Shown here: piece by piece, positions 1-64,000 of the stretch | How positions within the stretch are numbered: the stretch's first letter is position 1 | Layout: every line of letters begins with the position of its first letter | Sequence record: MK295204 | DNA from: Shigella phage vB_SdyM_006 | Length of the DNA stretch: 64,000 nucleotides | Strand: one strand, 5' to 3' | Translations under genes and position numbers: made by a program | Notes under the pieces: generated by a model | What the model was told of the DNA's origin: nothing | The model's input: only the letters and a program-made list of their open reading frames with translations | Databases searched by the model: none

Positions 1-1562
1 TTTTTATTCCATCAGCTAAAATTATTGCACATTCAAAAGCAATTGGCACATACCCACAATTAGGTGCAGGATGGACTGCCGAAGTTTCAAAAAGTACTTC
101 TGGTGTTGCAGGTTCAATCACTTTAGATTCTATTATTGTTGATTCAGGTATTTTACTAACAGAATCTGATTCTGCAAATAGTATTATTACTTCTGAAGAA
201 TATATGGAACAAATTAAAGCTTATTCATTACCTGCTATTGCAGCCGTATATCCGGGTGAACGAGGTTCTAATATTGAAGTAGAAATAGTCTCTAAAGAAT
301 CTTATGAGAAAAATACGACTATAAATCAATACCCAGATGGTGGCGAAAAACAAACTTCCGGTCCTTTAGTATTCCAATATGGACCTCAAAATGAAGACCA
401 GTATGGTATCATTGTTCGTGTTGACGGAATTATCCAAGAATCTATGATTCTTAGTGTTAAACGTGGCGATAAAGATGTGTATGGTTCTAACATTTTTATG
501 GATGACTATTTCTCTAAAGGTTCTAGTAAATTCATTTATGCTAGTTCAATGAATTGGCCTAAAGGTTTTTCTGGATTTATTAAATTAGGTGGCGGTTTAT
601 CATCAAATAAAACTGTTTCTGCTGGTGATTTAATGCAAGCTTGGGACCATTTTGCTGATCGTGAATCATTACATGTTAATTTGCTGATTGCTGGATCTTG
701 TGCTGGTGAATCTGAAGAAATTGCATCAACTGTCCAAAAACATGTTATTTCTATTGCAGATGAACGTCAAGATTGTTTAGCTTTAATTTCTCCTCCAAGA
801 GAGCTCCTGGTTAACGTTCCTTTGGCCAAAGCTGTTTCTAATATAACATCATGGAGAAAAGGTAGAAGTTCATCAGGCGAAGCCCTGGACAACAATATGA
901 ATGTTAATAGTACATATTTTGAGATTGACGGCAACTATAAATATCAGTATGACAAGTACAATGATGTTAATAGATGGGTTCCATTAGCAGCAGATATTGC
1001 AGGATTATGTGCTAGAACAGATTCAGTTGCACAACCATGGGCTTCACCAGCTGGATATAATCGTGGTCAAATCATGAATTGTATTAAACTTGCTATTGAG
1101 CCAAGACAATCACATCGTGATGAACTATATCAATTAGGAATTAACCCTGTTGCAGGATTTGCAGGTGGTGATGGATTCATTTTATTCGGAGATAAAACTG
1201 GTGCATTAGCTCCAACTCCATTTGACCATATTAACGTTCGTAGACTGTTTAATATGCTTAAGAAAAATATTGGTGATTCCGCTAAATATAAATTATTCGA
1301 AATCAATGATGATTTTACTCGTAAATCGTTCAGAATGGAAGTTTCTCAGTATCTGGCTGGATTAAAATCACTTGGTGCAATGTATGATTTCCGTGTAGTT
1401 TGTGATACAACAAACAATACTCCTGCAGTTATCGATAGAGGAGAATTTGTAGCTTCTATCTATATTAAACCTGCACGTAGTATTAACTATATTACATTGA
1501 ACTTTATCGCTACAAATACTGGCGCTGATTTTGATGAATTAATTGGACCTCAACAACAGTAA
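1..1562 (+). CDS. 18: tail sheath protein, C-terminal ~520 aa (5' end lies outside window)
   Basis: Reading frame is open from position 3 to the stop at 1560-1562 with no upstream stop; sits directly upstream of the tail tube gene as in T4; followed by a hairpin terminator. Confidence 0.8.
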   Translation, partial: FIPSAKIIAHSKAIGTYPQLGAGWTAEVSKSTSGVAGSITLDSIIVDSGILLTESDSANSIITSEEYMEQIKAYSLPAIAAVYPGERGSNIEVEIVSKESYEKNTTINQYPDGGEKQTSGPLVFQYGPQNEDQYGIIVRVDGIIQESMILSVKRGDKDVYGSNIFMDDYFSKGSSKFIYASSMNWPKGFSGFIKLGGGLSSNKTVSAGDLMQAWDHFADRESLHVNLLIAGSCAGESEEIASTVQKHVISIADERQDCLALISPPRELLVNVPLAKAVSNITSWRKGRSSSGEALDNNMNVNSTYFEIDGNYKYQYDKYNDVNRWVPLAADIAGLCARTDSVAQPWASPAGYNRGQIMNCIKLAIEPRQSHRDELYQLGINPVAGFAGGDGFILFGDKTGALAPTPFDHINVRRLFNMLKKNIGDSAKYKLFEINDDFTRKSFRMEVSQYLAGLKSLGAMYDFRVVCDTTNNTPAVIDRGEFVASIYIKPARSINYITLNFIATNTGADFDELIGPQQQ

Positions 1563-1565
1563 TAT

Positions 1566-1584
1566 AAGGCCGAAAGGCCTTTTA
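1566..1584 (+). terminator. hairpin terminator after gene 18
   Basis: AAGGCC-GAAA-GGCCTT stem-loop followed by TTTTAT. Confidence 0.5.
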
Positions 1585-1599
1585 TAAAAGGATTAAATA

Positions 1600-2091
1600 A
1601 TGAATCTTACAGATTTAACACGTGCCTTTGAATCAGGAGATTTCGCTCGTCCAAACTTGTTCGAGGTCGAAATTCCGTTTTTAGGTAATAATTTTAAACT
1701 TAAATGTAAAGCAGCAACTATGCCGCCAAGTGTGGTAGAAAAAATTCCTGTTGGGTACATGAACCGTAAACTAAATATTGCCGGTGACCGTACTTATGAT
1801 GACTGGACAATTACGGTTTATAATGATGATGCACACTCAACTCGTCAAAAAATCCTTGATTGGTCGCATTTAACACATGGCCGTGGTGACGAAATTTCTG
1901 GTGCTTCTCCTGCAGAATATAAGAAAACTGCTTTAATCCGTCAATTCCATCGTAATGGTAAAGATGTTACACACGAAGAGACAGTCCAAGGAATTTGGCC
2001 TACTAACGTTGGTGAAGTTCAATTAGATTGGGACTCAAATAACGAAGTTGAAACATTTGAAGTAACATTCTCTGTTGACTGGACCGAATAA
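1600..2091 (+). CDS. 19: tail tube protein
   Basis: 163 aa, same length as T4 gp19; shared stretches TRAFESGDFARPNLF, EKIPVG-MNRK, LDWDSNNE-TFEV. Confidence 0.93.
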   Translation: MNLTDLTRAFESGDFARPNLFEVEIPFLGNNFKLKCKAATMPPSVVEKIPVGYMNRKLNIAGDRTYDDWTITVYNDDAHSTRQKILDWSHLTHGRGDEISGASPAEYKKTALIRQFHRNGKDVTHEETVQGIWPTNVGEVQLDWDSNNEVETFEVTFSVDWTE

Positions 2092-2095
2092 TAAT

Positions 2096-2109
2096 GGGCC
2101 TACGGGCCC
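2096..2109 (+). terminator. GC hairpin after gene 19
   Basis: GGGCC-TACG-GGCCC followed by TTATTA. Confidence 0.4.
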
Positions 2110-2120
2110 TTATTAATGGA

Positions 2121-2128
2121 TATAAATA
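2121..2128 (+). promoter_or_regulatory. T4-type late promoter TATAAATA upstream of gene 20
   Basis: Exact TATAAATA 21 nt upstream of ATG 2149. Confidence 0.6.
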
Positions 2129-2148
2129 TTAGTAACAATGGAGATATT

Positions 2149-3699
2149 ATGTTTGAAACTTTAAAAATGTTTAGCCCTTGGGCTAAAGAAGACCAATCAA
2201 CGTATAACCAAATAATTAATAATAACAATGATTCTATAACAGCTCCTAAATTTGATGATGGCGCTATAGAATATGAATCTGATTCATCTTCATATAATGT
2301 TTTAATGCAACAATTCTTCGGTTCTAATATAAGTCCAGAAGTTAAAAACACAACAGATTTAATTAAAACCTATCGGGCTTTAGTTAATATACATGAAGTT
2401 GATAATGCTGTTTCTGAAATAGTCAACGATGCTATAGTTTTTGATGACGACGAAGAAGTTGTATCAATAAATTTAGACAATACTTCATTTAGTGATTCTA
2501 TTAAAACTAAAATACAAGAAGAGTTTGATTCTGTTTTAAATATCTTAGATTTTAGACGAAGAGCCCAAGACCATTTTAGAAGATGGTATATAGATTCAAG
2601 GATTTATTTCCATAAAGTAATAGATGTTAATAACCCTAAAAAAGGGATAATGGAACTTAGACGATTAAATCCTTTTAATGTCCAATATGTCAGAGAAATT
2701 ATCACTGAAACAGAAAATAATGTAAAGGTTGTTAAAGGGTATAAAGAATCTTTTATCTATGATACTGGAAATGAAAGTTATACAATTGGCGGTAGAATAT
2801 ACGGTCCTAACACTAAAATATCTATCCCAAAATCTGCTATAGTTTATGCTCACTCTGGTTTAGTTGATGAATGCGGTAAAAATATTATCGGATATTTGCA
2901 TAGAGCTGTTAAACCGGCTAATCAATTAAAACTATTAGAAGATGCTATGGTCATTTATCGTATCACACGTTCTCCGGAACGAAGAGTGTTTTACATAGAT
3001 ACTGGTAACATGCCAAATAAAAAAGCAACACAACACATGAACAATATTATGAATGGGCTTAAAAACCGAGTTGTCTATGATGCAACTACAGGTAAAATTA
3101 AGAACCAACAACATAATATGGCTATGACTGAAGACTACTGGTTACAAAGACGTGACGGTAAAGCAGTTACTGATGTTACTTCTCTTCCTGGTGCAACAGG
3201 AATGAATGAAATAGAAGACGTCAGATGGTTTAATCAAAAATTATATGAAGCACTAAGAATTCCGTTATCTAGAATCCCTAATCCACAAGGTGGTGTTAAT
3301 TTTGGAATGGGCTCAGAAATAACTCGGGATGAGGTAAACTTTTTTAAATTTATCAAAATTCTTAGACATCAATTTGAGGCTATTCTTTCAGACCCACTTA
3401 AATCTAATTTAATCCTTAAAAAGATTATTACAGAAGAAGAATGGAACGAAGAGCGTAATAATATTAAAATCATTTTTAATAATGATTCATATTTTACTGA
3501 ACTTAAAGATGCCGAAATATTAGAACGTAGATTGAATATGCTTCAAATGGTAGAACCGTTTATCGGTAAATATTATTCTAATAGATCTGTTATGAAAGGT
3601 ATTCTTAAAATGACAGATGAACAAATAGAACAAGAATTTAAACAAATAGAACTAGAATCTAAAGATTCTAAATTTAATGATGAGCCCGAGGAATTTTAA
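2149..3699 (+). CDS. 20: portal vertex protein
   Basis: Long collinear similarity to T4 gp20 (e.g. [47 protein letters not shown]); start moved to ATG 2149, which follows a GGAG and a TATAAATA late promoter and matches the T4 N-terminus (FSPWAK). Confidence 0.93.
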
Positions 3700-3927
3700 A
3701 TGGAAGACATAATTGTAGCAATTAAAAATAAAGACCTTGTAGAGGTTAAAAAACTTTTCAGTGAAGCAATGAAAGAGCGAACACTAGGTCTAATCGAAGC
3801 CGAAAAATTAAAAATCTGTCAAAATATTTTTGTCGAAGGCGAAGAATCTGACAAAGACGATTCAGATGACAAAGAAAAAGACGTTAAAGATACTAAAAAA
3901 GATAAAGATGACAAAGATGCCGAATAA
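3700..3927 (+). CDS. 67: prohead core protein (acidic C-terminus)
   Basis: 75 aa, position between gp20 and gp68 as in T4; acidic Asp/Lys-rich tail. Confidence 0.65.
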
Positions 3928-3938
3928 GGAGAATTCTT

Positions 3939-4361
3939 ATGATTATTGTAGAAGATGATTTCGACATCACATTAGAAAACATAGAATCTTTTTCTGAAGA
4001 AGCAAGTAAACAATTCGACCTTATAAAAGCGTTAGAAAAAACCGATATAAATAGAATTATAGAGAACATTGCTTCTAGTGGTGATTTTGGTACTGCGATT
4101 TGTATGGGCTCATTAAACGAAAATATGCCTTTAAACGAGTATATTGTTAAACATGTTTCTTCACGCGGTGAAGTTACAAGAACTAAAGATAGAAAAACTC
4201 GTGAACGAAATGCGTTTAAAACAACTGGTTTAAGTAAATCTAAACGTAGACAAATTGCAAGAAGAGCCGTAAAAACTAAACGCGCTAATCCTTCTATCCA
4301 AACACGTGCTCAAAGAAAACGTAAAAAAGCGATGAAGAGAAGAGAGGCCTTAGGGTTATGA
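3939..4361 (+). CDS. 68: prohead core protein
   Basis: 140 aa vs 141 aa in T4; position between gp67 and gp21; basic C-terminus. Confidence 0.6.
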
Positions 4362-4984
4362 GTGAAATACTTTTAATCGAAGACTGGGGATTACCAGGTG
4401 AAACCTTAAACGGAACACCCTTAATTGAATCTTCAGAATCAGACGGCGCTCTTTATATTGAAGGTATTTTTATGCAGGCTGAAGTCGTTAATAGAAATAA
4501 ACGACTTTATCCTAAAAAAATCCTAGAACAAGCCGTAAGTAAGTACATAAAAGAACAAGTTAATTCTAAACAGGCTTTAGGCGAATTAAACCACCCACCA
4601 AGAGCTTCAGTTGATCCGATGCAAGCAGCGATTTTAATAGAAAAATTGTGGTGGGAAGGCAATAACGTGTATGGGAGAGCTAGAGTCATTGAAGGCGATT
4701 ACGGCCCAGGCGATAAGCTTGCTGCTAATATACGAGCTGGATGGATTCCAGGTGTAAGTTCTCGTGGCCTTGGTTCTTTAAAATCTTCTGGTAAAGGATA
4801 TAACGTTGTTCAAGAAGGTTATAGATTAACAGTAGGTGTAGACGTTGTATGGGGTCCTTCAGCACCAGATGCTATGGTTACTCCAAAAAGAATTCAGGAA
4901 TCTGTAGATATTCCTAAAAATATGGAAAATAGTGCTGACAAGGCATTTTCTTTATTATCACAGCGCTTAAAACAAGCGTTATAA
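4358..4984 (+). CDS. 21: prohead core scaffold protease
   Basis: Strong similarity to T4 gp21 ([55 protein letters not shown]). Confidence 0.92.
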
Positions 4985-5016
4985 ATAATTATGTAATTTA
5001 ACAACAGGACTTAAAA

Positions 5017-5811
5017 ATGCTTAAAGAATTCTTAATTGAAGAAGCACAGAAAATCAATGATGTTTCTGTAGCTCTAGATGGCATTTTCGAATCAGTTGAA
5101 TTGTCTGATGATGTAAAAGCCCAATTCAGCACTGTTTTCGAAAACGCAGTAAAAACTAATGCTATCAAATTAGCAGAAACCCATATCAATGACTTAACTG
5201 AAAAAGCTGATCAAAAAGAACTAGAGATTAAAGAATCTGTTCAAGCTGCTATAGAAACAGAAATGACCGAAAACATTTCTAAATTTATGGACCATGTATC
5301 AGAACAGTGGTTAGAAGAAAATAAATTAGCTGTGACTAATGGTATTAAAGCCGATTTATTTGAATCTATGTTCCAAAGTATTAAAACCGTAGTTATTGAC
5401 CATAATGTTATTCTTCCTGAAGAATCTGTGGATGTAGTCAAAGAAATGGAAGAAGAACTGGAAGAAAGTAAATCTGAAGTTGCTTCATTATTCGATAAAA
5501 CTGTATCTTTGCAAGAAAAAGTAAACACTCTTGAAAAAGAAAAAATTATCAAAGAAGAAACTCAAAATTTGACTGAATCACAAAAAGAAAAAGTTGCTTC
5601 TTTAATTGAAGGACTTGCTTATGGTGATAAGTTCAAAGATAATTTAGAAGCTATTGTTTCTATGGTGTCTAAAACTAATGAAGAAAAAGCACCTATTTCT
5701 GAAGCTATAAATACTACTGATGAGAGCGGTATCAACTATACCCCAGAAAATCCTGTCGTAAAAAACGACCCAATGAGTGTTTATACAGCTGCGGCTAAAA
5801 AAATCAATTAA
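5017..5811 (+). CDS. 22: prohead core scaffold protein
   Basis: 264 aa, acidic coiled-coil rich; N-terminus MLKE-LIEEAQKI and NVILPEESVDVV-EMEEEL match T4 gp22. Confidence 0.85.
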   Translation: MLKEFLIEEAQKINDVSVALDGIFESVELSDDVKAQFSTVFENAVKTNAIKLAETHINDLTEKADQKELEIKESVQAAIETEMTENISKFMDHVSEQWLEENKLAVTNGIKADLFESMFQSIKTVVIDHNVILPEESVDVVKEMEEELEESKSEVASLFDKTVSLQEKVNTLEKEKIIKEETQNLTESQKEKVASLIEGLAYGDKFKDNLEAIVSMVSKTNEEKAPISEAINTTDESGINYTPENPVVKNDPMSVYTAAAKKIN

Positions 5812-5831
5812 TTTAATTTAAAGGTATTAAA

Positions 5832-7382
5832 ATGGAAATCAAAAATAAAGATGCATTAATCGAAAAATGGGGTGGTTTTATGAGCAACCCTGATCTTGGA
5901 GTTATCGAAGGTTCTACCAAACAAGCTATTATGGCTAAAATCTTAGAAAACCAAGAAATGGATATTCAAAAATCTCCAGAATATCGTGACGAAAAAATTG
6001 CTGAAGCTTTTGGTGATTTTTTAACTGAAGCCGAAGTTGGTGGTGACCATGGTTATGACGCTAGCAATATTGCTATGGGTAAAACAAGTGGTGCTGTAAC
6101 TCAAATTGGGCCTGCTGTAATGGGTATGGTTCGTCGTTCATTCCCTAATATGATCGGGTTTGATATCGCTGGTGTTCAGCCAATGAATGGACCAACTGGT
6201 CAGTACTTCTCATTACGTTCTATTTACGGTGAAGATCCACTGGCTAAAGATGCTAAAGAAGCATTCCATCCTATGTTTGCACCAGATGCAATGTACGGTG
6301 GTCGTGGTTCTCACGAAGTATTCGAAAAAATCGAAGCTTCAAAATCATTAACCGAAGGTAAAGTTTACACATTTGAATTTGCCGAAACTGGTACTGCACA
6401 TTTACAAGCTGTAGAAGCTGTTACTATTGCAGGTACAGATGTAGAAGTAGATGTTCTTAAGAATATTGAAGCTGGTAAATTAGTAGAAATCGCAGAAGCA
6501 ATGGCAACAAGTATTGCGGAACTGCAACAAAGCTTTAATAAGTCTAAAGACAATCCATGGGATGAAATGACTTTCCGTATCGACAAACAAGTTGTTGAAG
6601 CGAAATCAAAACAACTTAAAGCAAGTTATTCTATCGAACTGGCACAAGATTTACGTGCAGTACATGGTATGGATGCTGATGCTGAGTTGAGTTCTATCCT
6701 GGCTACAGAAATTCTGTTAGAAATGAACCGTGAATTAGTTAACTGGATTAACTATACTGCTCAACCTGGTAAAACTGGTATGACATTAACCATGGGTTCA
6801 AAAGCAGGTGTATTTGACTTCCAAGACCCAATCGATACACGTGGTGCAAGATGGGCTGGTGAAAGCTTCAAATCTCTGTTATACCAAATCGATAAAGAAG
6901 CTGCAGAAATTGCACGTCAAACTGGTCGTGGTGCTGGTAACTTCTTGATTGCTTCACGTAACGTTGTTAATATCTTAGCTTCTGTTGATGTTAACGTTAC
7001 TCCAGCTGCTCAAGGTTTAGCACGTGGTCTGAATACAGATACAACTAAAGCAGTATTTGCCGGTGTTCTTGGTGGTAAATACAAAGTTTATATTGACCAA
7101 TACGCTCGTCAAGATTACTTCACTGTTGGTTATAAAGGTGCTAACGAAATGGATGCAGGTATCTACTACTGTCCATACGTTGCATTAACACCATTACGTG
7201 GTAGCGATCCTAAGAACTTCCAACCAGTAATGGGCTTCAAAACTCGTTACGGTATTGGTATTAACCCATTTGCTGATTCTCGTTCACAAGCTCCAACAGA
7301 CAGAATCACTTCTGGTATGCCTTCTTTAGATTCAATCGGTAAGAATGCTTACTTCCGCCGTGTGTGGGTTAAAGGTGCATAA
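5832..7382 (+). CDS. 23: major capsid protein
   Basis: 516 aa; near-identical blocks to T4 gp23 (GDHGY, TSGAVTQIGPAVMGMVRR, RGSDPKNFQPVMGFKTRYGIGINPF); strong terminator downstream. Confidence 0.97.
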   Translation: MEIKNKDALIEKWGGFMSNPDLGVIEGSTKQAIMAKILENQEMDIQKSPEYRDEKIAEAFGDFLTEAEVGGDHGYDASNIAMGKTSGAVTQIGPAVMGMVRRSFPNMIGFDIAGVQPMNGPTGQYFSLRSIYGEDPLAKDAKEAFHPMFAPDAMYGGRGSHEVFEKIEASKSLTEGKVYTFEFAETGTAHLQAVEAVTIAGTDVEVDVLKNIEAGKLVEIAEAMATSIAELQQSFNKSKDNPWDEMTFRIDKQVVEAKSKQLKASYSIELAQDLRAVHGMDADAELSSILATEILLEMNRELVNWINYTAQPGKTGMTLTMGSKAGVFDFQDPIDTRGARWAGESFKSLLYQIDKEAAEIARQTGRGAGNFLIASRNVVNILASVDVNVTPAAQGLARGLNTDTTKAVFAGVLGGKYKVYIDQYARQDYFTVGYKGANEMDAGIYYCPYVALTPLRGSDPKNFQPVMGFKTRYGIGINPFADSRSQAPTDRITSGMPSLDSIGKNAYFRRVWVKGA

Positions 7383-7395
7383 TCTTTAAGTTTAA

Positions 7396-7420
7396 AGCCC
7401 GGGAAACCGGGCTATTTTAT
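7396..7420 (+). terminator. terminator after major capsid gene
   Basis: AGCCCGG-GAAA-CCGGGCT followed by ATTTTATT. Confidence 0.7.
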
Positions 7421-7500
7421 TAATATTTTATCGTAAAGTATTAATAAAATATTTTAAACTCTAACAACTAAAAAGATTTATACTTTAAGAGAGAAATAAA

Positions 7501-8751
7501 ATGACCAATAAGATTCAAAAATTATTGCGCGAATCAAGTACAACAGCCAGTTCATCTAATGGACGTCCTGATCTTGTTGGGTTAACACGCGCAACACATG
7601 ATTTAATTTTTACAGATTTAATTGCAATACAGAATACAAATCAGCCAGAAGCGACTCTTTATGGTGTCAAATATTTAAATGACAATAAAGATATGAGTTT
7701 TATGACACCAGCTACATATTCTGGTGCTATAAAATCAAGAGAAAATATCGAAGAACTTGACCCATCTAAATCATATTCTAAAGATGATATGTTTAAATTT
7801 GAAGAAGTGGTTTATAAAGTCGTTAAAGATAATCCATTTACAGATTTGACGTCATTACCAAAAAATGAAGCTTTAGGCCAAGCAATTATAGATGGTTCTA
7901 TTAGATTTATGTCTGAAGCGGCATTAACTGGGCATTTTGAAAAGAAAGACGTAGAAATAGCAGAAGCTTCTGTCAGATTAGATCGTTGGAATATTCCTGT
8001 AAGAACAAGAAAAATTAAAACAGAGCTCACAGTTGAATTTGCTCAAGACTTAAATTCAAACCAGTTTGAAGCAGGTGCCGTAATTGATGACATGTTAGCT
8101 ACTATTTTAGCTGAAGATGTTAATAAAGACGTTATCCAAAAAATTATGACTGTTTCTAGTCGATATAAGGTTAAAGGAATTTCTGATAAAGGAATGTTAG
8201 ATTTAACCAAAACGGATGTTGCTCCTGAACAAGGACGTACTTTATATCGTTATATTTGTGAAATGAATGCGTCTATCGAAAGAAATACAACTTATGATGG
8301 GACATATGTTTTAGCTAGTTCAAGATGTGCTGCTATTTTGTCTGCATCAGGTTGGATGGATATTAATCCTGATTATCCTTTAGCCGCTGGCACACTTAAA
8401 AATGGCTTACCTGTTTATTCTGACCCTTGGTCTCCTGTTGACTATGTAGTTGTAGGAACTAAACAAAACCTTGGTGAGCTAGAACATGTAGGTTCTTTAT
8501 TCTATGCACCTTATATTGATTTTGATGGCGCAGGTGCTTATAAATTAGTTGTCGATCCAGATAGTTTACAACCTAAACTTGCTTTAATGGTCCGATATGG
8601 GTTATCAATTAATCCATATACAGTCATTGAAGTAGACGAAACACCTCAAAAAGAATCTATGTTAGTTCAAGGTGATGATTGGGACAATTTAGTTGGTAAG
8701 TCTAAAATGTCATATATTTTAGGTGTTCAATTACCTAAACTTATAGAATAA
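7501..8751 (+). CDS. 24: capsid vertex protein (gp23 paralogue)
   Basis: 416 aa, directly downstream of gp23; C-terminal pattern RYGLSINPY echoes the gp23 fold. Confidence 0.88.
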   Translation: MTNKIQKLLRESSTTASSSNGRPDLVGLTRATHDLIFTDLIAIQNTNQPEATLYGVKYLNDNKDMSFMTPATYSGAIKSRENIEELDPSKSYSKDDMFKFEEVVYKVVKDNPFTDLTSLPKNEALGQAIIDGSIRFMSEAALTGHFEKKDVEIAEASVRLDRWNIPVRTRKIKTELTVEFAQDLNSNQFEAGAVIDDMLATILAEDVNKDVIQKIMTVSSRYKVKGISDKGMLDLTKTDVAPEQGRTLYRYICEMNASIERNTTYDGTYVLASSRCAAILSASGWMDINPDYPLAAGTLKNGLPVYSDPWSPVDYVVVGTKQNLGELEHVGSLFYAPYIDFDGAGAYKLVVDPDSLQPKLALMVRYGLSINPYTVIEVDETPQKESMLVQGDDWDNLVGKSKMSYILGVQLPKLIE

Positions 8752-8765
8752 TTTATTTAATTTCC

Positions 8766-8806
8766 GGTAATTTATTACCTTTTTTGGGAACTTCGGTTCC
8801 CTTTTT
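8766..8806 (+). terminator. tandem terminators after gene 24
   Basis: GGTAA-TTTA-TTACC + TTTTTT, then GGGAAC-TTCG-GTTCCC + TTTTT. Confidence 0.75.
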
Positions 8807-8807
8807 A

Positions 8808-9371
8808 TTAGAAAAAATCATCTAATGTAAACTCTTTATATCCTATCATTTCTTTGAATTCGCACATCACTATTGGGTTATATAAATTATAAGTCTTTAT
8901 CCCTAAATAACGTGCTAGATAAACAGCTGTTCTTGTCCCTCCAGAAACATTCCCATATTTATCCTCAGGTGCCCAAAATATAACTGAATCAACAGGATTT
9001 TCTAAAGTAGGTGTTAATATTTGCATACAATTTCTACATTGAAGATGTTTAACAGTTTTAGAAACACTGTCTAATTTAGGATAAAATCTTCTTATAATAT
9101 TAGCGGCTTTTTCTTGGATTTCGTCATTAAAGTCTGTAAATATATGAACACCATTCCCAGAATAGTGATTATTGAACCCCTGGTGAGGAATAATAACACA
9201 TTTATTTTCAGATGAGTATTTCTTCATAAACAAATAATCACTCCCAGGCGCTCCTCCTGATGTTCCTAGCACTCCTAAATTAGAAATATATTCTCCACCA
9301 CTTATTAAAATATTAGATAAACGACTTGGTATTTTTCTTGACCCTATTAAAGCTACAGAATTTTTAACCAT
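8808..9371 (-). CDS. SLOG/DprA-like Rossmann-fold protein
   Basis: N-terminal pattern LIGSRKIPS...GTSGGAPGSD and C-terminal GGTRTAVYLARYLGIKTYNL resemble the DprA/LOG/YpsA (SLOG) glycine-rich nucleotide-binding loops; motif-level call only. Confidence 0.45.
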   Translation of the reverse strand: MVKNSVALIGSRKIPSRLSNILISGGEYISNLGVLGTSGGAPGSDYLFMKKYSSENKCVIIPHQGFNNHYSGNGVHIFTDFNDEIQEKAANIIRRFYPKLDSVSKTVKHLQCRNCMQILTPTLENPVDSVIFWAPEDKYGNVSGGTRTAVYLARYLGIKTYNLYNPIVMCEFKEMIGYKEFTLDDFF

Positions 9372-9380
9372 GCTAACCTC

Positions 9381-9400
9381 AAAAAGGACCCGAAGGTCCT
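9381..9400 (-). terminator. hairpin terminator 14 nt upstream of SLOG-like gene start
   Basis: AGGACC-CGAA-GGTCCT with T-run on minus strand. Confidence 0.55.
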
Positions 9401-9405
9401 TTAAT

Positions 9406-9561
9406 TTATTGTAAAGCTAAAATTAAACCCACAATAATAAACCATAACACAAACCCAATCCATAATGGTGATAACACCCATAGCCAAGACCAAGCAATGA
9501 CACCAACTAGTTTTAAAACAATAAACACAATACCTAGTACACCCAAAAATCCAATTTTCAT
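9406..9561 (-). CDS. small hydrophobic protein, 51 aa, likely membrane-embedded
   Basis: My own translation: MKIGFLGVLGIVFIVLKLVGVIAWSWLWVLSPLWIGFVLWFIIVGLILALQ; start 2 nt after upstream gene stop; followed by a hairpin terminator; below the ORF-track length cutoff. Confidence 0.35.
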   Translation of the reverse strand: MKIGFLGVLGIVFIVLKLVGVIAWSWLWVLSPLWIGFVLWFIIVGLILALQ

Positions 9562-9562
9562 A

Positions 9563-9808
9563 TTACCAACCTGTTATTTGTATTATATTAGAATCAAATT
9601 GGGTTCTTTTAACAGTTAACCCTTCGTTTTGTAATTTTGTAATAACTTTCTCTTGGACTCGGTATGAGATTTCACCTAGAGTCCAAGTTAAACTATCATA
9701 CCCATGTTTAGATTTAAGCATTAATCGCTTTGCAATATCATTAAACACCTGTTTAGATTCAAGCTCAACTAAGCTATCTTTAGAATCTTTTAATTTATCA
9801 ATAAACAT
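9563..9808 (-). CDS. hypothetical protein
   Basis: 81 aa ORF tightly packed downstream of rnlB. Confidence 0.4.
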   Translation of the reverse strand: MFIDKLKDSKDSLVELESKQVFNDIAKRLMLKSKHGYDSLTWTLGEISYRVQEKVITKLQNEGLTVKRTQFDSNIIQITGW

Positions 9809-9815
9809 AATAAAC

Positions 9816-10820
9816 CTATTTTGTAATTAAATTGACCCAATCTTTTCGAATGAATTCTTGTATTTCTTTTTGAATAGATTTCTTGATTAATGCTGGGTCA
9901 TCGTAATCAAGAATATCATGCCCGTCTTTTAACATATCTTTTAAAACATCCTGCATCATTAGACCTTGAACTTTGCCAAAATCTTTTGAAGATATTTCGC
10001 CAACATGGCTAATCACATTAGATAAACGTTGTGCAGTGATATATGATGTAGAAAAATTAACCAGTTCTTGGTCGTCATTTGATAATTCTGGTGTAGGTCT
10101 AATTGTTTTTACTTTACCAGTTTCTTTGAACTTAGCATTTTTACATTTAAAAATTACACGGCTTTTATTATTGAACTGTGTTGGAGTAATAGGTTTAAGA
10201 ACATAACCTTCTGCAATATTTTCTGAACCTTCTTTTTGAGGACCAAATACGTGGGCATTTGCAGCCGGAATACCATGTTCTTTTACTATTGCATTAAATT
10301 CTGGGATTAAAGAATCAAATGAACGCTCTAAATTACTTAATTCATCAAAGTCACCAGTTAAAATAACAGGGCAGATTTTAAGATTTGTTTTAGAAGATAA
10401 CATTCTTAAAAATAAAGCATCTACTAAATCACCATTAATTAAAATATCAAATACCCAGAAATCTTTTTCTTCGTAATCTACTTCTCGTTGAATACCAGGG
10501 CCTGCATATTCGCCAAAGACTGTTAAAAGTTCTAAGTCAGGCATTGATTCTTTAACAGTATTAAACATGTCAAGAATGTTTTGTTTATAACGCTTTAAGA
10601 TTAATTCGTATCCAAAAAATGCTTCAGATTCACCAATAAGATTAGTTCGTTTTGCACAAACAACATCTACACCATCACAAATAAAACTAAAATTAGTCCC
10701 ATGTATTTTTTCTTGGGCAATCCAAGGAATACCTGGTGCTGTTTTTCCTTCAAAAAAGGCCTTTTCTACTAATTTAGTGTTATCAATATTTTCAATAGAA
10801 TCATATTTAATAAATTGCAT
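9816..10820 (-). CDS. rnlB: RNA ligase 2
   Basis: 334 aa; nucleotidyltransferase lysine motif KIHGTN, plus blocks GYVLKP and KCKN-KF and GKVQGLMMQDVL matching T4 Rnl2. Confidence 0.9.
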   Translation of the reverse strand: MQFIKYDSIENIDNTKLVEKAFFEGKTAPGIPWIAQEKIHGTNFSFICDGVDVVCAKRTNLIGESEAFFGYELILKRYKQNILDMFNTVKESMPDLELLTVFGEYAGPGIQREVDYEEKDFWVFDILINGDLVDALFLRMLSSKTNLKICPVILTGDFDELSNLERSFDSLIPEFNAIVKEHGIPAANAHVFGPQKEGSENIAEGYVLKPITPTQFNNKSRVIFKCKNAKFKETGKVKTIRPTPELSNDDQELVNFSTSYITAQRLSNVISHVGEISSKDFGKVQGLMMQDVLKDMLKDGHDILDYDDPALIKKSIQKEIQEFIRKDWVNLITK

Positions 10821-11156
10821 TTATACCTCAAACAATCGTATTTTAAGACTAGTTGTATATTTGATTTCTAAATTATAAACTTTACCACTATAAACAACAA
10901 GAATTTTATTTGGGTTTTCTTCACACCACATTATATTATCGTCATTAATAATGTTTAAAAATTCTAGCTCTGAATAACAAGCCCACGAGAATGATTTACT
11001 TAAAAACTCTTTTAAATCAAGCCAATCGGTTTCGTCACAAATAGCAGGACTCATAACAGCAAGTTTGTGGGTATATGTTTCTTTATCACACCAACGAGTA
11101 AAAAACACTTCACGTTTTTCTTCTAAAGGAATAACACCAGCAGTATACCAAGACAT
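10821..11156 (-). CDS. hypothetical protein (paralogue of next gene)
   Basis: C-terminal NKILVVYSGKVYNLEIKYT aligns with NSILVLYIGESTQLEVKFT of 11166..11450. Confidence 0.4.
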   Translation of the reverse strand: MSWYTAGVIPLEEKREVFFTRWCDKETYTHKLAVMSPAICDETDWLDLKEFLSKSFSWACYSELEFLNIINDDNIMWCEENPNKILVVYSGKVYNLEIKYTTSLKIRLFEV

Positions 11157-11165
11157 AATAATTCC

Positions 11166-11450
11166 TTATTTGATTGGGATGATTCTAAATTTGTATTCAC
11201 CGCCACGAGTAAATTTAACTTCTAACTGAGTTGATTCACCAATGTAAAGAACCAAAATTGAATTTTTATTAGAACGTAACCAGTCTTGATATTCTTCAAA
11301 AGACTTGCGTAAAGATGGGATGCTATTTTTATATCGGCCTAAAATAGTCCATGAGAATTCACCACTGCCCATCCATTTAGTGGAACGGTCATATTTTAAA
11401 AGGTTTTCAATATCAATATTTAACCATGTTTTAAAGTTTTCTTTAATCAT
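11166..11450 (-). CDS. hypothetical protein (paralogue of previous gene)
   Basis: 94 aa; shared C-terminal motif with 10821..11156. Confidence 0.4.
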   Translation of the reverse strand: MIKENFKTWLNIDIENLLKYDRSTKWMGSGEFSWTILGRYKNSIPSLRKSFEEYQDWLRSNKNSILVLYIGESTQLEVKFTRGGEYKFRIIPIK

Positions 11451-11650
11451 TTTCTTACCTTCATTCGTTTACGATAAACTACTTTTTCGCGAGTTTTAAA
11501 TTCCTTCTGTTTTTGTTCAACTTCAATATAAACAGAAGCCATTTCTTTAGCTGTTCCACCCATTTTTCTGGCTATATCAACAAAGTGCATACCTTGTTGT
11601 TTAAGAAAGTGGATTTTTATTTTATCATGATTTGTCATTATTTTCTTCAA
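11447..11650 (-). CDS. hypothetical small basic protein
   Basis: 67 aa ORF; 4-nt overlap with downstream gene. Confidence 0.35.
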   Translation of the reverse strand: MKKIMTNHDKIKIHFLKQQGMHFVDIARKMGGTAKEMASVYIEVEQKQKEFKTREKVVYRKRMKVRK

Positions 11651-11831
11651 AATCTTTACAGATATCCAAGAGTTTTTTGTTTAAAGCTTCAACAAATTCT
11701 GTAGCTGAATCAGGGTATTCGTTAAATAAATAACACAAATACTCACTATGTATTTCATGGGCCACTTGAGAAACCATAGTCTTAAGTTCTTTATTCATAT
11801 AATCACCTCTCAATAATGTGTATTCTATCAT
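11625..11831 (-). CDS. hypothetical protein
   Basis: 68 aa ORF; overlaps both neighbours by about 26-29 nt, so the true start may be internal. Confidence 0.3.
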   Translation of the reverse strand: MIEYTLLRGDYMNKELKTMVSQVAHEIHSEYLCYLFNEYPDSATEFVEALNKKLLDICKDFEENNDKS

Positions 11832-12237
11832 CTAAAATATCATTAAGCATAGGACCAATGACATCCCAATTTAAGCCACCATTAGAACACCCTGGTTTAG
11901 GCAGGAGAACTCTTTTAAAATTGTTATTAGATACTATCTCCATTAATTCTAATGCACTCTTACGTATCAGGTCTTTATCAGACTTGTTATACCAATCATG
12001 TTTAGTAGGAAATGATATTAAATTAATGTTATTATATTTCGTAAGAATTCTGCATACATGGCCGTATTGGATTAAGGATTTAGCCATGATTAAGTCTAAA
12101 TTAGGAACCTTCAACGAAAAGAGACGGGCAATTCCGGCTCCCATAACAGCTCTTTTATTTTTCTTGATATTCATGTTTGTTGTAATGCAAATAGCATCAC
12201 AAGGGATATCAAGAATATTTCCAGATACTATTTTCAT
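11803..12237 (-). CDS. macro-domain protein (ADP-ribose binding/hydrolase fold)
   Basis: 144 aa; N-terminal GNILD-x4-DAICITTN and glycine loop AVMGAGIA, C-terminal LLPKPGCSNGGL, resemble macro-domain signature loops. Confidence 0.55.
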   Translation of the reverse strand: MKIVSGNILDIPCDAICITTNMNIKKNKRAVMGAGIARLFSLKVPNLDLIMAKSLIQYGHVCRILTKYNNINLISFPTKHDWYNKSDKDLIRKSALELMEIVSNNNFKRVLLPKPGCSNGGLNWDVIGPMLNDILDDRIHIIER

Positions 12238-12656
12238 AAAGCTTCTTTTAAAACTTCTATAGCATGCTTAATTTCAAAAGGGATACCTTCTGATGGATGC
12301 TGGCGAATGTTATCGTCAATATGACTAAAATCCATGCCAATTACACGGACTTTATATTTTTGCTCACTATCAAATTCTGATATATTAGAACCCCAAGTGT
12401 TTGATGATGTAACTTCTTTAGTCTCAAAATAAGTACATCCACAATGACAATATTCGTGCCAAAAATCACAGTCTTTATCAAATAAAGGGTGGTCTTCGCG
12501 AAGAGTTAAATATACCGCATAACTCCAATCCGGACGACCATCATTAAATAAAGCTTTATAACTAGGTGGTAATCCTGTAAACCATGAAGTAACTTCAATA
12601 GCTTCGCCTTTCTTTTTATCTGCATGAACAGTGTATACATATTTTTGAATAGACAT
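12234..12656 (-). CDS. hypothetical protein with His/Cys cluster
   Basis: 140 aa; contains WHEYCHCGC (HExxH-like plus Cys cluster); start overlaps stop region of downstream macro gene by 4 nt. Confidence 0.45.
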   Translation of the reverse strand: MSIQKYVYTVHADKKKGEAIEVTSWFTGLPPSYKALFNDGRPDWSYAVYLTLREDHPLFDKDCDFWHEYCHCGCTYFETKEVTSSNTWGSNISEFDSEQKYKVRVIGMDFSHIDDNIRQHPSEGIPFEIKHAIEVLKEAL

Positions 12657-12854
12657 TTATTTTACCTCAATAATAGTGAGTTCAGTATCTTCTGTCAAAT
12701 CACAAAAGTCAAAAGCCAATGCAGCAATACCTGGGTATTCTGATTCGTCAATAATACATTCAGTATTATTATTTTTGATGTCTAAGGCTAATTGATAATT
12801 AGACGTAGTAAATCCAAGTTCAAGTTCTTCGCACCATACGGTATACTTTTTCAT
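12657..12854 (-). CDS. small protein, tandem paralogue A
   Basis: 65 aa; aligns along its length with 12855..13049 (VWCEE, GF-T--YQLA, C-terminal IEVK). Confidence 0.45.
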   Translation of the reverse strand: MKKYTVWCEELELGFTTSNYQLALDIKNNNTECIIDESEYPGIAALAFDFCDLTEDTELTIIEVK

Positions 12855-13049
12855 TTATTTTACCTCAATGAGTTCACAATCGTATAAACAACTACACAGT
12901 TCACAAAAAGAATAAGCCGATGCATATGAATCAGTGTCTATCCAAAACCCAAGATTATCAATAGCACCTTTACGAACTTCATAAGCAAGTTGATAATCAA
13001 CTGTTTCAAATCCAATTTTCTTTTCTTCGCACCATACTATATATTTCAT
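12855..13049 (-). CDS. small protein, tandem paralogue B
   Basis: 64 aa; paralogue of 12657..12854. Confidence 0.45.
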   Translation of the reverse strand: MKYIVWCEEKKIGFETVDYQLAYEVRKGAIDNLGFWIDTDSYASAYSFCELCSCLYDCELIEVK

Positions 13050-13894
13050 GAGTATTCCTTGTCATAATAAGAATCTGGAGTAAAAATATTTAACATATTT
13101 GTAGAATTATCAATAGTAATAATATTTTCCTGTTCAACTTCAGGTGTATAATATTTTAAAAACTCTTCTTTAACGTATTTTACTGGATCACTTTTATAAT
13201 CGTCAGTAGAAATATCAAATAATTCAATTGTATACGTATCAAGCCATTTTTCAGAACATGTTAATCGTCCACATAATAATCCATCATAAACGATAGCATA
13301 TTCAATATGGCCCCATTTATATGAGCTATCAGCGTCGTGTCTGATTAGATAAAACTTAATATCAGAATTCTCACAATCATCACTAATATTGTCACGAACA
13401 TCGTATTCATTGAGCTCGGTCAATTCACTTAAAGCATTAATAAACAGGTTTTTATATTGAGGGCCAGTTACTAACTTATCTTCTGTTAGTTCTTTCTCAA
13501 TAAATTCTTTTAAAGTTAAAACTGGCAATTCATACTTAGGAAATAATGCAGTTTCAGTAATAGTGCCGATATTCAATTCGGCCAATTTCTTAATAACAGA
13601 ATCTTCAGCTTTATCAGAATCAGTCCAAATATGAAGAACTTTAAAATTATGATTATTCCAAATTTTTTGTGGGTCAACATCAATCACATCTTGGGTTTTA
13701 GACAAAAACATTAAAAGGTAATCAGAATCATTCCACCCTACTGGGTTTTCGTATTTTTGAATGACTAGATATTGGAAATCAGTCATTAATGCATTATATC
13801 TTTCTTTAGAAGCTAAAGAAGTAGAATCCATAGATGAAGAAAAAGCTTCAATAACACTAGCTGGGTTTTTAATTAACATTTTGAATAGTCCCAT
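13046..13894 (-). CDS. hypothetical protein
   Basis: 282 aa ORF, no recognisable motif. Confidence 0.5.
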   Translation of the reverse strand: MGLFKMLIKNPASVIEAFSSSMDSTSLASKERYNALMTDFQYLVIQKYENPVGWNDSDYLLMFLSKTQDVIDVDPQKIWNNHNFKVLHIWTDSDKAEDSVIKKLAELNIGTITETALFPKYELPVLTLKEFIEKELTEDKLVTGPQYKNLFINALSELTELNEYDVRDNISDDCENSDIKFYLIRHDADSSYKWGHIEYAIVYDGLLCGRLTCSEKWLDTYTIELFDISTDDYKSDPVKYVKEEFLKYYTPEVEQENIITIDNSTNMLNIFTPDSYYDKEYS

Positions 13895-14115
13895 GTGATT
13901 TTAACACGATCATGATATATTACTCTATCATGGCTTTTTGAAACTGTAAATCCTTTTTCTTTAAGAATTTCAATCAACGCATCTTTAATGGCTTCATTTT
14001 CTGGAAGCTTTGCGTAATGCTCTGTACTATCATGCAAAGCCAGTTGGCAAATATCATTTAACACAATAGCTAAATTGTGTTCAACAACAGTATTTTTAAG
14101 ATCAGATAAATTCAT
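13873..14115 (-). CDS. hypothetical protein
   Basis: 80 aa ORF, first gene downstream of a putative minus-strand early promoter. Confidence 0.4.
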   Translation of the reverse strand: MNLSDLKNTVVEHNLAIVLNDICQLALHDSTEHYAKLPENEAIKDALIEILKEKGFTVSKSHDRVIYHDRVKITWDYSKC

Positions 14116-14149
14116 ATTATTCTCACAGTTGCGAATTGATGATGTGTAT

Positions 14150-14177
14150 ACTATATTATAAAATAGTGTTTGTAAAC
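14150..14177 (-). promoter_or_regulatory. putative divergent early promoter (GTTTAC-N16-TATAGT)
   Basis: GTTTAC on minus strand (plus 14172-14177) with TATAGT 16 nt downstream; weaker match. Confidence 0.3.
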
Positions 14178-14200
14178 ATCTAAAATAATTTAAAATAAAT

Positions 14201-14229
14201 GTTTACTTTTGCTGTCATTATGATATTAT
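14201..14229 (+). promoter_or_regulatory. T4-type early promoter (GTTTAC-N17-TATTAT)
   Basis: -35 GTTTAC 14201-14206, 17-nt spacer, -10 TATTAT 14224-14229; part of a conserved cassette. Confidence 0.6.
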
Positions 14230-14271
14230 ATACATATTGAAACGAAACATGAAAAACAAATGGAGTATATT

Positions 14272-14616
14272 ATGAATAAGACACAAATCAATGCAGTTTT
14301 AAAAACTTTAGGTTATGGTAATTTACGTTATTCTAATGGTAAAACATACCGCAGAGGAAACTCTATGGTTAAAGGTTTTCATTTAATTTCTACTGGTGCA
14401 TGTATGGTGACTTCACCAGAAACACAAAAATTTAGTGATCTTGTTAATGAGTTAAAACAACATTTTGAATTACAATCATATTATGACAATTGCATGGCAA
14501 TATTTGTGACAGGAAAATTAAAAATTGTTGTTTGTTTAACAAATTTTAATACATACGGTGGCTTAAACCCAGATTATAAAACATGGTTTGCATCTGTTAA
14601 TATTGAAAAGTTATAA
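14272..14616 (+). CDS. hypothetical protein, lone plus-strand gene in an accessory island
   Basis: Start placed at the second ATG, preceded by GGAGTATAT as in two other copies of the same promoter-leader cassette; own early promoter upstream and bidirectional terminator downstream. Confidence 0.5.
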   Translation: MNKTQINAVLKTLGYGNLRYSNGKTYRRGNSMVKGFHLISTGACMVTSPETQKFSDLVNELKQHFELQSYYDNCMAIFVTGKLKIVVCLTNFNTYGGLNPDYKTWFASVNIEKL

Positions 14617-14620
14617 AACA

Positions 14621-14645
14621 AAAATGGGACCGTAAGGTCCCATTT
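14621..14645. terminator. bidirectional terminator between plus-strand island gene and gene 54
   Basis: TGGGACC-GTAA-GGTCCCA flanked by A-run and T-run. Confidence 0.7.
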
Positions 14646-15560
14646 TCAAATTAATCTTGTTACAGCTCCTATTCCTCCTCCAGCACCACCTAATCTTGTT
14701 AAATTTCTTAATGAAGAGCTTAAAGAGTTTTCTTCTGAAATTGTATCTATGGCACCAATTGCTTTTGATTCTAACCAATCAAGAGCTGCTTGCCTACCGA
14801 CAGAACCTACCTGCATCACCCTGTATGCGAATGTAACATCAAAAACAGCAATAGTATTATTATCTTCATATGAAAGTTCAGGAGCACCTACCGACATAGG
14901 AACACACCCTGTGAACATGGCAACAGTATGTGGAAGACCGTTTCTATTGTGTAAATTAACCTGGATATCGGCTTCAACATCTATAGGTAAAGCACGTAGT
15001 CCTGTGATTGGGTCTTCAACTGAATTCACCCAATCTTGCATAGCTCGATAATTACTTGCTTCTGAATCCATCCTAAACGAAATTATCAACGGGTCATATT
15101 CTCTAGATAGAACTTTTATATTAGGTGAATTATGATTTTTATCCATCTCATAAGATAGTCTGTTTTCTGGTAATTTGACAGAATAAACCATTAACCCAGA
15201 TGTTGGAAATGCCATATTAAAGAAATCTAATAGATAAGTCCCTACTTCAAATTCTCCTAATAATGATTGAACCACACGATTAGACATGGCTCCTAAAAGA
15301 TATTTAGAAACACCAGATTTTCTCACTAGTTTTTGAGTACCAGCAACAACTAGACTTGATACTGCACTAGTTACATCATTTTGAGATATTCCAAGAAAAT
15401 CTGTATCTATAGGTAAATTGTTAAACAAAAAACCACCAAAATTATCTAAAAGCTCATTAGTTTTTGATGATGGGGCTGTGGCAAAAACAACACTAAACAT
15501 GTTTGTTCTTTGGAAGTCAAGATTGACAGCTTGGCTTTTAAATTCTTCTAATGTATACAT
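14646..15560 (-). CDS. 54: baseplate tail-tube junction protein
   Basis: 304 aa; last gene of the 51-27-28-29-48-54 hub series, matching T4 order and length (320 aa). Confidence 0.75.
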   Translation of the reverse strand: MYTLEEFKSQAVNLDFQRTNMFSVVFATAPSSKTNELLDNFGGFLFNNLPIDTDFLGISQNDVTSAVSSLVVAGTQKLVRKSGVSKYLLGAMSNRVVQSLLGEFEVGTYLLDFFNMAFPTSGLMVYSVKLPENRLSYEMDKNHNSPNIKVLSREYDPLIISFRMDSEASNYRAMQDWVNSVEDPITGLRALPIDVEADIQVNLHNRNGLPHTVAMFTGCVPMSVGAPELSYEDNNTIAVFDVTFAYRVMQVGSVGRQAALDWLESKAIGAIDTISEENSLSSSLRNLTRLGGAGGGIGAVTRLI

Positions 15561-16603
15561 TATAACAATCCTTCTGCAAACAAAGTTCCACGATTTAGTG
15601 TTAAAATCTCTCTAAACGTTATTTCAAGAGTAAACGTACTTGGTAAATTTGGGGCCATGGCTAGACCATTAAAATGTCCATTAGGAGATTTGTCAAATCT
15701 TATACTAGAAATCTGGGCTGGTCCAAATATATCAGTTCGGCCATCATAAGAAGATGTTTTACCAAAATTTCGTATAACCCATATTGTTGGGTTACTTACA
15801 ACAAGAACATTAGTTAAAAAACTTGTAATATTTTCCAATATTGTTCCTGAAGTATCAGCACCGTCTGGGGTATTAGGATTTATTAATGTTGTTTTATACC
15901 ATTCATCAATAGCGGCTTTAATTTCTTTAGCAAATTTAGACACACCTGTTTCACCATAAGAGAAATAACTAAATATTTCGTAAATATACAAAATTTGTAT
16001 AAGGTCTTGTGGAGTCCTTGGTGTTAAATGCCAGGTAAAAACTTTAGTTCTATTATCCGCTCCAGCATACATAGATCTAGCTGTAGTATAAATTTGTTCG
16101 CCTTTATCAGCCATAATTCCTTGTGTAATCGAATCTAATGCACCAAAAACAGCCGTTGACGCAACATTACTCAAAGCACCTGTTACGCTACCACCACCTT
16201 TAGTTAATAAAGAATCTCCAACATCATTAAATCTATGAGAAATGTTATCTACGTCAGATTGACTTCTTGGCATTAATATATTAGCAACAGATTCTTGACT
16301 AAAGGTGGTTGTCCCACCTTTTTTAGAAAAATCAATATTAATTGCGTCAACGGCATTTTGTTTTTTTCTAAAGTCTCTTAATGAGCCTGTATCGCGTGCA
16401 TTATAATTATATGCAGTAAATAACAGCCCGTTTTTATATAAGTCATTAAGTCTAAAATCTAAAGCATTATCTGTACCAGAGGCTCGTTCTGCTGGAAACT
16501 GAGCCACTAATGTTTTGGTTTGAGTATTTGTTGGATTAGAAGACCCAGCAGATATTTTTGTTCCTATTTTCTCTACTTCTTCATCCAGAACTTTTATTTT
16601 CAT
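15560..16603 (-). CDS. 48: baseplate tail-tube cap protein
   Basis: 347 aa; position between gp29 and gp54 as in T4 (364 aa). Confidence 0.75.
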   Translation of the reverse strand: MKIKVLDEEVEKIGTKISAGSSNPTNTQTKTLVAQFPAERASGTDNALDFRLNDLYKNGLLFTAYNYNARDTGSLRDFRKKQNAVDAINIDFSKKGGTTTFSQESVANILMPRSQSDVDNISHRFNDVGDSLLTKGGGSVTGALSNVASTAVFGALDSITQGIMADKGEQIYTTARSMYAGADNRTKVFTWHLTPRTPQDLIQILYIYEIFSYFSYGETGVSKFAKEIKAAIDEWYKTTLINPNTPDGADTSGTILENITSFLTNVLVVSNPTIWVIRNFGKTSSYDGRTDIFGPAQISSIRFDKSPNGHFNGLAMAPNLPSTFTLEITFREILTLNRGTLFAEGLL

Positions 16604-18324
16604 TAATTAACCTCTAAAGCTTTATACATGCCAGGAGCAGCATATCCTGTTACAGGATTTTGTTGAATAACAGTCTTATTATTAGCTACATTGTTTTGGA
16701 CATTAGCTGTATTTGTGGTCGTTTGAGATGATGTTTCTGTTGTTTCTATATTATTGATATTTTCTGCACTTGTGTAAGCTTGAGATTCTTTAGGATCTTC
16801 AGGTTTAATAGATGGGATCTGCTCTAATAACAAATCTGATCTATCTAATGCATCTATTCCTAATTTATAATAATCCGAATCGACTTCAACATCTTGGTTA
16901 TCAACAATAGAACTTGCAAGTTCTCTTAATTCGCCAGCTATTTTAGTTAAAGCCTCTGGGTTATTTCTATGAGCTTCAGATAAGGCCATTAATTGATTTA
17001 ATCTAGCTTCAGTTTTTACTTGTTCTTCTATATCGCCCATTTCTGGTGCAGATTCATCTTGCTTTTTAGCTAAAGCAATAGCCCTATCAGCATCTTCTCT
17101 ACTTATAACATTATTTTTTACATAAGTGTTTGCAGCTTCTTCTATAGACCCACCTGTAAATCTTGCTCTAGCTTTTATCATTGATAAATAGCCTTCATCA
17201 TCACTTTTGGCGGTATTTCTAATGTCGTTACCACGAACTTTAGCCATTAACTTAAGTTCATCTTCGTTAGGCATATAACCTGTATTTTTATTATATGCTT
17301 CTATAGTTGCAACTTCTAATTCGTCAGCCCAGTCGTCCTGCCCTATAGCTCGTAATAATGAAGATAACATTTTTCCTAATGCGTACTGTAAGCCTTGTAA
17401 AAGATTTTCTAAAACGTTTACCATACCTTTTACAATGGCTAATGCTAAATTACCAAAATCGCCTTCTTTCCAGAATTTTTTGACATCTTCTAGTGTAGCA
17501 AATATAGAACGCAATATCGGGGCTAGTGGTCCAAGTTTTTCTTCAAAATCGTCAAAGGCTTCATTAAATAATTTACCCCAATATTTAAAATGAATCATTA
17601 TAAGGTCCATAGCTAATACTATAGCCAACATTATTGCTGCCCATTTGGCAGCAAACAACGCCGCTGTTACAGTGTATTTAAACAACATATCAGCTATTCT
17701 GTTTGTCATCCCATAAGCAGATTTGAACCCAGTTTTAACATTTTTATTTAAAGAATTTAAAACTTTAGATAAAGAGTCTTTTTCTTTATTGTCATCTTTA
17801 GGTTCTTTCTTTTTCTTCTCTTCTTCTGGGACCGGTGCTCTATCGACGTCATCTCTTCTAATAACAAGGTCTTTAATAGCAGATTCTAGTTTATTATCTT
17901 CAACCGGAACAGGGAGTTTAGAAAAAGCTTCTTCGGTCTCAGAAACTTCTGGTTCTACAATTTCCTGTTTTTCTGGTTTAAATTTTTCTTTTAACATATT
18001 ACTTAATTTAGATATGTTCGAAGAAAAAGAATTTGATAATTTAGAATTACTTGTTGCTAAGTCTTTTAAGTTATTATTTGTTTCTTGACTAGAATCTATT
18101 AATAACTCAACACCAGCTTGAACATCTTCTACAGAAGAAACAACTTTAGAAGTCCCAGATTCTACGGTTTCTGCAACTAGCTCAATACCATTTGATAAGT
18201 CATCTAAAGAATCAGAAACATTAAGCATAGAGTTAGCAACATTTTCTTGGCCTTTAGATTCTTTAGATATTTTATTTTTTTCTTCTATTACTTTATTTCT
18301 TCTAAACGAATCAGGTGTTTTCAT
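16603..18324 (-). CDS. 29: baseplate hub / tail length determinator
   Basis: 573 aa vs 590 in T4; position after gp28; low-complexity Ser/Asn-rich segments and a central hydrophobic stretch. Confidence 0.75.
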   Translation of the reverse strand: MKTPDSFRRNKVIEEKNKISKESKGQENVANSMLNVSDSLDDLSNGIELVAETVESGTSKVVSSVEDVQAGVELLIDSSQETNNNLKDLATSNSKLSNSFSSNISKLSNMLKEKFKPEKQEIVEPEVSETEEAFSKLPVPVEDNKLESAIKDLVIRRDDVDRAPVPEEEKKKKEPKDDNKEKDSLSKVLNSLNKNVKTGFKSAYGMTNRIADMLFKYTVTAALFAAKWAAIMLAIVLAMDLIMIHFKYWGKLFNEAFDDFEEKLGPLAPILRSIFATLEDVKKFWKEGDFGNLALAIVKGMVNVLENLLQGLQYALGKMLSSLLRAIGQDDWADELEVATIEAYNKNTGYMPNEDELKLMAKVRGNDIRNTAKSDDEGYLSMIKARARFTGGSIEEAANTYVKNNVISREDADRAIALAKKQDESAPEMGDIEEQVKTEARLNQLMALSEAHRNNPEALTKIAGELRELASSIVDNQDVEVDSDYYKLGIDALDRSDLLLEQIPSIKPEDPKESQAYTSAENINNIETTETSSQTTTNTANVQNNVANNKTVIQQNPVTGYAAPGMYKALEVN

Positions 18325-18829
18325 TTTGGAATAATCCTAATATGTCGTCGCCATAAACAACTTTGTCTTCAAGGTTTATAGCAATACTTTTTCCAAGTTC
18401 ATCAGCCCATTTATACACAAAAGCTGGCATACTACCAAAATCAACTTTTTCTAAACATAATGTTTCTAAAAGTTCTTTAGCTGAAGTGAATCTTTCTCCT
18501 GGTAATATGTCTCTAAATTTATATTCTTTTCCTTGATAAGTAAATTTAGGTGTTGGTAATAGATAAACATCATTTATTGAGTAAGTTTTATCTTTATATA
18601 CGAATGTGTCTGTACATTTACCATTAAATTCGGCTAAATGAAGCAAGACTAAATGAGCTTCTTTAAATGACAAATTTTTATCTACAGAATCAAGAACTAT
18701 TTTTAAAGTATCTTCTGGAGATTTAGCTTCTTTGAATTTGTCATAATAATTAAGTCCGAGTTTAGGAATTGTTAATTCTTTTCCATTTATATTAATCTTC
18801 TTCAGTGGAAGAATTATCTTTAATTTCAT
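18311..18829 (-). CDS. 28: baseplate hub distal subunit
   Basis: 172 aa vs 177 in T4; position between gp27 and gp29. Confidence 0.65.
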   Translation of the reverse strand: MKLKIILPLKKININGKELTIPKLGLNYYDKFKEAKSPEDTLKIVLDSVDKNLSFKEAHLVLLHLAEFNGKCTDTFVYKDKTYSINDVYLLPTPKFTYQGKEYKFRDILPGERFTSAKELLETLCLEKVDFGSMPAFVYKWADELGKSIAINLEDKVVYGDDILGLFQNENT

Positions 18830-19937
18830 TTTTTACCTTAATATGATCTACTGGTTTAAGAATTTTACTATTACTGAACATGTAAATATGTGTAAAACTC
18901 TGATTATTAGACATTTCATGTATAACAGAATCTACATAAAAAGTACTTAAGAACTGATTCTTAGGGTCATAGAATTCTAATTTATTTCCAGGCGTTATAT
19001 CAAAATCCCCATAAGTTGTACATTTTGCATAGGAATCATATTGAGCCATTGTATTTAATTTAGTCGCTTCTTCATACCCATTTCTAAATAACTGATCTGA
19101 ATACCCGCCATTTCTCGAAACTAAAATAGAATTTTCGCCATTTCCATTCACTATCCTAGTACAAGTTTTATCAATCATACTAAAAGAATATATAGTCGAG
19201 TTTTCGTATGGGTTTCTATTATGAGAATTTGTTTTTGTTATCCATTCAAAATCATATGCAAGTGGATATTCAAGTTGATCTGCAAATTGTCCAACCATTA
19301 ACGGTTCTCCGACTACCATTTCCTTAACTTTTGAATTAATGATTTGTTGGAAATCTGTGACGTGGATCCCATTAAAATCATCCCAAACCAAAGCAAACAT
19401 ATCAGATGCAACAGAAATACCAGTATCTCTAACATAGTCCATATATTCCTTAATTCCAAGAACCCATGGAACTAAAGGAACGTGAATATTCGTGCCAGTG
19501 ATCGTAGGTTTCAATAAAGGGGTGTCGGTATATAAAACATTTATCATTTCTTCTATAGTCTCTGTGGCGTTCTTGAAGAACACTCGACTAAATTTAAGAT
19601 TTTTATTTTTATACGGTGGAATCAATTGCATTGTAATAATGTTATCGCCTTTTTGATCAACTGATACAGAAGAATATTTTACGGCATAAATTCTATTTTT
19701 AGTTATTGATGTATTTGCATTACCTACAGAAATTTGGATTATTTGGTCTCCATCTAATTTAGTATGCATATTTTTATGATCGTAAATTTGTAACATCCCT
19801 TCGTTGGTCCCGTATAAATCATCTCTAATTGTCAACGAAGTAAAAGTTCCTGCTAATTCTATAAATCGGTTTTCTAACCAAGCATCATAACTTTGGTATA
19901 ATTTTATCGATATATTAGGATAACCCACCTTTTGCAT
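18792..19937 (-). CDS. 27: baseplate hub protein
   Basis: 381 aa vs 391 in T4; position after gp51. Confidence 0.8.
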   Translation of the reverse strand: MQKVGYPNISIKLYQSYDAWLENRFIELAGTFTSLTIRDDLYGTNEGMLQIYDHKNMHTKLDGDQIIQISVGNANTSITKNRIYAVKYSSVSVDQKGDNIITMQLIPPYKNKNLKFSRVFFKNATETIEEMINVLYTDTPLLKPTITGTNIHVPLVPWVLGIKEYMDYVRDTGISVASDMFALVWDDFNGIHVTDFQQIINSKVKEMVVGEPLMVGQFADQLEYPLAYDFEWITKTNSHNRNPYENSTIYSFSMIDKTCTRIVNGNGENSILVSRNGGYSDQLFRNGYEEATKLNTMAQYDSYAKCTTYGDFDITPGNKLEFYDPKNQFLSTFYVDSVIHEMSNNQSFTHIYMFSNSKILKPVDHIKVKNEIKDNSSTEED

Positions 19938-20688
19938 GTTTTTTGTCCTTTAAATCTTTTTCTATTAATGCTAATGTGATTGTCCTGTTCATTGGGGTCA
20001 TTTTCTCTATATCGTTTAGAGAATAGCCTTGTTTAACCATGATATGATTAATTTTATAAAATGCTATAATTTCCTCTTCAGACAAAATTATTTTAAACAG
20101 GTCTAAAATGTTTCTATATACCATTTCGTGAGTATCACAACAACTAAATTTAACAGGGATATAAATTGGATATATCTCTTTTATTATTTGTTCAAAATCA
20201 TCTAGAGAAATAACAGACATAACAAGATTTTTATTCTCTTGGTCTAAATCTTCCCATATATAAGAACCATTATTGTCTTCAATTTTATATATACAGCTGT
20301 CAAATAATTTTTTTATATCAGTTGTCATTATATCTGTAAAATCAAAATGAATTTTTATTCCTGAAGTTTCTAGAACAGGTCTTTTAAGTCTTTTCAATTC
20401 TAAGTTTAAAAAGGTCTTCTTTTCTTTACCACATTTAGGGCATTTAAAACGTATAGGAAGAACAGATTTACCAATAGATGAAGTAAACCAAATTATAAAT
20501 GCATAAGCTCTATATATTTTTGGCATATAAGGAAATGACTCTTCTAATAATTCATCTAGTATTTGTTCTGCTTCTTCTTGATTTTTTTCTATTTCACTCC
20601 GTACAAATAATAATTGTAAATAATCATCATTAGTAAACTGACGAATTCTGTATGTTTTTTCTGGTGTGACTATTCTTATTATGTTCAT
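19915..20688 (-). CDS. 51: baseplate hub assembly protein
   Basis: 257 aa vs 249 in T4; divergently arranged from gp26 with a shared late-promoter region; contains CPKCG and CCDTHE motifs. Confidence 0.65.
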   Translation of the reverse strand: MNIIRIVTPEKTYRIRQFTNDDYLQLLFVRSEIEKNQEEAEQILDELLEESFPYMPKIYRAYAFIIWFTSSIGKSVLPIRFKCPKCGKEKKTFLNLELKRLKRPVLETSGIKIHFDFTDIMTTDIKKLFDSCIYKIEDNNGSYIWEDLDQENKNLVMSVISLDDFEQIIKEIYPIYIPVKFSCCDTHEMVYRNILDLFKIILSEEEIIAFYKINHIMVKQGYSLNDIEKMTPMNRTITLALIEKDLKDKKHAKGGLS

Positions 20689-20704
20689 AGTGTCTCCTCT
20701 TATT

Positions 20705-20712
20705 TATTTATA
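20705..20712 (-). promoter_or_regulatory. late promoter TATAAATA for gene 51 (divergent, overlapping)
   Basis: Exact octamer on minus strand 17 nt upstream of ATG 20688; overlaps the plus-strand octamer by 4 bp. Confidence 0.5.
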
Positions 20713-20716
20713 AATA
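20709..20716 (+). promoter_or_regulatory. late promoter TATAAATA for gene 26
   Basis: Exact octamer 18 nt upstream of ATG 20734. Confidence 0.6.
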
Positions 20717-20733
20717 GATAAAAAGGAGACACT

Positions 20734-21318
20734 ATGTTTGAAATAACATGTAACGACATAACATACAACGCTAGATATTTCACTCTAGACGAATACGAGG
20801 ACGTTCTTAATAAAATAACTGATAATAATATTAAAGACGCCATTAGTGGGCTCTTAATTGATTGTATAGACTCCTACGATACAAACTTGCCTAAACACTA
20901 TGCAGAATGTATTTTTCTTAAATTATGGGCTCACAGTTTAGGTGGAGTAACTAAAGAACTAAATGATATTTTTGTTAATTTTAATTATATAGAAACACCT
21001 AAAGAAAAAGGATTTATTTACAAATTAGATGGATTGAGTCTCAAAATGAGATATCCAAAATTATTTGAAGACTCTGATAAATTAGAAATGGTCATAAATT
21101 GTATTGACTCAGTATTATTAGAAGACCAAACAGAAATTAAAGCTTCAGAGCTTTCTTCAGATGATTTAAACGTTTTATATTCATACTTGACGAAAGACGT
21201 AATTTTTTCGTTAAGAGACGAATTACTTAGACCTAAACCGTATATCGCTTTTCCTGTTGATGACGAAATTAAAACAATAGAAGGGTTTAAAAATTTATTA
21301 GAGGTGATAGATGAGTAA
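20734..21318 (+). CDS. 26: baseplate hub subunit
   Basis: 194 aa vs 208 in T4; immediately upstream of gp25; TATAAATA late promoter 18 nt upstream. Confidence 0.7.
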   Translation: MFEITCNDITYNARYFTLDEYEDVLNKITDNNIKDAISGLLIDCIDSYDTNLPKHYAECIFLKLWAHSLGGVTKELNDIFVNFNYIETPKEKGFIYKLDGLSLKMRYPKLFEDSDKLEMVINCIDSVLLEDQTEIKASELSSDDLNVLYSYLTKDVIFSLRDELLRPKPYIAFPVDDEIKTIEGFKNLLEVIDE

Positions 21319-21697
21319 AATGAATGTTTTATATTCTGACTTAGACCCTAAAATGGAAAAAGGCTGGGATAAAGACCTGCATAAAGTCGTAGGAGATAGG
21401 GCTGTCAAAAATTCTATTCTAGGAATAATTAGTACTAGGAAAGGGTCTAGACCCTTTGACCCAGAATTTGGGTGTAATATAACAGACCAATTATTCGAAA
21501 ATATGAGTCCATTAATAGAAGACACTATAGAGCGATCTATAGTTTCGGCTATTAAAAATTATGAGCCAAGAGTACAAAGATTAAAAGTTTCTGTTACTGC
21601 ATTGTATGATTCAAATTCTATAGTTGTAGATATTATTTTTTCTATTGTAGATAATCCAGACACATTAGAACAGATAAAAGTTCAATTATCAAAATAG
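21311..21697 (+). CDS. 25: baseplate wedge protein (lysozyme-like fold)
   Basis: 128 aa; blocks LYSD-DP-M, TRKGSRPFDPEFGC and NYEPR--L-V match T4 gp25. Confidence 0.9.
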   Translation: MSKMNVLYSDLDPKMEKGWDKDLHKVVGDRAVKNSILGIISTRKGSRPFDPEFGCNITDQLFENMSPLIEDTIERSIVSAIKNYEPRVQRLKVSVTALYDSNSIVVDIIFSIVDNPDTLEQIKVQLSK

Positions 21698-21936
21698 TTT
21701 ACTATAGTTATTAATTTATTACTTAATAGTTATATATAATATATAAAGAACTTAATAAAATAATAAAAATTCTGGAGCTGCGCTCCAGATTTCTTTAGAA
21801 ATAGTAACATATAGTTATTAATTTATTACTTAATAGTTATATAGAATATACTATACTTTTAATAAATTAATTTACTAGAGTTACTATTAATAGGCTATTA
21901 TAATAAAATGGTTATAATGAATCATTTGGAGGAACT
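21698..21936. repeat. composite AT-rich intergenic repeat element, copy A (gp25/uvsY)
   Basis: Contains two copies of ATAGTTATTAATTTATTACTTAATAGTTATATA plus a stem-loop; near-identical modules at 58498..58703 in swapped order. Confidence 0.8.
21772..21788 (+). terminator. stem-loop inside composite repeat, downstream of gene 25
   Basis: CTGGAGC-TGC-GCTCCAG. Confidence 0.4.
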
Positions 21937-22347
21937 ATGAATTTAGAAGAATTACAAACAATGTTATCAGAAGATTTAAGAATTGATCCATTAAAACTTC
22001 AATATGAAGCTGCAAATAATCCAACATTATATGGAAAATGGTTAAAAATTTATTCTGATATAAAGAAAGGAATTATTTCTTATGAAGCTAATAAGAAAAA
22101 ACTTTTAAAACAAAGATTAGACCATTATACTGGACGTGGTGATGAAGTGTGTATGGACTTATATGAAAAATCAGAACTTAAAACTGTTATTGCAGCTGAC
22201 CCAGAAATTTTGAAAACACAAACATCTGTGGAATATAGAACATTATTATTGGATTTTGCATCAAAAGCTTTAGATGCTATTAAAGCCCGTGGATTTAGTA
22301 TTAAGCACATTCTAGAATGTAGACAATTTGAGGCAGGAACAAAATGA
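21937..22347 (+). CDS. uvsY: recombination mediator protein UvsY
   Basis: 136 aa; LQYEAANN, YTGRGDE, YEKSE-KTV, LLDF-S-ALDAIK-RGF-IKHI match T4 UvsY. Confidence 0.9.
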   Translation: MNLEELQTMLSEDLRIDPLKLQYEAANNPTLYGKWLKIYSDIKKGIISYEANKKKLLKQRLDHYTGRGDEVCMDLYEKSELKTVIAADPEILKTQTSVEYRTLLLDFASKALDAIKARGFSIKHILECRQFEAGTK

Positions 22348-22715
22348 CAAGCATTGATGTATTGAATCAACAGATTGATTTAGCTTCTTCAATTGAAGGA
22401 ATTACTGACAAAACTCCTGTAATAAAATCAATGAAACACTATTTAAGAGATATAAATAATATTAAGCCAATGGCTGAAGGTATACTTAAAAGTAATAAAT
22501 TACCTGATTATACATTATCTCAAATCATTGAAGAACTAAAAGGATGGGCTATGGACCATATTTGTGTAGTTTGTAAAAAGCCTATTGATGAGAGTTTAGT
22601 TATCTATAACGATAATAATGAACCTGTTCATCCGGGGCCTTGTTATAATTTTGCTAAAGAACAACCTGTAACAGAATCAGGTCATTCTTTAAATGAAGTA
22701 GAATTATTAATGTAA
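22344..22715 (+). CDS. hypothetical protein downstream of uvsY (UvsY.-2 position)
   Basis: 123 aa; overlaps uvsY stop by 4 nt. Confidence 0.5.
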   Translation: MTSIDVLNQQIDLASSIEGITDKTPVIKSMKHYLRDINNIKPMAEGILKSNKLPDYTLSQIIEELKGWAMDHICVVCKKPIDESLVIYNDNNEPVHPGPCYNFAKEQPVTESGHSLNEVELLM

Positions 22716-22720
22716 AAAAT

Positions 22721-22746
22721 AAAAGACGAGGGTTACTCGTCTTTTT
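22721..22746. terminator. bidirectional terminator between uvsY.-2 and uvsW.1
   Basis: AAAAGACGAG-GGTTA-CTCGTCTTTTT. Confidence 0.65.
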
Positions 22747-22954
22747 CTGTTTCTAAATCTTCTAATTCTAATCTCTTGCCTTCTAAGGCATCTCTTATAG
22801 AGATATCATCAGTATCTTTAATTTCTAATTCTTTTATACGTTTAGAATAATATTTTTCTAATTCGTCTAAACCAGCCAATGTTTGACATTCTCTTATTTT
22901 GTTCATAAAAGTTTCGACACTAGCTTCGATTAAAATATCTTTAAATTTTAACAT
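22733..22954 (-). CDS. small acidic protein downstream of uvsW (UvsW.1 position)
   Basis: 73 aa; overlaps uvsW 3' end by 7 nt. Confidence 0.5.
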   Translation of the reverse strand: MLKFKDILIEASVETFMNKIRECQTLAGLDELEKYYSKRIKELEIKDTDDISIRDALEGKRLELEDLETEKDE

Positions 22955-24453
22955 AATTTTACCTCTCTCATAGAATAATCAAATTGTTCACTTGCATACC
23001 TTTCTATACGTTCTAAAGCGTGTTTTAATGCATAATTTAAATGTACATATTTCTTTTTAGAATTTTTAGATTTAGGTTTTACACCCATGTCATCTACAAT
23101 GTCCCAAAGAACACCTTCAGCTTTAGAACCATGTAATCTAAGAACACGTCCAATAGATTGTAATACGGTTACTTTTGATTTAATTGGGTGTGCAAATATA
23201 ACATGGTGTAAATTTTTTATAGATACACCAGCACTGAAAACACCATAAGAAGCGACTACAACCATCCCTGAGCGTTTTTCTGCTAAGGCCTTTATAATAT
23301 CTCTATCTTTGTCTTTAACTTCTCCTGCGATAAAGAAGACGTTTTCTTCGCCATATATAGCCTTACATGCCTCGTATAGATCTTTACCATGGGCTATTCT
23401 ATCAAACATAACAAACACATTTTCATTTTTAGATGCTAATTTACATGCAAGTTTAGCTATCCATTCATTACGCTGTTTAGCTTTAATAATGATTTTAATT
23501 TCATCTTGATACGAAAATCCTTTAACTTTTTCTGTAAACGCATCCGGGTATCTTAAAAACAAAGTATTAATTTTAAGTTTAGACACTTGTCCTGCTTCCA
23601 TTAGTTCAGCCGTGGACACTGGTTTGTATATATCTCCAAATAATCCGATATATTGCATTACATTAGCTTTGCCATCTTTAACGGTTCCTGTTAGCCCGAA
23701 TTTAAATTTACAGTTGTTTAATCCGTTAATAATAGTACTAATACTTTTACCAGTCGCTAAATGACACTCATCATTCATTAACATTCCAAATTGACTAAAC
23801 CATTCTTTTGGTTGCTTAATAGCTGTCTGCCAGGTTGATACGTAAACCAAAGCATCAGAATCTTTAGCTGTACCGCCTTTTATTCCTAATAACATTTCTT
23901 TAGAAAATAGTCTATAGTCGACTAAGTCATCAATCATTTGTTTAACAAGAATAGTTGTTGGAACTAAAATTAAAACTTTACCTTGAAAGTTTTCTATATA
24001 ATAACGTGCTAAGAGCGCCTGGATCAACGATTTACCAGCTGATGTAGGTAAATTCAATAAAGCTCTATTTTGTGTTAAGCCTTTAACTACAGAATCTTTT
24101 TGATACCAATGAGGCGTTATCTTAGATGACCCAGAATATATTTCTTTAGAATCTATCCAATCAGAAACTTCTTTTTCAGTAATATCGCCATTATCATATA
24201 TTTTAGGATCCGTTTCTACAGTATAGTCCATATTAGAAGCAAACTTTTTAACATAGTTCACAAGCCCGTATGGTAATAAGCCGTCATACCCTAAAATTCT
24301 AATCTTGCCGTCCCATTGACCATATTTAAATTTTGGATTAAATTGGTACCCAGGAGTTTCGAAAGAGAAATAATCTCTTAATTCAAAGAACACAGAATCT
24401 TCACACTCGATTTTTACACTACTATAATCGTAAAACTTTAATTTAATATCCAT
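22948..24453 (-). CDS. uvsW: UvsW DNA helicase (SF2)
   Basis: Long identity runs with T4 UvsW (PTSAGKSLIQALLARYY, WFSQFGM-MNDECHLATGKSIS, KKKYVHLNY-LKH); start set at ATG 24453 (MDIKLKF), which lies downstream of a minus-strand TATAAATA. Confidence 0.92.
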   Translation of the reverse strand: MDIKLKFYDYSSVKIECEDSVFFELRDYFSFETPGYQFNPKFKYGQWDGKIRILGYDGLLPYGLVNYVKKFASNMDYTVETDPKIYDNGDITEKEVSDWIDSKEIYSGSSKITPHWYQKDSVVKGLTQNRALLNLPTSAGKSLIQALLARYYIENFQGKVLILVPTTILVKQMIDDLVDYRLFSKEMLLGIKGGTAKDSDALVYVSTWQTAIKQPKEWFSQFGMLMNDECHLATGKSISTIINGLNNCKFKFGLTGTVKDGKANVMQYIGLFGDIYKPVSTAELMEAGQVSKLKINTLFLRYPDAFTEKVKGFSYQDEIKIIIKAKQRNEWIAKLACKLASKNENVFVMFDRIAHGKDLYEACKAIYGEENVFFIAGEVKDKDRDIIKALAEKRSGMVVVASYGVFSAGVSIKNLHHVIFAHPIKSKVTVLQSIGRVLRLHGSKAEGVLWDIVDDMGVKPKSKNSKKKYVHLNYALKHALERIERYASEQFDYSMREVKLC

Positions 24454-24467
24454 TACTTTCACCTTGT

Positions 24468-24475
24468 TATAAATA
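24468..24475 (+). promoter_or_regulatory. late promoter TATAAATA for inh-like/hoc-like genes
   Basis: Exact octamer 33 nt upstream of ATG 24509. Confidence 0.6.
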
Positions 24476-24481
24476 CATATA

Positions 24482-24489
24482 TATTTATA
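24482..24489 (-). promoter_or_regulatory. late promoter TATAAATA for uvsW
   Basis: Exact octamer on minus strand 28 nt upstream of ATG 24453. Confidence 0.6.
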
Positions 24490-24508
24490 CAAAGCCTAAG
24501 AGGACATT

Positions 24509-25222
24509 ATGAAAATTGATCAACAATATATTGATTCTTTAACTGAAGAATATACTTCAGGCGAAATTGATAGAAAAACAGCTAAACAAAAATTAACAGA
24601 TTATGCTAAAGAATCTTTTAATTTTGATTTAAACAAACAAAAAAGTTTTGAGAATATGATTGTTCAGCTTAAAGAAATGATCGATAATTATGTAGAACCC
24701 GAATTAGAAGAACAAGATGGAATTTCTATTAAAGATCTAATTACCGCAGCTGACCAATTAGATGGTAAAAGTGTTTTTAATGATGCCAATGAAGAAGCAT
24801 TAGAATTACTTTCAGATGTTTCTTATGATGGAATTAAACCAGATTTGGTAATTAAAACACCCCAACCACAAATTACTAAAGAAGAAATTATTGATAAACC
24901 AGAAAAATCTTTAATAAGTAAGAATTTAGAAGTTAAAGAAGAAATTAAATCCCAAGAATATATGCCGGAATCGGCAAAATATGTTCTTCCTGATGGGTTC
25001 TCTCCAACTATTACATTAATTGGTAAAACTCCTGGATATTATACTCTTCCATGGTGGATTTATCAATGGATTTTAGAAAATGAAGATTGGAAAGATAGGC
25101 CAGAAGAATGCCCCGAGTATTCAGCTATTAATATTTTAAAATCATTGATTTACTTTATTAATAGAGATGGACAGGTCAAAATTAGAGAAACAAGAAATTC
25201 AAGATTTTATACCCTAAAATAA
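24509..25222 (+). CDS. hypothetical late protein (position of T4 inh)
   Basis: 237 aa; TATAAATA late promoter 33 nt upstream; assignment to Inh is positional only. Confidence 0.35.
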   Translation: MKIDQQYIDSLTEEYTSGEIDRKTAKQKLTDYAKESFNFDLNKQKSFENMIVQLKEMIDNYVEPELEEQDGISIKDLITAADQLDGKSVFNDANEEALELLSDVSYDGIKPDLVIKTPQPQITKEEIIDKPEKSLISKNLEVKEEIKSQEYMPESAKYVLPDGFSPTITLIGKTPGYYTLPWWIYQWILENEDWKDRPEECPEYSAINILKSLIYFINRDGQVKIRETRNSRFYTLK

Positions 25223-25231
25223 GGATTATAT

Positions 25232-26056
25232 ATGAGTATAGTACTAAAATTAACACCAGAGAACCCTAAAATTACTATAGGAGAATCTCAAGAATTCACC
25301 ATGACTACAGAGAATCAAACAGATGAGACTCTAAAATATGAATGGTATATTAATGAAGACATATATGAAGCCACAAATAAAAATATGACATATACACCTG
25401 ATAAATCAGGTGAATTTATTATAAAATGTAAAGTATCTTCTTTAGGATTAGAAGGGGAAACCGTTTTAGGCGAAGAATCCACCACTTTAACTGTAAATCT
25501 TAAAACTATAACCGATTTGACGACAAATATTACAGGCCCAAAAGAAGCAGAATATGGCGAAGAATTTGAACTTGTTGTAAATGCTGAAACTACAGCAGAA
25601 TCTCCTAAATATACATATAAATGGTCTAGTGGTGAAACTACAAAAAAAATAAAGGTAATTGAATCTGAAGAAGGTGAAAAAACTTTTACATGTACAGTAA
25701 CATGTAAATCAACTAATTATGAACCCGCTACTTCAACATCAGAACATAAAGTTTCTATATCAAAACCCGTAGTTCCTGAACCAGATCCGTCTTGTGAATC
25801 ATGTAGATATATTCATCCTTTAGACCATAGAGAATCAGCATATTTATGGGTAGGATACTGGGTACTAGAAGAAATAGAAAAAGCCGTGGAAGAAGGAATT
25901 GATTGGAAGAAGCCAGATGATACTGATCTAAAATATAAATGTGATTTGAAGACCCTCGCATTTATGTTAGAAAAATACCCTAATGTAGATGTACAAGAAT
26001 CAAGAAATGGATATATCTTATCTAAAGACGATATTGAAAATGGGGTTATTTACTAA
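25232..26056 (+). CDS. Ig-like domain protein, possible Hoc-like capsid decoration
   Basis: 274 aa; two roughly 90 aa repeats with Ig-like beta-strand patterns plus a C-terminal domain; position next to the inh-like gene. Confidence 0.4.
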   Translation: MSIVLKLTPENPKITIGESQEFTMTTENQTDETLKYEWYINEDIYEATNKNMTYTPDKSGEFIIKCKVSSLGLEGETVLGEESTTLTVNLKTITDLTTNITGPKEAEYGEEFELVVNAETTAESPKYTYKWSSGETTKKIKVIESEEGEKTFTCTVTCKSTNYEPATSTSEHKVSISKPVVPEPDPSCESCRYIHPLDHRESAYLWVGYWVLEEIEKAVEEGIDWKKPDDTDLKYKCDLKTLAFMLEKYPNVDVQESRNGYILSKDDIENGVIY

Positions 26057-26060
26057 ACAA

Positions 26061-26090
26061 AAAAGGGACCAATTGGTCCCTTTTTATTTT
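26061..26090. terminator. bidirectional terminator after hoc-like gene
   Basis: A-run, GGGACC-AATT-GGTCCC, T-run. Confidence 0.7.
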
Positions 26091-26359
26091 TATTTTCTAA
26101 AGATCTTACCAAATTTGCTAATCACAAAATTCTCACCAACTTTAATATCGATACGAATAGAAACATGTCCTATTGTATCAGTATTCAACATATCACTTAA
26201 AGACATTGAAGAATGTCTTTCGAAATCTTCAACAATATTAAACCCATCATTATCACAATGAGTGTCAATAAATTCTTTAAGCTTTACTGAGCTTCCTTCA
26301 GATAAAATAGGGTCATTATAGAAACGACAAGATGATTCAAATAATTTTAAAGTAACCAT
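26090..26359 (-). CDS. hypothetical protein downstream of alt
   Basis: Start set at ATG preceded by AAGGAG (MVTLKLFE...); about 89 aa. Confidence 0.4.
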   Translation of the reverse strand: MVTLKLFESSCRFYNDPILSEGSSVKLKEFIDTHCDNDGFNIVEDFERHSSMSLSDMLNTDTIGHVSIRIDIKVGENFVISKFGKIFRK

Positions 26360-26419
26360 GATATTCTCCTTTGTTGTTGATGTAAGTATAGTAACACTAC
26401 ACAAAGGAGATGTAAACAA

Positions 26420-28483
26420 TTAAATAATAAATTTTTCTGGGACAAAAGTAAGATCAACAGCTGTTGATAATAATTCTAGCCCTTTTTGACTAATTTTACC
26501 AGTATTTTCTTTTAAGAATTCTTTAAACCCAATTTTTTCGATTTTTCCTTCAGATAAAAACTTATTTCCGTCAATAAGTTCGCTTTCATCTAGTAATTCT
26601 GGATCCACTACAGATGTTTCTACTAATATTGGTCTATTAAATTCTATATCACGAGCGTTTTCATAACCGTGGATAGAATGAATCTTAAGAGCTAAACCTC
26701 TAGGTAAAATCACCTCGCATTCACTAGAGTATTTTGACATATTACCAGGAATAATAACATTGACTTTATGTGCACCTTTAATAGTTATACCCATAGAAAT
26801 GTTAATATCTGTTTTCTTAGTTGCTTTCTTACCATTAACGGCTACACCAATATTTTTTGGTGTCATAACTGTTGATATAACATCATCGAATGTTTCGGAT
26901 TCAAAAGTTACTGTAGTCGCGTTAGGTTTAATATTATCAAGAACATCATTTCGTTCCCCAAAAATAATTGGAGCTAATGAAGTCGAAATATAATTAGGAA
27001 AATATAATGTTTTATTTTTAGCAGCTTTTTCTACGTCGGCATAAGGTAATTTTTGTGCTCTATATAAAATAGTTCCTTTTTCTAACTTGGTTCCTTTTTT
27101 GAAGGCCCCATCTAAGACAGGAATTTTGTTTTCATACACAGATTTTAAACTTTTATCTTTACCAAGCAAAAAGTCGTTCATTTCTTCATATCCACGTAAA
27201 GCATAATCTGTGATAACTTTTCGCTCTTCTTCTGTTAAATCCATTTCTGTTTCGGTTCTAAATAACTCTTCTAAAGGAGTATAGAAAACATTTCTGTTTA
27301 AAGCAGAGATACAGCCTCTTAAAGCTCTAGTCTTAGCCACATTATCGTCAGGTCCATATGTTTCTAAATCTTCGGCTATTTTTTTGTAAACATCCATAGC
27401 ATTATTAGAAGTTTTGAGCGCATTGTTAATTATCAATATATACGGTTTTGCTAATTTATATTTTTCTTCACTAGATAAATGATAAAAATTTTCAACACCA
27501 TACCCAGATATGCGTTCTAAAGAATCTAATAAAAATCTAGCTTCTAGATCTGATTCTTCTTCACTCACGGCCGAATTTATTTTATCTAAAAACACAGATT
27601 TAGATTCATCAATTTTATTAAGGACATTTTTATGAACTAATGCAATTTTTGTAGAATCACTTTGGACAATAGGAGGATTATCTTGTAGTTCAATATATTT
27701 TCTTCTTCCTTCTTCAGAATAATTTTCTAAGTCTTCTGGTTTAGAAACACCATACATTGCTGATAATAATTCACGTCTAGAAACTTTAGTTTTTGAAATG
27801 ACAGATCGTTCACTTCTTGTGTTTTCTTGTGCTGCAATACTTCCTGCAATGGCTTCTAATTTAGACACTTGCTTGCCAGTTTTGTCATTGATATACACAT
27901 CACCTACTTTAGAATCGACTTTAGTATATAAGTCAGAATCAATACCAGGAATCCCAGCGATGTCTTCTAAAGGTCTGTTTTTACGATATATTAAAACATA
28001 AGCATGTTTACCTGTAAATTGATACAAATCTTCTAAGACAACAAATTTACCACCAGTACGTTGCATAGCCAGACGTTTGATTATTCTTTGTAATGTCTTT
28101 TCTTGGCCTTTCATTTTTTTAGCAGGGAATCTAAATAAAACTGCGTCCATTTTAAGTTTTTTAACTTGTTCGTATACAGTGTCAAAAATAGTATTCAATG
28201 CCCCAATAGGGTCTGAGCCTAAACCATTTCTTAATTCTGCTGCATTACCATTTTTAGACAAACTCATCAAAAACACTTGAACAAATTTATCACCTTGCTT
28301 TACTGCTTTTAATGCATCGCCTTTAGATAAATAAGACACCATTCTAACTAAAAGATTGTCATTTCCAGGAACACTGACATTCCATAATTGAGGGACCTTA
28401 GCCCTTTTATTAAGATTAATAGCTTTATATTGAGCTATTTCTGAATCAAAAACCTCATTTAAATTAATTTCATTTAATTCCAT
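26420..28483 (-). CDS. alt: Alt-like ADP-ribosyltransferase (packaged, R-S-ExE class)
   Basis: 687 aa vs 682 in T4; ART triad in order: LYRAQ (Arg), ISTSL (Ser-Thr-Ser), ECEVILPRG (Glu-x-Glu); TATAAATA late promoter upstream. Confidence 0.8.
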   Translation of the reverse strand: MELNEINLNEVFDSEIAQYKAINLNKRAKVPQLWNVSVPGNDNLLVRMVSYLSKGDALKAVKQGDKFVQVFLMSLSKNGNAAELRNGLGSDPIGALNTIFDTVYEQVKKLKMDAVLFRFPAKKMKGQEKTLQRIIKRLAMQRTGGKFVVLEDLYQFTGKHAYVLIYRKNRPLEDIAGIPGIDSDLYTKVDSKVGDVYINDKTGKQVSKLEAIAGSIAAQENTRSERSVISKTKVSRRELLSAMYGVSKPEDLENYSEEGRRKYIELQDNPPIVQSDSTKIALVHKNVLNKIDESKSVFLDKINSAVSEEESDLEARFLLDSLERISGYGVENFYHLSSEEKYKLAKPYILIINNALKTSNNAMDVYKKIAEDLETYGPDDNVAKTRALRGCISALNRNVFYTPLEELFRTETEMDLTEEERKVITDYALRGYEEMNDFLLGKDKSLKSVYENKIPVLDGAFKKGTKLEKGTILYRAQKLPYADVEKAAKNKTLYFPNYISTSLAPIIFGERNDVLDNIKPNATTVTFESETFDDVISTVMTPKNIGVAVNGKKATKKTDINISMGITIKGAHKVNVIIPGNMSKYSSECEVILPRGLALKIHSIHGYENARDIEFNRPILVETSVVDPELLDESELIDGNKFLSEGKIEKIGFKEFLKENTGKISQKGLELLSTAVDLTFVPEKFII

Positions 28484-28513
28484 TTTATCACCTTTATAAT
28501 AAGAATATATTAC

Positions 28514-28521
28514 TATTTATA
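28514..28521 (-). promoter_or_regulatory. late promoter TATAAATA for alt
   Basis: Exact octamer on minus strand 30 nt upstream of alt ATG 28483. Confidence 0.6.
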
Positions 28522-28527
28522 CCAAAA

Positions 28528-28550
28528 AGGAGACCGAAGTCTCCTTGTTT
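28528..28550 (-). terminator. hairpin terminator (AGGAGAC-CGAA-GTCTCCT family)
   Basis: 7-bp stem, CGAA loop, T-run on minus strand; between cassette gene and alt late promoter. Confidence 0.6.
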
Positions 28551-28563
28551 TTATATTATTTAT

Positions 28564-28773
28564 TTATTCACCAATTTCTTCTAAGAAATTCTCATAATCA
28601 GTTGGGAATCTTTTCCAAAACTTTTTAATTTTTTGTTCTTTATTCTTGCATTCTGCCAATGAAATCATTAAACCGTTATCAGAATCAGATTCAACTCGTG
28701 TTAATGTTAAACCTAATTCAGAAAGTGCTGTTAAGTGATTTTGTGCCAATACATATAAATATAAATCAAACAT
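28564..28773 (-). CDS. hypothetical early protein (cassette-driven)
   Basis: Start placed at ATG after GGAGTATATT within the conserved early promoter-leader cassette; 69 aa. Confidence 0.45.
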   Translation of the reverse strand: MFDLYLYVLAQNHLTALSELGLTLTRVESDSDNGLMISLAECKNKEQKIKKFWKRFPTDYENFLEEIGE

Positions 28774-28813
28774 AATATACTCCGTTGTTTCCGTGTGTTG
28801 TTTCAATATGTAT

Positions 28814-28842
28814 ATAATAACATGTCTACAGCAAAAGTAAAC
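28814..28842 (-). promoter_or_regulatory. early promoter (GTTTAC-N17-TATTAT), cassette copy
   Basis: Minus-strand GTTTAC (plus 28837-28842), 17-nt spacer, TATTAT (plus 28814-28819). Confidence 0.6.
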
Positions 28843-28861
28843 ATGTTATTGTGGCTTTTTA

Positions 28862-29098
28862 TTAAATAATTCTAGCTATCAATGCAGAAGTATTAATACT
28901 AACAGTAAATTCCATTGGCGTTTCATCTTCTTCAGAACTAATTACCATTGAATGGATTTCGGTAACACCAGATACGGATAAAACTCTATCTTCAATAATA
29001 GTTATATGTGAAGAATATTCAAAAGGACCATATGGGTCTCCATCTAATCTAGATGTATCTTTAAGCATTTTTAACAATTCAGCACTTGATAATTTCAT
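28862..29098 (-). CDS. hypothetical early protein (cassette-driven)
   Basis: Start placed at ATG after GGAGTATATA in the second copy of the cassette; 78 aa. Confidence 0.45.
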   Translation of the reverse strand: MKLSSAELLKMLKDTSRLDGDPYGPFEYSSHITIIEDRVLSVSGVTEIHSMVISSEEDETPMEFTVSINTSALIARII

Positions 29099-29135
29099 TA
29101 TATACTCCATTTTCGTATGTTGTTTCAATATGTAT

Positions 29136-29164
29136 ATAATAACATGTCTACAGCAAAAGTAAAC
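29136..29164 (-). promoter_or_regulatory. early promoter (GTTTAC-N17-TATTAT), cassette copy
   Basis: Minus-strand GTTTAC (plus 29159-29164), 17-nt spacer, TATTAT (plus 29136-29141); directly follows a terminator hairpin. Confidence 0.6.
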
Positions 29165-29185
29165 AAAAAAGAGCCTTTCGGCTCT
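29165..29185 (-). terminator. hairpin terminator upstream of cassette promoter
   Basis: GAGCC-TTTC-GGCTC followed on minus strand by TTTTTT then GTTTAC. Confidence 0.6.
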
Positions 29186-29387
29186 AAATAATTTTTGATA
29201 AATCATCTTGTATTGCTAAGATTTTATGAAAATCTGATTCTCTTATAGGACAAGACTTATCTAACTTAAATGATATTAAAGAATTCATAAAGATAGATTC
29301 TATTTGTTCTTCTAAATCATCTATTAAAATATTCTTCTGGTGATTGTCCAAAGATTTCATAAAAGTCATTTGCCTCTTGTTTATCAA
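29184..29387 (-). CDS. hypothetical small ORF overlapping ligase 3' end
   Basis: 67 aa ORF; overlaps the ligase gene by at least 44 nt in another frame, so doubtful. Confidence 0.2.
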   Translation of the reverse strand: MINKRQMTFMKSLDNHQKNILIDDLEEQIESIFMNSLISFKLDKSCPIRESDFHKILAIQDDLSKII

Positions 29388-30789
29388 GACGTCTCATTTT
29401 AACACGTGGTAAAAATAAACTATATGTTTCTCGTCCATCAACTTTTTGAGCTGCATTACATACACCCGAGATAATCATACCGACAAGTTTACCTTTCTTA
29501 TGAAGATCCCATAATAAACGACGGTCTAATTCATGACGTTTATCGAGTGGAATCCAGATTTTTTCTTTTGAACCTTTTACCTTTTCGTAATCTTTATCCT
29601 TAAAACCAGAACCACAGTCAACTAAAATAGTCCCATCTCTAGACCTTAAATTGACACCACCTAATTTTTCAGGGTCTTTAGAATGTGGATACGCACCAAT
29701 AATTTCTAAATCAAAATCTTTTTCTTCTTTAAATTTTACTTGGTCACAAGTACGTCCATCAGACCAAACACCAAGTTTATTTTTTAGAATAATACCTTCT
29801 AACTTCATATCAACATATTTTCTGTAAATAACTTGGGCTTCTTCTAAAGTCTTAACTTCTTCTGATGGAATTAATTCTAAACGTCCTGCTTTTTTAGTAA
29901 TTAATTCTAAATTTTTTAACCTTTCTTTGTAAGGTTTATTAATTTCTGAATTATCAGTCTGTGTACCTTGTGTAACTTCATAGTTAATTAGATCCCAGAC
30001 CTGGAATTTAACACAATCTGCTTCGGTTTTTGAAATGGTTCCTTGGATTGATTTATTTGCAATACCGTTACCTTCTTCTCTAGAAGCAACAATATTTTCT
30101 TCTTCGTCTTCATCAAAGAATAAATCTAGACCTTGTTTTGTTGATTTAGGAAAATAAACTAGTTCACCATCAAGAACAACGTTTCCTAATCCTTCAGTGA
30201 TAGATACAATTTCTTCTTTTAGCAAATCTAGACCAAGATATTCGCTACCAGAACGAGAATATAAATTAACTTCCCCGTCTACAACTTCGGCAAAACATCT
30301 AGCACCATCTGCTTTAAGCTGAGCTAATGCTGGGAATTTAATTTTAGATACATTAGCTTTACTAAAAGGCGCTGCTAAAAACTGCGGCTGCTTTGGTAAT
30401 AAATTTTCCCATACTTTGTTTGGAATACTTCTTCCTACACCACATTCCAAGTCACGTTTGACAATGCGTTTAATTAATGCTGCATCTTTAGGGCATAAAC
30501 TTTCTAATACATCTTTTAAAGCAGCAATTGCAGCATGTCCTGTTAAAACCCGTTCACCTAAAACATTTTCTAAAAAATCTAAAGCGTCACGAAGTGTTTT
30601 AGATTCGGTTTTAGGTTCATATTCTGGAATCTTTTTAATATGGAATTTGACTCTTTGAGAATATGTTAATCTAAACACATCTTTTACTAATAAATTGTTT
30701 TTATATTTTAAAAGAATATTTTCTTTTTCTTTTAATGAATCCGTAGAAGCTAGTTCTACAATAATATCGTATACCATACCTTTTTCCAT
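29317..30789 (-). CDS. 30: ATP-dependent DNA ligase
   Basis: 490 aa vs 487 in T4; adenylation motif FPALAQLKADGARCFAEV, plus RDLECG and GLEGIILKN blocks. Confidence 0.93.
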   Translation of the reverse strand: MEKGMVYDIIVELASTDSLKEKENILLKYKNNLLVKDVFRLTYSQRVKFHIKKIPEYEPKTESKTLRDALDFLENVLGERVLTGHAAIAALKDVLESLCPKDAALIKRIVKRDLECGVGRSIPNKVWENLLPKQPQFLAAPFSKANVSKIKFPALAQLKADGARCFAEVVDGEVNLYSRSGSEYLGLDLLKEEIVSITEGLGNVVLDGELVYFPKSTKQGLDLFFDEDEEENIVASREEGNGIANKSIQGTISKTEADCVKFQVWDLINYEVTQGTQTDNSEINKPYKERLKNLELITKKAGRLELIPSEEVKTLEEAQVIYRKYVDMKLEGIILKNKLGVWSDGRTCDQVKFKEEKDFDLEIIGAYPHSKDPEKLGGVNLRSRDGTILVDCGSGFKDKDYEKVKGSKEKIWIPLDKRHELDRRLLWDLHKKGKLVGMIISGVCNAAQKVDGRETYSLFLPRVKMRRLDKQEANDFYEIFGQSPEEYFNR

Positions 30790-30798
30790 TTATAGTCC

Positions 30799-31434
30799 TT
30801 ATTTTATACTATTTAATGATTCTTCTAAGTCTGGTAAAATGGATTCAAAATCATACCAGTCTTTAACATTGATAATAGGACAATCTGGCAAATCACGTTG
30901 TCCACGTGGCATATGAATCAAAGGTAGTCTCGAAATAACTTTATGACAATCTTCAAGATTATGAGCCAAATCATCAACAAAACATAAAAGATTTTTAGTG
31001 TGTTTAACTTTAACATCTAAATAATGAGGAGTTTTAGATTCACCATAATTCACAAGTAAAATATCACTAAATGCATTAGGAAATAAAGAATTCAAATTAT
31101 ATAACCGATTAAACAATGCCTGGTTAGTAGTTCCTAAAGCTGTGATAGCAACAAATTCATACTTATGTTTAAGCCTATTAATGACTTCAATGGCATCAGT
31201 ATATCCAGTTAGATACTTAATATATTTTGAGTTATTGTATTCCGTCATTAATTTTAAGCCAAGTTCTTCATTACAACGGAACATTTCGCCTGGCGACATA
31301 AAAACATTTTCTGTGATAACTCTTAAAATATTTGATGTATCAATACCATAATCTTGTGCAAAATAAGGAAGTCCAGATGCCCACTGGACTAAAATGCCAT
31401 CAACGTCAGTTAAAATAACAGGTTTTACTTGCAT
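30799..31434 (-). CDS. HAD-superfamily phosphatase, nucleotidase-like
   Basis: N-terminal HAD motif I VILTDVDGILV; 211 aa. Confidence 0.55.
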   Translation of the reverse strand: MQVKPVILTDVDGILVQWASGLPYFAQDYGIDTSNILRVITENVFMSPGEMFRCNEELGLKLMTEYNNSKYIKYLTGYTDAIEVINRLKHKYEFVAITALGTTNQALFNRLYNLNSLFPNAFSDILLVNYGESKTPHYLDVKVKHTKNLLCFVDDLAHNLEDCHKVISRLPLIHMPRGQRDLPDCPIINVKDWYDFESILPDLEESLNSIK

Positions 31435-31877
31435 TATGCATCCTCATATTTAATTGCCATAAGAGCCTTTTTAGTGAATTCGTAGATGTCAATATTTTTA
31501 ACACCTTGGCTTAAAATAGATTCCACTGTTTTATCAAGAACTGGCTTAATAAAAGGTCCTTGAAGATTCATTGTTCCAGTTCTATCTTTAAATGCGATAA
31601 CGAATTTACGATCGACCCAATTATTTTTGGGTTCAAGATTTTCTATTTTTTCAAAATAACCATGTTCATCAACGTCAATAATAAACGCTACTGTAAAATC
31701 GTCTTCGGTTAAAGTTTCGTCACCACATTTAAGTTTTTTGACATGTCCACTTTCGTCAAGTTCAATAACTTTAAATGGGCTATTTGAGATAGCATTAGCA
31801 ATACGTTCATTAGAATAATTTTCATCAACAAATCCGTCAATGTCAATTAATTTATACCAACCATTTAATTCAAACAT
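31434..31877 (-). CDS. hypothetical protein (paralogue of next gene)
   Basis: 147 aa; shares Y-x-LI, YS-x-E-I and NPFKV-x-L motifs with 31885..32337. Confidence 0.45.
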   Translation of the reverse strand: MFELNGWYKLIDIDGFVDENYSNERIANAISNSPFKVIELDESGHVKKLKCGDETLTEDDFTVAFIIDVDEHGYFEKIENLEPKNNWVDRKFVIAFKDRTGTMNLQGPFIKPVLDKTVESILSQGVKNIDIYEFTKKALMAIKYEDA

Positions 31878-31884
31878 AGTATTC

Positions 31885-32337
31885 TCACTTAAAAGTAATA
31901 GATTGGGTGATTTCAGCAGTTTTATCTAAAGTATACATTTCAACTTTACCAGTAGGATTTTTTGTTAAAAATGCTTCGATACTTTTATGTGCTGATTCTT
32001 CATCTAGAGGAACTGAAGAAGTTTCTACACCGTTTAAAATTTGGACTAAAACTACACGGGCTGACGGGACTACAACTTCATTAAAATACTCCACTTCATA
32101 TTTAGAAATCACCACTGTTAATTGAGAGTCAAAATCAGAAGGTGTGTATTCTTTTCCGTTAATTGAAATTAAAACAACATCACGATTGCCAGGCCCAAGA
32201 GCTAAAACTTTAAAAGGATTTTTCCCAATAAGGTTATAAATTTTTTCATTATATGCCGAGTACTCTTTAAACTCGTGTTCATTGATAAGTTGATAAGATT
32301 TACCGATTTCAAATTCAAAAGCTGTTTTAGTTTTCAT
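31885..32337 (-). CDS. hypothetical protein (paralogue of previous gene)
   Basis: 150 aa; paralogue of 31434..31877. Confidence 0.45.
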   Translation of the reverse strand: MKTKTAFEFEIGKSYQLINEHEFKEYSAYNEKIYNLIGKNPFKVLALGPGNRDVVLISINGKEYTPSDFDSQLTVVISKYEVEYFNEVVVPSARVVLVQILNGVETSSVPLDEESAHKSIEAFLTKNPTGKVEMYTLDKTAEITQSITFK

Positions 32338-32338
32338 A

Positions 32339-32659
32339 TTAGGACCTTATTTTTAAGATTGTTTTCATTGCAGCAACTAATGGTTTTTTATCCTCAACCC
32401 AGTCATCACAACATAAATTTTCATTATCGAAATTATTGTATCTAGAACCTAGACAATGTAAACCGATAAATGTATCATTTGATGTTTTTGTTACACTGAT
32501 ATCATGGTCTAACATTAAGACCCAAGCTTGATTAATATTATTACATGGATCAAATTTTAAGCCATTAATATAAACAAATAACTTAAACCCTTGGTTTTCT
32601 ACTGTGTATTCATACCCAAGACTTTTAGCTAGTTCAATATTAATATCAAGTTCAGTCAT
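32339..32659 (-). CDS. hypothetical protein
   Basis: 106 aa ORF with FDPCNN motif; 4-nt overlap with upstream NADAR-like gene. Confidence 0.45.
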   Translation of the reverse strand: MTELDINIELAKSLGYEYTVENQGFKLFVYINGLKFDPCNNINQAWVLMLDHDISVTKTSNDTFIGLHCLGSRYNNFDNENLCCDDWVEDKKPLVAAMKTILKIRS

Positions 32660-33093
32660 AACCGTCTCCTTAAAGATGTCAATATACCACAGAATTCTTG
32701 GTTTGTTAATATAGTTTCGAACTTATTTTCGCATCCTATAGTATGAACTAATGTTTTATCGCCTGTTGCTCTCAGAGCATCTCTGAATGATTTATTCTGA
32801 TTAAACATATGAATATATGCTCTGACTAGTAAACGTTTGTAGGCTTCACTGTGACGATTAATAGGGCATCCATTATACCACATAGTGTCATTTTTCATTT
32901 TAGGACCAGCTAATTTGGCCTTTAATCCATGCAGTTTAAACACTTCAGATTGTTCTTTAGGGTCTTTAATTTTTAATCCTTGTAAAAATCCTTCTATACT
33001 GCCAAAGAGCTGATTGTCCATTTTAAAAGGATGCTCAGCAAAATTACTTAAAGCACATGAAGGCCAAGGGCCTCTAGAATGAATATCAATCAT
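32656..33093 (-). CDS. NADAR-like (YbiA-type) putative ADP-ribose glycohydrolase
   Basis: 145 aa; LSNFAEHPFKMDNQLFGSIEGFLQGLKI aligns with the YbiA core FSNFA-x-PI-x-DG-x3-TSEHYFQAQKF. Confidence 0.55.
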   Translation of the reverse strand: MIDIHSRGPWPSCALSNFAEHPFKMDNQLFGSIEGFLQGLKIKDPKEQSEVFKLHGLKAKLAGPKMKNDTMWYNGCPINRHSEAYKRLLVRAYIHMFNQNKSFRDALRATGDKTLVHTIGCENKFETILTNQEFCGILTSLRRRL

Positions 33094-33107
33094 ATATCCT
33101 CTAAACC

Positions 33108-33130
33108 AAAAAAGGAGACCGGAGTCTCCT
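33108..33130 (-). terminator. hairpin terminator 20 nt upstream of NADAR-like gene start
   Basis: AGGAGAC-CGGA-GTCTCCT with T-run on minus strand. Confidence 0.55.
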
Positions 33131-33137
33131 TAATCAT

Positions 33138-33374
33138 TTATAGTGTCACCAAATCCAAGATACGCTCTATTTGGTCAATAATTGCTTTGCCAGAGTCATT
33201 ATCGTAAACAAACTTTGTTAATGCTATATTTCTTATAGTAGTTGTTTTTGCTAATTCTTTAAGATCGTTATTAAAGAAATAAAGTGCGTCGGCTTCATTG
33301 TCGAAATACTTATTATAAACCTTTTTTTCTTTAACAATTCTGTATACTAAATTATATTGAGTTGATGTTGACAT
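33138..33374 (-). CDS. hypothetical early protein
   Basis: 78 aa; early promoter upstream, hairpin terminator downstream. Confidence 0.45.
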   Translation of the reverse strand: MSTSTQYNLVYRIVKEKKVYNKYFDNEADALYFFNNDLKELAKTTTIRNIALTKFVYDNDSGKAIIDQIERILDLVTL

Positions 33375-33402
33375 TTTAGACCTCCGTTATTAATTGTGAT
33401 CT

Positions 33403-33432
33403 ATAATATCCTTTTTTAAAAGAGAAGTAAAC
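33403..33432 (-). promoter_or_regulatory. early promoter (GTTTAC-N18-TATTAT)
   Basis: Minus-strand GTTTAC (plus 33427-33432) and TATTAT (plus 33403-33408) upstream of gene 33138..33374. Confidence 0.45.
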
Positions 33433-33450
33433 ACTTATTTTCAATAAAAC

Positions 33451-33474
33451 CAAAAAAGGAGACCGAAGTCTCCT
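33451..33474 (-). terminator. hairpin terminator (AGGAGAC-CGAA-GTCTCCT family)
   Basis: Same stem as 28528 copy; T-run on minus strand. Confidence 0.6.
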
Positions 33475-33479
33475 TAAAT

Positions 33480-33614
33480 TTATTTCTTGTTTCCTAAATT
33501 AGCTAAAAACTTAGCTCGCCCATTTTCTTGTCGTTTAACAAATCCAACCAGTTTGTCTAGGTCTTGGTTAATACGTTTATTTGTTTTTCGTTTGTAACCT
33601 TTACGTGCGGACAT
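33480..33614 (-). CDS. small basic protein, 44 aa
   Basis: My own translation: MSARKGYKRKTNKRINQDLDKLVGFVKRQENGRAKFLANLGNKK; below ORF-track cutoff. Confidence 0.3.
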   Translation of the reverse strand: MSARKGYKRKTNKRINQDLDKLVGFVKRQENGRAKFLANLGNKK

Positions 33615-33623
33615 AGTAATTCC

Positions 33624-33869
33624 TTATTTCAATGTAACAATATAATGACGAACAGCTTTACGTGCATTAGAACTTAAATGCTTAGCATATTTTAAATTAT
33701 CATTTTCGATAAGCTCTTGGTGAAGATTTTTTTGTTCTGGATTTAAGTGTTTAAAACCTTCAAGAACTTTAAGTGCTTCAGCCAGAACATCGATTGATGC
33801 ACCATAGTTTTCATGGCCATTTTGGAAAGAATTACGTTGGATATCTAAAATTGTTTTTACAAAAGTCAT
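33624..33869 (-). CDS. hypothetical protein
   Basis: 81 aa ORF upstream of gene 31 region. Confidence 0.4.
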   Translation of the reverse strand: MTFVKTILDIQRNSFQNGHENYGASIDVLAEALKVLEGFKHLNPEQKNLHQELIENDNLKYAKHLSSNARKAVRHYIVTLK

Positions 33870-33900
33870 AGATGCCTCAAAAATGCGAGGTTAATATTTA

Positions 33901-33917
33901 GTGGTCATAATGACCAC
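33901..33917. promoter_or_regulatory. 17-bp perfect palindrome GTGGTCAT-A-ATGACCAC
   Basis: Exact palindrome in the intergenic region downstream of gene 31; no adjacent T-run. Confidence 0.3.
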
Positions 33918-33942
33918 CGGTTTAGAACACATGTTCATATAG

Positions 33943-34260
33943 TTATTTATACACTGCTGCAATAGATTTATAATGAGCAGTAATAAATTTTATTGGGAAT
34001 TCACTAGCTTTTTTATCATTAAAAACAGTTTCTGGATGAGGAACATTACGCATGTTACCTGTAGGTAAAGGGACCTTATCACCGATCTCAAAATAACCTT
34101 GAGGAACACAATCACCAATGGCATAAATTTCACCATATTGTGGTAATTCACCTTGTTGACGAACACCAATAACAATACCTGAAGCCGAAACTTCTTCGGT
34201 CCCAGCTGATTCTGCTTTTGCTGCTATAATAACGCTTTCACCTAATGCTTTAATATCCAT
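33943..34260 (-). CDS. 31: head assembly co-chaperonin (GroES-like)
   Basis: 105 aa vs 111 in T4; GNMRNVPHP and FITAHYKSIAAVYK align with T4 gp31 (IRNVPHP, FVTCHYKAIPCLYK). Confidence 0.85.
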   Translation of the reverse strand: MDIKALGESVIIAAKAESAGTEEVSASGIVIGVRQQGELPQYGEIYAIGDCVPQGYFEIGDKVPLPTGNMRNVPHPETVFNDKKASEFPIKFITAHYKSIAAVYK

Positions 34261-34589
34261 TAAACCAACCTTAAAATGTCTTCATACTTCATAGAATTAA
34301 CAGAAATAATTGATTCTGTTGTAATAGAACGCCATGCATTAATCTCTGTATCAAATACTCGGATATATGATGGTGTTTTTGTTTCTTTTTCTGTTAAAGG
34401 TTTAGAACTATCTTGTTTAGGATGATGTTCTTCAGGAATAATATCATAATCTAGTGTACAGCGAATAACTCTAATAGAACCATCTTTTTTAGTAAAAACA
34501 ATTTCATTTTTACCATTATGTAGTAAGGTTTTAATTAAAGCAGTTAATTTAGCTTTTCTTTCTTCTGTAAGTTTCATTTTACACCACAA
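34260..34589 (-). CDS. conserved hypothetical protein
   Basis: 109 aa ORF between cd and gene 31. Confidence 0.45.
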   Translation of the reverse strand: MWCKMKLTEERKAKLTALIKTLLHNGKNEIVFTKKDGSIRVIRCTLDYDIIPEEHHPKQDSSKPLTEKETKTPSYIRVFDTEINAWRSITTESIISVNSMKYEDILRLV

Positions 34590-35125
34590 TAGTTAGTTAT
34601 AGTAGACCAATCAATATGATTGAGATTAGAACGCTCATATTTAATAACTTCAATTCCAGAATCTAATAAAATCTGGTCCCATCCAGGAACATTGCGATCA
34701 TATGTTTCTGCATAAACAAGTTTTTTAATACCAGATTGAGCAATCGCTTTAGCACAATCAGGACATGGCGATAATGTTACATACATTGTTCCGCCATCAA
34801 TAGAAATACCATTACGAGCAGCAAAAATAATTGCATTTAATTCTGCATGGATTTCATGTTTAGAAGACCATGCATTATGTTGCTCACGGAATTCCATATT
34901 TAATCCTGTAATAGTTTTAGGACGAGGACCTGGAACAATAATAGGTTTAGTCCAACCTTTTTCTGCTGCATGGTCGCAGCAATTGACGCCACCAGTAGGA
35001 GAACCATTATAACCAGTAGAAATGATTCTTCCACCTTTTTCAATAACAGCACCAACTTTCCAAGAAACACATTTAGATTCTTGAGAAATGATATAAGCAA
35101 GTTGGAGATATGTCGAAGCTTTCAT
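34574..35125 (-). CDS. cd: dCMP deaminase
   Basis: 183 aa; N-terminus MKASTYLQLAYIISQESKC-SWKVGAVIEK-GRIISTGYNGSP nearly identical to T4 Cd; zinc motifs HAELNAI and PCPDCAKAI. Confidence 0.93.
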   Translation of the reverse strand: MKASTYLQLAYIISQESKCVSWKVGAVIEKGGRIISTGYNGSPTGGVNCCDHAAEKGWTKPIIVPGPRPKTITGLNMEFREQHNAWSSKHEIHAELNAIIFAARNGISIDGGTMYVTLSPCPDCAKAIAQSGIKKLVYAETYDRNVPGWDQILLDSGIEVIKYERSNLNHIDWSTITNYCGVK

Positions 35126-35411
35126 TAGAACGATCCTCTATGTATTCTAAACATTTAGACGGAGTTTGAACCTGTACATCATAAGTATGGCTCTCATAAT
35201 TGAATTCTGCTTTAACAACATATTTTAAAGCATGTTCTGGGTCCATTAATTGAATTAATGTATGGATTGTTGATTTCAAATTTAATTGAAGTTTCCAATC
35301 GCATATCTCAAATAAATTATTTTTATGCCATTGTTCAATATACAAACGAAGAAACTCATCCAAATTTTCTGGAGATGCATGATTTAATTCTTTTACAACT
35401 TTAATACTCAT
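35073..35411 (-). CDS. hypothetical protein
   Basis: 112 aa ORF; 52-nt overlap with cd start in another frame. Confidence 0.35.
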   Translation of the reverse strand: MSIKVVKELNHASPENLDEFLRLYIEQWHKNNLFEICDWKLQLNLKSTIHTLIQLMDPEHALKYVVKAEFNYESHTYDVQVQTPSKCLEYIEDRSNESFDISPTCLYHFSRI

Positions 35412-35413
35412 TA

Positions 35414-35752
35414 TTATTCCTTAAGCATATACATATAAACTAAATAGGTTGTGTTTCTAGTTTTTACAATAGCTACTCTATCATCTAACATTTTAAAGCT
35501 CTTTACAGTAGATGTACTAACATAAGTTTCATCTTTAAATCGATTAGAAATATCACTGTAAATAAGTCCAGAAATACCAAATCTGGCTTCTAAATTAACT
35601 TCAAGAATATGCTCTAATTTATCAGACATTCGATGTCCGATAACAGCTAGAATAGCATCGCATGCACAAGCATTTCGAATAGAAGATAATTCAGATTCTT
35701 GGTTTTGCCCTATTTTATCTTCAATTGCGTTAATCAATTTTTCTGTTTTCAT
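35414..35752 (-). CDS. hypothetical protein
   Basis: 112 aa ORF immediately downstream of the DAHP synthase gene. Confidence 0.45.
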   Translation of the reverse strand: MKTEKLINAIEDKIGQNQESELSSIRNACACDAILAVIGHRMSDKLEHILEVNLEARFGISGLIYSDISNRFKDETYVSTSTVKSFKMLDDRVAIVKTRNTTYLVYMYMLKE

Positions 35753-36723
35753 TATAAGTCCACAATTAATTGTGCAGTGTCAAAGATATCAATACAAGGA
35801 TCTGTAATTGATACACCCCATAAAAGATTATCGGAAATCTTTTGATTACCTTCTATTAAATTACTTTCAATCATAAGCCCAAAAGTATTTTTAGCTTTAA
35901 TTGCTTCTTTAGCTACATTAATTTGGTTTTTAAAATTACCTTCACAATTAGCGTGTGAGCAGTCAACCATAACTGGAATCTCTAAAGACTCAATATATTC
36001 TTTAGAATAATTAGTTTTATATTCTTTACCGATTTTACCACCACGTAAAATAATATGCGTATTTAGATTTCCACTTGCATAGATTTTACTAATCACGCCA
36101 TCCATATTAATACCTAAATACGAATGTGGAAAAGCTGAACTCTTCATAGCATCTAATGCTACTTGAATATCACCTGATGTTGAATTTTTAAATCCAACGG
36201 CCATAGGCAGCCCAGAAGCTATTTCACGATGAGTCTGTGATTCTGTTGTTCTAGCGCCGATAGCAGTCCAACTAAAAATACCAGATAGATACTTAATAGT
36301 AAATGGGTCTAAGACCTCTGTCGCCAAAGGAAGCCCAAGATTCAATAGTTCTATGCATAAGTGACGAGCAATTCTTAACCCTTCATCCATGTTAAACGAA
36401 CCATTTAATTCAGGGTCATTAACAAGTCCTTTCCAACCTACGGTTGTACGTGGCTTTTCAAAATAGACCCGCATTACTAAAAGACATTTATCACCAATAT
36501 GGTTTTGTAATCTTTTTAAATACTGCCCGTAAATGACCGCTTGTGCTGGGTCATGAATAGAACAAGGCCCAACAACGATCAGTTTTTTAGAACTCACGCC
36601 AGAAATAATATCTTTAACTTCTTGGCGATGATTTTCCACTTGTTGCTTTAATTCATCAGAAATTGGCAACTCATCATGTAGCTCTTGTGGTGTGCTAATA
36701 GTTTTAACGTGCATGGATATCAT
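35752..36723 (-). CDS. 3-deoxy-D-arabino-heptulosonate 7-phosphate (DAHP) synthase, class I (AroG-like)
   Basis: 323 aa; collinear with E. coli AroG: VVGPCSIHD, MRVYFEKPRTTVGWKGL, GARTTESQTHRE-ASGL, HIILRGG, DCSHAN, ESNLIEGNQ, SITDPCI; all four AroG metal ligands (Cys, His, Glu, Asp) conserved. Confidence 0.88.
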   Translation of the reverse strand: MISMHVKTISTPQELHDELPISDELKQQVENHRQEVKDIISGVSSKKLIVVGPCSIHDPAQAVIYGQYLKRLQNHIGDKCLLVMRVYFEKPRTTVGWKGLVNDPELNGSFNMDEGLRIARHLCIELLNLGLPLATEVLDPFTIKYLSGIFSWTAIGARTTESQTHREIASGLPMAVGFKNSTSGDIQVALDAMKSSAFPHSYLGINMDGVISKIYASGNLNTHIILRGGKIGKEYKTNYSKEYIESLEIPVMVDCSHANCEGNFKNQINVAKEAIKAKNTFGLMIESNLIEGNQKISDNLLWGVSITDPCIDIFDTAQLIVDL

Positions 36724-36964
36724 ATTCCTCTGAATGGATTAAATGAGTATCATCTTCGATTTTTAACCATAACGTTAATTTAAAAATACCTAAACGACAA
36801 CTGATATCCCATTCAACATCTGATTTAAATAGTGTTTTGAAAATACGATTGACCTGATAAACAATAGCTTCATCAGTAGAAGCATAATCAGAACACATGG
36901 AAATTACGCCTTGAGCCATATCTGATATTGATAATTGCTTAGGAACTTTGTATACATTACACAT
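36704..36964 (-). CDS. hypothetical protein
   Basis: Start set at internal ATG preceded by GGAGA (MCNVYK...), about 86 aa. Confidence 0.35.
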   Translation of the reverse strand: MCNVYKVPKQLSISDMAQGVISMCSDYASTDEAIVYQVNRIFKTLFKSDVEWDISCRLGIFKLTLWLKIEDDTHLIHSEEYDIHAR

Positions 36965-37163
36965 AAAGAATTCTCCAAGTATATCCACCTTCTGGATATT
37001 CACCAATAATAAAATATTGAATACCTTTTGGCGATTCAACTGTTACTAAAACTTCATTAATAAACCCAGAATTAATAGTATTGTGTGAGTTTAAAGTTAC
37101 AGTTGAATCAACTATTTTTTCTGAGAGAGCTTTTGCAAACTCTCTAACTTTATTTTTAAACAT
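36957..37163 (-). CDS. hypothetical protein
   Basis: 68 aa ORF. Confidence 0.35.
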   Translation of the reverse strand: MFKNKVREFAKALSEKIVDSTVTLNSHNTINSGFINEVLVTVESPKGIQYFIIGEYPEGGYTWRILYV

Positions 37164-37168
37164 TATAA

Positions 37169-37360
37169 TTAACCTAAGTTTAAAACAACTTTTTTAATTT
37201 CGCAATCAGGGCCGAAACGAGTATCTATTGCATCTTTAGCTTCTTTGAATGATTTGTACAAACACAAATGTTCTTCTCGTTTTCGTGTAAAGATTCCTTG
37301 CGAAATAGAAATACCTTGAATCATAAAAGTATTTTTACGAAAAATTGCAAATAATTCCAT
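37169..37360 (-). CDS. hypothetical protein
   Basis: 63 aa ORF abutting pnk stop. Confidence 0.35.
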   Translation of the reverse strand: MELFAIFRKNTFMIQGISISQGIFTRKREEHLCLYKSFKEAKDAIDTRFGPDCEIKKVVLNLG

Positions 37361-38358
37361 TAAAAGTCACCTCTATTAACTTGCCAGCACTCAAGTCCAA
37401 GAACTCGCCACATATCAACTACTTGTTGACGGTCATCTAAAACATAAAGAACATTATACCTATTTGCAATGTGTTTGTAAAACAATTCTTTCTTAACAAT
37501 AGAATCTTTTCTATGATCTTTATGACTACGCATAATAAGCTTAGAATATTTTACGCCGTGTTTGTTAAGCCATTTTTCGGTCCCAATACGATGCTCTTTT
37601 TCTTCACCTTCTTCGCGTCCAGATGTTAATAATATCTCAACACCTAAATCATGCATCATATTAATATGATTAATAACATTTTGACGAGGTGTATCTTTCC
37701 ATAATTTATACAGGTCATGTGGGCTACGATGATTGTTGTCAGCAATAGTTCCATCAATATCAACAATAATAGCTTTAGGCAAATCTAAAGTCTTAGACCA
37801 ATCAGGAACACCATGCAAGTAATGTTGCATTTTTTCATAAAACGAATAAATTACTGCTGGAGGAACTGCTGATTCTCCACGGTACAAGTTTCGTTTATAT
37901 AGTGTTTCTAAGTCTTCATCAAAATAAACCCAATCAAGCTGGTATTTAAAGGTTTTAGCAATATCTTTCCATTTATCTCGTGTTTTTGGATTTAAGTTTG
38001 TGTCTGACACAATAACAATGCGATGACCAGATTTATTAAGCCATTCAACTGCGAGCAATTGCTGTTTATCTGTAACTTCTCGCTCACGTTGTTTTGATGG
38101 CTTATATTCATTACGCTTGCAATTAAATAGTTCACAGCGTAAATCATCACGATTAACATTTAGAACAATACCTGGATTAGCAGATACCATTTCTTCAGCC
38201 CAAGTAGATTTACCAGAACCTGGTGCACCAACTGTCATAATAATTTGTTTTACAAATTCTTCTTTTGGTTTTGGAATATCATAACCCATGTACTTAAGAA
38301 CCTGTTCATTTTCAATATTAACCCAAGTAATATCATCACTTTGCATTGGTACAAACAT
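37360..38358 (-). CDS. pseT: polynucleotide 5'-kinase / 3'-phosphatase
   Basis: 332 aa; P-loop GAPGSGKST, HAD motif IIVDIDGTIA, C-terminal VDMWRVLGLECWQV-RGDF matching T4 Pnk. Confidence 0.93.
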   Translation of the reverse strand: MFVPMQSDDITWVNIENEQVLKYMGYDIPKPKEEFVKQIIMTVGAPGSGKSTWAEEMVSANPGIVLNVNRDDLRCELFNCKRNEYKPSKQREREVTDKQQLLAVEWLNKSGHRIVIVSDTNLNPKTRDKWKDIAKTFKYQLDWVYFDEDLETLYKRNLYRGESAVPPAVIYSFYEKMQHYLHGVPDWSKTLDLPKAIIVDIDGTIADNNHRSPHDLYKLWKDTPRQNVINHINMMHDLGVEILLTSGREEGEEKEHRIGTEKWLNKHGVKYSKLIMRSHKDHRKDSIVKKELFYKHIANRYNVLYVLDDRQQVVDMWRVLGLECWQVNRGDF

Positions 38359-38533
38359 AATAATCCTTATTCTTTAATCAAAGAATTCATAAATTCGATA
38401 AAAGCTTCACGTGCATCATTGAGTTGCTCAGCCGTTTTATTATATTCGTCGTAATCAGTCACATGTCTAAGAGATGTTCCTAATTGTTCGAATTGGCTAA
38501 ACAACCCATATAAAATATGAAACTCTAGAGGAG

Positions 38534-39247
38534 TCATTTTAATTCCTGCTCAATTTTGTCAATGATTGCATAAATTTCATGTTTAACTGGAGTAACGGTT
38601 TTACCTGATTTTTTAAACAACTTAGAAGCTTCTTCAGGATTTGTTTTATACAATTTTTTAGCTTCTTCTTTGATGATAGTGGCTTCTTCAACTGCAGACA
38701 TAAGTTCTTTAAGCTTTTTACGAAGATCTTCGATATCATTATTACATGGAACAAAATCTTTTTCTAAAATCATAAAACGATGCCATTGAGTAACAGAAAT
38801 TGGGTCAGTTAATTTAAAATCTGATATTTCTGTTTTACCAGGAATAATGATATCATTATCAGTCTCAGCAACTTTGACTACAACATGAGTCACTTTGTCA
38901 TCTTCAATAGTTGGAATAAACCGAGGTCTTAAATCAGGATTTGCCTTTTTAGTAGAATGCAAAGAAGCAAATCGTTTAAACCGAGTATCTGTAATACTAT
39001 GGACAAACGAAGCATCATTAAGCATATATACGTTCTGGTCATCTTCAAGAATGTGCACATCACCTGGGAGATGTAACATATATCCTGACGATGAAGCAGG
39101 GCTAGAATTGAAACCTGGTAAATGATTAACTTCAGAATAATCGATCTTAAAAAGACCATCAGATCTTCGTGTTGCATTGACAGTAATAGGGAACACAATA
39201 CCTGCCATGCTTGCAAAACCATTATGGCTTGTTAATTTAATTTTCAT
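38534..39247 (-). CDS. hypothetical protein (shares N-terminal motif with next gene)
   Basis: 237 aa; N-terminal F-x-S-x2-GI-x-FPI-x-V-x-AT motif shared with 39250..39471. Confidence 0.5.
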   Translation of the reverse strand: MKIKLTSHNGFASMAGIVFPITVNATRRSDGLFKIDYSEVNHLPGFNSSPASSSGYMLHLPGDVHILEDDQNVYMLNDASFVHSITDTRFKRFASLHSTKKANPDLRPRFIPTIEDDKVTHVVVKVAETDNDIIIPGKTEISDFKLTDPISVTQWHRFMILEKDFVPCNNDIEDLRKKLKELMSAVEEATIIKEEAKKLYKTNPEEASKLFKKSGKTVTPVKHEIYAIIDKIEQELK

Positions 39248-39249
39248 AA

Positions 39250-39471
39250 TTATTCCTCTATAACTGAAAACTCACGTGGTGTAAAATAATAAGAATCTGT
39301 TGATGCGGATTTGTCAAATCCTTTTAATTTAATGAACTGAGATTGGGCAACGTTGATACAAGCGCTGTTATCACAATCAGGTGTAGCATAGACTTCAATA
39401 GGAAACTGAATACCTTCTAAAGAAGTAAACCTGCCATCACATAATATTTTTACTTTTATCATAATTTTCAC
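39250..39471 (-). CDS. hypothetical protein (paralogous N-terminal motif)
   Basis: 73 aa. Confidence 0.4.
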   Translation of the reverse strand: MKIMIKVKILCDGRFTSLEGIQFPIEVYATPDCDNSACINVAQSQFIKLKGFDKSASTDSYYFTPREFSVIEE

Positions 39472-39745
39472 ACTTAGGTTCGTTTAAGTCAACACGGTAA
39501 TAACATACCATAGTTTTCATTTGTTGTAAATATCTTTTTACATCTTCAAGCCAAATTCTTAAATCTTGAGAGTCTTTATAAGATAAAGCAACTTGTGGGC
39601 CGTCTTTATTAATGACTTTCCATTTTACATCTAATGGCTGAACAGGAGCTGGCCATTGTGGATGGATTTTAGGCACTTCCTGTGGTGCAGGAACAACGCT
39701 ATTGCACCCGGTTAATAACATAATAGGAATTATCAGATGTTTCAT
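39437..39745 (-). CDS. o-spanin (outer-membrane lipoprotein)
   Basis: Signal peptide ending in lipobox LLTGC, proline-rich N-terminal region; overlaps i-spanin gene by 4 nt. Confidence 0.7.
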   Translation of the reverse strand: MKHLIIPIMLLTGCNSVVPAPQEVPKIHPQWPAPVQPLDVKWKVINKDGPQVALSYKDSQDLRIWLEDVKRYLQQMKTMVCYYRVDLNEPKCENYDKSKNIM

Positions 39746-40101
39746 TTCGTTTCCTCTACAACACTATCAGTGAACTTTTTAAACGAATTATTAATAAGTT
39801 TAGACACTAGTCCAGGTTTAGATTCAACGATATGTTCACGAGCTGCATCTTTTTTTAGTTTATAAGTTATGCTATTGGTTTCCGTCTGAATAGAACTAAA
39901 CTTATCGTTTAAAGCGTTGTATTGCTTTATTTGATTATTAAGTTTTTCTTTATAATCATCAAATTCTGTATTAAGCTTTTGTAGTGCTTTTTCTGTTTGA
40001 TCTAGTTTTGTTGCATTTTCTGTGTATAAATGGAATAATACCCCATTACTCAAAATAAGAACAAGACCAATAACTAAATAAATTTTTGTGTTCATTGACA
40101 C
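39742..40101 (-). CDS. i-spanin (inner-membrane, coiled-coil)
   Basis: N-terminal hydrophobic helix IYLVIGLVLILSNGVLFHL followed by coiled-coil-like periplasmic region; translationally coupled to o-spanin. Confidence 0.7.
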   Translation of the reverse strand: MSMNTKIYLVIGLVLILSNGVLFHLYTENATKLDQTEKALQKLNTEFDDYKEKLNNQIKQYNALNDKFSSIQTETNSITYKLKKDAAREHIVESKPGLVSKLINNSFKKFTDSVVEETK

Positions 40102-40592
40102 ACCTTAAAAATTGTGTTAATGATGTCGTCAGAAGATAATCCTCTGAATAGAATATGATTTCTTGATGTTGAAGAACTACAGGAAAAAGAAGGGATTAAA
40201 GAAGCCATATCATCGTATGTTAGTTCTTTATGCATAATACCAAGTTGGTGTTTTTCATAAATCGGGTCAACGATAATATAGCATTTATGGCCATTGATAT
40301 GAACATTAGGCTGTGAAATATTAATAAAGACCTCTGCATCAGTGTTAGCTAAATAACTTTCTAAAAATGACTTCATTTCTTGAACAGCTTCAGGTAATTT
40401 TTCGCGTCGTTCTTCAGAAACACGATTATTATATTCTTTTTGTTTGAGTGATTTAGATTTATTACGACCTAAAGCTGCTCTTAAATCAGACAAATAGCCT
40501 ACGCGTTTAGAGCCTTTCCAAACAGATAACCCATCATGACGGTCTCCAAAAGAAGCCACTACCATATCATTTGTAATTAGTTGTAAATCCAT
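40092..40592 (-). CDS. hypothetical protein (position and size of T4 alc)
   Basis: 166 aa vs 167 aa for T4 Alc; positional inference only. Confidence 0.4.
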   Translation of the reverse strand: MDLQLITNDMVVASFGDRHDGLSVWKGSKRVGYLSDLRAALGRNKSKSLKQKEYNNRVSEERREKLPEAVQEMKSFLESYLANTDAEVFINISQPNVHINGHKCYIIVDPIYEKHQLGIMHKELTYDDMASLIPSFSCSSSTSRNHILFRGLSSDDIINTIFKVCQ

Positions 40593-40649
40593 GTTAACCT
40601 CTCATTTTCAAATTTGTCTTACTATATTATAAAAATGAGAGGTTGTAAA

Positions 40650-41768
40650 CTACTTTTTATATACTTCTGGGATAAAAAATGTGTAGTATTTAACAAATAG
40701 ATCGTTTAAACATGATAATAATACGTCATAGTCAAATCCATTATACATTTTCATATAGGCAGAAAACACTTGTGGCACGCCTGCTTTATTGAATTCTGTC
40801 TGACCATTGATTGCGTAGTCTTTTCGATCTTTTCCAAGATTTGCTTCATAAACCATTTTAACAGATTCAACTTGGTCATGAATAGCTTGAGTATAGACTT
40901 CTTCAAAGGCTTTAATTTTTTCTAAAGATTCTTGGTCATTTGCAAATAATGATTTCAAATCGTCAGAGGTTCCTTCTACAATTGCTTTAAAAAGGTCTTC
41001 ATTTGAAGTAATAGAATCTTTTGTTCTGTGTAAAGAAACATAAGCATAACTTTTTACTTTAAATTTAGTCCCATCAGACATCTGAGCAACAACGCCTTCA
41101 ATACCTTGTGATTCATAAACACGCTCTACCCAACCTTCTTCAGGTTCGTATCTAGTAACCAAAATTGGTCTTAATTCTTTAATTGCTTTTAAAGAGTCAT
41201 AATCAATATATTCGCCGGTTTCATTATGACGAGCATTTAACAAGATTAAAGCTGGCTCAGAGTATTTAAGAACAATACGATTTGTTGGTGCAACATATTC
41301 AAAATTAAAAGTGTACTCAGGGTTATCTTTAATCACTTTCCTAACTTCAGAATACATTTCACTATTGATTAGTTTACATGCCTCTAGAGCCTGTTCTGAG
41401 CTAATAGAACCTTTAGATTTTAGATAAACGAACCCGTCAACAAGATAAGAACTAATTAATGAGCCGTCAGCTTTATCCATGAGATATTCTACTTTAGAAA
41501 GATCTAAATCCATTGTCATAGGATTTTCGTTTAAATTAAAAAACTTTTCCATAGGTCTAGAAAGAACTTTGACTGGATTATTATCTTTATCAAGTTCAAA
41601 CATAATACCACGACATTCTAAAGCATCTGGCAATAACCAATCTGAATATGAAGCATAATTATAATTAAAAATCCTTCCTTTTTTATCTATACTCAAATTT
41701 ACGTCATTATAGAAAAACTTTGTTCTATCATACTCGCATAAAGCCATCAAATTGTCAAATAGTTTCAT
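40650..41768 (-). CDS. rnlA: RNA ligase 1
   Basis: 372 aa vs 374 in T4; nucleotidyltransferase motif KADG (KxDG) and position upstream of denA. Confidence 0.8.
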   Translation of the reverse strand: MKLFDNLMALCEYDRTKFFYNDVNLSIDKKGRIFNYNYASYSDWLLPDALECRGIMFELDKDNNPVKVLSRPMEKFFNLNENPMTMDLDLSKVEYLMDKADGSLISSYLVDGFVYLKSKGSISSEQALEACKLINSEMYSEVRKVIKDNPEYTFNFEYVAPTNRIVLKYSEPALILLNARHNETGEYIDYDSLKAIKELRPILVTRYEPEEGWVERVYESQGIEGVVAQMSDGTKFKVKSYAYVSLHRTKDSITSNEDLFKAIVEGTSDDLKSLFANDQESLEKIKAFEEVYTQAIHDQVESVKMVYEANLGKDRKDYAINGQTEFNKAGVPQVFSAYMKMYNGFDYDVLLSCLNDLFVKYYTFFIPEVYKK

Positions 41769-42175
41769 TCTTTTTCCTTATGTTGTGTATTCCAATCAGG
41801 GTTAAACATTTTAATAAAAATTGGCTCTTCAAGGTCCATAGTACTTATTTCCATTTGCCCTAAATCATTTTTAGCCACTAAGTCAAAACACTGACGATAA
41901 TAAAATATTACAGATTTACCTTGATTTAAAGAATCATAGATATTTTTAGATTTAGTGGAATCTGAAGTCCAAGTTTGCCTGTTCATGGAAGTTCTGTAAT
42001 AATTTATCCTCTTTCTAAGATTTTTAGTTTTACCAATGTAAACTAATTGTCCATCAACTTCTATAGCGTATATTACATTTCTTTTTGTTTTAAGCTCTTT
42101 TGGAATAGGTGATATTTCATTATTGTCTAAATTGAGCTCTAAATATTTTACAAATCCGAATTGTTTAAATGACAT
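41765..42175 (-). CDS. denA: endonuclease II (GIY-YIG family)
   Basis: 136 aa, same length as T4 DenA; GIY-YIG core VIYAIEVDGQLVYIGKTKNLRKRINYYR. Confidence 0.85.
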   Translation of the reverse strand: MSFKQFGFVKYLELNLDNNEISPIPKELKTKRNVIYAIEVDGQLVYIGKTKNLRKRINYYRTSMNRQTWTSDSTKSKNIYDSLNQGKSVIFYYRQCFDLVAKNDLGQMEISTMDLEEPIFIKMFNPDWNTQHKEKE

Positions 42176-42182
42176 AAAAATA

Positions 42183-42198
42183 AAGGGCCGAAGCCCTT
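42183..42198 (-). terminator. hairpin terminator between nrdB and denA
   Basis: AAGGGC-CGAA-GCCCTT, T-run on minus strand. Confidence 0.55.
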
Positions 42199-42202
42199 CT
42201 CC

Positions 42203-43375
42203 TTATAAGTATTTCTTAAATCCATCTAAAACTTCTGGATTAATATCTTCATCAATTTGAGAAATTAAATAAGAATCGATTTCAACTTCTTGAGGTGCTG
42301 ATTGAACACCTTCAGAATTTAGATATTTAGACATCCAGACTAAAGGATTTTTAAGACCTTTATATGGACTATTTAATCCAGCATGACGCATTCGGATATC
42401 AGTAATATAGTCTACATAGCCTTTAAGATTTGTATGGTTTAAACCTGAGACAGTCCCAAATTTAAACAGATCATCTACCCAATCTTTTTCTTGTTGATTT
42501 ACTTCTAAGAATAATGTAGTAGCTTCTTCTTCAAGTTCATCTGCGATTTTTTTCCAGTGTTCGCCTTCTTTACCAGATTGCCATTGACGAATCATATATT
42601 GAGTGCCTTTAAGATGTAATTGTTCATCACGGGCAATCAACTTCATGATTTTGGTATTGCCTTCAAGAACACCTTTGTTTTCGAAGAAATTAAATGTACA
42701 CGCAAAAGATACATAAAACCGAATAGCTTCTAAAGCATTAATGGCATGCATACATAGATATAGTTTACGCATGGCATCATCTAAATCTTTTTCATATCGA
42801 TTCCAAGCGCCAATTAATTGGAATCCTGTTGGGTCTCGTTGTTCTTCTTCCTCAATAATGTCTTTAATATTTTCGTATTCTCTGATAGCCTTAATTAAAG
42901 AATCATAATATTTTGTGATTGATTCTGCACGAGCCATAATAGCATCATCAAGAACAATTTCGTCAAATTCTTTTGATGGGTCTTCATAAAGATTACGCAT
43001 AATATGAGTATAAGACCTAGAATGAATTGTTTCGCTAAATGACCATGTTTGAATCCATGTTTCTAATGAGACATCAGAACAAATAGACAATAAAGCTTCT
43101 GATGGACCACGTCCTTGAATAGAATCAAGAAGTGTTTGATATTTTAAGTTATTAGTAAAAATTCTTTTTTCGTGTTCAAGTAATTTGTCGTACTGTGATT
43201 TGTCTGTCATTAAATTAACTTCTTCTGGCCGCCAAAAAAAGCTTAAAGCTTTTTCAGTCAAATCTTCAAAGACTCGATGTTTTACTGTTTCGTAACGTGC
43301 AATACCTGTTGATTCACCAAAGAACATTGGCTGAGACATGATGTCGATTTGTTCTTTATTAAAAATAGTTGCCAT
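42203..43375 (-). CDS. nrdB: ribonucleotide reductase small subunit (class Ia), uninterrupted
   Basis: 390 aa vs 388 in T4; contiguous ORF, so no intron. Confidence 0.9.
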   Translation of the reverse strand: MATIFNKEQIDIMSQPMFFGESTGIARYETVKHRVFEDLTEKALSFFWRPEEVNLMTDKSQYDKLLEHEKRIFTNNLKYQTLLDSIQGRGPSEALLSICSDVSLETWIQTWSFSETIHSRSYTHIMRNLYEDPSKEFDEIVLDDAIMARAESITKYYDSLIKAIREYENIKDIIEEEEQRDPTGFQLIGAWNRYEKDLDDAMRKLYLCMHAINALEAIRFYVSFACTFNFFENKGVLEGNTKIMKLIARDEQLHLKGTQYMIRQWQSGKEGEHWKKIADELEEEATTLFLEVNQQEKDWVDDLFKFGTVSGLNHTNLKGYVDYITDIRMRHAGLNSPYKGLKNPLVWMSKYLNSEGVQSAPQEVEIDSYLISQIDEDINPEVLDGFKKYL

Positions 43376-43476
43376 TTTAATCCTTAATTTTTCTTTTTAC
43401 AAGGGTCCCATCTTTTACTGCTTTGTCATAAGCAATTTTAATTAATCGTAGACGTTCCACTTTAGAATTTCTAATT

Positions 43477-43510
43477 TTGTTAAAATCTATCTCGGACGAA
43501 TCCGAGATAG
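43477..43510 (-). terminator. terminator after nrdA
   Basis: 10-bp stem CTATCTCGGA-CGAA-TCCGAGATAG then T-run on minus strand. Confidence 0.65.
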
Positions 43511-43515
43511 TTGTA

Positions 43516-45756
43516 TTATAACTTACAGCTTTCGCAATCTGACTGTCCTTGATCTTCATCTTGATTATTACCATCATTAGTATTATGATAATACATAGTT
43601 TTTCCACCTAATGACCAGAAGTATAACATATCATCCATGATTACGCTCATTGGTACCTTAGATTTTTCATAAATACTTGGAGTGTAATAAGTATTAACAG
43701 AAATACTTTGGTCTACAAACTTCTGCATAATAGCAGCTTGAGTTAAATAACCTTTCATTCCGCGTTTACTTAGGTCCCAGGCATAATCATAAAGATCTTC
43801 ATTAAACTCAATATTAGGAACAACTTGATTAAACGACCCGTCTTTAGAAGCTTTAGCTGTTACAGATTTTCTTGGTGGTTCAATACCATTTGTGCTATTA
43901 GAAACTTGAGAAGACGATTCACACGGCATTAATGCAGATAAAGTACTGTTTCTGATACCATATTTCTTAAGGTCTTTTCTTAAAGATTCCCAATCACAAA
44001 CATATTCCGGTTTAACAATTTTATCTAAATTTTTATTATACCAATCAATAGGTAATAAGCCTTGAGAATACTTAGTTTCGTGATAAAGTTCGCATGGACC
44101 TTTTTCTTTAGCTAAATCAACAGAAGCTCTGATTAATGCATATTGTAGTCGTTCAAATAACTCATGAGTAAACTGTTGTGCATTATCATAATTTAAGAAC
44201 TGAGAAGCTAACGCCGCTGCATAGTTAGTTACACCCATTCCTAATGCTCTACGTTTTTTAGCAATTAAAGCTTTTTCAACAGGATAATCTTGATAATCTA
44301 ATAAAGCATCTAATGCTCGGACACCGACACGTGCAATTTTATTAATTTGTTCTTGGTCTTGATAATCAAAAGAATCTAGAACAAATGCACTTAATGTACA
44401 TAAAGCTATTTCGCCATCAGGTTTGCCTACATCACTTGTTGGCAATGTAATTTCAGCACATAAATTACTTAATCTGATAGGTGATGTTCTTCTGATAAAA
44501 GAACCTTGTCTATTAACATTATCGACAAAGAACGGATAAATTCTTGCAGTGTTAGCTCGTTCAGTTAATAGAATAGAAAATACTTCTGAAGCCTTAATTC
44601 GTTTTTTACGAATATTAGGGTCTTTTTCTGCTGCTTCATATAAATTACGGAATTTCTCTTCATCAGAAAAATATGAATCATACATTCCTTGGACTTCATG
44701 TGGGCTGAACAGAGTAATATAATCGTTATTAATTAAACGTTCAATCATAAGGTTATTAATTTGAATTCCATAGTCAAGATGTCGAATACGGTTTTCTTCA
44801 ATGCCTTTATTATTTTTTAGAACAAGCAATTTTTCTAATTCAAGATGCCAAATTGGATAATATAATGTAGCAGACCCACCACGAATACCACCTTGAGAAC
44901 AACTTTTTACAGAAGCCAAATGAGTTTTCCAGAAAGGAATAACGCCAGTGTGTCTTACTTCGCCTGAACCAATTTTAGAACCTTCAGCACGATACATACC
45001 AGCATTAATGCCAATCCCAGCTCGTTTAGAAATATATTTGATAATTGAACGGTTTGTTTCATTAATAGAATCTAATGAGTCACCACTATCAATAACAACA
45101 CAAGAGCTAAATTGACGAGTAGGTGTTCGTACACCAGCTAAAATAGGTGTAGGTAATGATAATTGTTTATCCGAGACTACGTCATAGAATTCAATGACCT
45201 GGTTTAATCGATTATTAGTTTCTTCTTGGAATAAGCACATCCCAATTAGCATAAATGCATATTGAGGAGTCTCGTAAATAATTCCAGTCGAACGGTCTTT
45301 AACTAAGTATTTACTTATTAATTGCATTGTCCCTGCATAAGTAAATTTAAAATCTTTATCATGATTGATATGATTTTCTAATTCTTCAATTTCTTGTGCT
45401 GTATATTTACTTAAAATCTCAGAATCATATAATCCCAGGTTTACATTACGAGAAATTAATTCAATAAATGGAATAGGATTAGATTGTCCATATACTTTTT
45501 TACGTAATGCAATATGCTCTAAATTAGAAGCCACATACTGATAATCTGGGGTTTCTTTTGAAATATTAGAAGCAGCAACTTTAATAATTGTTCGTTGAAT
45601 CTGCTCTGTGGTCATATTATCTGTAAACATTGGTCTAGAGATTTCCATTACTTCATATGGGTCCACTGATGTATTTCTGCATGCAATCTCTAGTACATTA
45701 ATAATTTTAGATTCGTCAAAATCTTGAGTTACACCTGATGATTTAATTACTTTCAT
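43516..45756 (-). CDS. nrdA: ribonucleotide reductase large subunit (class Ia)
   Basis: 746 aa; catalytic blocks NLCAEI, SNLC, C-terminal CESCKL redox pair; 10-bp-stem terminator directly after stop. Confidence 0.95.
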   Translation of the reverse strand: MKVIKSSGVTQDFDESKIINVLEIACRNTSVDPYEVMEISRPMFTDNMTTEQIQRTIIKVAASNISKETPDYQYVASNLEHIALRKKVYGQSNPIPFIELISRNVNLGLYDSEILSKYTAQEIEELENHINHDKDFKFTYAGTMQLISKYLVKDRSTGIIYETPQYAFMLIGMCLFQEETNNRLNQVIEFYDVVSDKQLSLPTPILAGVRTPTRQFSSCVVIDSGDSLDSINETNRSIIKYISKRAGIGINAGMYRAEGSKIGSGEVRHTGVIPFWKTHLASVKSCSQGGIRGGSATLYYPIWHLELEKLLVLKNNKGIEENRIRHLDYGIQINNLMIERLINNDYITLFSPHEVQGMYDSYFSDEEKFRNLYEAAEKDPNIRKKRIKASEVFSILLTERANTARIYPFFVDNVNRQGSFIRRTSPIRLSNLCAEITLPTSDVGKPDGEIALCTLSAFVLDSFDYQDQEQINKIARVGVRALDALLDYQDYPVEKALIAKKRRALGMGVTNYAAALASQFLNYDNAQQFTHELFERLQYALIRASVDLAKEKGPCELYHETKYSQGLLPIDWYNKNLDKIVKPEYVCDWESLRKDLKKYGIRNSTLSALMPCESSSQVSNSTNGIEPPRKSVTAKASKDGSFNQVVPNIEFNEDLYDYAWDLSKRGMKGYLTQAAIMQKFVDQSISVNTYYTPSIYEKSKVPMSVIMDDMLYFWSLGGKTMYYHNTNDGNNQDEDQGQSDCESCKL

Positions 45757-45767
45757 TTTATTCCTTT

Positions 45768-46379
45768 CTAGATATAATATTGATCTATTTTTCTAATATG
45801 GCTTTTAATAAACGAACTTAATATGGATGACAATTTTATAGAATTTTCTACATTGTAACACCCCATAATCTTTTTATCACAAGATGCTAAAGAAAACATA
45901 TAAACAGGTTCTTTGTTTTCATCATTTAAATAATTAACAATAGATACAGCAGAAGAAAAATGGTTATTGTTTTTATCATCTGTTAAAAAATCTTTGATAC
46001 ATATTTCTGTCTTAGATTCTGCATGGTATTTCCAACTATCTAGATATTTCACAAGTTTATTAAGCTTAGTTTTATAATGGGATAAAATTTTATCTGCACA
46101 TATTTTATTAGGGGTTTTACCGTATGAATAAAAACTTGGTGTGTGTAAAATAATATGTCTAGTCCCGAAATTAAATCCTATAGATGCCACTAAATTTATA
46201 GGTCTATTTTTATTTCTTATCTTTTTGTATTCTAAAGAAACAGATTCTGATAAAACAATCCATTCGGATTCGTTAATTTCATAAAAAGCATTATTTGATA
46301 TTTCTGTGGAAATATCAGTTTTATTAATATACATAAAAGTCTCACAAATATATTTTATCATTAAACAGTTTATTAACAA
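45768..46379 (-). CDS. hypothetical protein
   Basis: 203 aa ORF between nrdA and td; no nuclease motifs recognised. Confidence 0.5.
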   Translation of the reverse strand: MLINCLMIKYICETFMYINKTDISTEISNNAFYEINESEWIVLSESVSLEYKKIRNKNRPINLVASIGFNFGTRHIILHTPSFYSYGKTPNKICADKILSHYKTKLNKLVKYLDSWKYHAESKTEICIKDFLTDDKNNNHFSSAVSIVNYLNDENKEPVYMFSLASCDKKIMGCYNVENSIKLSSILSSFIKSHIRKIDQYYI

Positions 46380-46626
46380 CTTCGGCTATTATATCACCAT
46401 GGCATGGCTTAGGATAACATGTGCAACCAAGTCTAGAGCCTCTTAAAACTTCAAGATGATGTTTATTTATTTCGCCAGTTTTTATTTTATTAAGAAAATA
46501 TGGGATAAACCTTTTGATGTTTTCTTCTCTAGTTCCATCTTTAAAAGGATTACCCCACATTGTCCCTCTTTGAATATTAATATCAAAGTCAGAGTTATAT
46601 TTATTAACGACTCTACAATGTTTCAT
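46342..46626 (-). CDS. small Cys/His protein, possibly DUF4326-like
   Basis: 94 aa; motifs WGNPF and LGCTCYPKPCHGD; family assignment from memory, not verified. Confidence 0.45.
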   Translation of the reverse strand: MKHCRVVNKYNSDFDINIQRGTMWGNPFKDGTREENIKRFIPYFLNKIKTGEINKHHLEVLRGSRLGCTCYPKPCHGDIIAEVVNKLFNDKIYL

Positions 46627-46787
46627 TAACTATACATTAAAGGAAGAATTACAACAAACAATAATAGCATAATTAATAATAATTCCATTATATCTCCTTA
46701 AACCAAGGTTGGGTTTCTTCATACAAAAATCCGGCCATTAAACAAATAACAGGAAACCAAATAATAAAAGCTATTAAATATTCCATG

Positions 46788-47135
46788 TTAGTCCTTTGGC
46801 TTCATGAATTCTAATAAAGCTTCTTTAAGTTCGCTAATATTAAGCCAGGCATTAAATTCTGATTTATATTCTCTAAAGTCTATAATATATTCTAAAGGAA
46901 CAATAGAACCCAATTTTAGTTCATGTGTATAATCAAACAGTAACGTTGAACCAGAATAACAACTAATTTTTAAATTTTCGTATTCGTTATAATTAAATTC
47001 AATTGTCTTATCAAATGGGTCTACATCATACAATAATTCGCATTTATACAATTCGGAACAAAGGGATTCTACAGAATCCCAAATTCCTAAAGTGTGCTCA
47101 TAATCATCATAGACCGCTTGGACTAAAAAATTCAT
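46788..47135 (-). CDS. hypothetical protein
   Basis: 115 aa ORF. Confidence 0.45.
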   Translation of the reverse strand: MNFLVQAVYDDYEHTLGIWDSVESLCSELYKCELLYDVDPFDKTIEFNYNEYENLKISCYSGSTLLFDYTHELKLGSIVPLEYIIDFREYKSEFNAWLNISELKEALLEFMKPKD

Positions 47136-47143
47136 AATATTTC

Positions 47144-47995
47144 CTATACACTGAAAGGGTATTTAATAGCAGGGTGATATTGATAATCTTGTACTTCAAA
47201 ATCATCTACAGTGACCCAGGTTTCAATATCTTCTAATGATCTGATATTATCATTAATAATAAGTTTAGGTGCATTAAACGGCGTCCTAGACACATGCTCT
47301 GGGACTAAAGATAATTGGTCTTCATAGATATGGGCATTTGTTATCTTATGAAACACTTTACCAGGTTTATTTGCTGTAATCTGGGCCATTAAATGTAAAA
47401 GCACATAACACTGAATCATATTAAAATTTAAACCTAATGGGACATCACATGATCTTTGGTATGAAGTTAAATATAAAGTCCCATTAACGAGAGAAAAATT
47501 ATGGGTATGCATACAAGGACGTAAACAACCTAAGTCAAATTCTCCTGGATTCCAGAACGTTAGGATTTCTCCACGATCATCAGTTCCTTCACTTAAATTA
47601 TCATAGATTTTTCTGAGTTGGTCAATAGTGCTATTAGGTCCTTGCCATTGTCGTCCTTGAACACCATAAACACGGCCCATATCGTCTTCACCTTTGCGAT
47701 GAGGGTTATTTAGCCATGCTTGATTTTCATTAGCGTTTGCATTCCATGTATTACAACCAATTTCACGAAATTGCGCTGCATTGTCGTAACCACGAAGATA
47801 TCCTAACAGTTCAGCAATAGCAGCTTTATAAAAGCTTTTACGAGTTGTATCAATTGGGAATTCAGAATATTCTAGGTCGGCATTAATAATAACACGACAA
47901 AATTTTCCAGTTCGTTTATTATATACGTCTTGGCCTTCATTATAAATCTTTTTTAATAATTGTTGATACTGATTCTTTTCTAAGATCTTTTCCAT
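47144..47995 (-). CDS. td: thymidylate synthase, uninterrupted
   Basis: 283 aa; active-site region [11 protein letters not shown] and C-terminal [10 protein letters not shown]; single contiguous ORF. Confidence 0.95.
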
Positions 47996-48285
47996 TTATT
48001 ATCACTCACGTACACCAATTGTTTAAAAGATAGTTTAAGCTGTTCTATAGATACTTTAGAATCCGCTGTAACGAATTCTAATTCACCCATTCCTAGCATT
48101 TTACCATCAACCCAAAGTTCAATACATGTCATGTCCCACCAATTTTTTCTAGAATTCAAGAAATCTCTAACTTGTTCTAAGTTAGAGAAAACTCCTGCGT
48201 TTCTAGAGGATTCACACATATTATGGTCAACAACAATAAGTATCTTCGACATTTTTATCCACCAAAACAAAATAAATTTGCTCAC
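47980..48285 (-). CDS. hypothetical protein
   Basis: 101 aa ORF overlapping td start by 16 nt. Confidence 0.4.
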
Positions 48286-48634
48286 CTTGTTTAATAAAAT
48301 ATCCGTAGATTTTTACTTCAGTATCTTTAACTTTAACATACCCTTCAGAAACGGCTTTTGTTATGTCAAATAGTGTAGTACGAATATAAACCAAGCCATC
48401 TTTAGTTCTAATAGATGTACATGATGAATTTATATTTGAGCCAAGTTCTTTTATATCACAAGAAATCTCATAAATACCATGGTGTAATTCTCGTTCTTGA
48501 CAATTTCTATAATTAGATTTAAAAGTTTTTAAAGAAATAGAATCTAAAAAGAATGTTCTTGAAGGAGGCGCTTTAACTAATTTCCATGAGCACATTGGTT
48601 GTACAAACTTTTTATACAATTTAATTTCAGCCAT
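48227..48634 (-). CDS. hypothetical protein, tandem paralogue A
   Basis: 135 aa; shares W-x-LV-x-AP, FF-x-D, HG(I/V)YE and SEG motifs with 48627..49028. Confidence 0.45.
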   Translation of the reverse strand: MAEIKLYKKFVQPMCSWKLVKAPPSRTFFLDSISLKTFKSNYRNCQERELHHGIYEISCDIKELGSNINSSCTSIRTKDGLVYIRTTLFDITKAVSEGYVKVKDTEVKIYGYFIKQGEQIYFVLVDKNVEDTYCC

Positions 48635-49028
48635 TATTCAAGTCCTCATTTATTAAAGGATAAAGACAAATAATACGGCCATTTTTTCTAAAGATACCTT
48701 TAACTGTAATTAAGTTATTTTCAATTTTAGTATGTCCTTCAGAAATAGATTTAAAAAGACGACATAAACATGTGTCCATTTTAACAGCTCGTTTATCTGT
48801 GATATCTGAATTTGTCAAATATAAATCGTGTCCATTACCGCCATATTCTCTATCAATTTTATAATTTTTTAATTCGTAGACACCATGCGGCATAACATCA
48901 ACATGTTCTTTTCGTATTAAAGATTTATACCCATCGATAGTAAGGTCTTTAAAGAATAAGAAATGTTCTTTAGGTGCTTCTACAAGAACCCAATTATTTT
49001 GTTCTTCAAATCTGTGAATTAGTTGCAT
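48627..49028 (-). CDS. hypothetical protein, tandem paralogue B
   Basis: 133 aa; paralogue of 48227..48634. Confidence 0.45.
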   Translation of the reverse strand: MQLIHRFEEQNNWVLVEAPKEHFLFFKDLTIDGYKSLIRKEHVDVMPHGVYELKNYKIDREYGGNGHDLYLTNSDITDKRAVKMDTCLCRLFKSISEGHTKIENNLITVKGIFRKNGRIICLYPLINEDLNNG

Positions 49029-49648
49029 ACTCGTTCCAGTATAGTTTCTTCGATATAATTTTTAATATCGATATCGTTAAAATAATCAGTAACATATAAA
49101 TGAGATTCTACTAACTTAAATTTAGCGTATCCACTCAAATATTGCCCAATAGATTTATCTAAAAATGTATCTGCAGGATTTGTATCTGCATGTAAAACAG
49201 AAGTCCAAATAATCCTATCACAAAATTCAAATGAAGCTTCGATTAAACGTTTACCACCTATAATAGAAACTAAGTTCTTAGGGTTCTTGTTGTTAAATGT
49301 TGGAGCAACTTCGGCTTCTTTACAGATTTGTTCTAATTCATAAGGACCCCATGGTCCTACTATTTCTTTATCAGCAGGTTTTCCGTCTAATGAAAGTAGT
49401 TCACCTCTAGGGTCATCAACAAGAACAATAGAAATTCGGTCTTTCAATTTAGGCATAGACATAAATGTTTTAGGGCCCATGATAACATACGAATCAATTT
49501 GAGACGTAACAGGAACCATTCTAGGAGCTATAGTTCTTGATCTGAAGTTATCCATATCTTTTTTAATACGTGGCCAAGGAAGGGTTCCTTTGAATCCTAT
49601 TCCGTATCCTTTCTGGTCGTATTGAGTTGCAAAAACGGTCTGAATCAT
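49019..49648 (-). CDS. frd: dihydrofolate reductase
   Basis: 209 aa; DHFR N-terminal signature GTLPWPRIKKDMDNFRSRT and glycine pair IIGGKRL; position upstream of td. Confidence 0.8.
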   Translation of the reverse strand: MIQTVFATQYDQKGYGIGFKGTLPWPRIKKDMDNFRSRTIAPRMVPVTSQIDSYVIMGPKTFMSMPKLKDRISIVLVDDPRGELLSLDGKPADKEIVGPWGPYELEQICKEAEVAPTFNNKNPKNLVSIIGGKRLIEASFEFCDRIIWTSVLHADTNPADTFLDKSIGQYLSGYAKFKLVESHLYVTDYFNDIDIKNYIEETILERVCN

Positions 49649-49682
49649 AGAATCTCCAAAGGGACTTTCGTCCTTTAATTTA

Positions 49683-50033
49683 TTAAGCTAGCCAAAAATC
49701 TTTATTCGTACCAAAAATATTAATTGTGACCTTATCAGCAGTCTCATCATATTTTTTATTAACTAAAACTAGGTCATCAATCTTGTGACATACACGAAGT
49801 TTCTTATAAAAATAATTTAATATTTCATAAAGTTCTTTTGTTTCTTCACGCGGTTCGTTAGACATACAATAACAACGAATAGCAGATAAATCATATCCAA
49901 ATTCTTCTGGGCCCATAAGTTTTGCATTAATTTCTGCAGGGTCAACATCTTTATAACAACACATAGGGTAGACAGTCCCATCCATGTCACGAAATTTGAA
50001 GCCGTAATCTGCCAGTGTTTTTAAAGTTTTCAT
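49683..50033 (-). CDS. hypothetical protein
   Basis: 116 aa ORF. Confidence 0.45.
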   Translation of the reverse strand: MKTLKTLADYGFKFRDMDGTVYPMCCYKDVDPAEINAKLMGPEEFGYDLSAIRCYCMSNEPREETKELYEILNYFYKKLRVCHKIDDLVLVNKKYDETADKVTINIFGTNKDFWLA

Positions 50034-50040
50034 ATTGTTC

Positions 50041-50544
50041 TCACATTTTTACCAAAGTTTCTTTTAAAAATTCATATGCACTGATGAAGTCTTTTTCTTC
50101 AGTATATCCAAGTTCAGGTATTTCAATAGAAGGGTCTTTAAATCTAGCTTCAAGAGTTTTTATCATTTTCTTGACACCTTTTTTATCTAAAAATACCGCT
50201 TTACCTGGTGTATATAAATTCGCAGAATACACTTTATGCTTAGTGGGCCCATCTACAATCTTACCTTCATCTAAAGGTTCTAAAAACTGTATTGTAAATT
50301 GAGTAAACAAATAAGGTGTAATAACCCATGGAACAAATACACCATCAACACAGAGTCGATAACAAGATTGATTAATTCGTTTAAGCCCAAATTCAACATC
50401 CCATTTACTAAAATCATTATTTGTAATATAATTAGCAATTTGAGTATTTTGAACTCCATTTTTAGCATTAATGAATTTATTAAAATCTTCTTTAGATTTA
50501 AATTTGTACCGACATACGTTTTTAAGGTTTTTAGGCTGTTTCAT
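50041..50544 (-). CDS. hypothetical early protein
   Basis: 167 aa; preceded by GTTTAC-N17-TATTAT early promoter and SD GAGG. Confidence 0.5.
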   Translation of the reverse strand: MKQPKNLKNVCRYKFKSKEDFNKFINAKNGVQNTQIANYITNNDFSKWDVEFGLKRINQSCYRLCVDGVFVPWVITPYLFTQFTIQFLEPLDEGKIVDGPTKHKVYSANLYTPGKAVFLDKKGVKKMIKTLEARFKDPSIEIPELGYTEEKDFISAYEFLKETLVKM

Positions 50545-50572
50545 AATCTACCTCATTTGTTTTGATGTGTCC

Positions 50573-50601
50573 ATAATATCACGCTAAAAATCTTTGTAAA
50601 C
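50573..50601 (-). promoter_or_regulatory. early promoter (AAATAAATGTTTAC-N17-TATTAT)
   Basis: Minus-strand GTTTAC (plus 50596-50601), 17-nt spacer, TATTAT (plus 50573-50578); follows the gene 32 terminator. Confidence 0.55.
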
Positions 50602-50620
50602 ATTTATTTTCTATAAAACC

Positions 50621-50643
50621 AAAAAAGGAACCCGAAGGTTCCT
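50621..50643 (-). terminator. terminator after gene 32 (AGGAACC-CGAA-GGTTCCT)
   Basis: Hairpin then T-run on minus strand, directly followed by an early promoter. Confidence 0.65.
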
Positions 50644-50655
50644 TTTATTAAGAAA

Positions 50656-51552
50656 TTAGATGAGTTCGTTTAAAATATCATCAACTGACTGGTCAGTCAT
50701 TGAGCTTTCACCCAAATCAACTGGTTCGTTAAATGAAGACATTTGACTAGAAAAATCATCTTGAGCAGATAAATTATCTAATTCGGCATCAATATCAGCA
50801 GAAGCATTTGATGCAGAACCTGCAACCATTCCAACACCCATAACTTGTTTAAACTTAGTTTCTAACTCAGCATAAGGTTTAAACTGGTCTTTAGCAACGA
50901 TAGCTTGTAAATCTACACATTGATCAATAATTGATTTTTGAACAGCTTCATCATCAATATTAGGAATTTCTGATTGTGCATAGAACTTACAGTCATCATA
51001 ATTAGGGAAATTACTTACTTTTTTAACTTTAAGAGCAAAGTTAGCACCTTCAAAAGGACAGAAAATATTTACTGGTGTCTCACCCATTTCGATATCAACG
51101 TTTGCCATAGAATCAATCTTATCCATGATTTTTTGACCGAAACGATATTTAAATACTTTACCTTCATTTTCAGGAGCACTTGGGTCTTTAACAACTAAAA
51201 TATTAGCCCAATAAGAATGTTTACGTTTAATCAGTTTATATTCTTCTGGATTAGTATTGTATGAGTCTTTTTCTGTTAAATATTTACACACTGGGCATGA
51301 ATCATAATCGCCGTGTGTAGAACTACAATTATTGATATACCATTTACCATTTTTCTTAAAACCATGATTTGTTAGTTTAACAAATGGAGTAGCATTATCA
51401 TCTTTAGCTGGTAAAAAACGAATTACTGCGTTACCATTACCTGCGGCATCAGTTTTTAATTTCCATTCGTTTTTATCTTCGTTTTGAAAACCACCACCTT
51501 TTAAGCCAGCTAATTGTTCTTGAAGTTCTGTTACTGATTTACGTTTAAACAT
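50656..51552 (-). CDS. 32: single-stranded DNA-binding protein
   Basis: 298 aa vs 301 in T4; zinc ligands in [15 protein letters not shown], acidic C-terminal tail. Confidence 0.93.
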
Positions 51553-51593
51553 ACTTTTACCTTTATATTATTTACAGTTTTACTTTATTTACT

Positions 51594-52247
51594 TTAATAT
51601 TTACATGCATTGATTGTTTCAACAAAAACTTTCTTTGCCGTTTCACTATCTATTTCTAGAAGTTTTTTATATGAACTTAATTTAGTTGAATATGTAGACC
51701 AAACTAAGTCAGTCGAACATTGGTCATGTTTATTTATAATACCTAAAAACGAATCAAGTAAAATAAAAGTTTCATAACCAATGATATTAGATTGGAGAAG
51801 TTTGAATATATAAGATGTTTGTGTTTTAGTATTATATTCAAATATATCTTTAAGCGAACTTACATTTATCTTTTTAGAGAAGTAATAAATGTTTTTAAGG
51901 TCTTCTTTATAAACATCAGAAAGACCTTGTAATTTACCAATATATTCTCTATAAAATACCAAGGCGTCGGCGTCGGATATTTCACCTATCCAAGCATCTT
52001 GGTTAGCTACTAAATTAGAAATAAAAATATAAACAAGTTCATTAAGTTTATATTTATCAGAAAGTTTTTCAAAAAAATATTTATCACGACGTTTATTATA
52101 AGCCGCATCCGATATACGCATTGTCCAGTTATACTTAATTACATCGTATTTACCGTTCATATGATTTTTTAACATCAAATATAATTGGTACACACTTTTA
52201 CCGGTAATATATCTATTTGAATTATGTGGAATACGGACTTTAATCAT
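51594..52247 (-). CDS. 59: helicase loader
   Basis: 217 aa, same length as T4 gp59; long identity runs (GKSVYQLYLM-K-HMNGKYDVIKYNW, FISNLVANQDAWIG-ISDADALVFYREYIG, FKLLQSNII). Confidence 0.95.
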   Translation of the reverse strand: MIKVRIPHNSNRYITGKSVYQLYLMLKNHMNGKYDVIKYNWTMRISDAAYNKRRDKYFFEKLSDKYKLNELVYIFISNLVANQDAWIGEISDADALVFYREYIGKLQGLSDVYKEDLKNIYYFSKKINVSSLKDIFEYNTKTQTSYIFKLLQSNIIGYETFILLDSFLGIINKHDQCSTDLVWSTYSTKLSSYKKLLEIDSETAKKVFVETINACKY

Positions 52248-52251
52248 AATA

Positions 52252-52521
52252 TTAAAATAAGAAATCTAATGTATTCATTGTAAAAGATTTACGAACAGAT
52301 GGACGAAGCTCGTTGTTTTCTAAAGCTTCTTTAGTAATTTTATCAACTATAGCACCTGGTAAATACTTATTACATAAATTGTATGGAATAGAATTTTCTT
52401 CTAACCAATTTGTAGAAGCTTCTAAATAAGAAGCTCCTTCTTTAACTTTTTGTTCAATTAAAGCTCCAACTAATGTTGGGTCTTCTATATCAATATTATT
52501 GGTTTGGGAACAAAGAGTCAT
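52252..52521 (-). CDS. 33: late transcription accessory protein (gp33 position)
   Basis: 89 aa; position between gene 59 and dsbA as in T4; positional call. Confidence 0.5.
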   Translation of the reverse strand: MTLCSQTNNIDIEDPTLVGALIEQKVKEGASYLEASTNWLEENSIPYNLCNKYLPGAIVDKITKEALENNELRPSVRKSFTMNTLDFLF

Positions 52522-52765
52522 ATAAATCTAATGCCTCGTCAGTTTCTGCTTCGAATCGTTCACGAGTTTGTTTATGGTAAATTGCAAATACACGATTCCA
52601 CATTTTAGAATCAACACCTAATTCGTCTTTGGCTTGGTTTTTAATGTCTTTAATTTTTTCGGCGTATCCTTCCATAATAGTTTTTTGGTCAGATGCATCT
52701 TTAATCATTGCTGCTAATTTTTCACCATGGACTGCTTCATCAAATTCAATTTTTTCTTTAGACAT
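52496..52765 (-). CDS. dsbA: dsDNA-binding protein (DsbA position)
   Basis: 89 aa, same length as T4 DsbA; positional call. Confidence 0.5.
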   Translation of the reverse strand: MSKEKIEFDEAVHGEKLAAMIKDASDQKTIMEGYAEKIKDIKNQAKDELGVDSKMWNRVFAIYHKQTRERFEAETDEALDLYDSLFPNQ

Positions 52766-52773
52766 AATTACCT

Positions 52774-53691
52774 CTAAAACATGTTAATATCTTTAGTTAA
52801 TTTAACTAAACCGGATTTTATAAAATATGGATAAATTTTACTTCTTCCAGGAACTTTAAAATTATCAAACTCATCAATAATTTTTGTTTTAATATCTTCT
52901 GGAATACAAGTCATATCTATCATAATCTTGTTTTCATTAAAGCGTTTAAGTTCTTCTTCAGAAAGATGTTTTTCTGGACCATCGTCTAAACAATCTTGAA
53001 TTAACTTAGACGAAATACTTGGTGCACGTTCACCTTCTAAACGAGTAAACCAGTAGTCTGAACGGCATTTTACACCAGCTACAGCATCTTTTCTATCACC
53101 TTTAAGAAGTTTAGTCATTAAAAACTCTGGGATAGGTTCTTTTGATTTAACCATCTTTTTAAGTTGTGGTGCCCATTGTTCAACATTATTATGTATATGC
53201 AATTGTTTATAGTCACCATCTGAAGAAATAATCATTATTTTTCTGTCTAAACATTCTCTAAGAGTAAGAACGCCGATAATATCATCAGCTTCAACTCGTG
53301 GAATGTCAATAGAATAATAAGGCATATTATCTTTAAATTCGGCTTTAATTATTTCCATTGCTGAAAAATAACCTTCCCAATCAAAAGAAGTATTATCTTC
53401 ACGGGCGGCTGCACGTGTTTTCTTGTAATAATACCCGTAGTCTCGACGCCAATAGCCGTTATTAGCATTATCAAAAGCTAGCACTGTAATTGGATATTTG
53501 TCATTAAATTTTTTAAGATTGTACCTGATACTGTTTAAGATAATATGGCGTAACATCCCGATTTTAATAGGAACATTTTGGAATTCTTGTAAGGCTGAAG
53601 CTAATGCAATTTGAGACATATCAAAAAACTTAATTCCAGGTTTTTCGTCTTCTTCGTCTTCAAAAAATGCGCTTAAATTAACTTGATTCAT
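52774..53691 (-). CDS. rnh: RNase H (5'-3' exonuclease, FEN family)
   Basis: Blocks FDMSQIAL, HLILNS, GYWRRD-xYYYKK-R, WDWEGYF, ISSDGD-KQLH, SDYWFTRLEGER match T4 RNase H; start set at internal ATG 53691 (MNQ...). Confidence 0.9.
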   Translation of the reverse strand: MNQVNLSAFFEDEEDEKPGIKFFDMSQIALASALQEFQNVPIKIGMLRHIILNSIRYNLKKFNDKYPITVLAFDNANNGYWRRDYGYYYKKTRAAAREDNTSFDWEGYFSAMEIIKAEFKDNMPYYSIDIPRVEADDIIGVLTLRECLDRKIMIISSDGDYKQLHIHNNVEQWAPQLKKMVKSKEPIPEFLMTKLLKGDRKDAVAGVKCRSDYWFTRLEGERAPSISSKLIQDCLDDGPEKHLSEEELKRFNENKIMIDMTCIPEDIKTKIIDEFDNFKVPGRSKIYPYFIKSGLVKLTKDINMF

Positions 53692-53729
53692 AAATCCTCT
53701 AATAAATATAGTAAAGAAAGGAGCCATAT

Positions 53730-56700
53730 ATGACTTTAAATAAATCACTTAAAGCAACGTACGGACTTGATGCCTCTAATGAAAAAGTTATAAATGTCGG
53801 ATTAGCTGACAAAAATACTTTAACAGATGGCGTTAATGTCGAATTTTTAATTCAAGAAAACACAATCCAAGCATACGACAAAAATCGTGGATATGAAAAA
53901 GGCTTTGCTGTTATATTTGAAAATAGAATTTATGTTTCAAATCAAAAAATAGAATCTCCAGCTGGAGATTTTGAGCCTCATAAATGGTTTTCTTTACGTG
54001 TAGACCCTAAATGGGACACGGTATTTGAAACCGTAGCATCAGGTCAAATTATAACATCAGGACAGTTTATTGCAGCTAATACGTCAATAAACGATTTATA
54101 TTTTAAATTGCCTAGAAAACCACAACCAGGTGATACAATTTGTATCAAAGAGGTCTCTGGTAATTCAGGCTATAAGTTCCTTAAAATAGGTAAAACCGAT
54201 AATAATATTTTATGGAACGGAACTAATGTTGAAGAATTATATCTAACACGTCCGTATTCGCAAACTTATTTTATATTTTCTGGGAACGTTTGGAATGTAT
54301 TTCAAATAGAGCACGAAGATATTGGTAGAATAATATCTACTTCACCATTAAAGCAACAAGTTTCTTCTGGAGAGAGATTATATAGATTATCCAATACTGG
54401 TCCTATCAATATCATGTTACCTAAATATGCTATGCATGGTGATGTTATTGAGATGTTTGATATTGATGGATTAACTTCAATAAATCACTTAACTCTTTAC
54501 ACGTCTGAAGGGTCTGGGCATGCTATAGGAACTTTAGGACAATCTAAATTAGAAATAAGAACTATTGGTAACGGGCGATTAGTATTTGATAGTTCTAATA
54601 ATCTATGGAGATTATGGGACGGCGATATAAGAACTCGTTTAAAAACTATCAAAGAAGATCGTAAACTATTACCTAATGAACAGGTTCTTGTCTATGGGAT
54701 GAATAATACAGTTAAAGAAACCGTCACTCTAACGTTACCTAGAAATATTGCTGTCGGTGACACAGTTGAGATTTCTTTAGGTTATATGAGAAAAGGCCAG
54801 ACAGTTATCATAAAGACTGAGGGCGATGATATTATTGGGACTGATAAAACATTATTACAATTCCCTAAACGATCTCAGTATCCGCCTGAAATGACCTGGG
54901 TTGAAGTAAAAGAACTTGTGTTTAATGGTACTGATGATTATTTACCTTATTTAAAATTTGCGTATGTAGAAACATTATCTGATTTAGGGTGGGCAGTTCA
55001 ACATTATCGTCCTAATGTTGAGCGTGTAGATTTTAAAAATCCAGAAAGAATCGGATTGATAGCATTAGCTACTCAAGATCAAGCAAACAAAGATCATGAA
55101 AACAACCCAGAAAAAGAATTGGCTGTAACACCATTTACTTTGGCAAATAGAGTTGCTACAGAAGAACGACGTGGTATTGCTAAAACAGCAAAAACTTCTA
55201 TGGTCAATCAAAACTCAAATGGAAAATTTGAAGATGACACAATTGTCACACCTAAAAAATTAAACGAACGAACAGCTACAGAAGAACGACGTGGCCTAGC
55301 CGAAATTGCTACTCAAGAAGAAACAAATACAGGTAAAGATGATACGACTATTGTTTCTCCATTAAAACTCGAGAACAGGAAAGCCTCAGAAACTTTATCT
55401 GGTATTGCTAAAATAGTCCCATCTAAAGGAACGCCAGGAACACAGCGTGATAAACAAGGAACTGGTGTTTATAATTACACGGATAATAAGACTATTGTTT
55501 CTCCTTCAGCTATACATGAGCTTTTAAGTACAGAAAATTCTCATGGTGTTGTTTATTTAGCTTCTGAAACTGAAGTTATTGAAGCACCAGATATGGACCC
55601 TAAATTTCCTGTTGCTGTAACTCCGGTTCAATTACATAAGAAAACTGCTACAGAAGATAGAATAGGTTTCTCTCAAATCGCTACACAAGAAGAAACTGAT
55701 GAAGGAACTGATAATTTTAAATTTATAACACCTAAAAAATTAAATGATCGAAGATCAACAGAAACTTTAGAAGGTATCTCAAGATACGCTACTTATGAAG
55801 AGTTTAAAAAAGGTGATTCAAATTTAATATCCGAGCCTAATAAAATAAAACAGTTTTTACAAGAAGCAAGAATAAAAGTTGTTCCTGAATCTGGAATAGT
55901 TTTTACTGGTAATATTTGGGACACATGTAATTTTGATATCAAACCTTCAACTGAAGTTGATAGAGGGACATTAAAATTATCAACTCAAGGCCAAGCTAAT
56001 ACTGGTGAAGATGATACAACAGCAATTACACCTAAAAAATTACATAATAAAAAATCAACTGAATTGGTTGAAGGTATAATCCAACTTTCTAATTACGCTG
56101 AAACAATAGCAGGTGATGTTAATAATAAAGCAATATCTCCTCAGAATTTTGTTTTAGCTGTTCAAACAGAAAATAATGGATTAGAAGCCTCTACTTCTTT
56201 ACGTGGATTTGTTAGACTGTTAGATGGTGCTAGTATTTGGCAAGGAACAGATGAATCTGGTAGTGACCCGGATAATGAAGACTTTTTGCATAATGGATAT
56301 GCAGTATCTCCACGAGAATTAAATAAAGCTTTAAGTCATTATCTTCCTATCAAAGGAAAAGCAGTTAACTCTACTTTATTTGATGACTTAAAAACTTCTG
56401 ATTTTATTAGAAGAAACATAGACCAAGAAATTGATGGGGATATGACTTTTAATAACCCAGTTATTCTTAAAGATACATTAGTTTCTACAAGTTCTGGTAA
56501 ATTTGAATCACTAGAAAGTAAAACGGTTTCTGTCGGTGACGGTACTAAAGGTTCAATAAACTTTTTGTCTGCTACACCATGGAAAATTGATGTACAAGAT
56601 GATTTCAAAATTAACAATGTAAAAATTGATAAAGATGAAGTTATCCATTCTAAAGGATTAGAAACAATTTCTCATGTTGACACTTCAGAATATAGATTAA

Positions 56701-57386
56701 ATGGTAAAACATTTATTTCTGGACAAGGTACTATCAATGTAGGTGATGCTGAATCTCAAATTAGATTCCAATCCAAAAATCCTAATGATGTTAGAATTTC
56801 TGGCTCTACAATTATTGTTAATACCAATTTAGAAGAAAAAGGTAATAAGCACTTTATTAATCGTAAACAAGATACCGTTGACGGAGATATTGAATTTACT
56901 AAACCAGTTAAAATCAATATCCAAGAAAATATGGTTGAAGTTTCCGAAGGTATATTTGTTGCCAAAATAACTTCTAAACAAGAATATGAGAAATATCCAG
57001 GTATTGCAGTTCCTAAAATAGACCAAGAAACACAAAAAGTTATTGATTATACTTATGTTAAAGGACCTGGTACACTTACTCAATATGGTGATACTAAATC
57101 TTATACATACAGAATCTGGGCTCCACAAGCTTTAGGTCAAGAAGATAATCATAACAACTATTCATTATGGATGCAGGTTTATAATCCAGTTAAAGGAGAA
57201 TTTGATGCATGGGGTAGAATATACACATCTCAAAATCCACCAACTGCTGCTGAAATAGGAGCTGTGTCTTCATCTGGTTCTACTTTCGAAACACTTAAAG
57301 TTAATCAATGGTTACAAGTTGGACCTGTAAGAATGGTTCCAGACCCAGTAACTAAAACTGTAAGGTATATATGGATCGATGAGTAA
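53730..57386 (+). CDS. 34: long tail fibre proximal subunit
   Basis: 1218 aa; internal repeats of the form ATEERRG-x-A...DDTT-x-TPKKL; first gene of the 34-35-36-37 series. Confidence 0.85.
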   Translation: MTLNKSLKATYGLDASNEKVINVGLADKNTLTDGVNVEFLIQENTIQAYDKNRGYEKGFAVIFENRIYVSNQKIESPAGDFEPHKWFSLRVDPKWDTVFETVASGQIITSGQFIAANTSINDLYFKLPRKPQPGDTICIKEVSGNSGYKFLKIGKTDNNILWNGTNVEELYLTRPYSQTYFIFSGNVWNVFQIEHEDIGRIISTSPLKQQVSSGERLYRLSNTGPINIMLPKYAMHGDVIEMFDIDGLTSINHLTLYTSEGSGHAIGTLGQSKLEIRTIGNGRLVFDSSNNLWRLWDGDIRTRLKTIKEDRKLLPNEQVLVYGMNNTVKETVTLTLPRNIAVGDTVEISLGYMRKGQTVIIKTEGDDIIGTDKTLLQFPKRSQYPPEMTWVEVKELVFNGTDDYLPYLKFAYVETLSDLGWAVQHYRPNVERVDFKNPERIGLIALATQDQANKDHENNPEKELAVTPFTLANRVATEERRGIAKTAKTSMVNQNSNGKFEDDTIVTPKKLNERTATEERRGLAEIATQEETNTGKDDTTIVSPLKLENRKASETLSGIAKIVPSKGTPGTQRDKQGTGVYNYTDNKTIVSPSAIHELLSTENSHGVVYLASETEVIEAPDMDPKFPVAVTPVQLHKKTATEDRIGFSQIATQEETDEGTDNFKFITPKKLNDRRSTETLEGISRYATYEEFKKGDSNLISEPNKIKQFLQEARIKVVPESGIVFTGNIWDTCNFDIKPSTEVDRGTLKLSTQGQANTGEDDTTAITPKKLHNKKSTELVEGIIQLSNYAETIAGDVNNKAISPQNFVLAVQTENNGLEASTSLRGFVRLLDGASIWQGTDESGSDPDNEDFLHNGYAVSPRELNKALSHYLPIKGKAVNSTLFDDLKTSDFIRRNIDQEIDGDMTFNNPVILKDTLVSTSSGKFESLESKTVSVGDGTKGSINFLSATPWKIDVQDDFKINNVKIDKDEVIHSKGLETISHVDTSEYRLNGKTFISGQGTINVGDAESQIRFQSKNPNDVRISGSTIIVNTNLEEKGNKHFINRKQDTVDGDIEFTKPVKINIQENMVEVSEGIFVAKITSKQEYEKYPGIAVPKIDQETQKVIDYTYVKGPGTLTQYGDTKSYTYRIWAPQALGQEDNHNNYSLWMQVYNPVKGEFDAWGRIYTSQNPPTAAEIGAVSSSGSTFETLKVNQWLQVGPVRMVPDPVTKTVRYIWIDE

Positions 57387-58497
57387 TATAATGGTTGAAT
57401 TCGGCCAAGATTATGTAGGTGCTCAAACGTTTGCAGAGAACAATGCACTTACATATAAGTTAACTATTAAGGCTAGTAATAAAAACACACAGGGTGAATC
57501 CTGTGTGTTAATTAACGATAATCAAATAACAACTGAATGCGATACTGGTATTAATGTTTGGGTCATTAATAATATAGGTAAACTTGATAATACTATGTGT
57601 TTTGATGTATCAACAGAATCTGGTATAACAGCATTTATAACATTTTTGAAAGAACAAACTTCTGGAATAATTTGTTTAGCTTCATCTAACGAATTAGATT
57701 CAACTCAAGTCTTAGCTGATTATATGAAATCTATAGGTTCTGCTTCATGGAATAATTTTATGATTTCTAAAATCAAAACAGTGTCTTATGCAGCAGTCTA
57801 TCGTCCAGAATTAAAATCCATTGTTCTGGAATCTATACAATATTCTGATGGAATTAAAGAAGATGAATTACTTGAGTTAGAAACCATTTTTGATTCTAAT
57901 AATTCTATAGGAATAACAGGATTTCCTGGTTCAATCGTATATGATTATAAAGAATACACGTCAATTGAACAAGATTATAAAAAATGGCCTACTAATCTTT
58001 TAAATAACAAGCTTTCTGATTATGGTCTTAAACCTGGCGATTGGGTTTCTTTGAGTGCTTCTATATTTGGAGATAAAGAATTAAAAGATGACGGTGGATG
58101 GACTAGAATAGATTGTAGATGGGTATTTGGTAATGCATGGAAACAATCATTTTATTTAGAAAGTACATTGAAAGGGAATTATCCTGTTCAGTCTATGGTT
58201 AATCCTGGTATCTGGGAATCTAAAACAGTTTATTCTCAAATACCAGAAGGTGTAGATGGATTTGTTATAATAGCTTCAAGATATAATTCAGACTTAGGCC
58301 ATTCTGCTGTAAAAAATGTTGCATTCGGAAGAGCTGCAGAACCTATAATAGAAAAATCTGATAGACAAATAGGTATAAATGGTATTAGAAATTCTTTTGT
58401 AAAAGAGGAAGAACAAAAAGTAGGATCGTTATTAAGTTTGTTAAATCTTAAAGACAAATCCGACACAGTTTCTTCTATAAACTTTAAAGAAATATAG
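57379..58497 (+). CDS. 35: long tail fibre hinge protein
   Basis: 372 aa, same length as T4 gp35; overlaps gp34 stop by 8 nt. Confidence 0.75.
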   Translation: MSNIMVEFGQDYVGAQTFAENNALTYKLTIKASNKNTQGESCVLINDNQITTECDTGINVWVINNIGKLDNTMCFDVSTESGITAFITFLKEQTSGIICLASSNELDSTQVLADYMKSIGSASWNNFMISKIKTVSYAAVYRPELKSIVLESIQYSDGIKEDELLELETIFDSNNSIGITGFPGSIVYDYKEYTSIEQDYKKWPTNLLNNKLSDYGLKPGDWVSLSASIFGDKELKDDGGWTRIDCRWVFGNAWKQSFYLESTLKGNYPVQSMVNPGIWESKTVYSQIPEGVDGFVIIASRYNSDLGHSAVKNVAFGRAAEPIIEKSDRQIGINGIRNSFVKEEEQKVGSLLSLLNLKDKSDTVSSINFKEI

Positions 58498-58634
58498 TAA
58501 CATATAGTTATTAATTTATTACTTAATAGTTATATAGAATATACTAGACTTTTAATAAATTAATTTACTAGAGTTACTAATTTATTACTTAATAGTTATA
58601 TATAATATAAAGAACTTAATAAAAATAATAAATT

Positions 58635-58658
58635 CTGGGAGCTTTGCTCCCAGTTTTC
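58635..58658 (+). terminator. stem-loop inside composite repeat, downstream of gene 35
   Basis: CTGGGAGC-TTT-GCTCCCAG followed by TTTTC. Confidence 0.5.
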
Positions 58659-58675
58659 TTTAGAAAATGCTCTTT

Positions 58676-58683
58676 TATAAATA
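58676..58683 (+). promoter_or_regulatory. late promoter TATAAATA for gene 36
   Basis: Exact octamer 20 nt upstream of ATG 58704. Confidence 0.6.
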
Positions 58684-58703
58684 GTATAAAGAAAGGAGAT
58701 TAT

Positions 58704-59168
58704 ATGGCAGATCTTAAAAGAGGAAGTACTGCTGGAGGAGAATTAATCCTTACACAAGGTAATTTTCCATTAATTCCAGTAGGAAATTCCTTATATTTTA
58801 ATAAGCATAAAGTCTATACCGAACACGATAAGCCTACAGCAGAAGAAGTTGATTCTGTTTCGGCATCTAAAGGTGGAGAATTTAAAGAAAGAGTAATTTT
58901 TAAAGAATTACAGGTAGGGAAACAAGACCCTTTAATTATTAAAGACCATTCTATAGCTGGGACTGAAATAATTCTTAAACAATTAGAAATTAAAAACTTA
59001 GAAAAATCATTACTAGTTCTTAATCCTGATAATCCAGAATTACTTCAAGTTCAATCAATGAAAACAGATAGATTGGTTTTAGACACAATATCAACTCAAC
59101 CTAATCATGCAGTTAGATATGACCAAGTGGTTCTTGTTGGAGATATTATAGATTTTGGAGAATTCTAA
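58704..59168 (+). CDS. 36: long tail fibre distal small subunit
   Basis: Start at ATG 58704 (MADLKRGSTAGGELILTQGNFPL), matching the T4 gp36 N-terminus; AAGGAG SD and TATAAATA late promoter upstream. Confidence 0.85.
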   Translation: MADLKRGSTAGGELILTQGNFPLIPVGNSLYFNKHKVYTEHDKPTAEEVDSVSASKGGEFKERVIFKELQVGKQDPLIIKDHSIAGTEIILKQLEIKNLEKSLLVLNPDNPELLQVQSMKTDRLVLDTISTQPNHAVRYDQVVLVGDIIDFGEF

Positions 59169-61261
59169 TGGCAAAAATTCCAAGAATACAATTTAAAAGA
59201 ACTAAAACACCAGGAACAAAGCCTTCAAAAGATATTTTAGCTGAAGGTGAATTAGCAATTAACTTAGCTGATAGAACTCTTTTTACAAAATCCGGAGATG
59301 ATATTATTGATCTTGGCTTTGCTAAAGGCGGCACAGTTAATGGAGATATTAATCAAGAAGCTGGAAATTTTACAACCAATGGGTCAATGACTGCTAAAAC
59401 ATACATTGATATAAAAAATAGCTTAAATGACAAAAAAATATTTAGGCTTTCTTATGAAGGAGATCGTGGCGCTTTATTGTCTGTTAATGAAGGCGACAAT
59501 AAATGGAAAACTATACTTGTTCCATTAGACGAAGATGGGACTAAAACTATAGCTACTCGTGAACACGTAGGAAAAATGGTTTCTACTAATGATGGAGAAA
59601 CCAAATTAAGGGCTCCAAACCAGACTAACTTATTGATTGCAAAAGACAATAAAGAACTTGTTTGGTACGATGGATCCACTAATAATAGAATGGTTAATTT
59701 TGGTGCAGGTGGTTTAGATTTAGCCCACAAAGGTAGTGATATTGTCGGAGTTAGTTTATACAAAAAAGATGGCAATCAGGTTCGAATAGAAACCCATGCC
59801 CATTCATCGGCCCTTATGTTAGCTTTTGCATATAAAGATTCTGCAGGAAATAATTCATATGTAATCAATATGCCAAAAGAAAATGGTATATTAGCTACAC
59901 AAGGATGGACAGATGCCAAATACTATAAAAGGAATGACAGCCCATCGTTCAAAGAATACGTTAATGTTTTTCATAATACCACAGGGTCTTATACTCAATT
60001 AGGATATGGTAATGCAGGTGCTACATGGTCAGTTAACACAGGCGGCAATTGGTATATATTAAAACATCCCCTAGCTAATGGTACAGTTGCTTCTCAAGAA
60101 TGGAGTCAAGCTACGCATTACAATAAATCAGAATCTGATAATAGATATGTTAAAATTGGTATAGGTGGTGGTTACCCACTACATAATTATAATGCAGGTG
60201 GCCATGGCTATTCTACTTGGAATGAAAAAGGTGTACGTCAAGCTTATATAGGATTCGCAAATGATGGTTCTACAGAATTTACCATTAGTAACGAAAAAGG
60301 ATCTAATAGTACTATTAACCTTAAAGCGGGTAATGTTTTAGTTAATGGTGTAACTATCGCCTCTCAAAACTGGGTAATTTCTAATTTTTATAAAAAAACA
60401 GAAACATATAATAAATCTGAAATTGATGGCAAAGTTAATGGACGATTAACACAGGCCCAAGGTGATGCTAGATATTATACTAAAACCGATTCTGACGGTC
60501 GTTACTTACGAATGAATATCACCAACAAAACTAGTATGCCGGTATTCTATAGAACAGCAAACTATGGAGATGATGCAAACCAACGTGATTTAAATTACGC
60601 AGGATTTTATAGAACTAACGGATTAAACAGCTTACCGAGTCTCATAATTCATGTTCCTCATAGTAGTGGGCTAGCTCATGGAAGAGGTATAGGATTTGAC
60701 TACGGTTCAGCCGGATATGGGATTTATACTTATGCATATGATGCGAATGGAAAATATCAAGGTCAAAAATCTATCGCATTGAGCGAGTATCACTATTCAA
60801 AAACTGTATCAGATGATAGATATTACCAGAAGTCTCAAACATATTCTAGAGCAGAAGTTGATTCTAGAGTAAACGGAAGATTAACTCAAGCCACGGCGGA
60901 TGGAAGATACGCGTATAAAGGTGGTGCTAATGCTCAAAACTTTGGTGCTAACATAGTTGATGCTGCTGACGTTAATATTCGTTCAGATTTAACTGTAAAA
61001 TCAAATTTAGTTAAAATAAATAATGCTATACAAACTGTTAAAACATTAACAGGGTATACATATGATTTAAAATTAAACGATAATACATATAAACAATCTG
61101 CAGGTATAATAGCACAAGATGTACAAAAAGTTCTACCAGCATTAGTTACAGAGGACTCTTTAGGATTATTATCTGTTAATTATAATGGTTTAACTGCAGT
61201 TCTTGTTAATGCTATAAATGAATTATCTGAAAGATTAGAAAGATTAGAACGAGGTGTATAA
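59168..61261 (+). CDS. 37: long tail fibre distal subunit with C-terminal intramolecular chaperone domain
   Basis: 697 aa; N-terminus MAKIPRIQFKRTKT-GT-PS; D-x-RY fibre repeats; C-terminal ~92 aa with SDLTVK Ser-Lys dyad and GIIAQDVQKVLPALV...AINELSERLERLE typical of peptidase S74 chaperone domains. Confidence 0.85.
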   Translation: MAKIPRIQFKRTKTPGTKPSKDILAEGELAINLADRTLFTKSGDDIIDLGFAKGGTVNGDINQEAGNFTTNGSMTAKTYIDIKNSLNDKKIFRLSYEGDRGALLSVNEGDNKWKTILVPLDEDGTKTIATREHVGKMVSTNDGETKLRAPNQTNLLIAKDNKELVWYDGSTNNRMVNFGAGGLDLAHKGSDIVGVSLYKKDGNQVRIETHAHSSALMLAFAYKDSAGNNSYVINMPKENGILATQGWTDAKYYKRNDSPSFKEYVNVFHNTTGSYTQLGYGNAGATWSVNTGGNWYILKHPLANGTVASQEWSQATHYNKSESDNRYVKIGIGGGYPLHNYNAGGHGYSTWNEKGVRQAYIGFANDGSTEFTISNEKGSNSTINLKAGNVLVNGVTIASQNWVISNFYKKTETYNKSEIDGKVNGRLTQAQGDARYYTKTDSDGRYLRMNITNKTSMPVFYRTANYGDDANQRDLNYAGFYRTNGLNSLPSLIIHVPHSSGLAHGRGIGFDYGSAGYGIYTYAYDANGKYQGQKSIALSEYHYSKTVSDDRYYQKSQTYSRAEVDSRVNGRLTQATADGRYAYKGGANAQNFGANIVDAADVNIRSDLTVKSNLVKINNAIQTVKTLTGYTYDLKLNDNTYKQSAGIIAQDVQKVLPALVTEDSLGLLSVNYNGLTAVLVNAINELSERLERLERGV

Positions 61262-61854
61262 TGGCAGTAACAGGACCACGAGTCGGTAGTTCTGCTAAAG
61301 CAGAAACCGGCCTAGCTAGTATGAAGGCCGCCGGCGCTAAATTAGGTTTAAGTGTCCCTTTTAAAATGTCACAAATGATTGGTAAAAGTGTAGCAGTTAA
61401 ATGTATTATGGGTTCAGCACAGAAGCCAGTGTTTAATCAACAAATCTATTTTGTCTATGCATCAAAAGGGGTACTACAAAGTCCGAGAATACCAAGTACA
61501 TTGAACATTGGTGATATACCTGAATCTAACCCGCCATTGAACACTACTTATAAAATTGAAGATGTGGAAGTTATCTCTATATACCGTTCTGATGATGTGG
61601 CTAAAACTAAAAATGAATATGGTTTTGGTATTCAAACAAAAGATTATAAACAACCGTGTAATGAGATAGAAGTTGAAATTAAAGGATATAAAGCTAAATT
61701 GAAATTAGTGTGGCGTGTTGGGGGTTATGCAAAGCCAACATTTTATGTAAGCACTCGTGATGTTGGTAATAACAACTGGCAAGACGTTAGAGATGTTTAT
61801 GATTTCTTACAAGCTGGCAAAGAATACGAATTTATTATTAAAAAGGTGAGTTAA
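61261..61854 (+). CDS. hypothetical protein in the gp38 slot (possible fibre tip or assembly factor)
   Basis: 197 aa; start overlaps gp37 stop (TAATG); lies between gene 37 and holin t where T4 has gp38; no glycine-rich adhesin motifs. Confidence 0.4.
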   Translation: MAVTGPRVGSSAKAETGLASMKAAGAKLGLSVPFKMSQMIGKSVAVKCIMGSAQKPVFNQQIYFVYASKGVLQSPRIPSTLNIGDIPESNPPLNTTYKIEDVEVISIYRSDDVAKTKNEYGFGIQTKDYKQPCNEIEVEIKGYKAKLKLVWRVGGYAKPTFYVSTRDVGNNNWQDVRDVYDFLQAGKEYEFIIKKVS

Positions 61855-61895
61855 CAATATTTTGCGCATAATTTAATTAGTTTAAGAGAACAACT

Positions 61896-62519
61896 ATGGA
61901 TAAAGGCTTTTTTCTAAGCCTGCTTGATACATTGTTTAAAGACGCCGATGGAAAATTAATCCTTTGGCGTCTTCTTTCTATAGGAGTACTTGGGATTGGA
62001 TGTTTTTTATATGTCGCTAGAAATGAATTTTTGGAATTATATAAAAACACTAGATATGAGGCTTATCAACAAGTTCAAAAACAAGAAAGAGAACTTAAAT
62101 TTGAAAAAGCTGTTGTAGACCAATTGCAAATAGTCCATGTATCATCTGAAGCAGAGTTCAGTGGAATAACTGAATTTAGACCTGTAGGATTAAATTATTT
62201 TTTTGATTTAATTGCTTATGAAGGGAAACTTCCTGAGGAATTAAACTCAAAAAATTTAGGAGGCTGGCCTGTAGATAAAACTGCAGAAGAATATATCAAT
62301 CATATGAATGGACATTATTATACATCAACAGAACATTTTAGATTACCAACAAGGACTAAAATAGAAAATAAATGGTTGTTTTCTTGTCCTTATTATAATT
62401 TAAATAATAATTATGCCGGGAGTATATTTATGATGTGGCCTGAAAAACCTGAGATAAATGAAGATAGACTTAATATTATATGTTCTCAGGCTTCCAGGAC
62501 CATAGGTAGGACTAAATAA
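61896..62519 (+). CDS. t: holin (T-type)
   Basis: 207 aa; N-terminal TMD and blocks LQIVH-SSEA-FS, FRP--LNYF-D-IAYEGKLP, CPY-NL-N-YAG-I-M-W match T4 holin T. Confidence 0.9.
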   Translation: MDKGFFLSLLDTLFKDADGKLILWRLLSIGVLGIGCFLYVARNEFLELYKNTRYEAYQQVQKQERELKFEKAVVDQLQIVHVSSEAEFSGITEFRPVGLNYFFDLIAYEGKLPEELNSKNLGGWPVDKTAEEYINHMNGHYYTSTEHFRLPTRTKIENKWLFSCPYYNLNNNYAGSIFMMWPEKPEINEDRLNIICSQASRTIGRTK

Positions 62520-62521
62520 AA

Positions 62522-62917
62522 TTACGAATATAATCTATCATATTGTTGTTTATGTTGTGACTGAAAGGATTCTACACAACATTTACAATATGGAAATAAC
62601 TTGTCTTCAGAATTATTCGATTCTGAAAATGAACTAATCATTAATTGTTTACCACATCCTTTACAAACTTTTGTTGATTTAACAAATGTGTCTGGGCATG
62701 GCTCTACTAATAATTTTGATAAAACCGATTTACCTAATGTAACCACTACTAAATCCGATTGTAAATAATTGTTTTTACAATCACCCCAATCAACATAAAT
62801 AGTACGTCGCCCTCTATCTTTAACTACACCAATTTTATTAATAGGGTTTTGTTTATCGCCTATATAGTATTTTGATGACGGACTAATATAAACTAAATCG
62901 CCAGTTTTAATGTGCAT
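62522..62917 (-). CDS. hypothetical protein with C-terminal zinc-ribbon-like Cys cluster
   Basis: 131 aa; CKGCGKQ ... YCKCC. Confidence 0.45.
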   Translation of the reverse strand: MHIKTGDLVYISPSSKYYIGDKQNPINKIGVVKDRGRRTIYVDWGDCKNNYLQSDLVVVTLGKSVLSKLLVEPCPDTFVKSTKVCKGCGKQLMISSFSESNNSEDKLFPYCKCCVESFQSQHKQQYDRLYS

Positions 62918-62919
62918 AA

Positions 62920-63174
62920 TTAATCCTTATGATGTTTGCTTGTAGCGGTTTTAATAATTGTGTTGTTATTAACAAAATCTTCAGCTTCTTGTTCAGAAAC
63001 AATTTTGATAACTAATGTGTCTTCGCCATTTTCTAAACGTTCTTCTAAAGGGCATATCGAATCCACATAATCTTTAATAGATTTGATATAATTATTGTCT
63101 GTTACTACTCGCTGAGTCCCAGAAGCAAACATATCCACTTTACCATTTCTTTTATAAGATGCAATAGAATACAT
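62920..63174 (-). CDS. hypothetical protein
   Basis: 84 aa ORF. Confidence 0.4.
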   Translation of the reverse strand: MYSIASYKRNGKVDMFASGTQRVVTDNNYIKSIKDYVDSICPLEERLENGEDTLVIKIVSEQEAEDFVNNNTIIKTATSKHHKD

Positions 63175-63533
63175 TATAAGTGACCTTCTTCTTGATTTAA
63201 GTTAATTTTATATTCAAATACGTGAGCGTAATAACCGTTATGAATATTAACAAGTTCTAAATAATACCCACCTGTGATTTCAAAACAGATACTATTAAAA
63301 TAATTAGAATTGTCATCGCCAATAGAAAAGTCTGTTAGCCCAATAAAGCAAACATCTTCCGGAAGATCTTCAAATTCAACTGAGGTAAAGCCATCATCAG
63401 ATTTTTGATAAAATTTATAATACGCTGATTCACAACAGTGTTGAGAAGACACATCGTATCCAACAAAATTATCATTTTGATCAATAAAATTTGTTGTAGT
63501 AGACCACTCTTTTACACATTTCTTTTTAATCAT
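63174..63533 (-). CDS. hypothetical protein
   Basis: 119 aa ORF. Confidence 0.4.
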   Translation of the reverse strand: MIKKKCVKEWSTTTNFIDQNDNFVGYDVSSQHCCESAYYKFYQKSDDGFTSVEFEDLPEDVCFIGLTDFSIGDDNSNYFNSICFEITGGYYLELVNIHNGYYAHVFEYKINLNQEEGHL

Positions 63534-63877
63534 TTTTTAAGTTCCAATTCTTCTTTAGAAAACCAACGAATCATACCGTATTTGTCAACACACGCATAAG
63601 ATAAACTATCACTATCATCAATCTCGTGAACAGTAAGTTCTTCGCCAATAGAAACATCAGATTCACAACCTACTAGATTCTTAGTAAATACAACCTTATC
63701 ACCAACAGAGAATCCTTCATATAGATTCCAGTCTTCTAGTTTAAATTTACCTTTTAGTCCAGGACTTAATTCAATTTCTAAAGGATAATCACCACCTGAA
63801 ACACCTACAAGAGTTCCTTTAATATTACCATTTATGACAGTAGCACCAATATTGATACCATTACCAACTTTAAACAT
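63530..63877 (-). CDS. hypothetical protein
   Basis: 115 aa ORF, glycine-rich N-terminus. Confidence 0.45.
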   Translation of the reverse strand: MFKVGNGINIGATVINGNIKGTLVGVSGGDYPLEIELSPGLKGKFKLEDWNLYEGFSVGDKVVFTKNLVGCESDVSIGEELTVHEIDDSDSLSYACVDKYGMIRWFSKEELELKK

Positions 63878-64000
63878 ATTAACCTCTATTTAAATGCATT
63901 TCAATAATAGAATAAGTCGATTTATGGCCCATATTAAATTCTTCAATTAATTGTTTTTTCTCGTCTTCAGTTAATGACTTAATTAAAGACTTTAAGTTAC
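63870..64000 (-). CDS. hypothetical protein, C-terminal fragment (5' end outside window)
   Basis: Open minus-strand frame entering from the window end and stopping at 63870-63872 (...LTEDEKKQLIEEFNMGHKSTYSIIEMHLNRG). Confidence 0.3.

Follow-up and report, generated by a model that had tools for sequence, protein, structure and literature searches.

A DprA-like SLOG protein with a candidate sliding-clamp-binding tail in T4-like phages

Well over a thousand sequenced phages, many therapeutic phages of Klebsiella, Pseudomonas, Acinetobacter and Escherichia among them, carry genes called 'DprA-like'; the name of these genes has been copied from profile matches. [quoted passage not shown] The experimental literature that could be searched contains no work on this phage family. 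The question is raised here by a gene in a 64,000-nucleotide stretch (the window) of Shigella phage vB_SdyM_006 (sequence record MK295204). A sequence-only reading had described its product as a SLOG/DprA-like Rossmann protein beside RNA ligase 2 that could either sequester or cleave a nucleotide second messenger or act as a DprA-like ssDNA loader. The analysis supports that interpretation in part, and directs attention to the C-terminal tail of the protein.

The open reading frame lies at 8808..9371 on the minus strand, as first described, and runs from an ATG start to a TAA stop over 187 codons for amino acids. Its product matches YP_010093637.1 of Proteus phage phiP4-3 at every residue (100% identity). 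This identity and a tblastn search of 50,697 phage records, 1,397 of which contain homologs, show that the gene is real rather than a chance ORF. The window differs little from phiP4-3 (Straboviridae, Bragavirus), although the two records are not identical: across 13.2 kb the identity is 98.4%, and in the 1.2 kb surrounding the gene it is 99.8%. The gene is tail-to-tail with gene 24 and closes a minus-strand cluster that starts with a Macro-domain ORF. The features of this region are, in the order of the cluster:

11803..12237, minus strand: Macro-domain ORF, first in the cluster
11447..11650, minus strand: DUF2774 ORF, second in the cluster
between the DUF2774 ORF and rnlB, minus strand: two ORFs, of 94 aa and 111 aa
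9816..10820, minus strand: rnlB, RNA ligase 2 (Pfam RNA_ligase, 2.7e-21, and T4_Rnl2_C, 7.8e-18)
9563-9808, minus strand: 81-aa ORF between rnlB and the SLOG gene, without Pfam match
9406-9561, minus strand: 51-aa hydrophobic ORF between rnlB and the SLOG gene, without Pfam match
9383..9402: intergenic hairpin between the 51-aa ORF and the SLOG gene, with a GGACC-TTCG-GGTCC core and then T5 on the minus strand
9377..9380, minus strand: Shine-Dalgarno GAGG read from the sequence, between the hairpin and the ATG and 5 nt from the latter
8808..9371, minus strand: 187-aa gene of a single-domain SLOG/DprA-like protein (phiP4-3 YP_010093637.1, PHROG 768)
7501..8751, plus strand: gene 24

The location 'beside RNA ligase 2' holds in a looser sense: rnlB is on the same strand, 445 nt upstream, but two small ORFs intervene. 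These ORFs (9406..9808) are an insertion in this phage lineage; the loci L013 and L014 have homologs of both in the corresponding place. The statement that T4 has no such gene after gene 24 proved accurate for that locus, where gene 24 and rnlB are convergent and 29 nt apart (NC_000866). The hairpin, which had been placed 14 nt upstream of the start, begins 3 nt past the stop codon of the preceding ORF, and 13-14 nt separate the end of its stem from the ATG; its appearance is that of a terminator or of a hairpin that stabilises RNA. No T4 late promoter (TATAAATA) was found on the strand of the SLOG gene within 11 kb upstream, the nearest being at 20705-20712. The count of this promoter sequence in the window is at chance level, so that the timing of expression is deduced from orientation alone. 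A sigma-70 promoter scan gave background level only.

The family itself is already catalogued. The protein carries the RefSeq name 'DprA-like DNA recombination-mediator protein', which is also the label of PHROG 768, a profile that it matches over its full length (E 9.1e-57, 192.7 bits, residues 3-179 against profile positions 3-182 of 191), and the UniRef name 'DUF2493 domain-containing'. The SLOG/DprA-like assignment is correct, yet it was already public. An exhaustive phmmer search recovers 2,078 cluster representatives at E<=1e-3, and the hosts of phages with homologs include Klebsiella, Pseudomonas, Escherichia, Vibrio, Aeromonas and Acinetobacter. With a median pI of 8.6 the family is basic, a property compatible with nucleic-acid binding and non-discriminating. 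Members are fused to NADAR, DUF4326 and YAcAr domains, the SLOG domain also occurs inside giant polyvalent proteins, and related SLOG domains are fused to SF1B helicase. Among the viral SLOG proteins described by Iyer, Burroughs, Anantharaman and Aravind (2021, 2022), the family with NADAR, DUF4326 and Macro fusions and with copies in polyvalent proteins is the same one. Their surveys place most viral SLOG domains in a YpsA-like clade for which sensing or degradation of cyclic ADP-ribose (cADPR) is predicted (PMC9503650), whereas the present family scores closest to DprA. In an earlier paper from the Aravind group, the copies in jumbo phages were named DprA/Smf ssDNA binders (PMC7824862).

The fold of the protein is clear from its AlphaFold2 model (124-sequence alignment; pLDDT 96.4, pTM 0.91), in which five parallel strands alternate with helices. 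The model shows the hallmarks of a SLOG domain: an alpha/beta sandwich of three layers, built on a parallel sheet of five strands, in which strand 1 leads into a glycine-rich loop and loops of the GGxGT-like kind are present. The Rossmann-like SLOG fold proposed earlier is thereby borne out, and neither of the two outcomes named as arguing against it, an unrelated fold in profile searches or a predicted structure devoid of Rossmann-like topology, was encountered. Comparison of the model with known structures gave the following fold scores:

DprA 3maj: 13.6
DprA 4ljk: 13.2
TM1055: 12.5
Moco carrier protein: 12.3
ShosA 8zva: 11.7
YpsA: 11.0
ThsA SLOG with 3'cADPR: 10.4
LOG enzymes: about 9-12

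Profile comparisons point in the same direction. The family profile matches PDB DprA chains at E 1.9e-5 (hmmsearch), and hhalign aligns it with an alignment of the H. pylori, S. pneumoniae and ShosA sequences over 194 columns (probability 93.4%, E 3.8e-8). The reference consisted of HpDprA, checked against 4ljk_A, and of SpDprA and ShosA segments from PDB sequences. In this register GSR, SGGAxGxD, R-N and GGT of the family correspond to GTR, SGGALGVD, ARN and SGS of DprA. Among 124 members, 75 have weak Pfam DNA_processg_A matches (best E 1.5e-8), 11 match LDcluster4 and one matches YAcAr, while none of the 124 matches Pfam YpsA or LOG/Lysine_decarbox. The similarity to Pfam and NCBIfam DprA models is sub-threshold and confined to the first 80-95 residues: the protein reaches 17.2 bits against a cutoff of 29.6 for PF02481 (DNA_processg_A), over residues 4-80 only, and 11.7 bits against 191.15 for TIGR00732. 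Matches to TraM and to surface protein G in a single-sequence PDB search are spurious. As judged from sequence, the protein is a minimal DprA-branch SLOG domain, homologous to the DprA core, that does not pass the curated DprA thresholds.

Several differences set it apart from its relatives. Compared with bacterial DprA/Smf proteins (Helicobacter pylori 4LJK/4LJR, Rhodopseudomonas palustris 3MAJ and Streptococcus pneumoniae 3UQZ), it is about 30 residues shorter than their Rossmann domain and lacks both the N-terminal SAM domain and the C-terminal DNA-binding domain (in many of them of winged-helix/DML1-like type), for which there is no room, the domain extending from residue 4 to about 176. 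Between strands 3 and 4 it has helices 83-94 and 105-119, a region with little similarity to DprA sequence; the third DprA arginine is missing and, unlike DprA, it ends in a tail of the clamp-binding type. ShosA/PsyrA (8ZVA, 9VZO) resembles DprA and is the antitoxin in ShosTA/PsyrTA, an anti-phage system. It has 318-331 aa, including a SAM domain and one more helix at the C-terminus, and its partner is a PRTase toxin, whereas the phage protein stands alone, without a toxin partner. That it substitutes for ShosA is pure speculation; the only PADLOC match, to PsyrA at E 0.054, is marginal and too weak a basis for antitoxin mimicry. The ThsA SLOG domain, sensor of the Thoeris effector (7UXS), gives no sequence-level match, nor does the protein match cADPR-isomer sensors of the YpsA/ThsA type at the level of the family. 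For LOG phosphoribohydrolases, the match to PDB chain 9us2 is marginal (E 0.061) and covers residues 7-73 only. The LOG catalytic motif is PGGxGTxxE; it is absent here, the corresponding phage loop being S-G-G-T-R-T-A-V, without the glutamate.

Residues of the DprA pocket are conserved in the family. The three loops cited in the sequence-only reading (GSR at residues 10-12, SGGAPGSD at 38-45 and GGTRTAVYLA at 144-153) are all present, and the conserved elements can be listed as follows:

9336..9344, minus strand: loop G10-S11-R12 after strand 1, at least 90% conserved in 124 homologs, aligned with DprA GTR/GSR by hmmsearch against PDB and by hhalign
9237..9260, minus strand: loop S38-G-G-A-P-G-S-D45 (SGGAxGxD), aligned with DprA SGGALGVD
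9021..9035, minus strand: R113-N114-x-x-Q117 in helix 105-119, at least 90% conserved; hhalign pairs LQCRNCMQI with FLARNRLVI
8913..8942, minus strand: loop and helix G144-G-T-R-T-A-V-Y-L-A153 (GGTxTAV), aligned with DprA SGSMSSARLA

In the second of these, G39 and D45 are invariant and S38, A41 and G43 are at least 90% conserved among the 124 homologs. The ssDNA-binding arginines are R52, R143 and R170 in HpDprA and R139, R234 and R261 in ShosA, the third of which is dispensable for the antitoxin function of ShosA (PMC12961424). Their counterparts in the phage protein, with a mapping checked on PDB sequences (R48 and R139 of the HpDprA chain being R52 and R143 of the paper), are:

HpDprA R52, ShosA R139: R12, conserved at 95% or more in both clades
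HpDprA R143, ShosA R234: R113, conserved at 95% or more in both clades
HpDprA R170, ShosA R261: Y151, variable

The conservation of the pocket does not tell whether its ligand is ssDNA or a free nucleotide, because the conserved residues are also generic SLOG nucleotide-binding elements. The two clades of the family, a T4-like and a general one, differ around this common core. The T4-like clade keeps GSR, SGGAxGxD, P62, RNxxQ, GGT and N162, has lost R37, W63 and H97, which are conserved in the general clade, and has fixed polar residues of its own (K88, D128, E136, R147 and R154). Some functional specialisation of the T4-like clade is likely from this pattern.

The most distinctive feature of the T4-like proteins is found at their C-terminus:

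8811..8828, minus strand: tail T182-L-D-D-F-F187, candidate T4-type gp45-binding motif (motif scan and T4 motif LDFLF)

In T4, the sliding clamp gp45 is bound through such a motif by the end of the polymerase gp43 (EKASLDFLFG) and by a loop of DNA ligase (GLDFLFD), and gp55 and gp33 have C-terminal tails that can be exchanged with the one of gp43, the T4 motif being LDFLF (PMC6212786, PMC2988020). The affinity of the T4 ligase peptide is about 10 uM. The assembled 167.8-kb genome of the phage was scanned with the pattern [STG]L[DA]x[LF][FYW] over 442 six-frame ORFs of at least 40 aa. In ORFs of at least 80 aa it matches exactly five times:

gp43, C-terminus: KKSSLADLFDF
gp33 (window 52252..52521), C-terminus: NTLDFLF
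gp55, near the C-terminus: PTLDAFYELSEED, containing PTLDAFYE
DNA ligase, loop: KQGLDLFFDEDEEE; QGLDLFFDEDEEE, with motif GLDLFF
SLOG protein, C-terminus: KEFTLDDFF

Each of the four other matches lies at a known T4 clamp-binding site. The pattern was written after the sequences had been seen, but one derived from the four ligands only still matches the SLOG tail. These ligands (gp43, gp33, gp55 and the gp30 DNA ligase) share with the SLOG protein the short motif and are otherwise without homology to it; in gp43 and gp33, as in the SLOG protein, a flexible segment precedes the motif, which forms the very end of the chain.

The tail is maintained across the T4-like clade. The 20 closest relatives end in a conserved hydrophobic-acidic peptide (TLDDFF, SLDWLF, SLDDLF, SLDFLF, TLDFLYD or SLEDLFG), and further relatives in FDIFSL (S16 and PKO111) or TLDFLW (Miro). 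Variants such as TLDFLW, SLDWLF, SLDHLF, FDIFSL/AL/KL and VDIFNL persist despite a domain identity of 35-57%. Among 80 IMG/VR loci, 25 have a T4-type context, that is, gene 23, gene 24 or rnlB nearby. A tail is present in 24 of these 25 (nine LDxLF, eleven [FV]DIFxL and four looser forms), the last one being a truncated ORF, and no tail of this kind occurs in the loci with other contexts. The tail is confined to the T4-like clade of the family; the more distant T4-like phages of the genera Lazarusvirus, Tulanevirus and Menderavirus, like T4-like phages of Acinetobacter and Aeromonas, carry tail-less versions of the general clade. The [FV]DIFxL type may be compared with the ...DMFDF ends of gp43 in RB69 and S16. 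In S16, gp43 ends in SLEDMFDF, gp55 has NLDFLYEAED and the SLOG tail is KFDIFSL, sequences that are compatible with one another; for co-variation of the SLOG tail with the polymerase tail of the same phage, the sample is too small to make the claim.

In the AlphaFold2 model of the protein alone, the tail is the only segment of lower confidence (pLDDT 69) and forms one helical turn. Its last 14 residues were also modelled in a fusion, gp45-(GGGGS)6-EMIGYKEFTLDDFF. In this single uncontrolled model the motif forms a helical turn with a pLDDT of about 70, the linker being at about 35. The fusion model is compatible with docking of the tail on gp45; in the model without gp45 the tail has a similar pLDDT (69). 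The searchable literature yielded no paper that connects gp45 with DprA-like phage proteins, and it is the clamp-type tail that appears to be new.

A clamp-type tail points to a function on phage DNA rather than to the mopping up of signalling nucleotides. The proposal favoured here, tentatively and with somewhat less than an even chance of being right, is that the protein is a clamp-tethered, DprA-like binder of single-stranded nucleic acid at intermediates of phage replication or recombination. We infer for it clamp binding, ssDNA binding and a downstream role, which would be linked as follows. The protein would be made from the rnlB transcription unit, whose orientation is that of early/middle genes. 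The tail would tether it to gp45 clamps on phage DNA, at primer-template junctions, nicks and forks, where the DprA-like pocket (R12, SGGAxGxD, R113-N114 and GGT) would bind the single-stranded nucleic acid exposed there. The protein could then assist replication, recombination or repair as an accessory factor, possibly handling ssDNA as DprA does, or guarding or flagging ssDNA against host attack. The lack of a late promoter and the fusions, of the domain to NADAR and of related SLOG domains to an SF1B helicase, speak for this proposal, as do the neighbours in non-T4 phages, where the SLOG gene lies among genes of replication and nucleotide metabolism (P-loop ATPase, RNR, primase and RuvC); the basic pI of the family is compatible with it. 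On the other side, T4-like phages already encode UvsY, so that a second mediator is not obviously needed. The missed formal DprA cutoffs, the absence of the SAM and C-terminal domains and the replacement of the third arginine by Y151 also count against it, as do the tail-less versions in T4-like phages of Acinetobacter and Aeromonas and the interpretation that others have given to the fusions in terms of ADP-ribose derivatives.

That interpretation leads to the second published guess. Aravind and colleagues take the NADAR, DUF4326 and YAcAr fusions and the Macro neighbours as signs of the processing of soluble ADP-ribose derivatives (PMC9503650), and an anti-defence SLOG protein acting as a sponge or an N-glycosidase for a host immune nucleotide, such as a cyclic ADP-ribose isomer or another such derivative, was predicted for viral SLOG domains by Iyer et al. 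(2022); the sequence-only reading, too, had suggested sequestration or cleavage of a nucleotide second messenger. However, the NADAR protein of T4 (gp30.3, AdfN) strips ADP-ribose from DNA and thereby defeats DarTG1 (PMC11257639). The NADAR fusions therefore suit a DNA-targeting role no less well. A sponge or glycosidase for immune nucleotides seems unlikely. It is very unlikely that the protein is instead a catalyst, either an N-glycosidase or an enzyme that processes nucleotides, with nucleotides or DNA bases as its substrates, for example one that removes a modified or ADP-ribosylated base at the fork. Such an activity would accord with the glycosidase chemistry known from the TIR-DrHyd-SLOG clade, as SLOG/TDS clade enzymes cleave N-glycosidic bonds (PMC9503650); the clamp tail would suit a fork-associated repair enzyme, the NADAR fusions tie the domain to the reversal of DNA ADP-ribosylation, and the polar residues fixed in the T4-like clade are invariant there. 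Yet all residues invariant across the whole family are shared with the non-enzymatic DprA, no candidate catalytic acid is conserved family-wide, and the loss of R37, W63 and H97 from the T4-like clade leaves no sign of a stable active site.

The neighbourhood suggests a further possibility, an unlikely one: that the protein is an accessory of RnlB in RNA repair, its DprA-like domain binding single-stranded or nicked RNA or an RNA-DNA junction, the two genes forming a translationally coupled pair in many T4-like phages. Directly upstream of the SLOG gene, rnlB overlaps it by 22 nt in S16, 11 nt in Miro and 1 nt in PKO111. In 20 of the 25 T4-context loci it has the same strand as the SLOG gene and a distance of no more than about 1 kb from it, and in 13 of these 20 the genes overlap or are at most 21 nt apart. 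In Slopekvirus the rnlB-SLOG pair stays together away from gene 24, and one database protein (P0093) is a fusion, or a read-through, of the Rnl2 C-terminus with the SLOG domain. Against such a partnership, rnlB is not a neighbour in most of the family (non-T4 phages, Lazarusvirus, Tulanevirus and Menderavirus), Krischvirus has the SLOG gene beside gene 24 without rnlB, and T4 has rnlB without the SLOG gene. In the window, moreover, two ORFs and the terminator-like hairpin separate the genes, and the adjacency may be inherited synteny. Outside the T4-like group, neighbour clustering of the 80 IMG/VR loci finds no single conserved partner. The clamp tail, finally, indicates DNA, an objection softened by the ability of Rnl2 to seal RNA-3'OH/DNA-5'P nicks.

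The clamp-tethered reading can also be extended towards host defence, in a form that is decidedly improbable. In the T4-like clade the protein would be a replisome-resident, clamp-tethered ssDNA module shielding replication intermediates from host systems that act on or sense ssDNA, either as the DNA-targeting partner of Macro/NADAR de-ADP-ribosylases against DarT damage or as a stable, phage-encoded stand-in for ShosA, the labile DprA-like antitoxin, that silences abortive infection by ShosTA. A search for a NADAR gene in the phage genome found none, with only a weak DUF4326-like match.

The putative docking tail of the T4-like clade offers a concrete and cheap way of separating the two published guesses. 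If it binds, the SLOG protein would be a new client of the well-studied T4 gp45 'tool-belt', and a DprA-type domain would be placed at the phage replisome. The consequences would extend to how phages cope with defences directed at ssDNA, DarTG and ShosTA among them, and to the conserved neighbour RNA ligase 2, whose role is unexplained. Should the replisome-resident, counter-defence form of the proposal be true, these proteins would form a new class of counter-defence factors, one that the sliding clamp recruits.

A C-terminal tail of the sliding-clamp-binding type is found in only two of the ORFs of the window: the DprA-like protein and a homolog of the late-promoter co-activator gp33.

52252-52521, minus strand: gp33 homolog (PHROG 254), C-terminal end NTLDFLF

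The DprA-like gene and gene 24 are convergent, and the 56-nt gap between them contains a strong terminator-like hairpin directly 3' of gene 24, which shares its TTCG tetraloop with a second hairpin at 9383-9402. On the other side, two small ORFs lie between the DprA-like gene and rnlB, the RNA ligase 2 gene.

8786-8801, plus strand: hairpin GGGAAC-TTCG-GTTCCC followed by T5
9406-9561, minus strand: 51-aa ORF, strongly hydrophobic, with two TM-like segments
9563-9808, minus strand: 81-aa ORF, without a family match

These two ORFs are an insertion that sets the flanking genes apart in the phage lineage of the window: rnlB and the DprA-like gene overlap directly in S16, Miro and PKO111, and homologs of both small ORFs occupy the same position in two other loci (L013 and L014).

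Further ORFs of interest lie beyond rnlB.

11803-12237, minus strand: 144-aa Macro-domain ORF (Pfam PF01661)
12657-12854, minus strand: 65-aa ORF
12855-13049, minus strand: 64-aa ORF

The Macro-domain match (E 2.4e-4) scores 21.5 bits against the Pfam cutoff of 22. The ORF is also intact in the RefSeq record of phiP4-3 (99.3% amino acid identity), where only a 141-bp CDS (gp092) is annotated and the remainder carries no annotation. The adjacent 65- and 64-aa ORFs (MKKYTVWCEELELGF... and MKYIVWCEEKKIGF..., respectively, both with the C-terminus ...IEVK) look like tandem paralogs. The C-terminal halves of a 111-aa ORF (10821-11156) and a 94-aa ORF (11166-11450) likewise resemble each other.

Elsewhere in the phiP4-3 genome (L006, 21589-24292), genes for arabinose-5-phosphate isomerase and phosphoheptose isomerase adjoin the DNA polymerase gene, which points to an uncommon route of sugar modification in phiP4-3.

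In other phages and proteins, the DprA-like SLOG family is fused to additional domains, among them DUF4326, for which tblastn gives a weak match in phiP4-3 (E 1.6e-5) to the small hypothetical protein gp035 (genome 22982-23167, L005); the search for NADAR in the phiP4-3 genome gave no homolog. The SLOG domain also occurs inside giant ORFs of 1,269-2,892 aa (IMG/VR loci L071, L075, L082 and L086; database proteins P0031 and P0060), and those of 1,475 and 1,488 aa contain two copies of it alongside YAcAr and NADAR domains. The architecture of these giant ORFs is that of polyvalent proteins.

Two phages of unrelated groups, Klebsiella phage Miro (Slopekvirus; L003, 5892-7325) and Stenotrophomonas phage YB07 (Menderavirus; L011, 180-1682), each carry a gene for nicotinamide phosphoribosyltransferase at a distance of about 1.3 kb from the DprA-like gene. 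In the Tulanevirus Aeromonas phage 60AhydR15PP (L010), there is a 4-nt overlap between a tail-less DprA-like homolog and the start of an ORF of 479 aa (3546-4985) with a P-loop-like N-terminus (AIPAAGKT) and gene 55 adjoining. This pairing of the tail-less homolog with the 479-aa ORF may represent a different conserved partnership in Tulanevirus.

Follow-up and report, generated by a model that had tools for sequence, protein, structure and literature searches.

Gene organization at the locus

The window, i.e. the 64,000-nt stretch of Shigella phage vB_SdyM_006 that was analyzed (sequence record MK295204), carries on its minus strand an ORF of 51 codons at 9406..9561. The ORF runs from an ATG to a TAA stop codon (9408-9406) and its product is MKIGFLGVLGIVFIVLKLVGVIAWSWLWVLSPLWIGFVLWFIIVGLILALQ. 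The product is almost entirely hydrophobic and Trp-rich, exactly as the first-pass annotation of this DNA had claimed. None of the window's other ORFs (151 in all of 40 aa or more) had a GRAVY value as high as its 2.09; five of its 51 residues are Trp, and the only charged residues are K2 and K17. When the window was searched for a paralogue of the gene, no second copy was detected.

The flanking genes are also those that had been named. Upstream lie the gene for RNA ligase 2 (Rnl2, 9816-10820) and, following it, an 81-aa ORF of the family phrog_8208 (9563..9808, minus strand), whose stop codon abuts the start of the 51-aa gene. The gene downstream is a DprA-like/SLOG gene (8808-9371). Besides RNA ligase 2, the minus-strand cluster that ends with the 51-aa gene includes a DUF2774 protein and a weak, sub-threshold Macro-domain match (21.5 bits versus a cut-off of 22).

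The translation start region (9559..9572, minus strand), delimited by sequence and with a junction kept in relatives, comprises a weak Shine-Dalgarno-like AGGT (9572-9569), the stop codon TAA of the upstream ORF (9565-9563), a single spacer base (9562), and the ATG (9561-9559). The ATG begins two positions after the last base of the TAA of the 81-aa ORF, which is the 2-nt distance that had been reported. The junction GG(T/G)TGGTAATATG was conserved in phages SJ_PmiM and Pm5461, and TAA-T-ATG was invariant in three Bragavirus genomes. Such a layout suits translational coupling of the 51-aa gene to the 81-aa ORF; the coupling itself we infer from this arrangement.

A terminator had likewise been proposed to follow the ORF. 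Four nucleotides past the stop codon, sequence and predicted fold indeed point to an intrinsic-terminator-like hairpin on the minus strand (9381..9402), consisting of AAAGGACC-UUCG-GGUCCUUU and a U-run. At the DNA level, the hairpin reads AAAGGACC-TTCG-GGTCCTTT (9402-9383; folding energy −11.4 kcal/mol, z = −2.4) with a run of five T (9385-9381), directly followed by GAGG (9380-9377), the ribosome-binding site of the SLOG gene. The hairpin core GGACCTTCGGGTCC was invariant across the three Bragavirus genomes. An Rfam scan of 8600-10000 found no family at the locus and returned a single sub-threshold chance match outside the ORF.

On the minus strand upstream of the gene, sigma-70-like sites were located at 14600-14573, 14184-14155, and 12698-12670. 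From 5.7 to 20.7 kb, the minus strand was free of the T4-type late promoter motif TATAAATA. All promoters and the terminator were called solely by their match to a consensus, and promoter-like sites were no commoner than in shuffled sequence. Because the promoter evidence is of this kind, early or middle expression is something we infer; it appears likely that the 51-aa gene is an accessory gene of the early or middle period.

The window shares 99.8% sequence identity with Proteus phage phiP4-3, a Bragavirus of the Straboviridae. An identical protein is annotated in that phage as CDS phiP43_099 (AUM58457.1, record MG696114) under the name 'putative membrane protein', and the RefSeq record NC_055737 carries the same protein as a hypothetical protein. 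Annotated orthologues also exist in phages SJ_PmiM (SJ_141, 57 aa) and Pm5461 (Pm5461_159, 58 aa), where they occupy the same slot between the 81-aa ORF and the DprA-like/SLOG gene. The ORF was thus missing only from the ORF track available for the first-pass annotation, and the term 'unannotated' that had been applied to it is wrong for both GenBank and RefSeq.

Conservation of the reading frame in related phages had been put forward as a check of the ORF, and it held: the frame was kept in three Bragavirus genomes, with indels that were multiples of three. Nei-Gojobori dN/dS values among the Bragavirus genomes ranged from 0.10 to 0.20 over the first, conserved 36-38 codons and from about 0.7 to 1.3 over the C-terminal helix, which is nonetheless hydrophobic. 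Taken together, frame, indel pattern, and dN/dS in these relatives indicate that the ORF is almost certainly a real gene under purifying selection. As catalog entries exist for both the gene and its family, the original observation is right but already known.

A predicted membrane hairpin and the conserved core of its family

As had been suggested from its sequence, the product can be read as a two-helix membrane protein. The hydropathy profile displayed two hydrophobic peaks, and the AlphaFold2 model of the monomer (117-sequence alignment) was a helical hairpin with a pLDDT of 94, comprising helices at residues 5-18, 26-29, and 31-50 and a turn at residues 19-25. For 246 single-unit relatives, the number of Lys and Arg residues per sequence was 1.3 in the N-terminal tail, 2.5 in the C-terminal tail, and 1.09 in the turn, where it is essentially accounted for by one invariant Lys. 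According to the positive-inside rule, the basic tails would place both termini in the cytoplasm and the Trp-rich turn at the outer interface. A hairpin with both termini in the cytoplasm is, on the strength of these predictions, probable. We also noted that the linkers between the units of tandem-repeat relatives are rich in Lys and Arg, which agrees with a termini-inside topology. An AlphaFold2 model of four copies joined by Gly/Ser linkers, for which a matched alignment was supplied, reached only a pLDDT of 40 and a pTM of 0.23. As this linked-tetramer model failed, the case for self-association is made only by the existence of the tandem-repeat relatives.

Compared with the PHROG families, the 51-aa protein matched phrog_1374 with E = 4e-17 (62.8 bits; residues 1-50 on profile positions 14-63 of 89). 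PHROG lists this family under unknown function. By tblastn, relatives were found in 862 GenBank phage records at E <= 10; with the limit tightened to E <= 1e-3, 541 records remained. They represent phages of Klebsiella, Rheinheimera, Mycobacterium, Gordonia, Bacillus, Staphylococcus, Flavobacterium, Rhodococcus, Stenotrophomonas, and other hosts. The family occurs in phages infecting Gram-negative and Gram-positive bacteria, actinobacteria, and Flavobacterium. A word-indexed search yielded 1,146 family proteins, and an exhaustive profile search 12,860 cluster representatives at E <= 1e-3 (2,652 at E <= 1e-10). In IMG/VR, 536 family loci were found. Of two matches labeled 'bacterial', one turned out to lie in a prophage-like region and the other on the contig of a T7-like phage.

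The family has a near-invariant core, GFxGLLxIVFIxLKLxGxIxWSWxWVLxPLW, which is present in the 51-aa protein. Residues 3-35 hardly varied when 43 or 117 members were aligned, their consensus being IGFxGLLTIVFIVLKLxGVIAWSWLWVLSPLWI. These residues correspond to codons at 9457..9555 on the minus strand, and the extent of the core was delimited by invariant and near-invariant alignment columns and by the per-position entropy of the 246 relatives. Helix 1 (IGFLGVLGIVFIVL), which is Gly-rich (G4, G7, and G10), comes first in the core; K17, which is invariant, and the Trp-rich WSWLW turn follow, and the first part of helix 2 (VLSPLWI) completes it. Ten columns of the 117-sequence alignment were invariant (L9, L16, L18, I22, W24, W26, W28, V29, P32, and W34) and nine further columns were at least 90% conserved; the 51-aa protein has the conserved residue in all 19. 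The 33-residue core is 60-70% identical between Proteus and Mycobacterium phages, and the protein retains this level of identity when phages of Rhodococcus and Staphylococcus are compared as well.

A different pattern was found for the C-terminal part of helix 2 (codons 36-51; 9409..9456, minus strand), where entropy amounted to 2.2-3.3 bits per position. Residues 36-50 were variable in the family alignments yet hydrophobic throughout; with hydrophobicity always retained and sequence not conserved, this part reads as a generic membrane anchor. Within the family, median length was 67 aa and minimum length 49 aa. At 51 residues, the protein is one of the shortest and close to the family minimum, and hence essentially a bare core. 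It is a direct member of phrog_1374, a family that includes phiP43_099, SJ_141, Pm5461_159, genes of the KP34 gp25 type, and actinophage 'membrane protein' genes. Length class, motif, and hairpin are the same as in these members, but unlike most of them it has neither a Ser/Gly-rich N-terminal tail nor a basic C-terminal tail.

We found no functional or experimental data on the phage family phrog_1374 in the full-text literature, a profile search of PDB sequences returned no relatives, and a structure search against viral models recovered family members only, none of them at E <= 1e-3. The PADLOC defense models gave no match for the 51-aa protein.

Tandem-repeat relatives and genomic neighborhood

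The sole Pfam match of the 51-aa protein was to PF10269 (Tmemb_185A), with 12.9 bits (E = 0.092) against a gathering cut-off of 23.1. A weak match to the same model was present in 43 of 43 relatives (best E = 2.5e-5). The top matches of the exhaustive search were proteins of 2-13 tandem units, and six such tandem relatives (P0121, P0122, P0124, P0139, P0151, and P0153) passed the Tmemb_185A threshold, with scores of 45, 78.6, 34.7, 30.5, 28.5, and 28.8 bits among them. Since tandem relatives pass this threshold, the phage protein represents one unit of a repeated module of the TMEM185 type. It shares the repeat motif LKLxGxIxWSWWxVxxPLW with PF10269, which covers the eukaryotic TMEM185A/B proteins ('transmembrane fragile-X-F protein'). 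However, the model is a multi-repeat one of 252 positions, whereas the phage protein is a single unit and does not have the several tandem units that Tmemb_185A calls for. The name 'transmembrane fragile-X-F protein' has already been used by some GenBank annotators for phage members.

Tandem-repeat relatives are known from bacterial chromosomes and from eukaryotes. One with five units resides in a bacterial chromosome beside a ribosomal-protein operon; another, with three units, was found in a phage contig of about 98 kb, with Acb1 about 2.7 kb and NAMPT about 6 kb away. The 'small Trp-rich protein' family (NCBIfam TIGR04438 / Pfam PF27910) is likewise small, Trp-rich, and two-helical. TIGR04438 matched residues 7-42 of the 51-aa protein with 15.3 bits (E = 0.016), short of its cut-off of 36 bits, and the match was absent in two of the four other relatives tested; a faint match to PF27910 was recorded for the tandem relative P0121.

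Comparison with other T4-like phages showed the 51-aa gene to be accessory and mobile. It is missing at the equivalent position in RB49, in a Jiaodavirus, and in Providencia phage PSTCR6. RB49 and the Jiaodavirus have the SLOG gene in this place, where it converges with gene 24, and in PSTCR6 rnlB is followed by a homologue (86 aa) of the 81-aa ORF and then by the gene at the SLOG position. At the other family loci tested, no SLOG neighbor was found; the combination occurred only in Bragavirus. As the SLOG gene stands in RB49, the Jiaodavirus, and PSTCR6 without the membrane gene, the latter is an insertion specific to Bragavirus and lies next to the SLOG gene only incidentally. We also considered the 81-aa ORF as an obligate partner and rejected it, being restricted to T4-like phages of Proteus and Providencia and present in PSTCR6, as a homologue, without the membrane gene. 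A neighbor of about 277 aa that RothG, IdentityCrisis, and Subtercola seemed to share was discarded as well, the three proteins being mutually unrelated.

To describe the neighborhood across the family, we sampled 80 of the 536 loci found in IMG/VR; the dereplicated set comprised 68 groups. The commonest single neighbor family occurred in at most about 6 of the 68 dereplicated groups, and with no neighbor shared more widely than this, guilt by association is weak. The other annotated contexts (KP34-like RothG, IdentityCrisis, 4MG, Peregrin, and DLP6) were runs of early or DNA-metabolism genes, and in KP34-like and T7-like genomes the family gene lies in the DNA-metabolism block. Genes for DNA methylases, SSB, helicases, exonucleases, and RNA ligases were seen in a total of eight annotated contexts and in a Pfam census. 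This census covered 300 ORFs of 100 aa or more that lie no further than 2.5 kb from the family gene at about 48 loci, the family genes being placed by profile search; a greedy gene caller lost many of them to longer overlapping antisense ORFs. DNA methylases were matched 11 times (seven C5, two N6/N4, and two MT-A70), AAA_25, RtcB, SSB, and HNH_3 three times each, and DnaB, exonuclease, NT5C, RNA_ligase, YopX, and Amidase_2 twice each. Peptidoglycan hydrolases occurred within 2.5 kb at 4 of the roughly 48 loci, which is about the rate expected by chance, because every phage has a peptidoglycan hydrolase.

RtcB and RNA_ligase together contributed five census matches, second only to the DNA methylases. 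An RNA-repair ligase (RtcB or Rnl) was encoded within 4 kb of the family gene at 12 of 89 loci, or in about 10 of the 68 dereplicated groups. Under random placement, well under 1% of loci would be expected to show this, given in phage records of GenBank a background of 1.4% for RtcB, 2.8% for Rnl2-like ligases, and 0.14% for Rnl of the type seen at locus L096. The arrangements include (i) a co-oriented RtcB gene immediately upstream (L021 and L032); (ii) a co-oriented RtcB gene 10 nt downstream (L071); (iii) a co-oriented Rnl gene 36 nt upstream (L096); (iv) a family gene between RtcB and Rnl, with the ligase one gene away (L088); (v) RtcB one gene away (L022); (vi) Rnl at 1.5 kb (L090); (vii) both Rnl and RtcB at 3-4 kb (L008); and (viii) the window itself, with Rnl2 one gene upstream. 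In the reverse test, none of eight spread-sampled RtcB loci carried a family gene, a comparison that is underpowered with about 0.6 expected. The proximity to ligases is a lead, not a finding.

Possible role of the hairpin protein in infection

Overall, the explanation that we favor, with modest confidence, is that a genuine accessory gene encodes a minimal membrane hairpin which conditions or protects the membrane of the infected cell. According to this proposal, the 51-aa gene would be the last cistron of a minus-strand unit of early or middle type, in which RNA ligase 2 is also encoded and whose end is marked by the hairpin at 9383-9402. The protein would enter the cytoplasmic membrane of the host as a hairpin of helices whose two ends both face the cytoplasm. 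Helix 1 (residues ~3-18) would end at the invariant Lys17, the Trp-rich turn (WSWxW) would sit at the outer membrane interface, and helix 2, kinked at Pro32, would cross the membrane back. Conserved helix 1, the turn, and the start of helix 2 may form the functional surface, with the remainder of helix 2 serving as a generic anchor. Because the unit is the module that is repeated in cellular proteins of the Tmemb_185A type, the protein may act within the bilayer, packing either on its own copies or on a membrane component common to all bacteria. Acting early or in the middle of infection, it would condition or protect the cell's membrane as an accessory or counter-defense factor and would not trigger lysis. 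The specifically protective or counter-defense part of this proposal is more tentative and is put forward as a possibility that may well prove wrong; in its favor are neighbors of repair or counter-defense type, namely Rnl2 and the weak Macro-domain match in the same operon, RtcB or Rnl within 4 kb at 12 of 89 loci, and Acb1 and NAMPT near a three-unit relative.

Several alternatives were weighed against this proposal. That the ORF is fortuitous, or part of a terminator leader, a small RNA, or another non-coding element, could be argued from its shortness, its weak ribosome-binding site (AGGT), and the many short ORFs of an AT-rich genome; however, the conservation pattern refutes this reading, given the phrog_1374 match at E = 4e-17, thousands of homologues, dN/dS values of 0.1-0.2 with frame-preserving indels, and no Rfam match, and we give it practically no weight. 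A holin, pinholin, or antiholin, i.e. a two-TM protein with cytoplasmic termini that accumulates and times lysis, is another alternative. Class II holins and pinholins such as S21 of phage 21 are two-transmembrane hairpins with both termini in the cytoplasm, and the 51-aa protein resembles them in size and, as far as the model goes, in topology. Its helix 1 is rich in Gly, many relatives possess a basic C-terminal tail, and 20 of the 43 relatives displayed weak matches to Phage_holin_3_6 (best E = 0.002). Holin families cross host phyla since they act on the membrane itself, and the extreme conservation across phyla would equally fit a membrane-perforating protein. Yet the Phage_holin_3_6 matches were below the Pfam threshold and look compositional, the 51-aa protein does not have the charged C-terminal tail, and, unlike class II holins, its gene has no lysis-cassette context, no late promoter motif in its unit, and no significant sequence match to them. 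No endolysin or spanin gene adjoined the family gene in any annotated context examined. Hydrolases at chance rate and the early or DNA-metabolism contexts, including the blocks of KP34-like and T7-like genomes, argue against a holin, which we regard as improbable; the role in lysis timing that had been offered for such a small membrane protein is disfavored accordingly, its neighbors being early and DNA-metabolism genes, not lysis cassettes. Superinfection exclusion was another of the early suggestions made for this ORF, all of which were generic. T4 Imm is a small early inner-membrane protein of a T4-like phage, to which the 51-aa protein is likened by description only, and a protein of this kind would block DNA entry of later phages. 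Small size, two helices, an operon of early or middle type, and an accessory, patchy distribution all fit. Exclusion proteins are, however, normally lineage-specific and fast-evolving, whereas phrog_1374 is conserved across phyla, with 60-70% identity between phages with unrelated injection machineries and envelopes, and tandem relatives in bacterial chromosomes and eukaryotes point to a general membrane module. Exclusion or immunity hence seems unlikely, if somewhat less so than a holin.

The remaining alternatives assign the protein a partner or a common target. A SLATT-like two-TM effector acting together with the adjacent SLOG-family gene is suggested by the position of the 51-aa gene immediately upstream of the DprA-like/SLOG gene and by the five-unit relative P0121, which scored 28 bits over the whole protein against a SLATT_1 cut-off of 26.3. 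This score is a sum to which no single stretch contributed significantly, neither the 51-aa protein nor the 43 single-unit relatives matched SLATT, and a terminator-like hairpin separates the two genes. With the SLOG gene missing at every other family locus tested and standing alone at the same position in RB49, the Jiaodavirus, and PSTCR6, there is no conserved linkage either, so that the partnership is largely refuted and very improbable. Describing the ORF by its SLOG neighbor, as was done at first, hence suggests a connection that these results do not back. A membrane component of an RNA-repair or counter-defense module, working with Rnl2 here and with RtcB or Rnl elsewhere, would account for the excess of ligases within 4 kb (12 of 89 loci versus a random expectation of well under 1%) and for the immediate, co-oriented adjacency at L021/L032, L071, and L096. 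But most members have no ligase nearby (e.g. those of KP34-like and rV5-like phages, cluster A mycobacteriophages, and DLP6), the underpowered survey of eight RtcB loci recovered no family gene, and four actinophage-like loci probably represent a single lineage. Accessory early genes moreover share genome regions, which inflates co-localization; the ligase of Bragavirus occupies the ancestral T4-type position, beside which the membrane gene was inserted; and it is hard to see by what mechanism a protein embedded entirely in the membrane would assist an RNA ligase. We therefore consider such a partnership rather unlikely. No more probable is a broader version, in which phrog_1374 is a universal, membrane-embedded module of phages associated with counter-defense or repair. 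A single hairpin of the Tmemb_185A type could have been recruited repeatedly beside RtcB, Rnl, and Rnl2, and other neighbors of counter-defense type could include the borderline Macro-domain match, NAD salvage, and Acb1. The target of such a module could be a membrane feature shared by Gram-negative, Gram-positive, and mycolic-acid bacteria, and the module might neutralize membrane-acting abortive-infection effectors or tie RNA repair to the membrane.

For the window itself, a real but already annotated gene is of little consequence: a T4-like phage gains one further 'putative membrane protein'. What reaches beyond the window is the existence of a very large and unusually conserved family that shares its unit with the uncharacterized eukaryotic TMEM185 proteins. 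A protein so constrained, lying wholly within the bilayer and found in phages of all envelope types, probably touches something fundamental in the bacterial membrane. If the function of one tractable member were established, it could be extended to thousands of hypothetical proteins.

Genes and hairpins around rnlB

Directly upstream of rnlB, the gene for RNA ligase 2 (Rnl2), two adjacent ORFs were found on the minus strand (10821-11156 and 11166-11450), belonging to phrog_18468 and phrog_19888, respectively. The C-terminal part of each matches the PHROG family of the other (approximately E = 2e-5 each), and the two are likely tandem paralogues. The operon that carries the membrane gene also includes a 144-aa ORF (11803-12237, minus strand) that weakly matches the Macro domain (PF01661, 21.5 bits vs. 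a cut-off of 22). Located near RNA ligase 2, this ORF may encode an ADP-ribose-processing protein. The membrane gene begins right next to the stop of a further ORF of 81 aa (9563-9808, minus strand; phrog_8208). Members of phrog_8208 were detected only in T4-like phages of Proteus and Providencia, and always directly after rnlB.

The DprA-like/SLOG protein (8808-9371, minus strand) was assigned to phrog_768 (E = 9e-57), with relatives occurring in 1,397 phage records. Its gene is found at a constant location in several Straboviridae and is oriented convergently to the vertex gene 24. Further operon ends are marked by GC-rich hairpins with a four-base loop and a T-run, i.e. GGGAAC-TTCG-GTTCCC (8786-8801), which is flanked by the convergently oriented gene 24 and SLOG gene, and GGGACC-TTAC-GGTCCC (14619-14648).

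RNA-repair ligases and NAD-salvage genes

RNA-repair ligases of the RtcB or Rnl type adjoin or neighbor the membrane gene in several unrelated phage contigs. Besides positions 9406-10820 of the window, this arrangement was noted at the loci L021, L032, L071, L088, L096, L090, L022, and L008. Such proximity is far above the expectation from the frequency of these ligases among phage records (1-3%).

Three mutually unrelated phages, i.e. Peregrin (L007), 4MG (L006), and the phage contig L017, also carry NAD-salvage genes a few kb from the family gene. The set comprises NAPRT, PRPP synthetase, an NMN transporter, and NAMPT.

Tandem forms of the predicted hairpin module

Tandem forms of the membrane protein's module also occur outside vB_SdyM_006. 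P0121 consists of five units and is encoded on a bacterial contig beside a ribosomal-protein operon (L015, 3126-4106), and P0122 comprises 13 units in 1,289 aa. The three-unit P0123 (L017, 6001-6735) is encoded on a phage contig of ~98 kb, together with Acb1, NAMPT, PhoH, and ClpP.

Open antisense frames and gene calling

The strand opposite to phrog_1374 genes tends to remain open, giving rise to spurious ORFs that are at times longer than the true gene. One such antisense frame overlaps the membrane gene (9497-9619, plus strand); others were found in L039, L076, and further loci carrying family genes. Naive gene callers that select the longest ORF then choose the antisense ORF over the real gene.

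Follow-up and report, generated by a model that had tools for sequence, protein, structure and literature searches.

RNA ligase 1, RNA ligase 2 and polynucleotide kinase-phosphatase in a Proteus Bragavirus: probable orthologs of the T4 RNA-repair enzymes

RESULTS

The window carries three T4-type RNA-repair genes

The window, the 64 000-nt stretch of DNA analysed here, comes from a Bragavirus (Straboviridae) phage of Proteus. It encodes RNA ligase 2 (Rnl2), polynucleotide kinase-phosphatase (Pnk) and RNA ligase 1 (Rnl1). These are very likely orthologs of T4 rnlB, pseT and rnlA that reached this Proteus phage by vertical descent, and each is probably active. Their joint presence is real, ordinary and already known, the usual annotated state for the T4-like family. 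The three genes are minus-strand open reading frames (ORFs), listed here with the elements discussed below.

9816–10820, minus strand: rnlB, RNA ligase 2, 334 aa (PF09414, PF18043, TIGR02307, PDB 2HVQ, T4 identity, phiP4-3 annotation)
10692–10709, minus strand: Rnl2 motif I, K-I-H-G-T-N; K38 is the predicted adenylylation nucleophile (T4 K35), flanked by the signature residues E37 and N43 (T4 E34 and N40)
37360–38358, minus strand: pseT, polynucleotide 5'-kinase/3'-phosphatase, 332 aa (PF25109, PF13671, 1LTQ, T4 identity, phiP4-3 annotation with the same start)
37747–37764, minus strand: Pnk HAD motif I, V-D-I-D-G-T; D200 nucleophile (T4 D165) and D202 (T4 D167), invariant in alignment A2
38206–38229, minus strand: Pnk P-loop, GAPGSGKS; K50 and S51 (T4 K15 and S16), invariant in alignment A2
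38254–38358, minus strand: Bragavirus-specific N-terminal extension of Pnk, 35 residues (match starts, annotated starts)
40650–41768, minus strand: rnlA (gene 63), RNA ligase 1 and tail-fibre attachment catalyst, 372 aa (PF09511, PF20819, TIGR02308, 2C5U, T4 identity, phiP4-3 annotation)
40653–41021, minus strand: Rnl1 C-terminal domain, residues 250–372 (T4_Rnl1_C; tRNA-repair specificity in T4)
41460–41474, minus strand: Rnl1 motif I, K-A-D-G-S; K99 is the predicted adenylylation nucleophile (T4 K99, in K-E-D-G-S)

The window is 97–99% identical to Proteus phage phiP4-3 (MG696114 / NC_055737), with nucleotide identities of 97.6% around rnlB and 99.4% around rnlA-pseT, and represents a slightly different isolate of a near-identical phage. 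The phiP4-3 counterparts of Rnl2, Pnk and Rnl1 (phiP43_097, _048 and _041) share 99.7, 99.4 and 99.7% protein identity with them and agree with them in length and start. In the phiP4-3 record they are labelled RNA ligase 2, 3'-phosphatase/5'-polynucleotide kinase and RNA ligase 1/tail-fibre attachment catalyst. An earlier, sequence-only reading of this DNA had listed the set as known biology. The limits given there, 9816 and 41768, coincide exactly with the outer ends of the Rnl2 and Rnl1 ORFs. The trio is not one unit: 2.3 kb separates Rnl1 from Pnk, and Rnl2 is found 26.5 kb away in a region of structural genes. Some 50 other, unrelated genes occupy the 32-kb span 9816–41768, among them those for baseplate proteins, DNA ligase, Alt, UvsW and Hoc.

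The presence of all three enzymes, as the sequence-only reading had proposed, is agreed upon by motifs, Pfam/NCBIfam matches and T4 structures, with E-values of 1e-18 to 1e-138 for the family and structure matches; chance does not account for family assignments of this strength. The closest solved structures are the T4 enzymes themselves (Rnl2, 2HVQ, 8e-80; Pnk, 1LTQ, 1e-67; Rnl1, 2C5U, 2.5e-109), to which pairwise alignment gave identities of 44.8, 44.9 and 50.9%, respectively. KIHGTN, GAPGSGKS, VDIDGT and KADGS were each found once in the expected ORF, and alignment to T4, the check suggested with that reading, confirmed the active-site lysines and the P-loop. A second K-x-D-G-S match (34476–34490) falls in an unrelated ORF and was dismissed as a chance match.

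The identity and synteny of the genes, the retention of catalytic residues and the action of purifying selection were observed directly, and by analogy with T4 the three proteins are probably all active enzymes. Computed against PM2 or Pm5461 orthologs, dN/dS was 0.13 for Rnl2, 0.11 for Pnk and 0.09 for Rnl1, these values being rough because dS is near saturation (about 1.0). At about 0.1, the Rnl1 tRNA-specificity domain included, they indicate that the genes are functional.

Rnl2 retains its motifs despite three replacements

Rnl2 matches the Pfam families RNA_ligase (PF09414, 2.7e-21) and T4_Rnl2_C (PF18043, 7.8e-18, residues 245–322), and scores 232.2 bits against the NCBIfam equivalog TIGR02307 (cut-off 197.15), with residues 3–332 of 334 covered. 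Its predicted domains are an adenylyltransferase and an Rnl2-specific C-terminal domain, the latter presumed necessary for sealing, and by family it would be a nick-sealing ligase. The motif residues conserved with T4, including the family signature E-K-x-H-G-x-N around the motif I lysine (E37, K38, H40, N43, E104, F124, D125, E204, K209, K225 and K227), are invariant across a nine-sequence alignment (A1), as are the retained C-domain equivalents of T4 R266 and D292. We know of no defined in vivo role for Rnl2.

Pairwise alignment found 19 of the 22 T4 residues checked to be conserved, the replacements being Q36 for R33, A135 for D135 and T155 for R155. Nandakumar and colleagues reportedly showed in 2004 that D135 and R155 are essential in the T4 enzyme. 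R33 is essential for adenylyltransferase activity of T4 Rnl2, in a role described as fold-stabilising rather than catalytic (PMC1807946). Because three residues reported as essential from alanine scanning of the T4 enzyme are replaced, Rnl2 could be read as a decaying or inactive copy, an explanation that we consider very improbable. The same positions vary among natural orthologs in A1: Pm5461 has Q and a Vibrio phage has L at R33, four other phages carry T, V, C or Y at R155, and at D135 the Proteus phages retain the neighbouring D134. Also against decay, every nucleotidyltransferase motif residue is invariant together with R266 and D292, the TIGR02307 equivalog cut-off is passed, and the gene is under purifying selection (dN/dS 0.13).

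Pnk has two intact catalytic domains and an N-terminal extension

Pnk matches HAD_PNKP (PF25109, 5.5e-57; 192 bits against a cut-off of 27.6) and AAA_33 (PF13671, 2.5e-18). All T4 Pnk active-site residues checked by pairwise alignment are conserved (17/17), among them the kinase residues K50, S51, D71, R74 and R160 (in T4, the Walker A pair K15 and S16, the general base D35 and the RNA/ATP-binding R38 and R126) and the counterparts of the T4 phosphatase residues D165 and D167 of the D-x-D-x-T motif and their partners R176, S211, R213, D254, K258, D277 and D278.

The N-terminus departs from the family pattern: T4 Pnk and the family profile open directly with the first kinase beta-strand, and the window protein has 35 extra residues before it. 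Matches from all other phages start at query residues 28–44, mostly 35–39, and the annotated starts in five other phages agree that the extension is absent there. Alignments to the PHROG 505 profile and to 1LTQ both begin at residue 37. In PM2 the frame of the extension is preserved, and a Shine-Dalgarno sequence precedes M1; its dN/dS is 0.16. AlphaFold2 gave residues 1–33 a pLDDT below 50, and a PHROG search with the extension returned no match. The extension is probably a decoration that affects neither catalytic domain, and is the sole unusual feature of the RNA-repair genes.

Rnl1 and the question of what maintains it

Rnl1 matches T4_Rnl1_C (PF20819, 7.2e-42, residues 250–370) and RNA_lig_T4_1 (PF09511, 7.5e-20), and reaches 461.5 bits against the NCBIfam equivalog TIGR02308 (cut-off 242.25) over residues 2–370 of 372. 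It keeps T4 K99, R54, K75, F77, D101, G102, K119, E159, E227, G228, K240, K242 and Y246, and differs from T4 among the checked residues only at two non-essential motif I positions. Mutational work from the Shuman laboratory is said to have identified R54, K75, F77, G102, K119, E227, G228, K240 and K242 as essential in T4 Rnl1.

Rnl1 and Pnk might be kept mainly for roles outside defence, with tRNA repair at most a secondary benefit, a possibility that we entertain though we lean against it. Rnl1 would then be retained as gp63, the promoter of tail-fibre attachment, and Pnk would phosphorylate RegB-made 5'-OH ends, leading to degradation of early mRNAs by host RNases E and G. Several observations fit. 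First, on E. coli K-12 the N-terminal domain of T4 rnlA is intolerant of transposon insertions and the C-terminal domain tolerant (bioRxiv 10.1101/2025.11.20.689424). Second, Pnk acts in RegB-initiated mRNA decay in T4 (PMC3014915), and near-identical phiP4-3 encodes a RegB homolog (36% identity, E 4e-26). Lastly, PHROG files the Rnl1 family under 'tail'. T4 RNA-ligase-1 mutants grow normally on K-12, unlike on restrictive prr+ hospital strains (PMC3014915). However, the Rnl1 C-terminal domain, dispensable for T4 on K-12 and tRNA-specific in T4, is under purifying selection in this lineage (dN/dS 0.12 for the domain alone, against PM2), which argues that selection still acts on repair of RNA or tRNA. 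For a T-even PseT ortholog, moreover, the fitness effects seen in clinical E. coli isolates depend on the host strain. Vertical inheritance with tRNA repair and a non-defence function are not mutually exclusive.

A proposed healing-and-sealing pathway

Under vertical inheritance, we postulate that Pnk and Rnl1 form one healing-and-sealing pathway. The substrate would be cut RNA, classically a tRNA anticodon loop, with 2',3'-cyclic phosphate and 5'-OH ends. The Pnk HAD phosphatase domain (D200/D202) would take off the 3' phosphate, the P-loop kinase domain (K50, D71, R74, R160) would phosphorylate the 5'-OH, and Rnl1 would reseal the loop through a K99-AMP intermediate, directed to tRNA by its C-terminal domain. 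Rnl2 (K38), located apart beside head genes as in T4, would seal 3'-OH/5'-PO4 nicks in duplex RNA. The tRNA pathway is documented in T4, where Pnk and Rnl1 repair PrrC-cut tRNA-Lys (PMC3014915), and the sequence-only reading had cited this biology correctly. By analogy with T4, tRNA may be the in vivo substrate here and counter-defence a role.

The gene set as a proposed indicator of host defence

From the same set, the sequence-only reading had gone on to conclude that the host range includes strains with tRNA-targeting defence; its gene identities, intact active sites and T4 biology stand, but this host-range step is not supported. That the full set is a specific adaptation signalling PrrC-like defence in Proteus hosts is, in our judgement, unlikely. 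The trio is intact and under purifying selection, and T4 offers a precedent (PMC3014915). However, the trio is the default in T4-like phages of Escherichia, Klebsiella, Shigella, Enterobacter, Acinetobacter, Aeromonas, Yersinia and others. Per host-genus label, Rnl1 and Rnl2 match counts are close to those of the major capsid protein gp23 (gp23/Rnl1/Rnl2: Escherichia 671/638/557, Klebsiella 332/287/278, Shigella 88/82/78, Enterobacter 58/56/55). Since most T4-like phages carry the trio whatever the host genus, its presence reflects family inheritance and holds almost no host-specific information. In T4, Rnl1 and Pnk also have the other roles described above.

Of the prr/stp circuit (host PrrC and phage Stp together with Pnk and Rnl1), Pnk and Rnl1 are both present in the window, and tblastn with the Stp query, only 26 aa long, gave no credible match in the window or in phiP4-3 positions 1–112 500 (the 112.5 kb in scope, the remaining 55 kb lying outside it). 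Stp, a peptide made by the phage, acts both as an inhibitor of the type Ic restriction enzyme and as the trigger of PrrC. Its best match (E 0.077) lies inside the DNA ligase ORF and was rejected, and its syntenic slot in phiP4-3, the ndd-gene 52 interval, is only 54 nt long and empty. In the literature searched, neither PrrC nor RloC was linked to Proteus, and no part for Rnl2 in PrrC counter-defence was described. Beyond Vibrio, the SXT/R391 mobile element family circulates also in Proteus and Providencia. In favour of a host-defence signal, prrC-bearing type I R-M cassettes occur on SXT/R391-family ICE of Vibrio alginolyticus (PMC4857294); against it, PrrC is rare even within E. coli, where some hospital strains carry it (PMC3014915). 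The intact trio therefore says little about which hosts this phage infects.

Comparison with phage T4

The order of the three genes is that of T4, and a leftward early-gene block, nrdB-denA-rnlA-alc-spanins-...-pseT-...-cd, is common to both phages. Rnl1 occupies the same slot, between denA and alc. Pnk, like T4 PseT, lies downstream of alc and the spanin genes and upstream of cd, although the window adds a 237-aa ORF upstream of it and a DAHP synthase gene further downstream. Rnl2 neighbours gene 24 in both phages; in the window rnlB is separated from gene 24 by a DprA-like gene and two small ORFs.

At the protein level, Rnl2 and its T4 counterpart (gp24.1, RnlB; 2HVQ) are both 334 aa long and share motifs I, III, IIIa, IV and V and the C-terminal domain. 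Pnk has the same two-domain layout as T4 PseT (1LTQ), a P-loop kinase and a HAD phosphatase. Rnl1 has 372 residues compared to 374 in T4 (gp63, RnlA; 2C5U/5TT6), with KADG in motif I in place of KEDG, and its C-terminal domain has diverged further from T4 (38.7% identity) than its N-terminal domain has (57.2%). In T4 this all-helical C-terminal domain confers tRNA-repair specificity; the domain is present in the window Rnl1, where by analogy it may do the same.

RNA ligase 2, Pnk and RNA ligase 1 are T4-type enzymes encoded by three separate genes

A six-frame motif scan of the window (79 ORFs of at least 100 aa; G+C content about 31%) placed each of the four motifs named in the sequence-only reading once, in the expected ORF and on the minus strand. 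The host ORFs are those of RNA ligase 2 (Rnl2, gene rnlB), the polynucleotide 5'-kinase/3'-phosphatase (Pnk, gene pseT) and RNA ligase 1 (Rnl1, gene rnlA or 63). An extra K-x-D-G-S match at 34476–34490 falls within a small, unrelated ORF; we dismissed it as a chance match.

Features of the three genes (motifs from the six-frame scan)
9816–10820, minus, Rnl2 ORF, 334 aa
10692–10709, minus, Rnl2 motif KIHGTN
37360–38358, minus, Pnk ORF, 332 aa
37747–37764, minus, Pnk HAD motif VDIDGT
38206–38229, minus, Pnk P-loop GAPGSGKS
38254–38358, minus, 35-residue Pnk extension, seen only in Bragavirus phages
40650–41768, minus, Rnl1 ORF, 372 aa
41460–41474, minus, Rnl1 motif KADGS

Pfam resolved the Rnl2 ORF into RNA_ligase and T4_Rnl2_C, the Pnk ORF into AAA_33 and HAD_PNKP (the latter at 192 bits) and the Rnl1 ORF into RNA_lig_T4_1 and T4_Rnl1_C. 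Both ligases passed their NCBIfam equivalog cut-offs: Rnl2 for TIGR02307 (Rnl2 family, 232 bits versus 197) and Rnl1 for TIGR02308 (T4 RnlA family, 461 bits versus 242). The top solved structures were the T4 enzymes themselves, matched end to end (Rnl2 with 2HVQ, 8e-80; Pnk with 1LTQ, 1e-67; Rnl1 with 2C5U, 2.5e-109), and global identities to the T4 proteins of NC_000866 were 44.8, 44.9 and 50.9%, respectively. Motifs, Pfam domains, equivalog cut-offs and structure matches agree that the three RNA-repair enzymes are present.

The genes are already known and annotated in a near-identical public genome, that of phiP4-3 (MG696114/NC_055737; Straboviridae, Bragavirus; host Proteus penneri), which is 99.4% identical over the rnlA–pseT region and 97.6% over the rnlB region. 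It carries, at the same boundaries, 'RNA ligase 2', '3'-phosphatase, 5'-polynucleotide kinase' and 'RNA ligase 1 and tail fiber attachment catalyst'. Each region is also ~77–82% identical to two other Proteus Bragaviruses, PM2 and Pm5461. Over the rnlA–pseT block (36500–42500) identity to Proteus phage SJ_PmiM is 98.1%, against only 76.8% around rnlB (9000–11500), a mosaic that suggests recombination between Bragavirus lineages.

The 32-kb 'feature' of the sequence-only reading is bounded merely by the outer edges of the Rnl2 and Rnl1 ORFs. Rnl1 and Pnk share one leftward block, 2.3 kb from each other, and Rnl2 is 26.5 kb off, with about 50 unrelated genes between (baseplate, DNA ligase, Alt, UvsW, Hoc and others); these are therefore three separate genes and no single locus. 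The gene order matches that of T4, where rnlA likewise has denA on one side and alc on the other, pseT follows two spanin genes and precedes cd, and rnlB adjoins the head-vertex gene 24.

Active sites are conserved

We mapped residues from structural and mutational work on T4 onto pairwise alignments. The active-site lysines and the P-loop, whose loss had been named as telling against the sequence-only reading, are all present. Pnk keeps 17 of 17 T4 active-site residues (T4 numbering), in the kinase domain (K15, S16, D35, R38, D85, R122, R126) and the phosphatase domain (D165, D167, T169, R176, S211, R213, D254, K258, D277, D278). Rnl1 keeps K99, R54, K75, F77, D101, G102, S103, K119, E159, R182, E227, G228, K240, K242, Y246 and D272/D273, and differs from T4 only at the non-essential motif positions T98 (D here) and E100 (A here; KADG instead of KEDG). 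Rnl2 keeps Y5, K35, H37, T39, K54, R55, F65/F66, E99, Q106, F119, D120, S170, E204, K209, K225, K227, R266 and D292, together with the signature residues E34 and N40.

Three Rnl2 positions differ from T4 (R33 to Q36, D135 to A135 and R155 to T155), and their substitution might be taken to inactivate the enzyme, since T4 Rnl2 is reported to require R33; the role of this residue is thought to be fold-stabilising, not catalytic (PMC1807946). In an alignment of nine Rnl2 orthologs from six host genera, both Proteus Bragaviruses have Q at the R33 position and a Vibrio phage has L; several phages carry T, V, C or Y at the R155 position, and the Proteus phages retain an aspartate one position ahead of D135. 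The motif residues are all invariant. Because natural orthologs vary at these positions while the motifs do not, we do not read the changes as inactivation.

Codon-level comparison, of Pnk and Rnl1 with PM2 and of Rnl2 with Pm5461, gave dN/dS values of 0.11 for Pnk, 0.09 for Rnl1 and 0.13 for Rnl2, and of 0.12 for the Rnl1 C-terminal domain, which confers tRNA specificity in T4; all are approximate, with dS of ~1 near saturation, and clearly indicate purifying selection. The description of the set as 'retained' is thus justified (dN/dS 0.09–0.13).

A Bragavirus-specific extension of Pnk

Pnk matches outside Bragavirus all begin at query residues 28–44, mostly 35–39, and residue 37 is where both the PHROG 505 profile and 1LTQ start to align. 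The 35 extra residues here are confirmed by the annotated starts in the five other phage Pnks with an annotated CDS. A downstream start would remove the extension, and M5, M24 and M41 are available; M5 and M24 are not conserved in PM2, and M41 would truncate the first beta-strand. The conserved TAAGGA Shine-Dalgarno sequence ahead of M1, present in PM2 where the internal methionines are not, also opposes it, and the PM2 extension is in frame with 22 of 35 residues identical. We therefore rejected a downstream start. AlphaFold2, run on a nine-sequence alignment, modelled the two catalytic domains with the expected fold (mean pLDDT 79) and gave residues 1–33 no confident structure (pLDDT <50).

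No homolog or family match of the extension was detectable outside Bragavirus. Its approximate dN/dS of 0.16 suggests purifying selection. That it is a functional add-on, a docking or regulatory peptide, is a tentative and rather doubtful suggestion from sequence. Such an add-on could alter oligomerisation, target a partner or substrate, or shield the enzyme from a host inhibitor, and the T4 repair enzyme would then exist here in a lineage-specific form.

Neighbouring genes

No extra repair component was recognised beside the three genes: neither a 237-aa ORF upstream of pnk nor the 111-aa ORFs next to rnlB and pnk match any Pfam family, and their PHROGs are all of unknown function. The window contains no tRNA genes. 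Other neighbours are as follows.

8808–9371, minus, DprA-like ORF just downstream of rnlB (phrog_768, 9e-57)
11803–12237, minus, 144-aa macro-like ORF
11816–12262, antisense to and overlapping the macro-like ORF, 148 aa, probably spurious
35752–36723, minus, full-length DAHP synthase between pseT and cd (Pfam DAHP_synth_1, 6e-67)
38534–39247, minus, the 237-aa ORF (phrog_20482) between the spanin genes and pnk, where T4 has only the small pseT.1

The macro-like ORF has a weak, below-cut-off Macro-domain match (Pfam E 2.4e-4) and a match to phrog_335 'phosphatase' (1.6e-25), and it faintly resembles T4 Tk.4, an anti-DarTG2 macrodomain recently given the name AdfM. The ORF is a candidate ADP-ribose-removing counter-defence gene; we considered it as a repair enzyme and judged an ADP-ribose-removing, AdfM-like factor more likely. 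DAHP synthase, which catalyses the first step of the shikimate pathway and is here an auxiliary metabolic gene, has been annotated before in phiP4-3 and PM2 and is lacking from the T4 pseT–cd interval. Directly downstream of its pnk, PM2 carries a homing endonuclease that the window lacks. The rnlB/DprA-like adjacency recurs in the annotations of Klebsiella phage Mineola and Escherichia phage Lw1, and T4 lacks it. The literature examined assigned Rnl2 no part in the PrrC pathway; the conserved DprA-like neighbour might bear on what Rnl2 does in vivo.

The gene set is a poor guide to host defences

By analogy with T4, a nuclease cut would leave 2',3'-cyclic phosphate and 5'-OH ends. The Pnk HAD domain (nucleophile D200, with D202) would remove the 3' phosphate and its P-loop kinase domain (K50, S51, D71, R74, R160) would add the 5' phosphate. 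Rnl1 (K99-AMP), which its C-terminal domain would direct to tRNA, would then reseal the break, and Rnl2 (K38-AMP) is predicted to seal nicks in duplex RNA.

The sequence-only reading took the complete set as a sign of hosts with tRNA-targeting defence. We searched 50,697 phage records, counting those that span at least 80% of the query, and found matches to Pnk in 2084, to Rnl1 in 1559 and to Rnl2 in 1431.

Matching records per host-genus label; the count for gp23 (major capsid protein) serves as a rough denominator
Escherichia: gp23 671, Rnl1 638, Rnl2 557
Klebsiella: gp23 332, Rnl1 287, Rnl2 278
Shigella: gp23 88, Rnl1 82, Rnl2 78
Enterobacter: gp23 58, Rnl1 56, Rnl2 55
Acinetobacter: gp23 71, Rnl1 69, Rnl2 92
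Aeromonas: gp23 86, Rnl1 77, Rnl2 46

The set is the norm among T4-like phages of proteobacteria, and one more carrier therefore says almost nothing about the hosts of that phage. In T4, moreover, both enzymes of the pathway are multifunctional. In a transposon study on E. coli K-12, the N-terminal domain of T4 rnlA (gp63) was insertion-intolerant and the C-terminal domain tolerant (bioRxiv 10.1101/2025.11.20.689424), and T4 Pnk phosphorylates RegB-cut mRNAs, enabling their decay by RNases E and G (PMC3014915). A RegB homolog is found in phiP4-3, outside the window (36% identity, E 4e-26; L021:47959–48378, L021 and L022 being phiP4-3 sequence stretches).

PrrC itself is limited to some E. coli hospital strains, with orthologs reported in 19 distantly related bacteria (PMC3014915). 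Stp, the T4 trigger peptide, had no credible match in either the window or 112.5 kb of phiP4-3, a negative that carries little weight, Stp being only 26 residues long; the syntenic stp slot of phiP4-3, between ndd and gene 52 (L022:1018–1073), is a 54-nt terminator hairpin without stp or ac. The eight phiP4-3 tRNA genes (L021:36786–38331) are Arg, Tyr, Met, Pro, Gly, Asp, Ser and Glu, with no tRNA-Lys, and in the same phage a 148-aa ORF annotated 'RNA ligase' (L021:32260–32706) adjoins the gp57A chaperone gene; all of these fall outside the window. A literature search gave no connection between Proteus and either PrrC or RloC. The SXT/R391 family of ICEs circulates in Proteus too. In Vibrio, a prrABCD cassette is carried on an SXT/R391-type ICE (PMC4857294).

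The sequence-only interpretation is thus only partly supported: enzyme identity and the T4 mechanism are right, and the step to a host range with tRNA-targeting defence over-reached, the set being family-wide and multifunctional. The host-defence inference is not established, and we caution that such a gene set is no marker of a particular phage's host defence repertoire. For Proteus phage therapy, anticodon-nuclease-type defences that leave cyclic-phosphate and 5'-OH ends are predicted probably to be countered. Beyond correct annotation the genes have little significance: they are ordinary, intact, vertically inherited RNA-repair genes of T4 type. They probably represent the canonical T4 healing-and-sealing enzymes kept in working order, as in most T4-like phages, with the 35-residue Pnk extension as the one non-standard detail.
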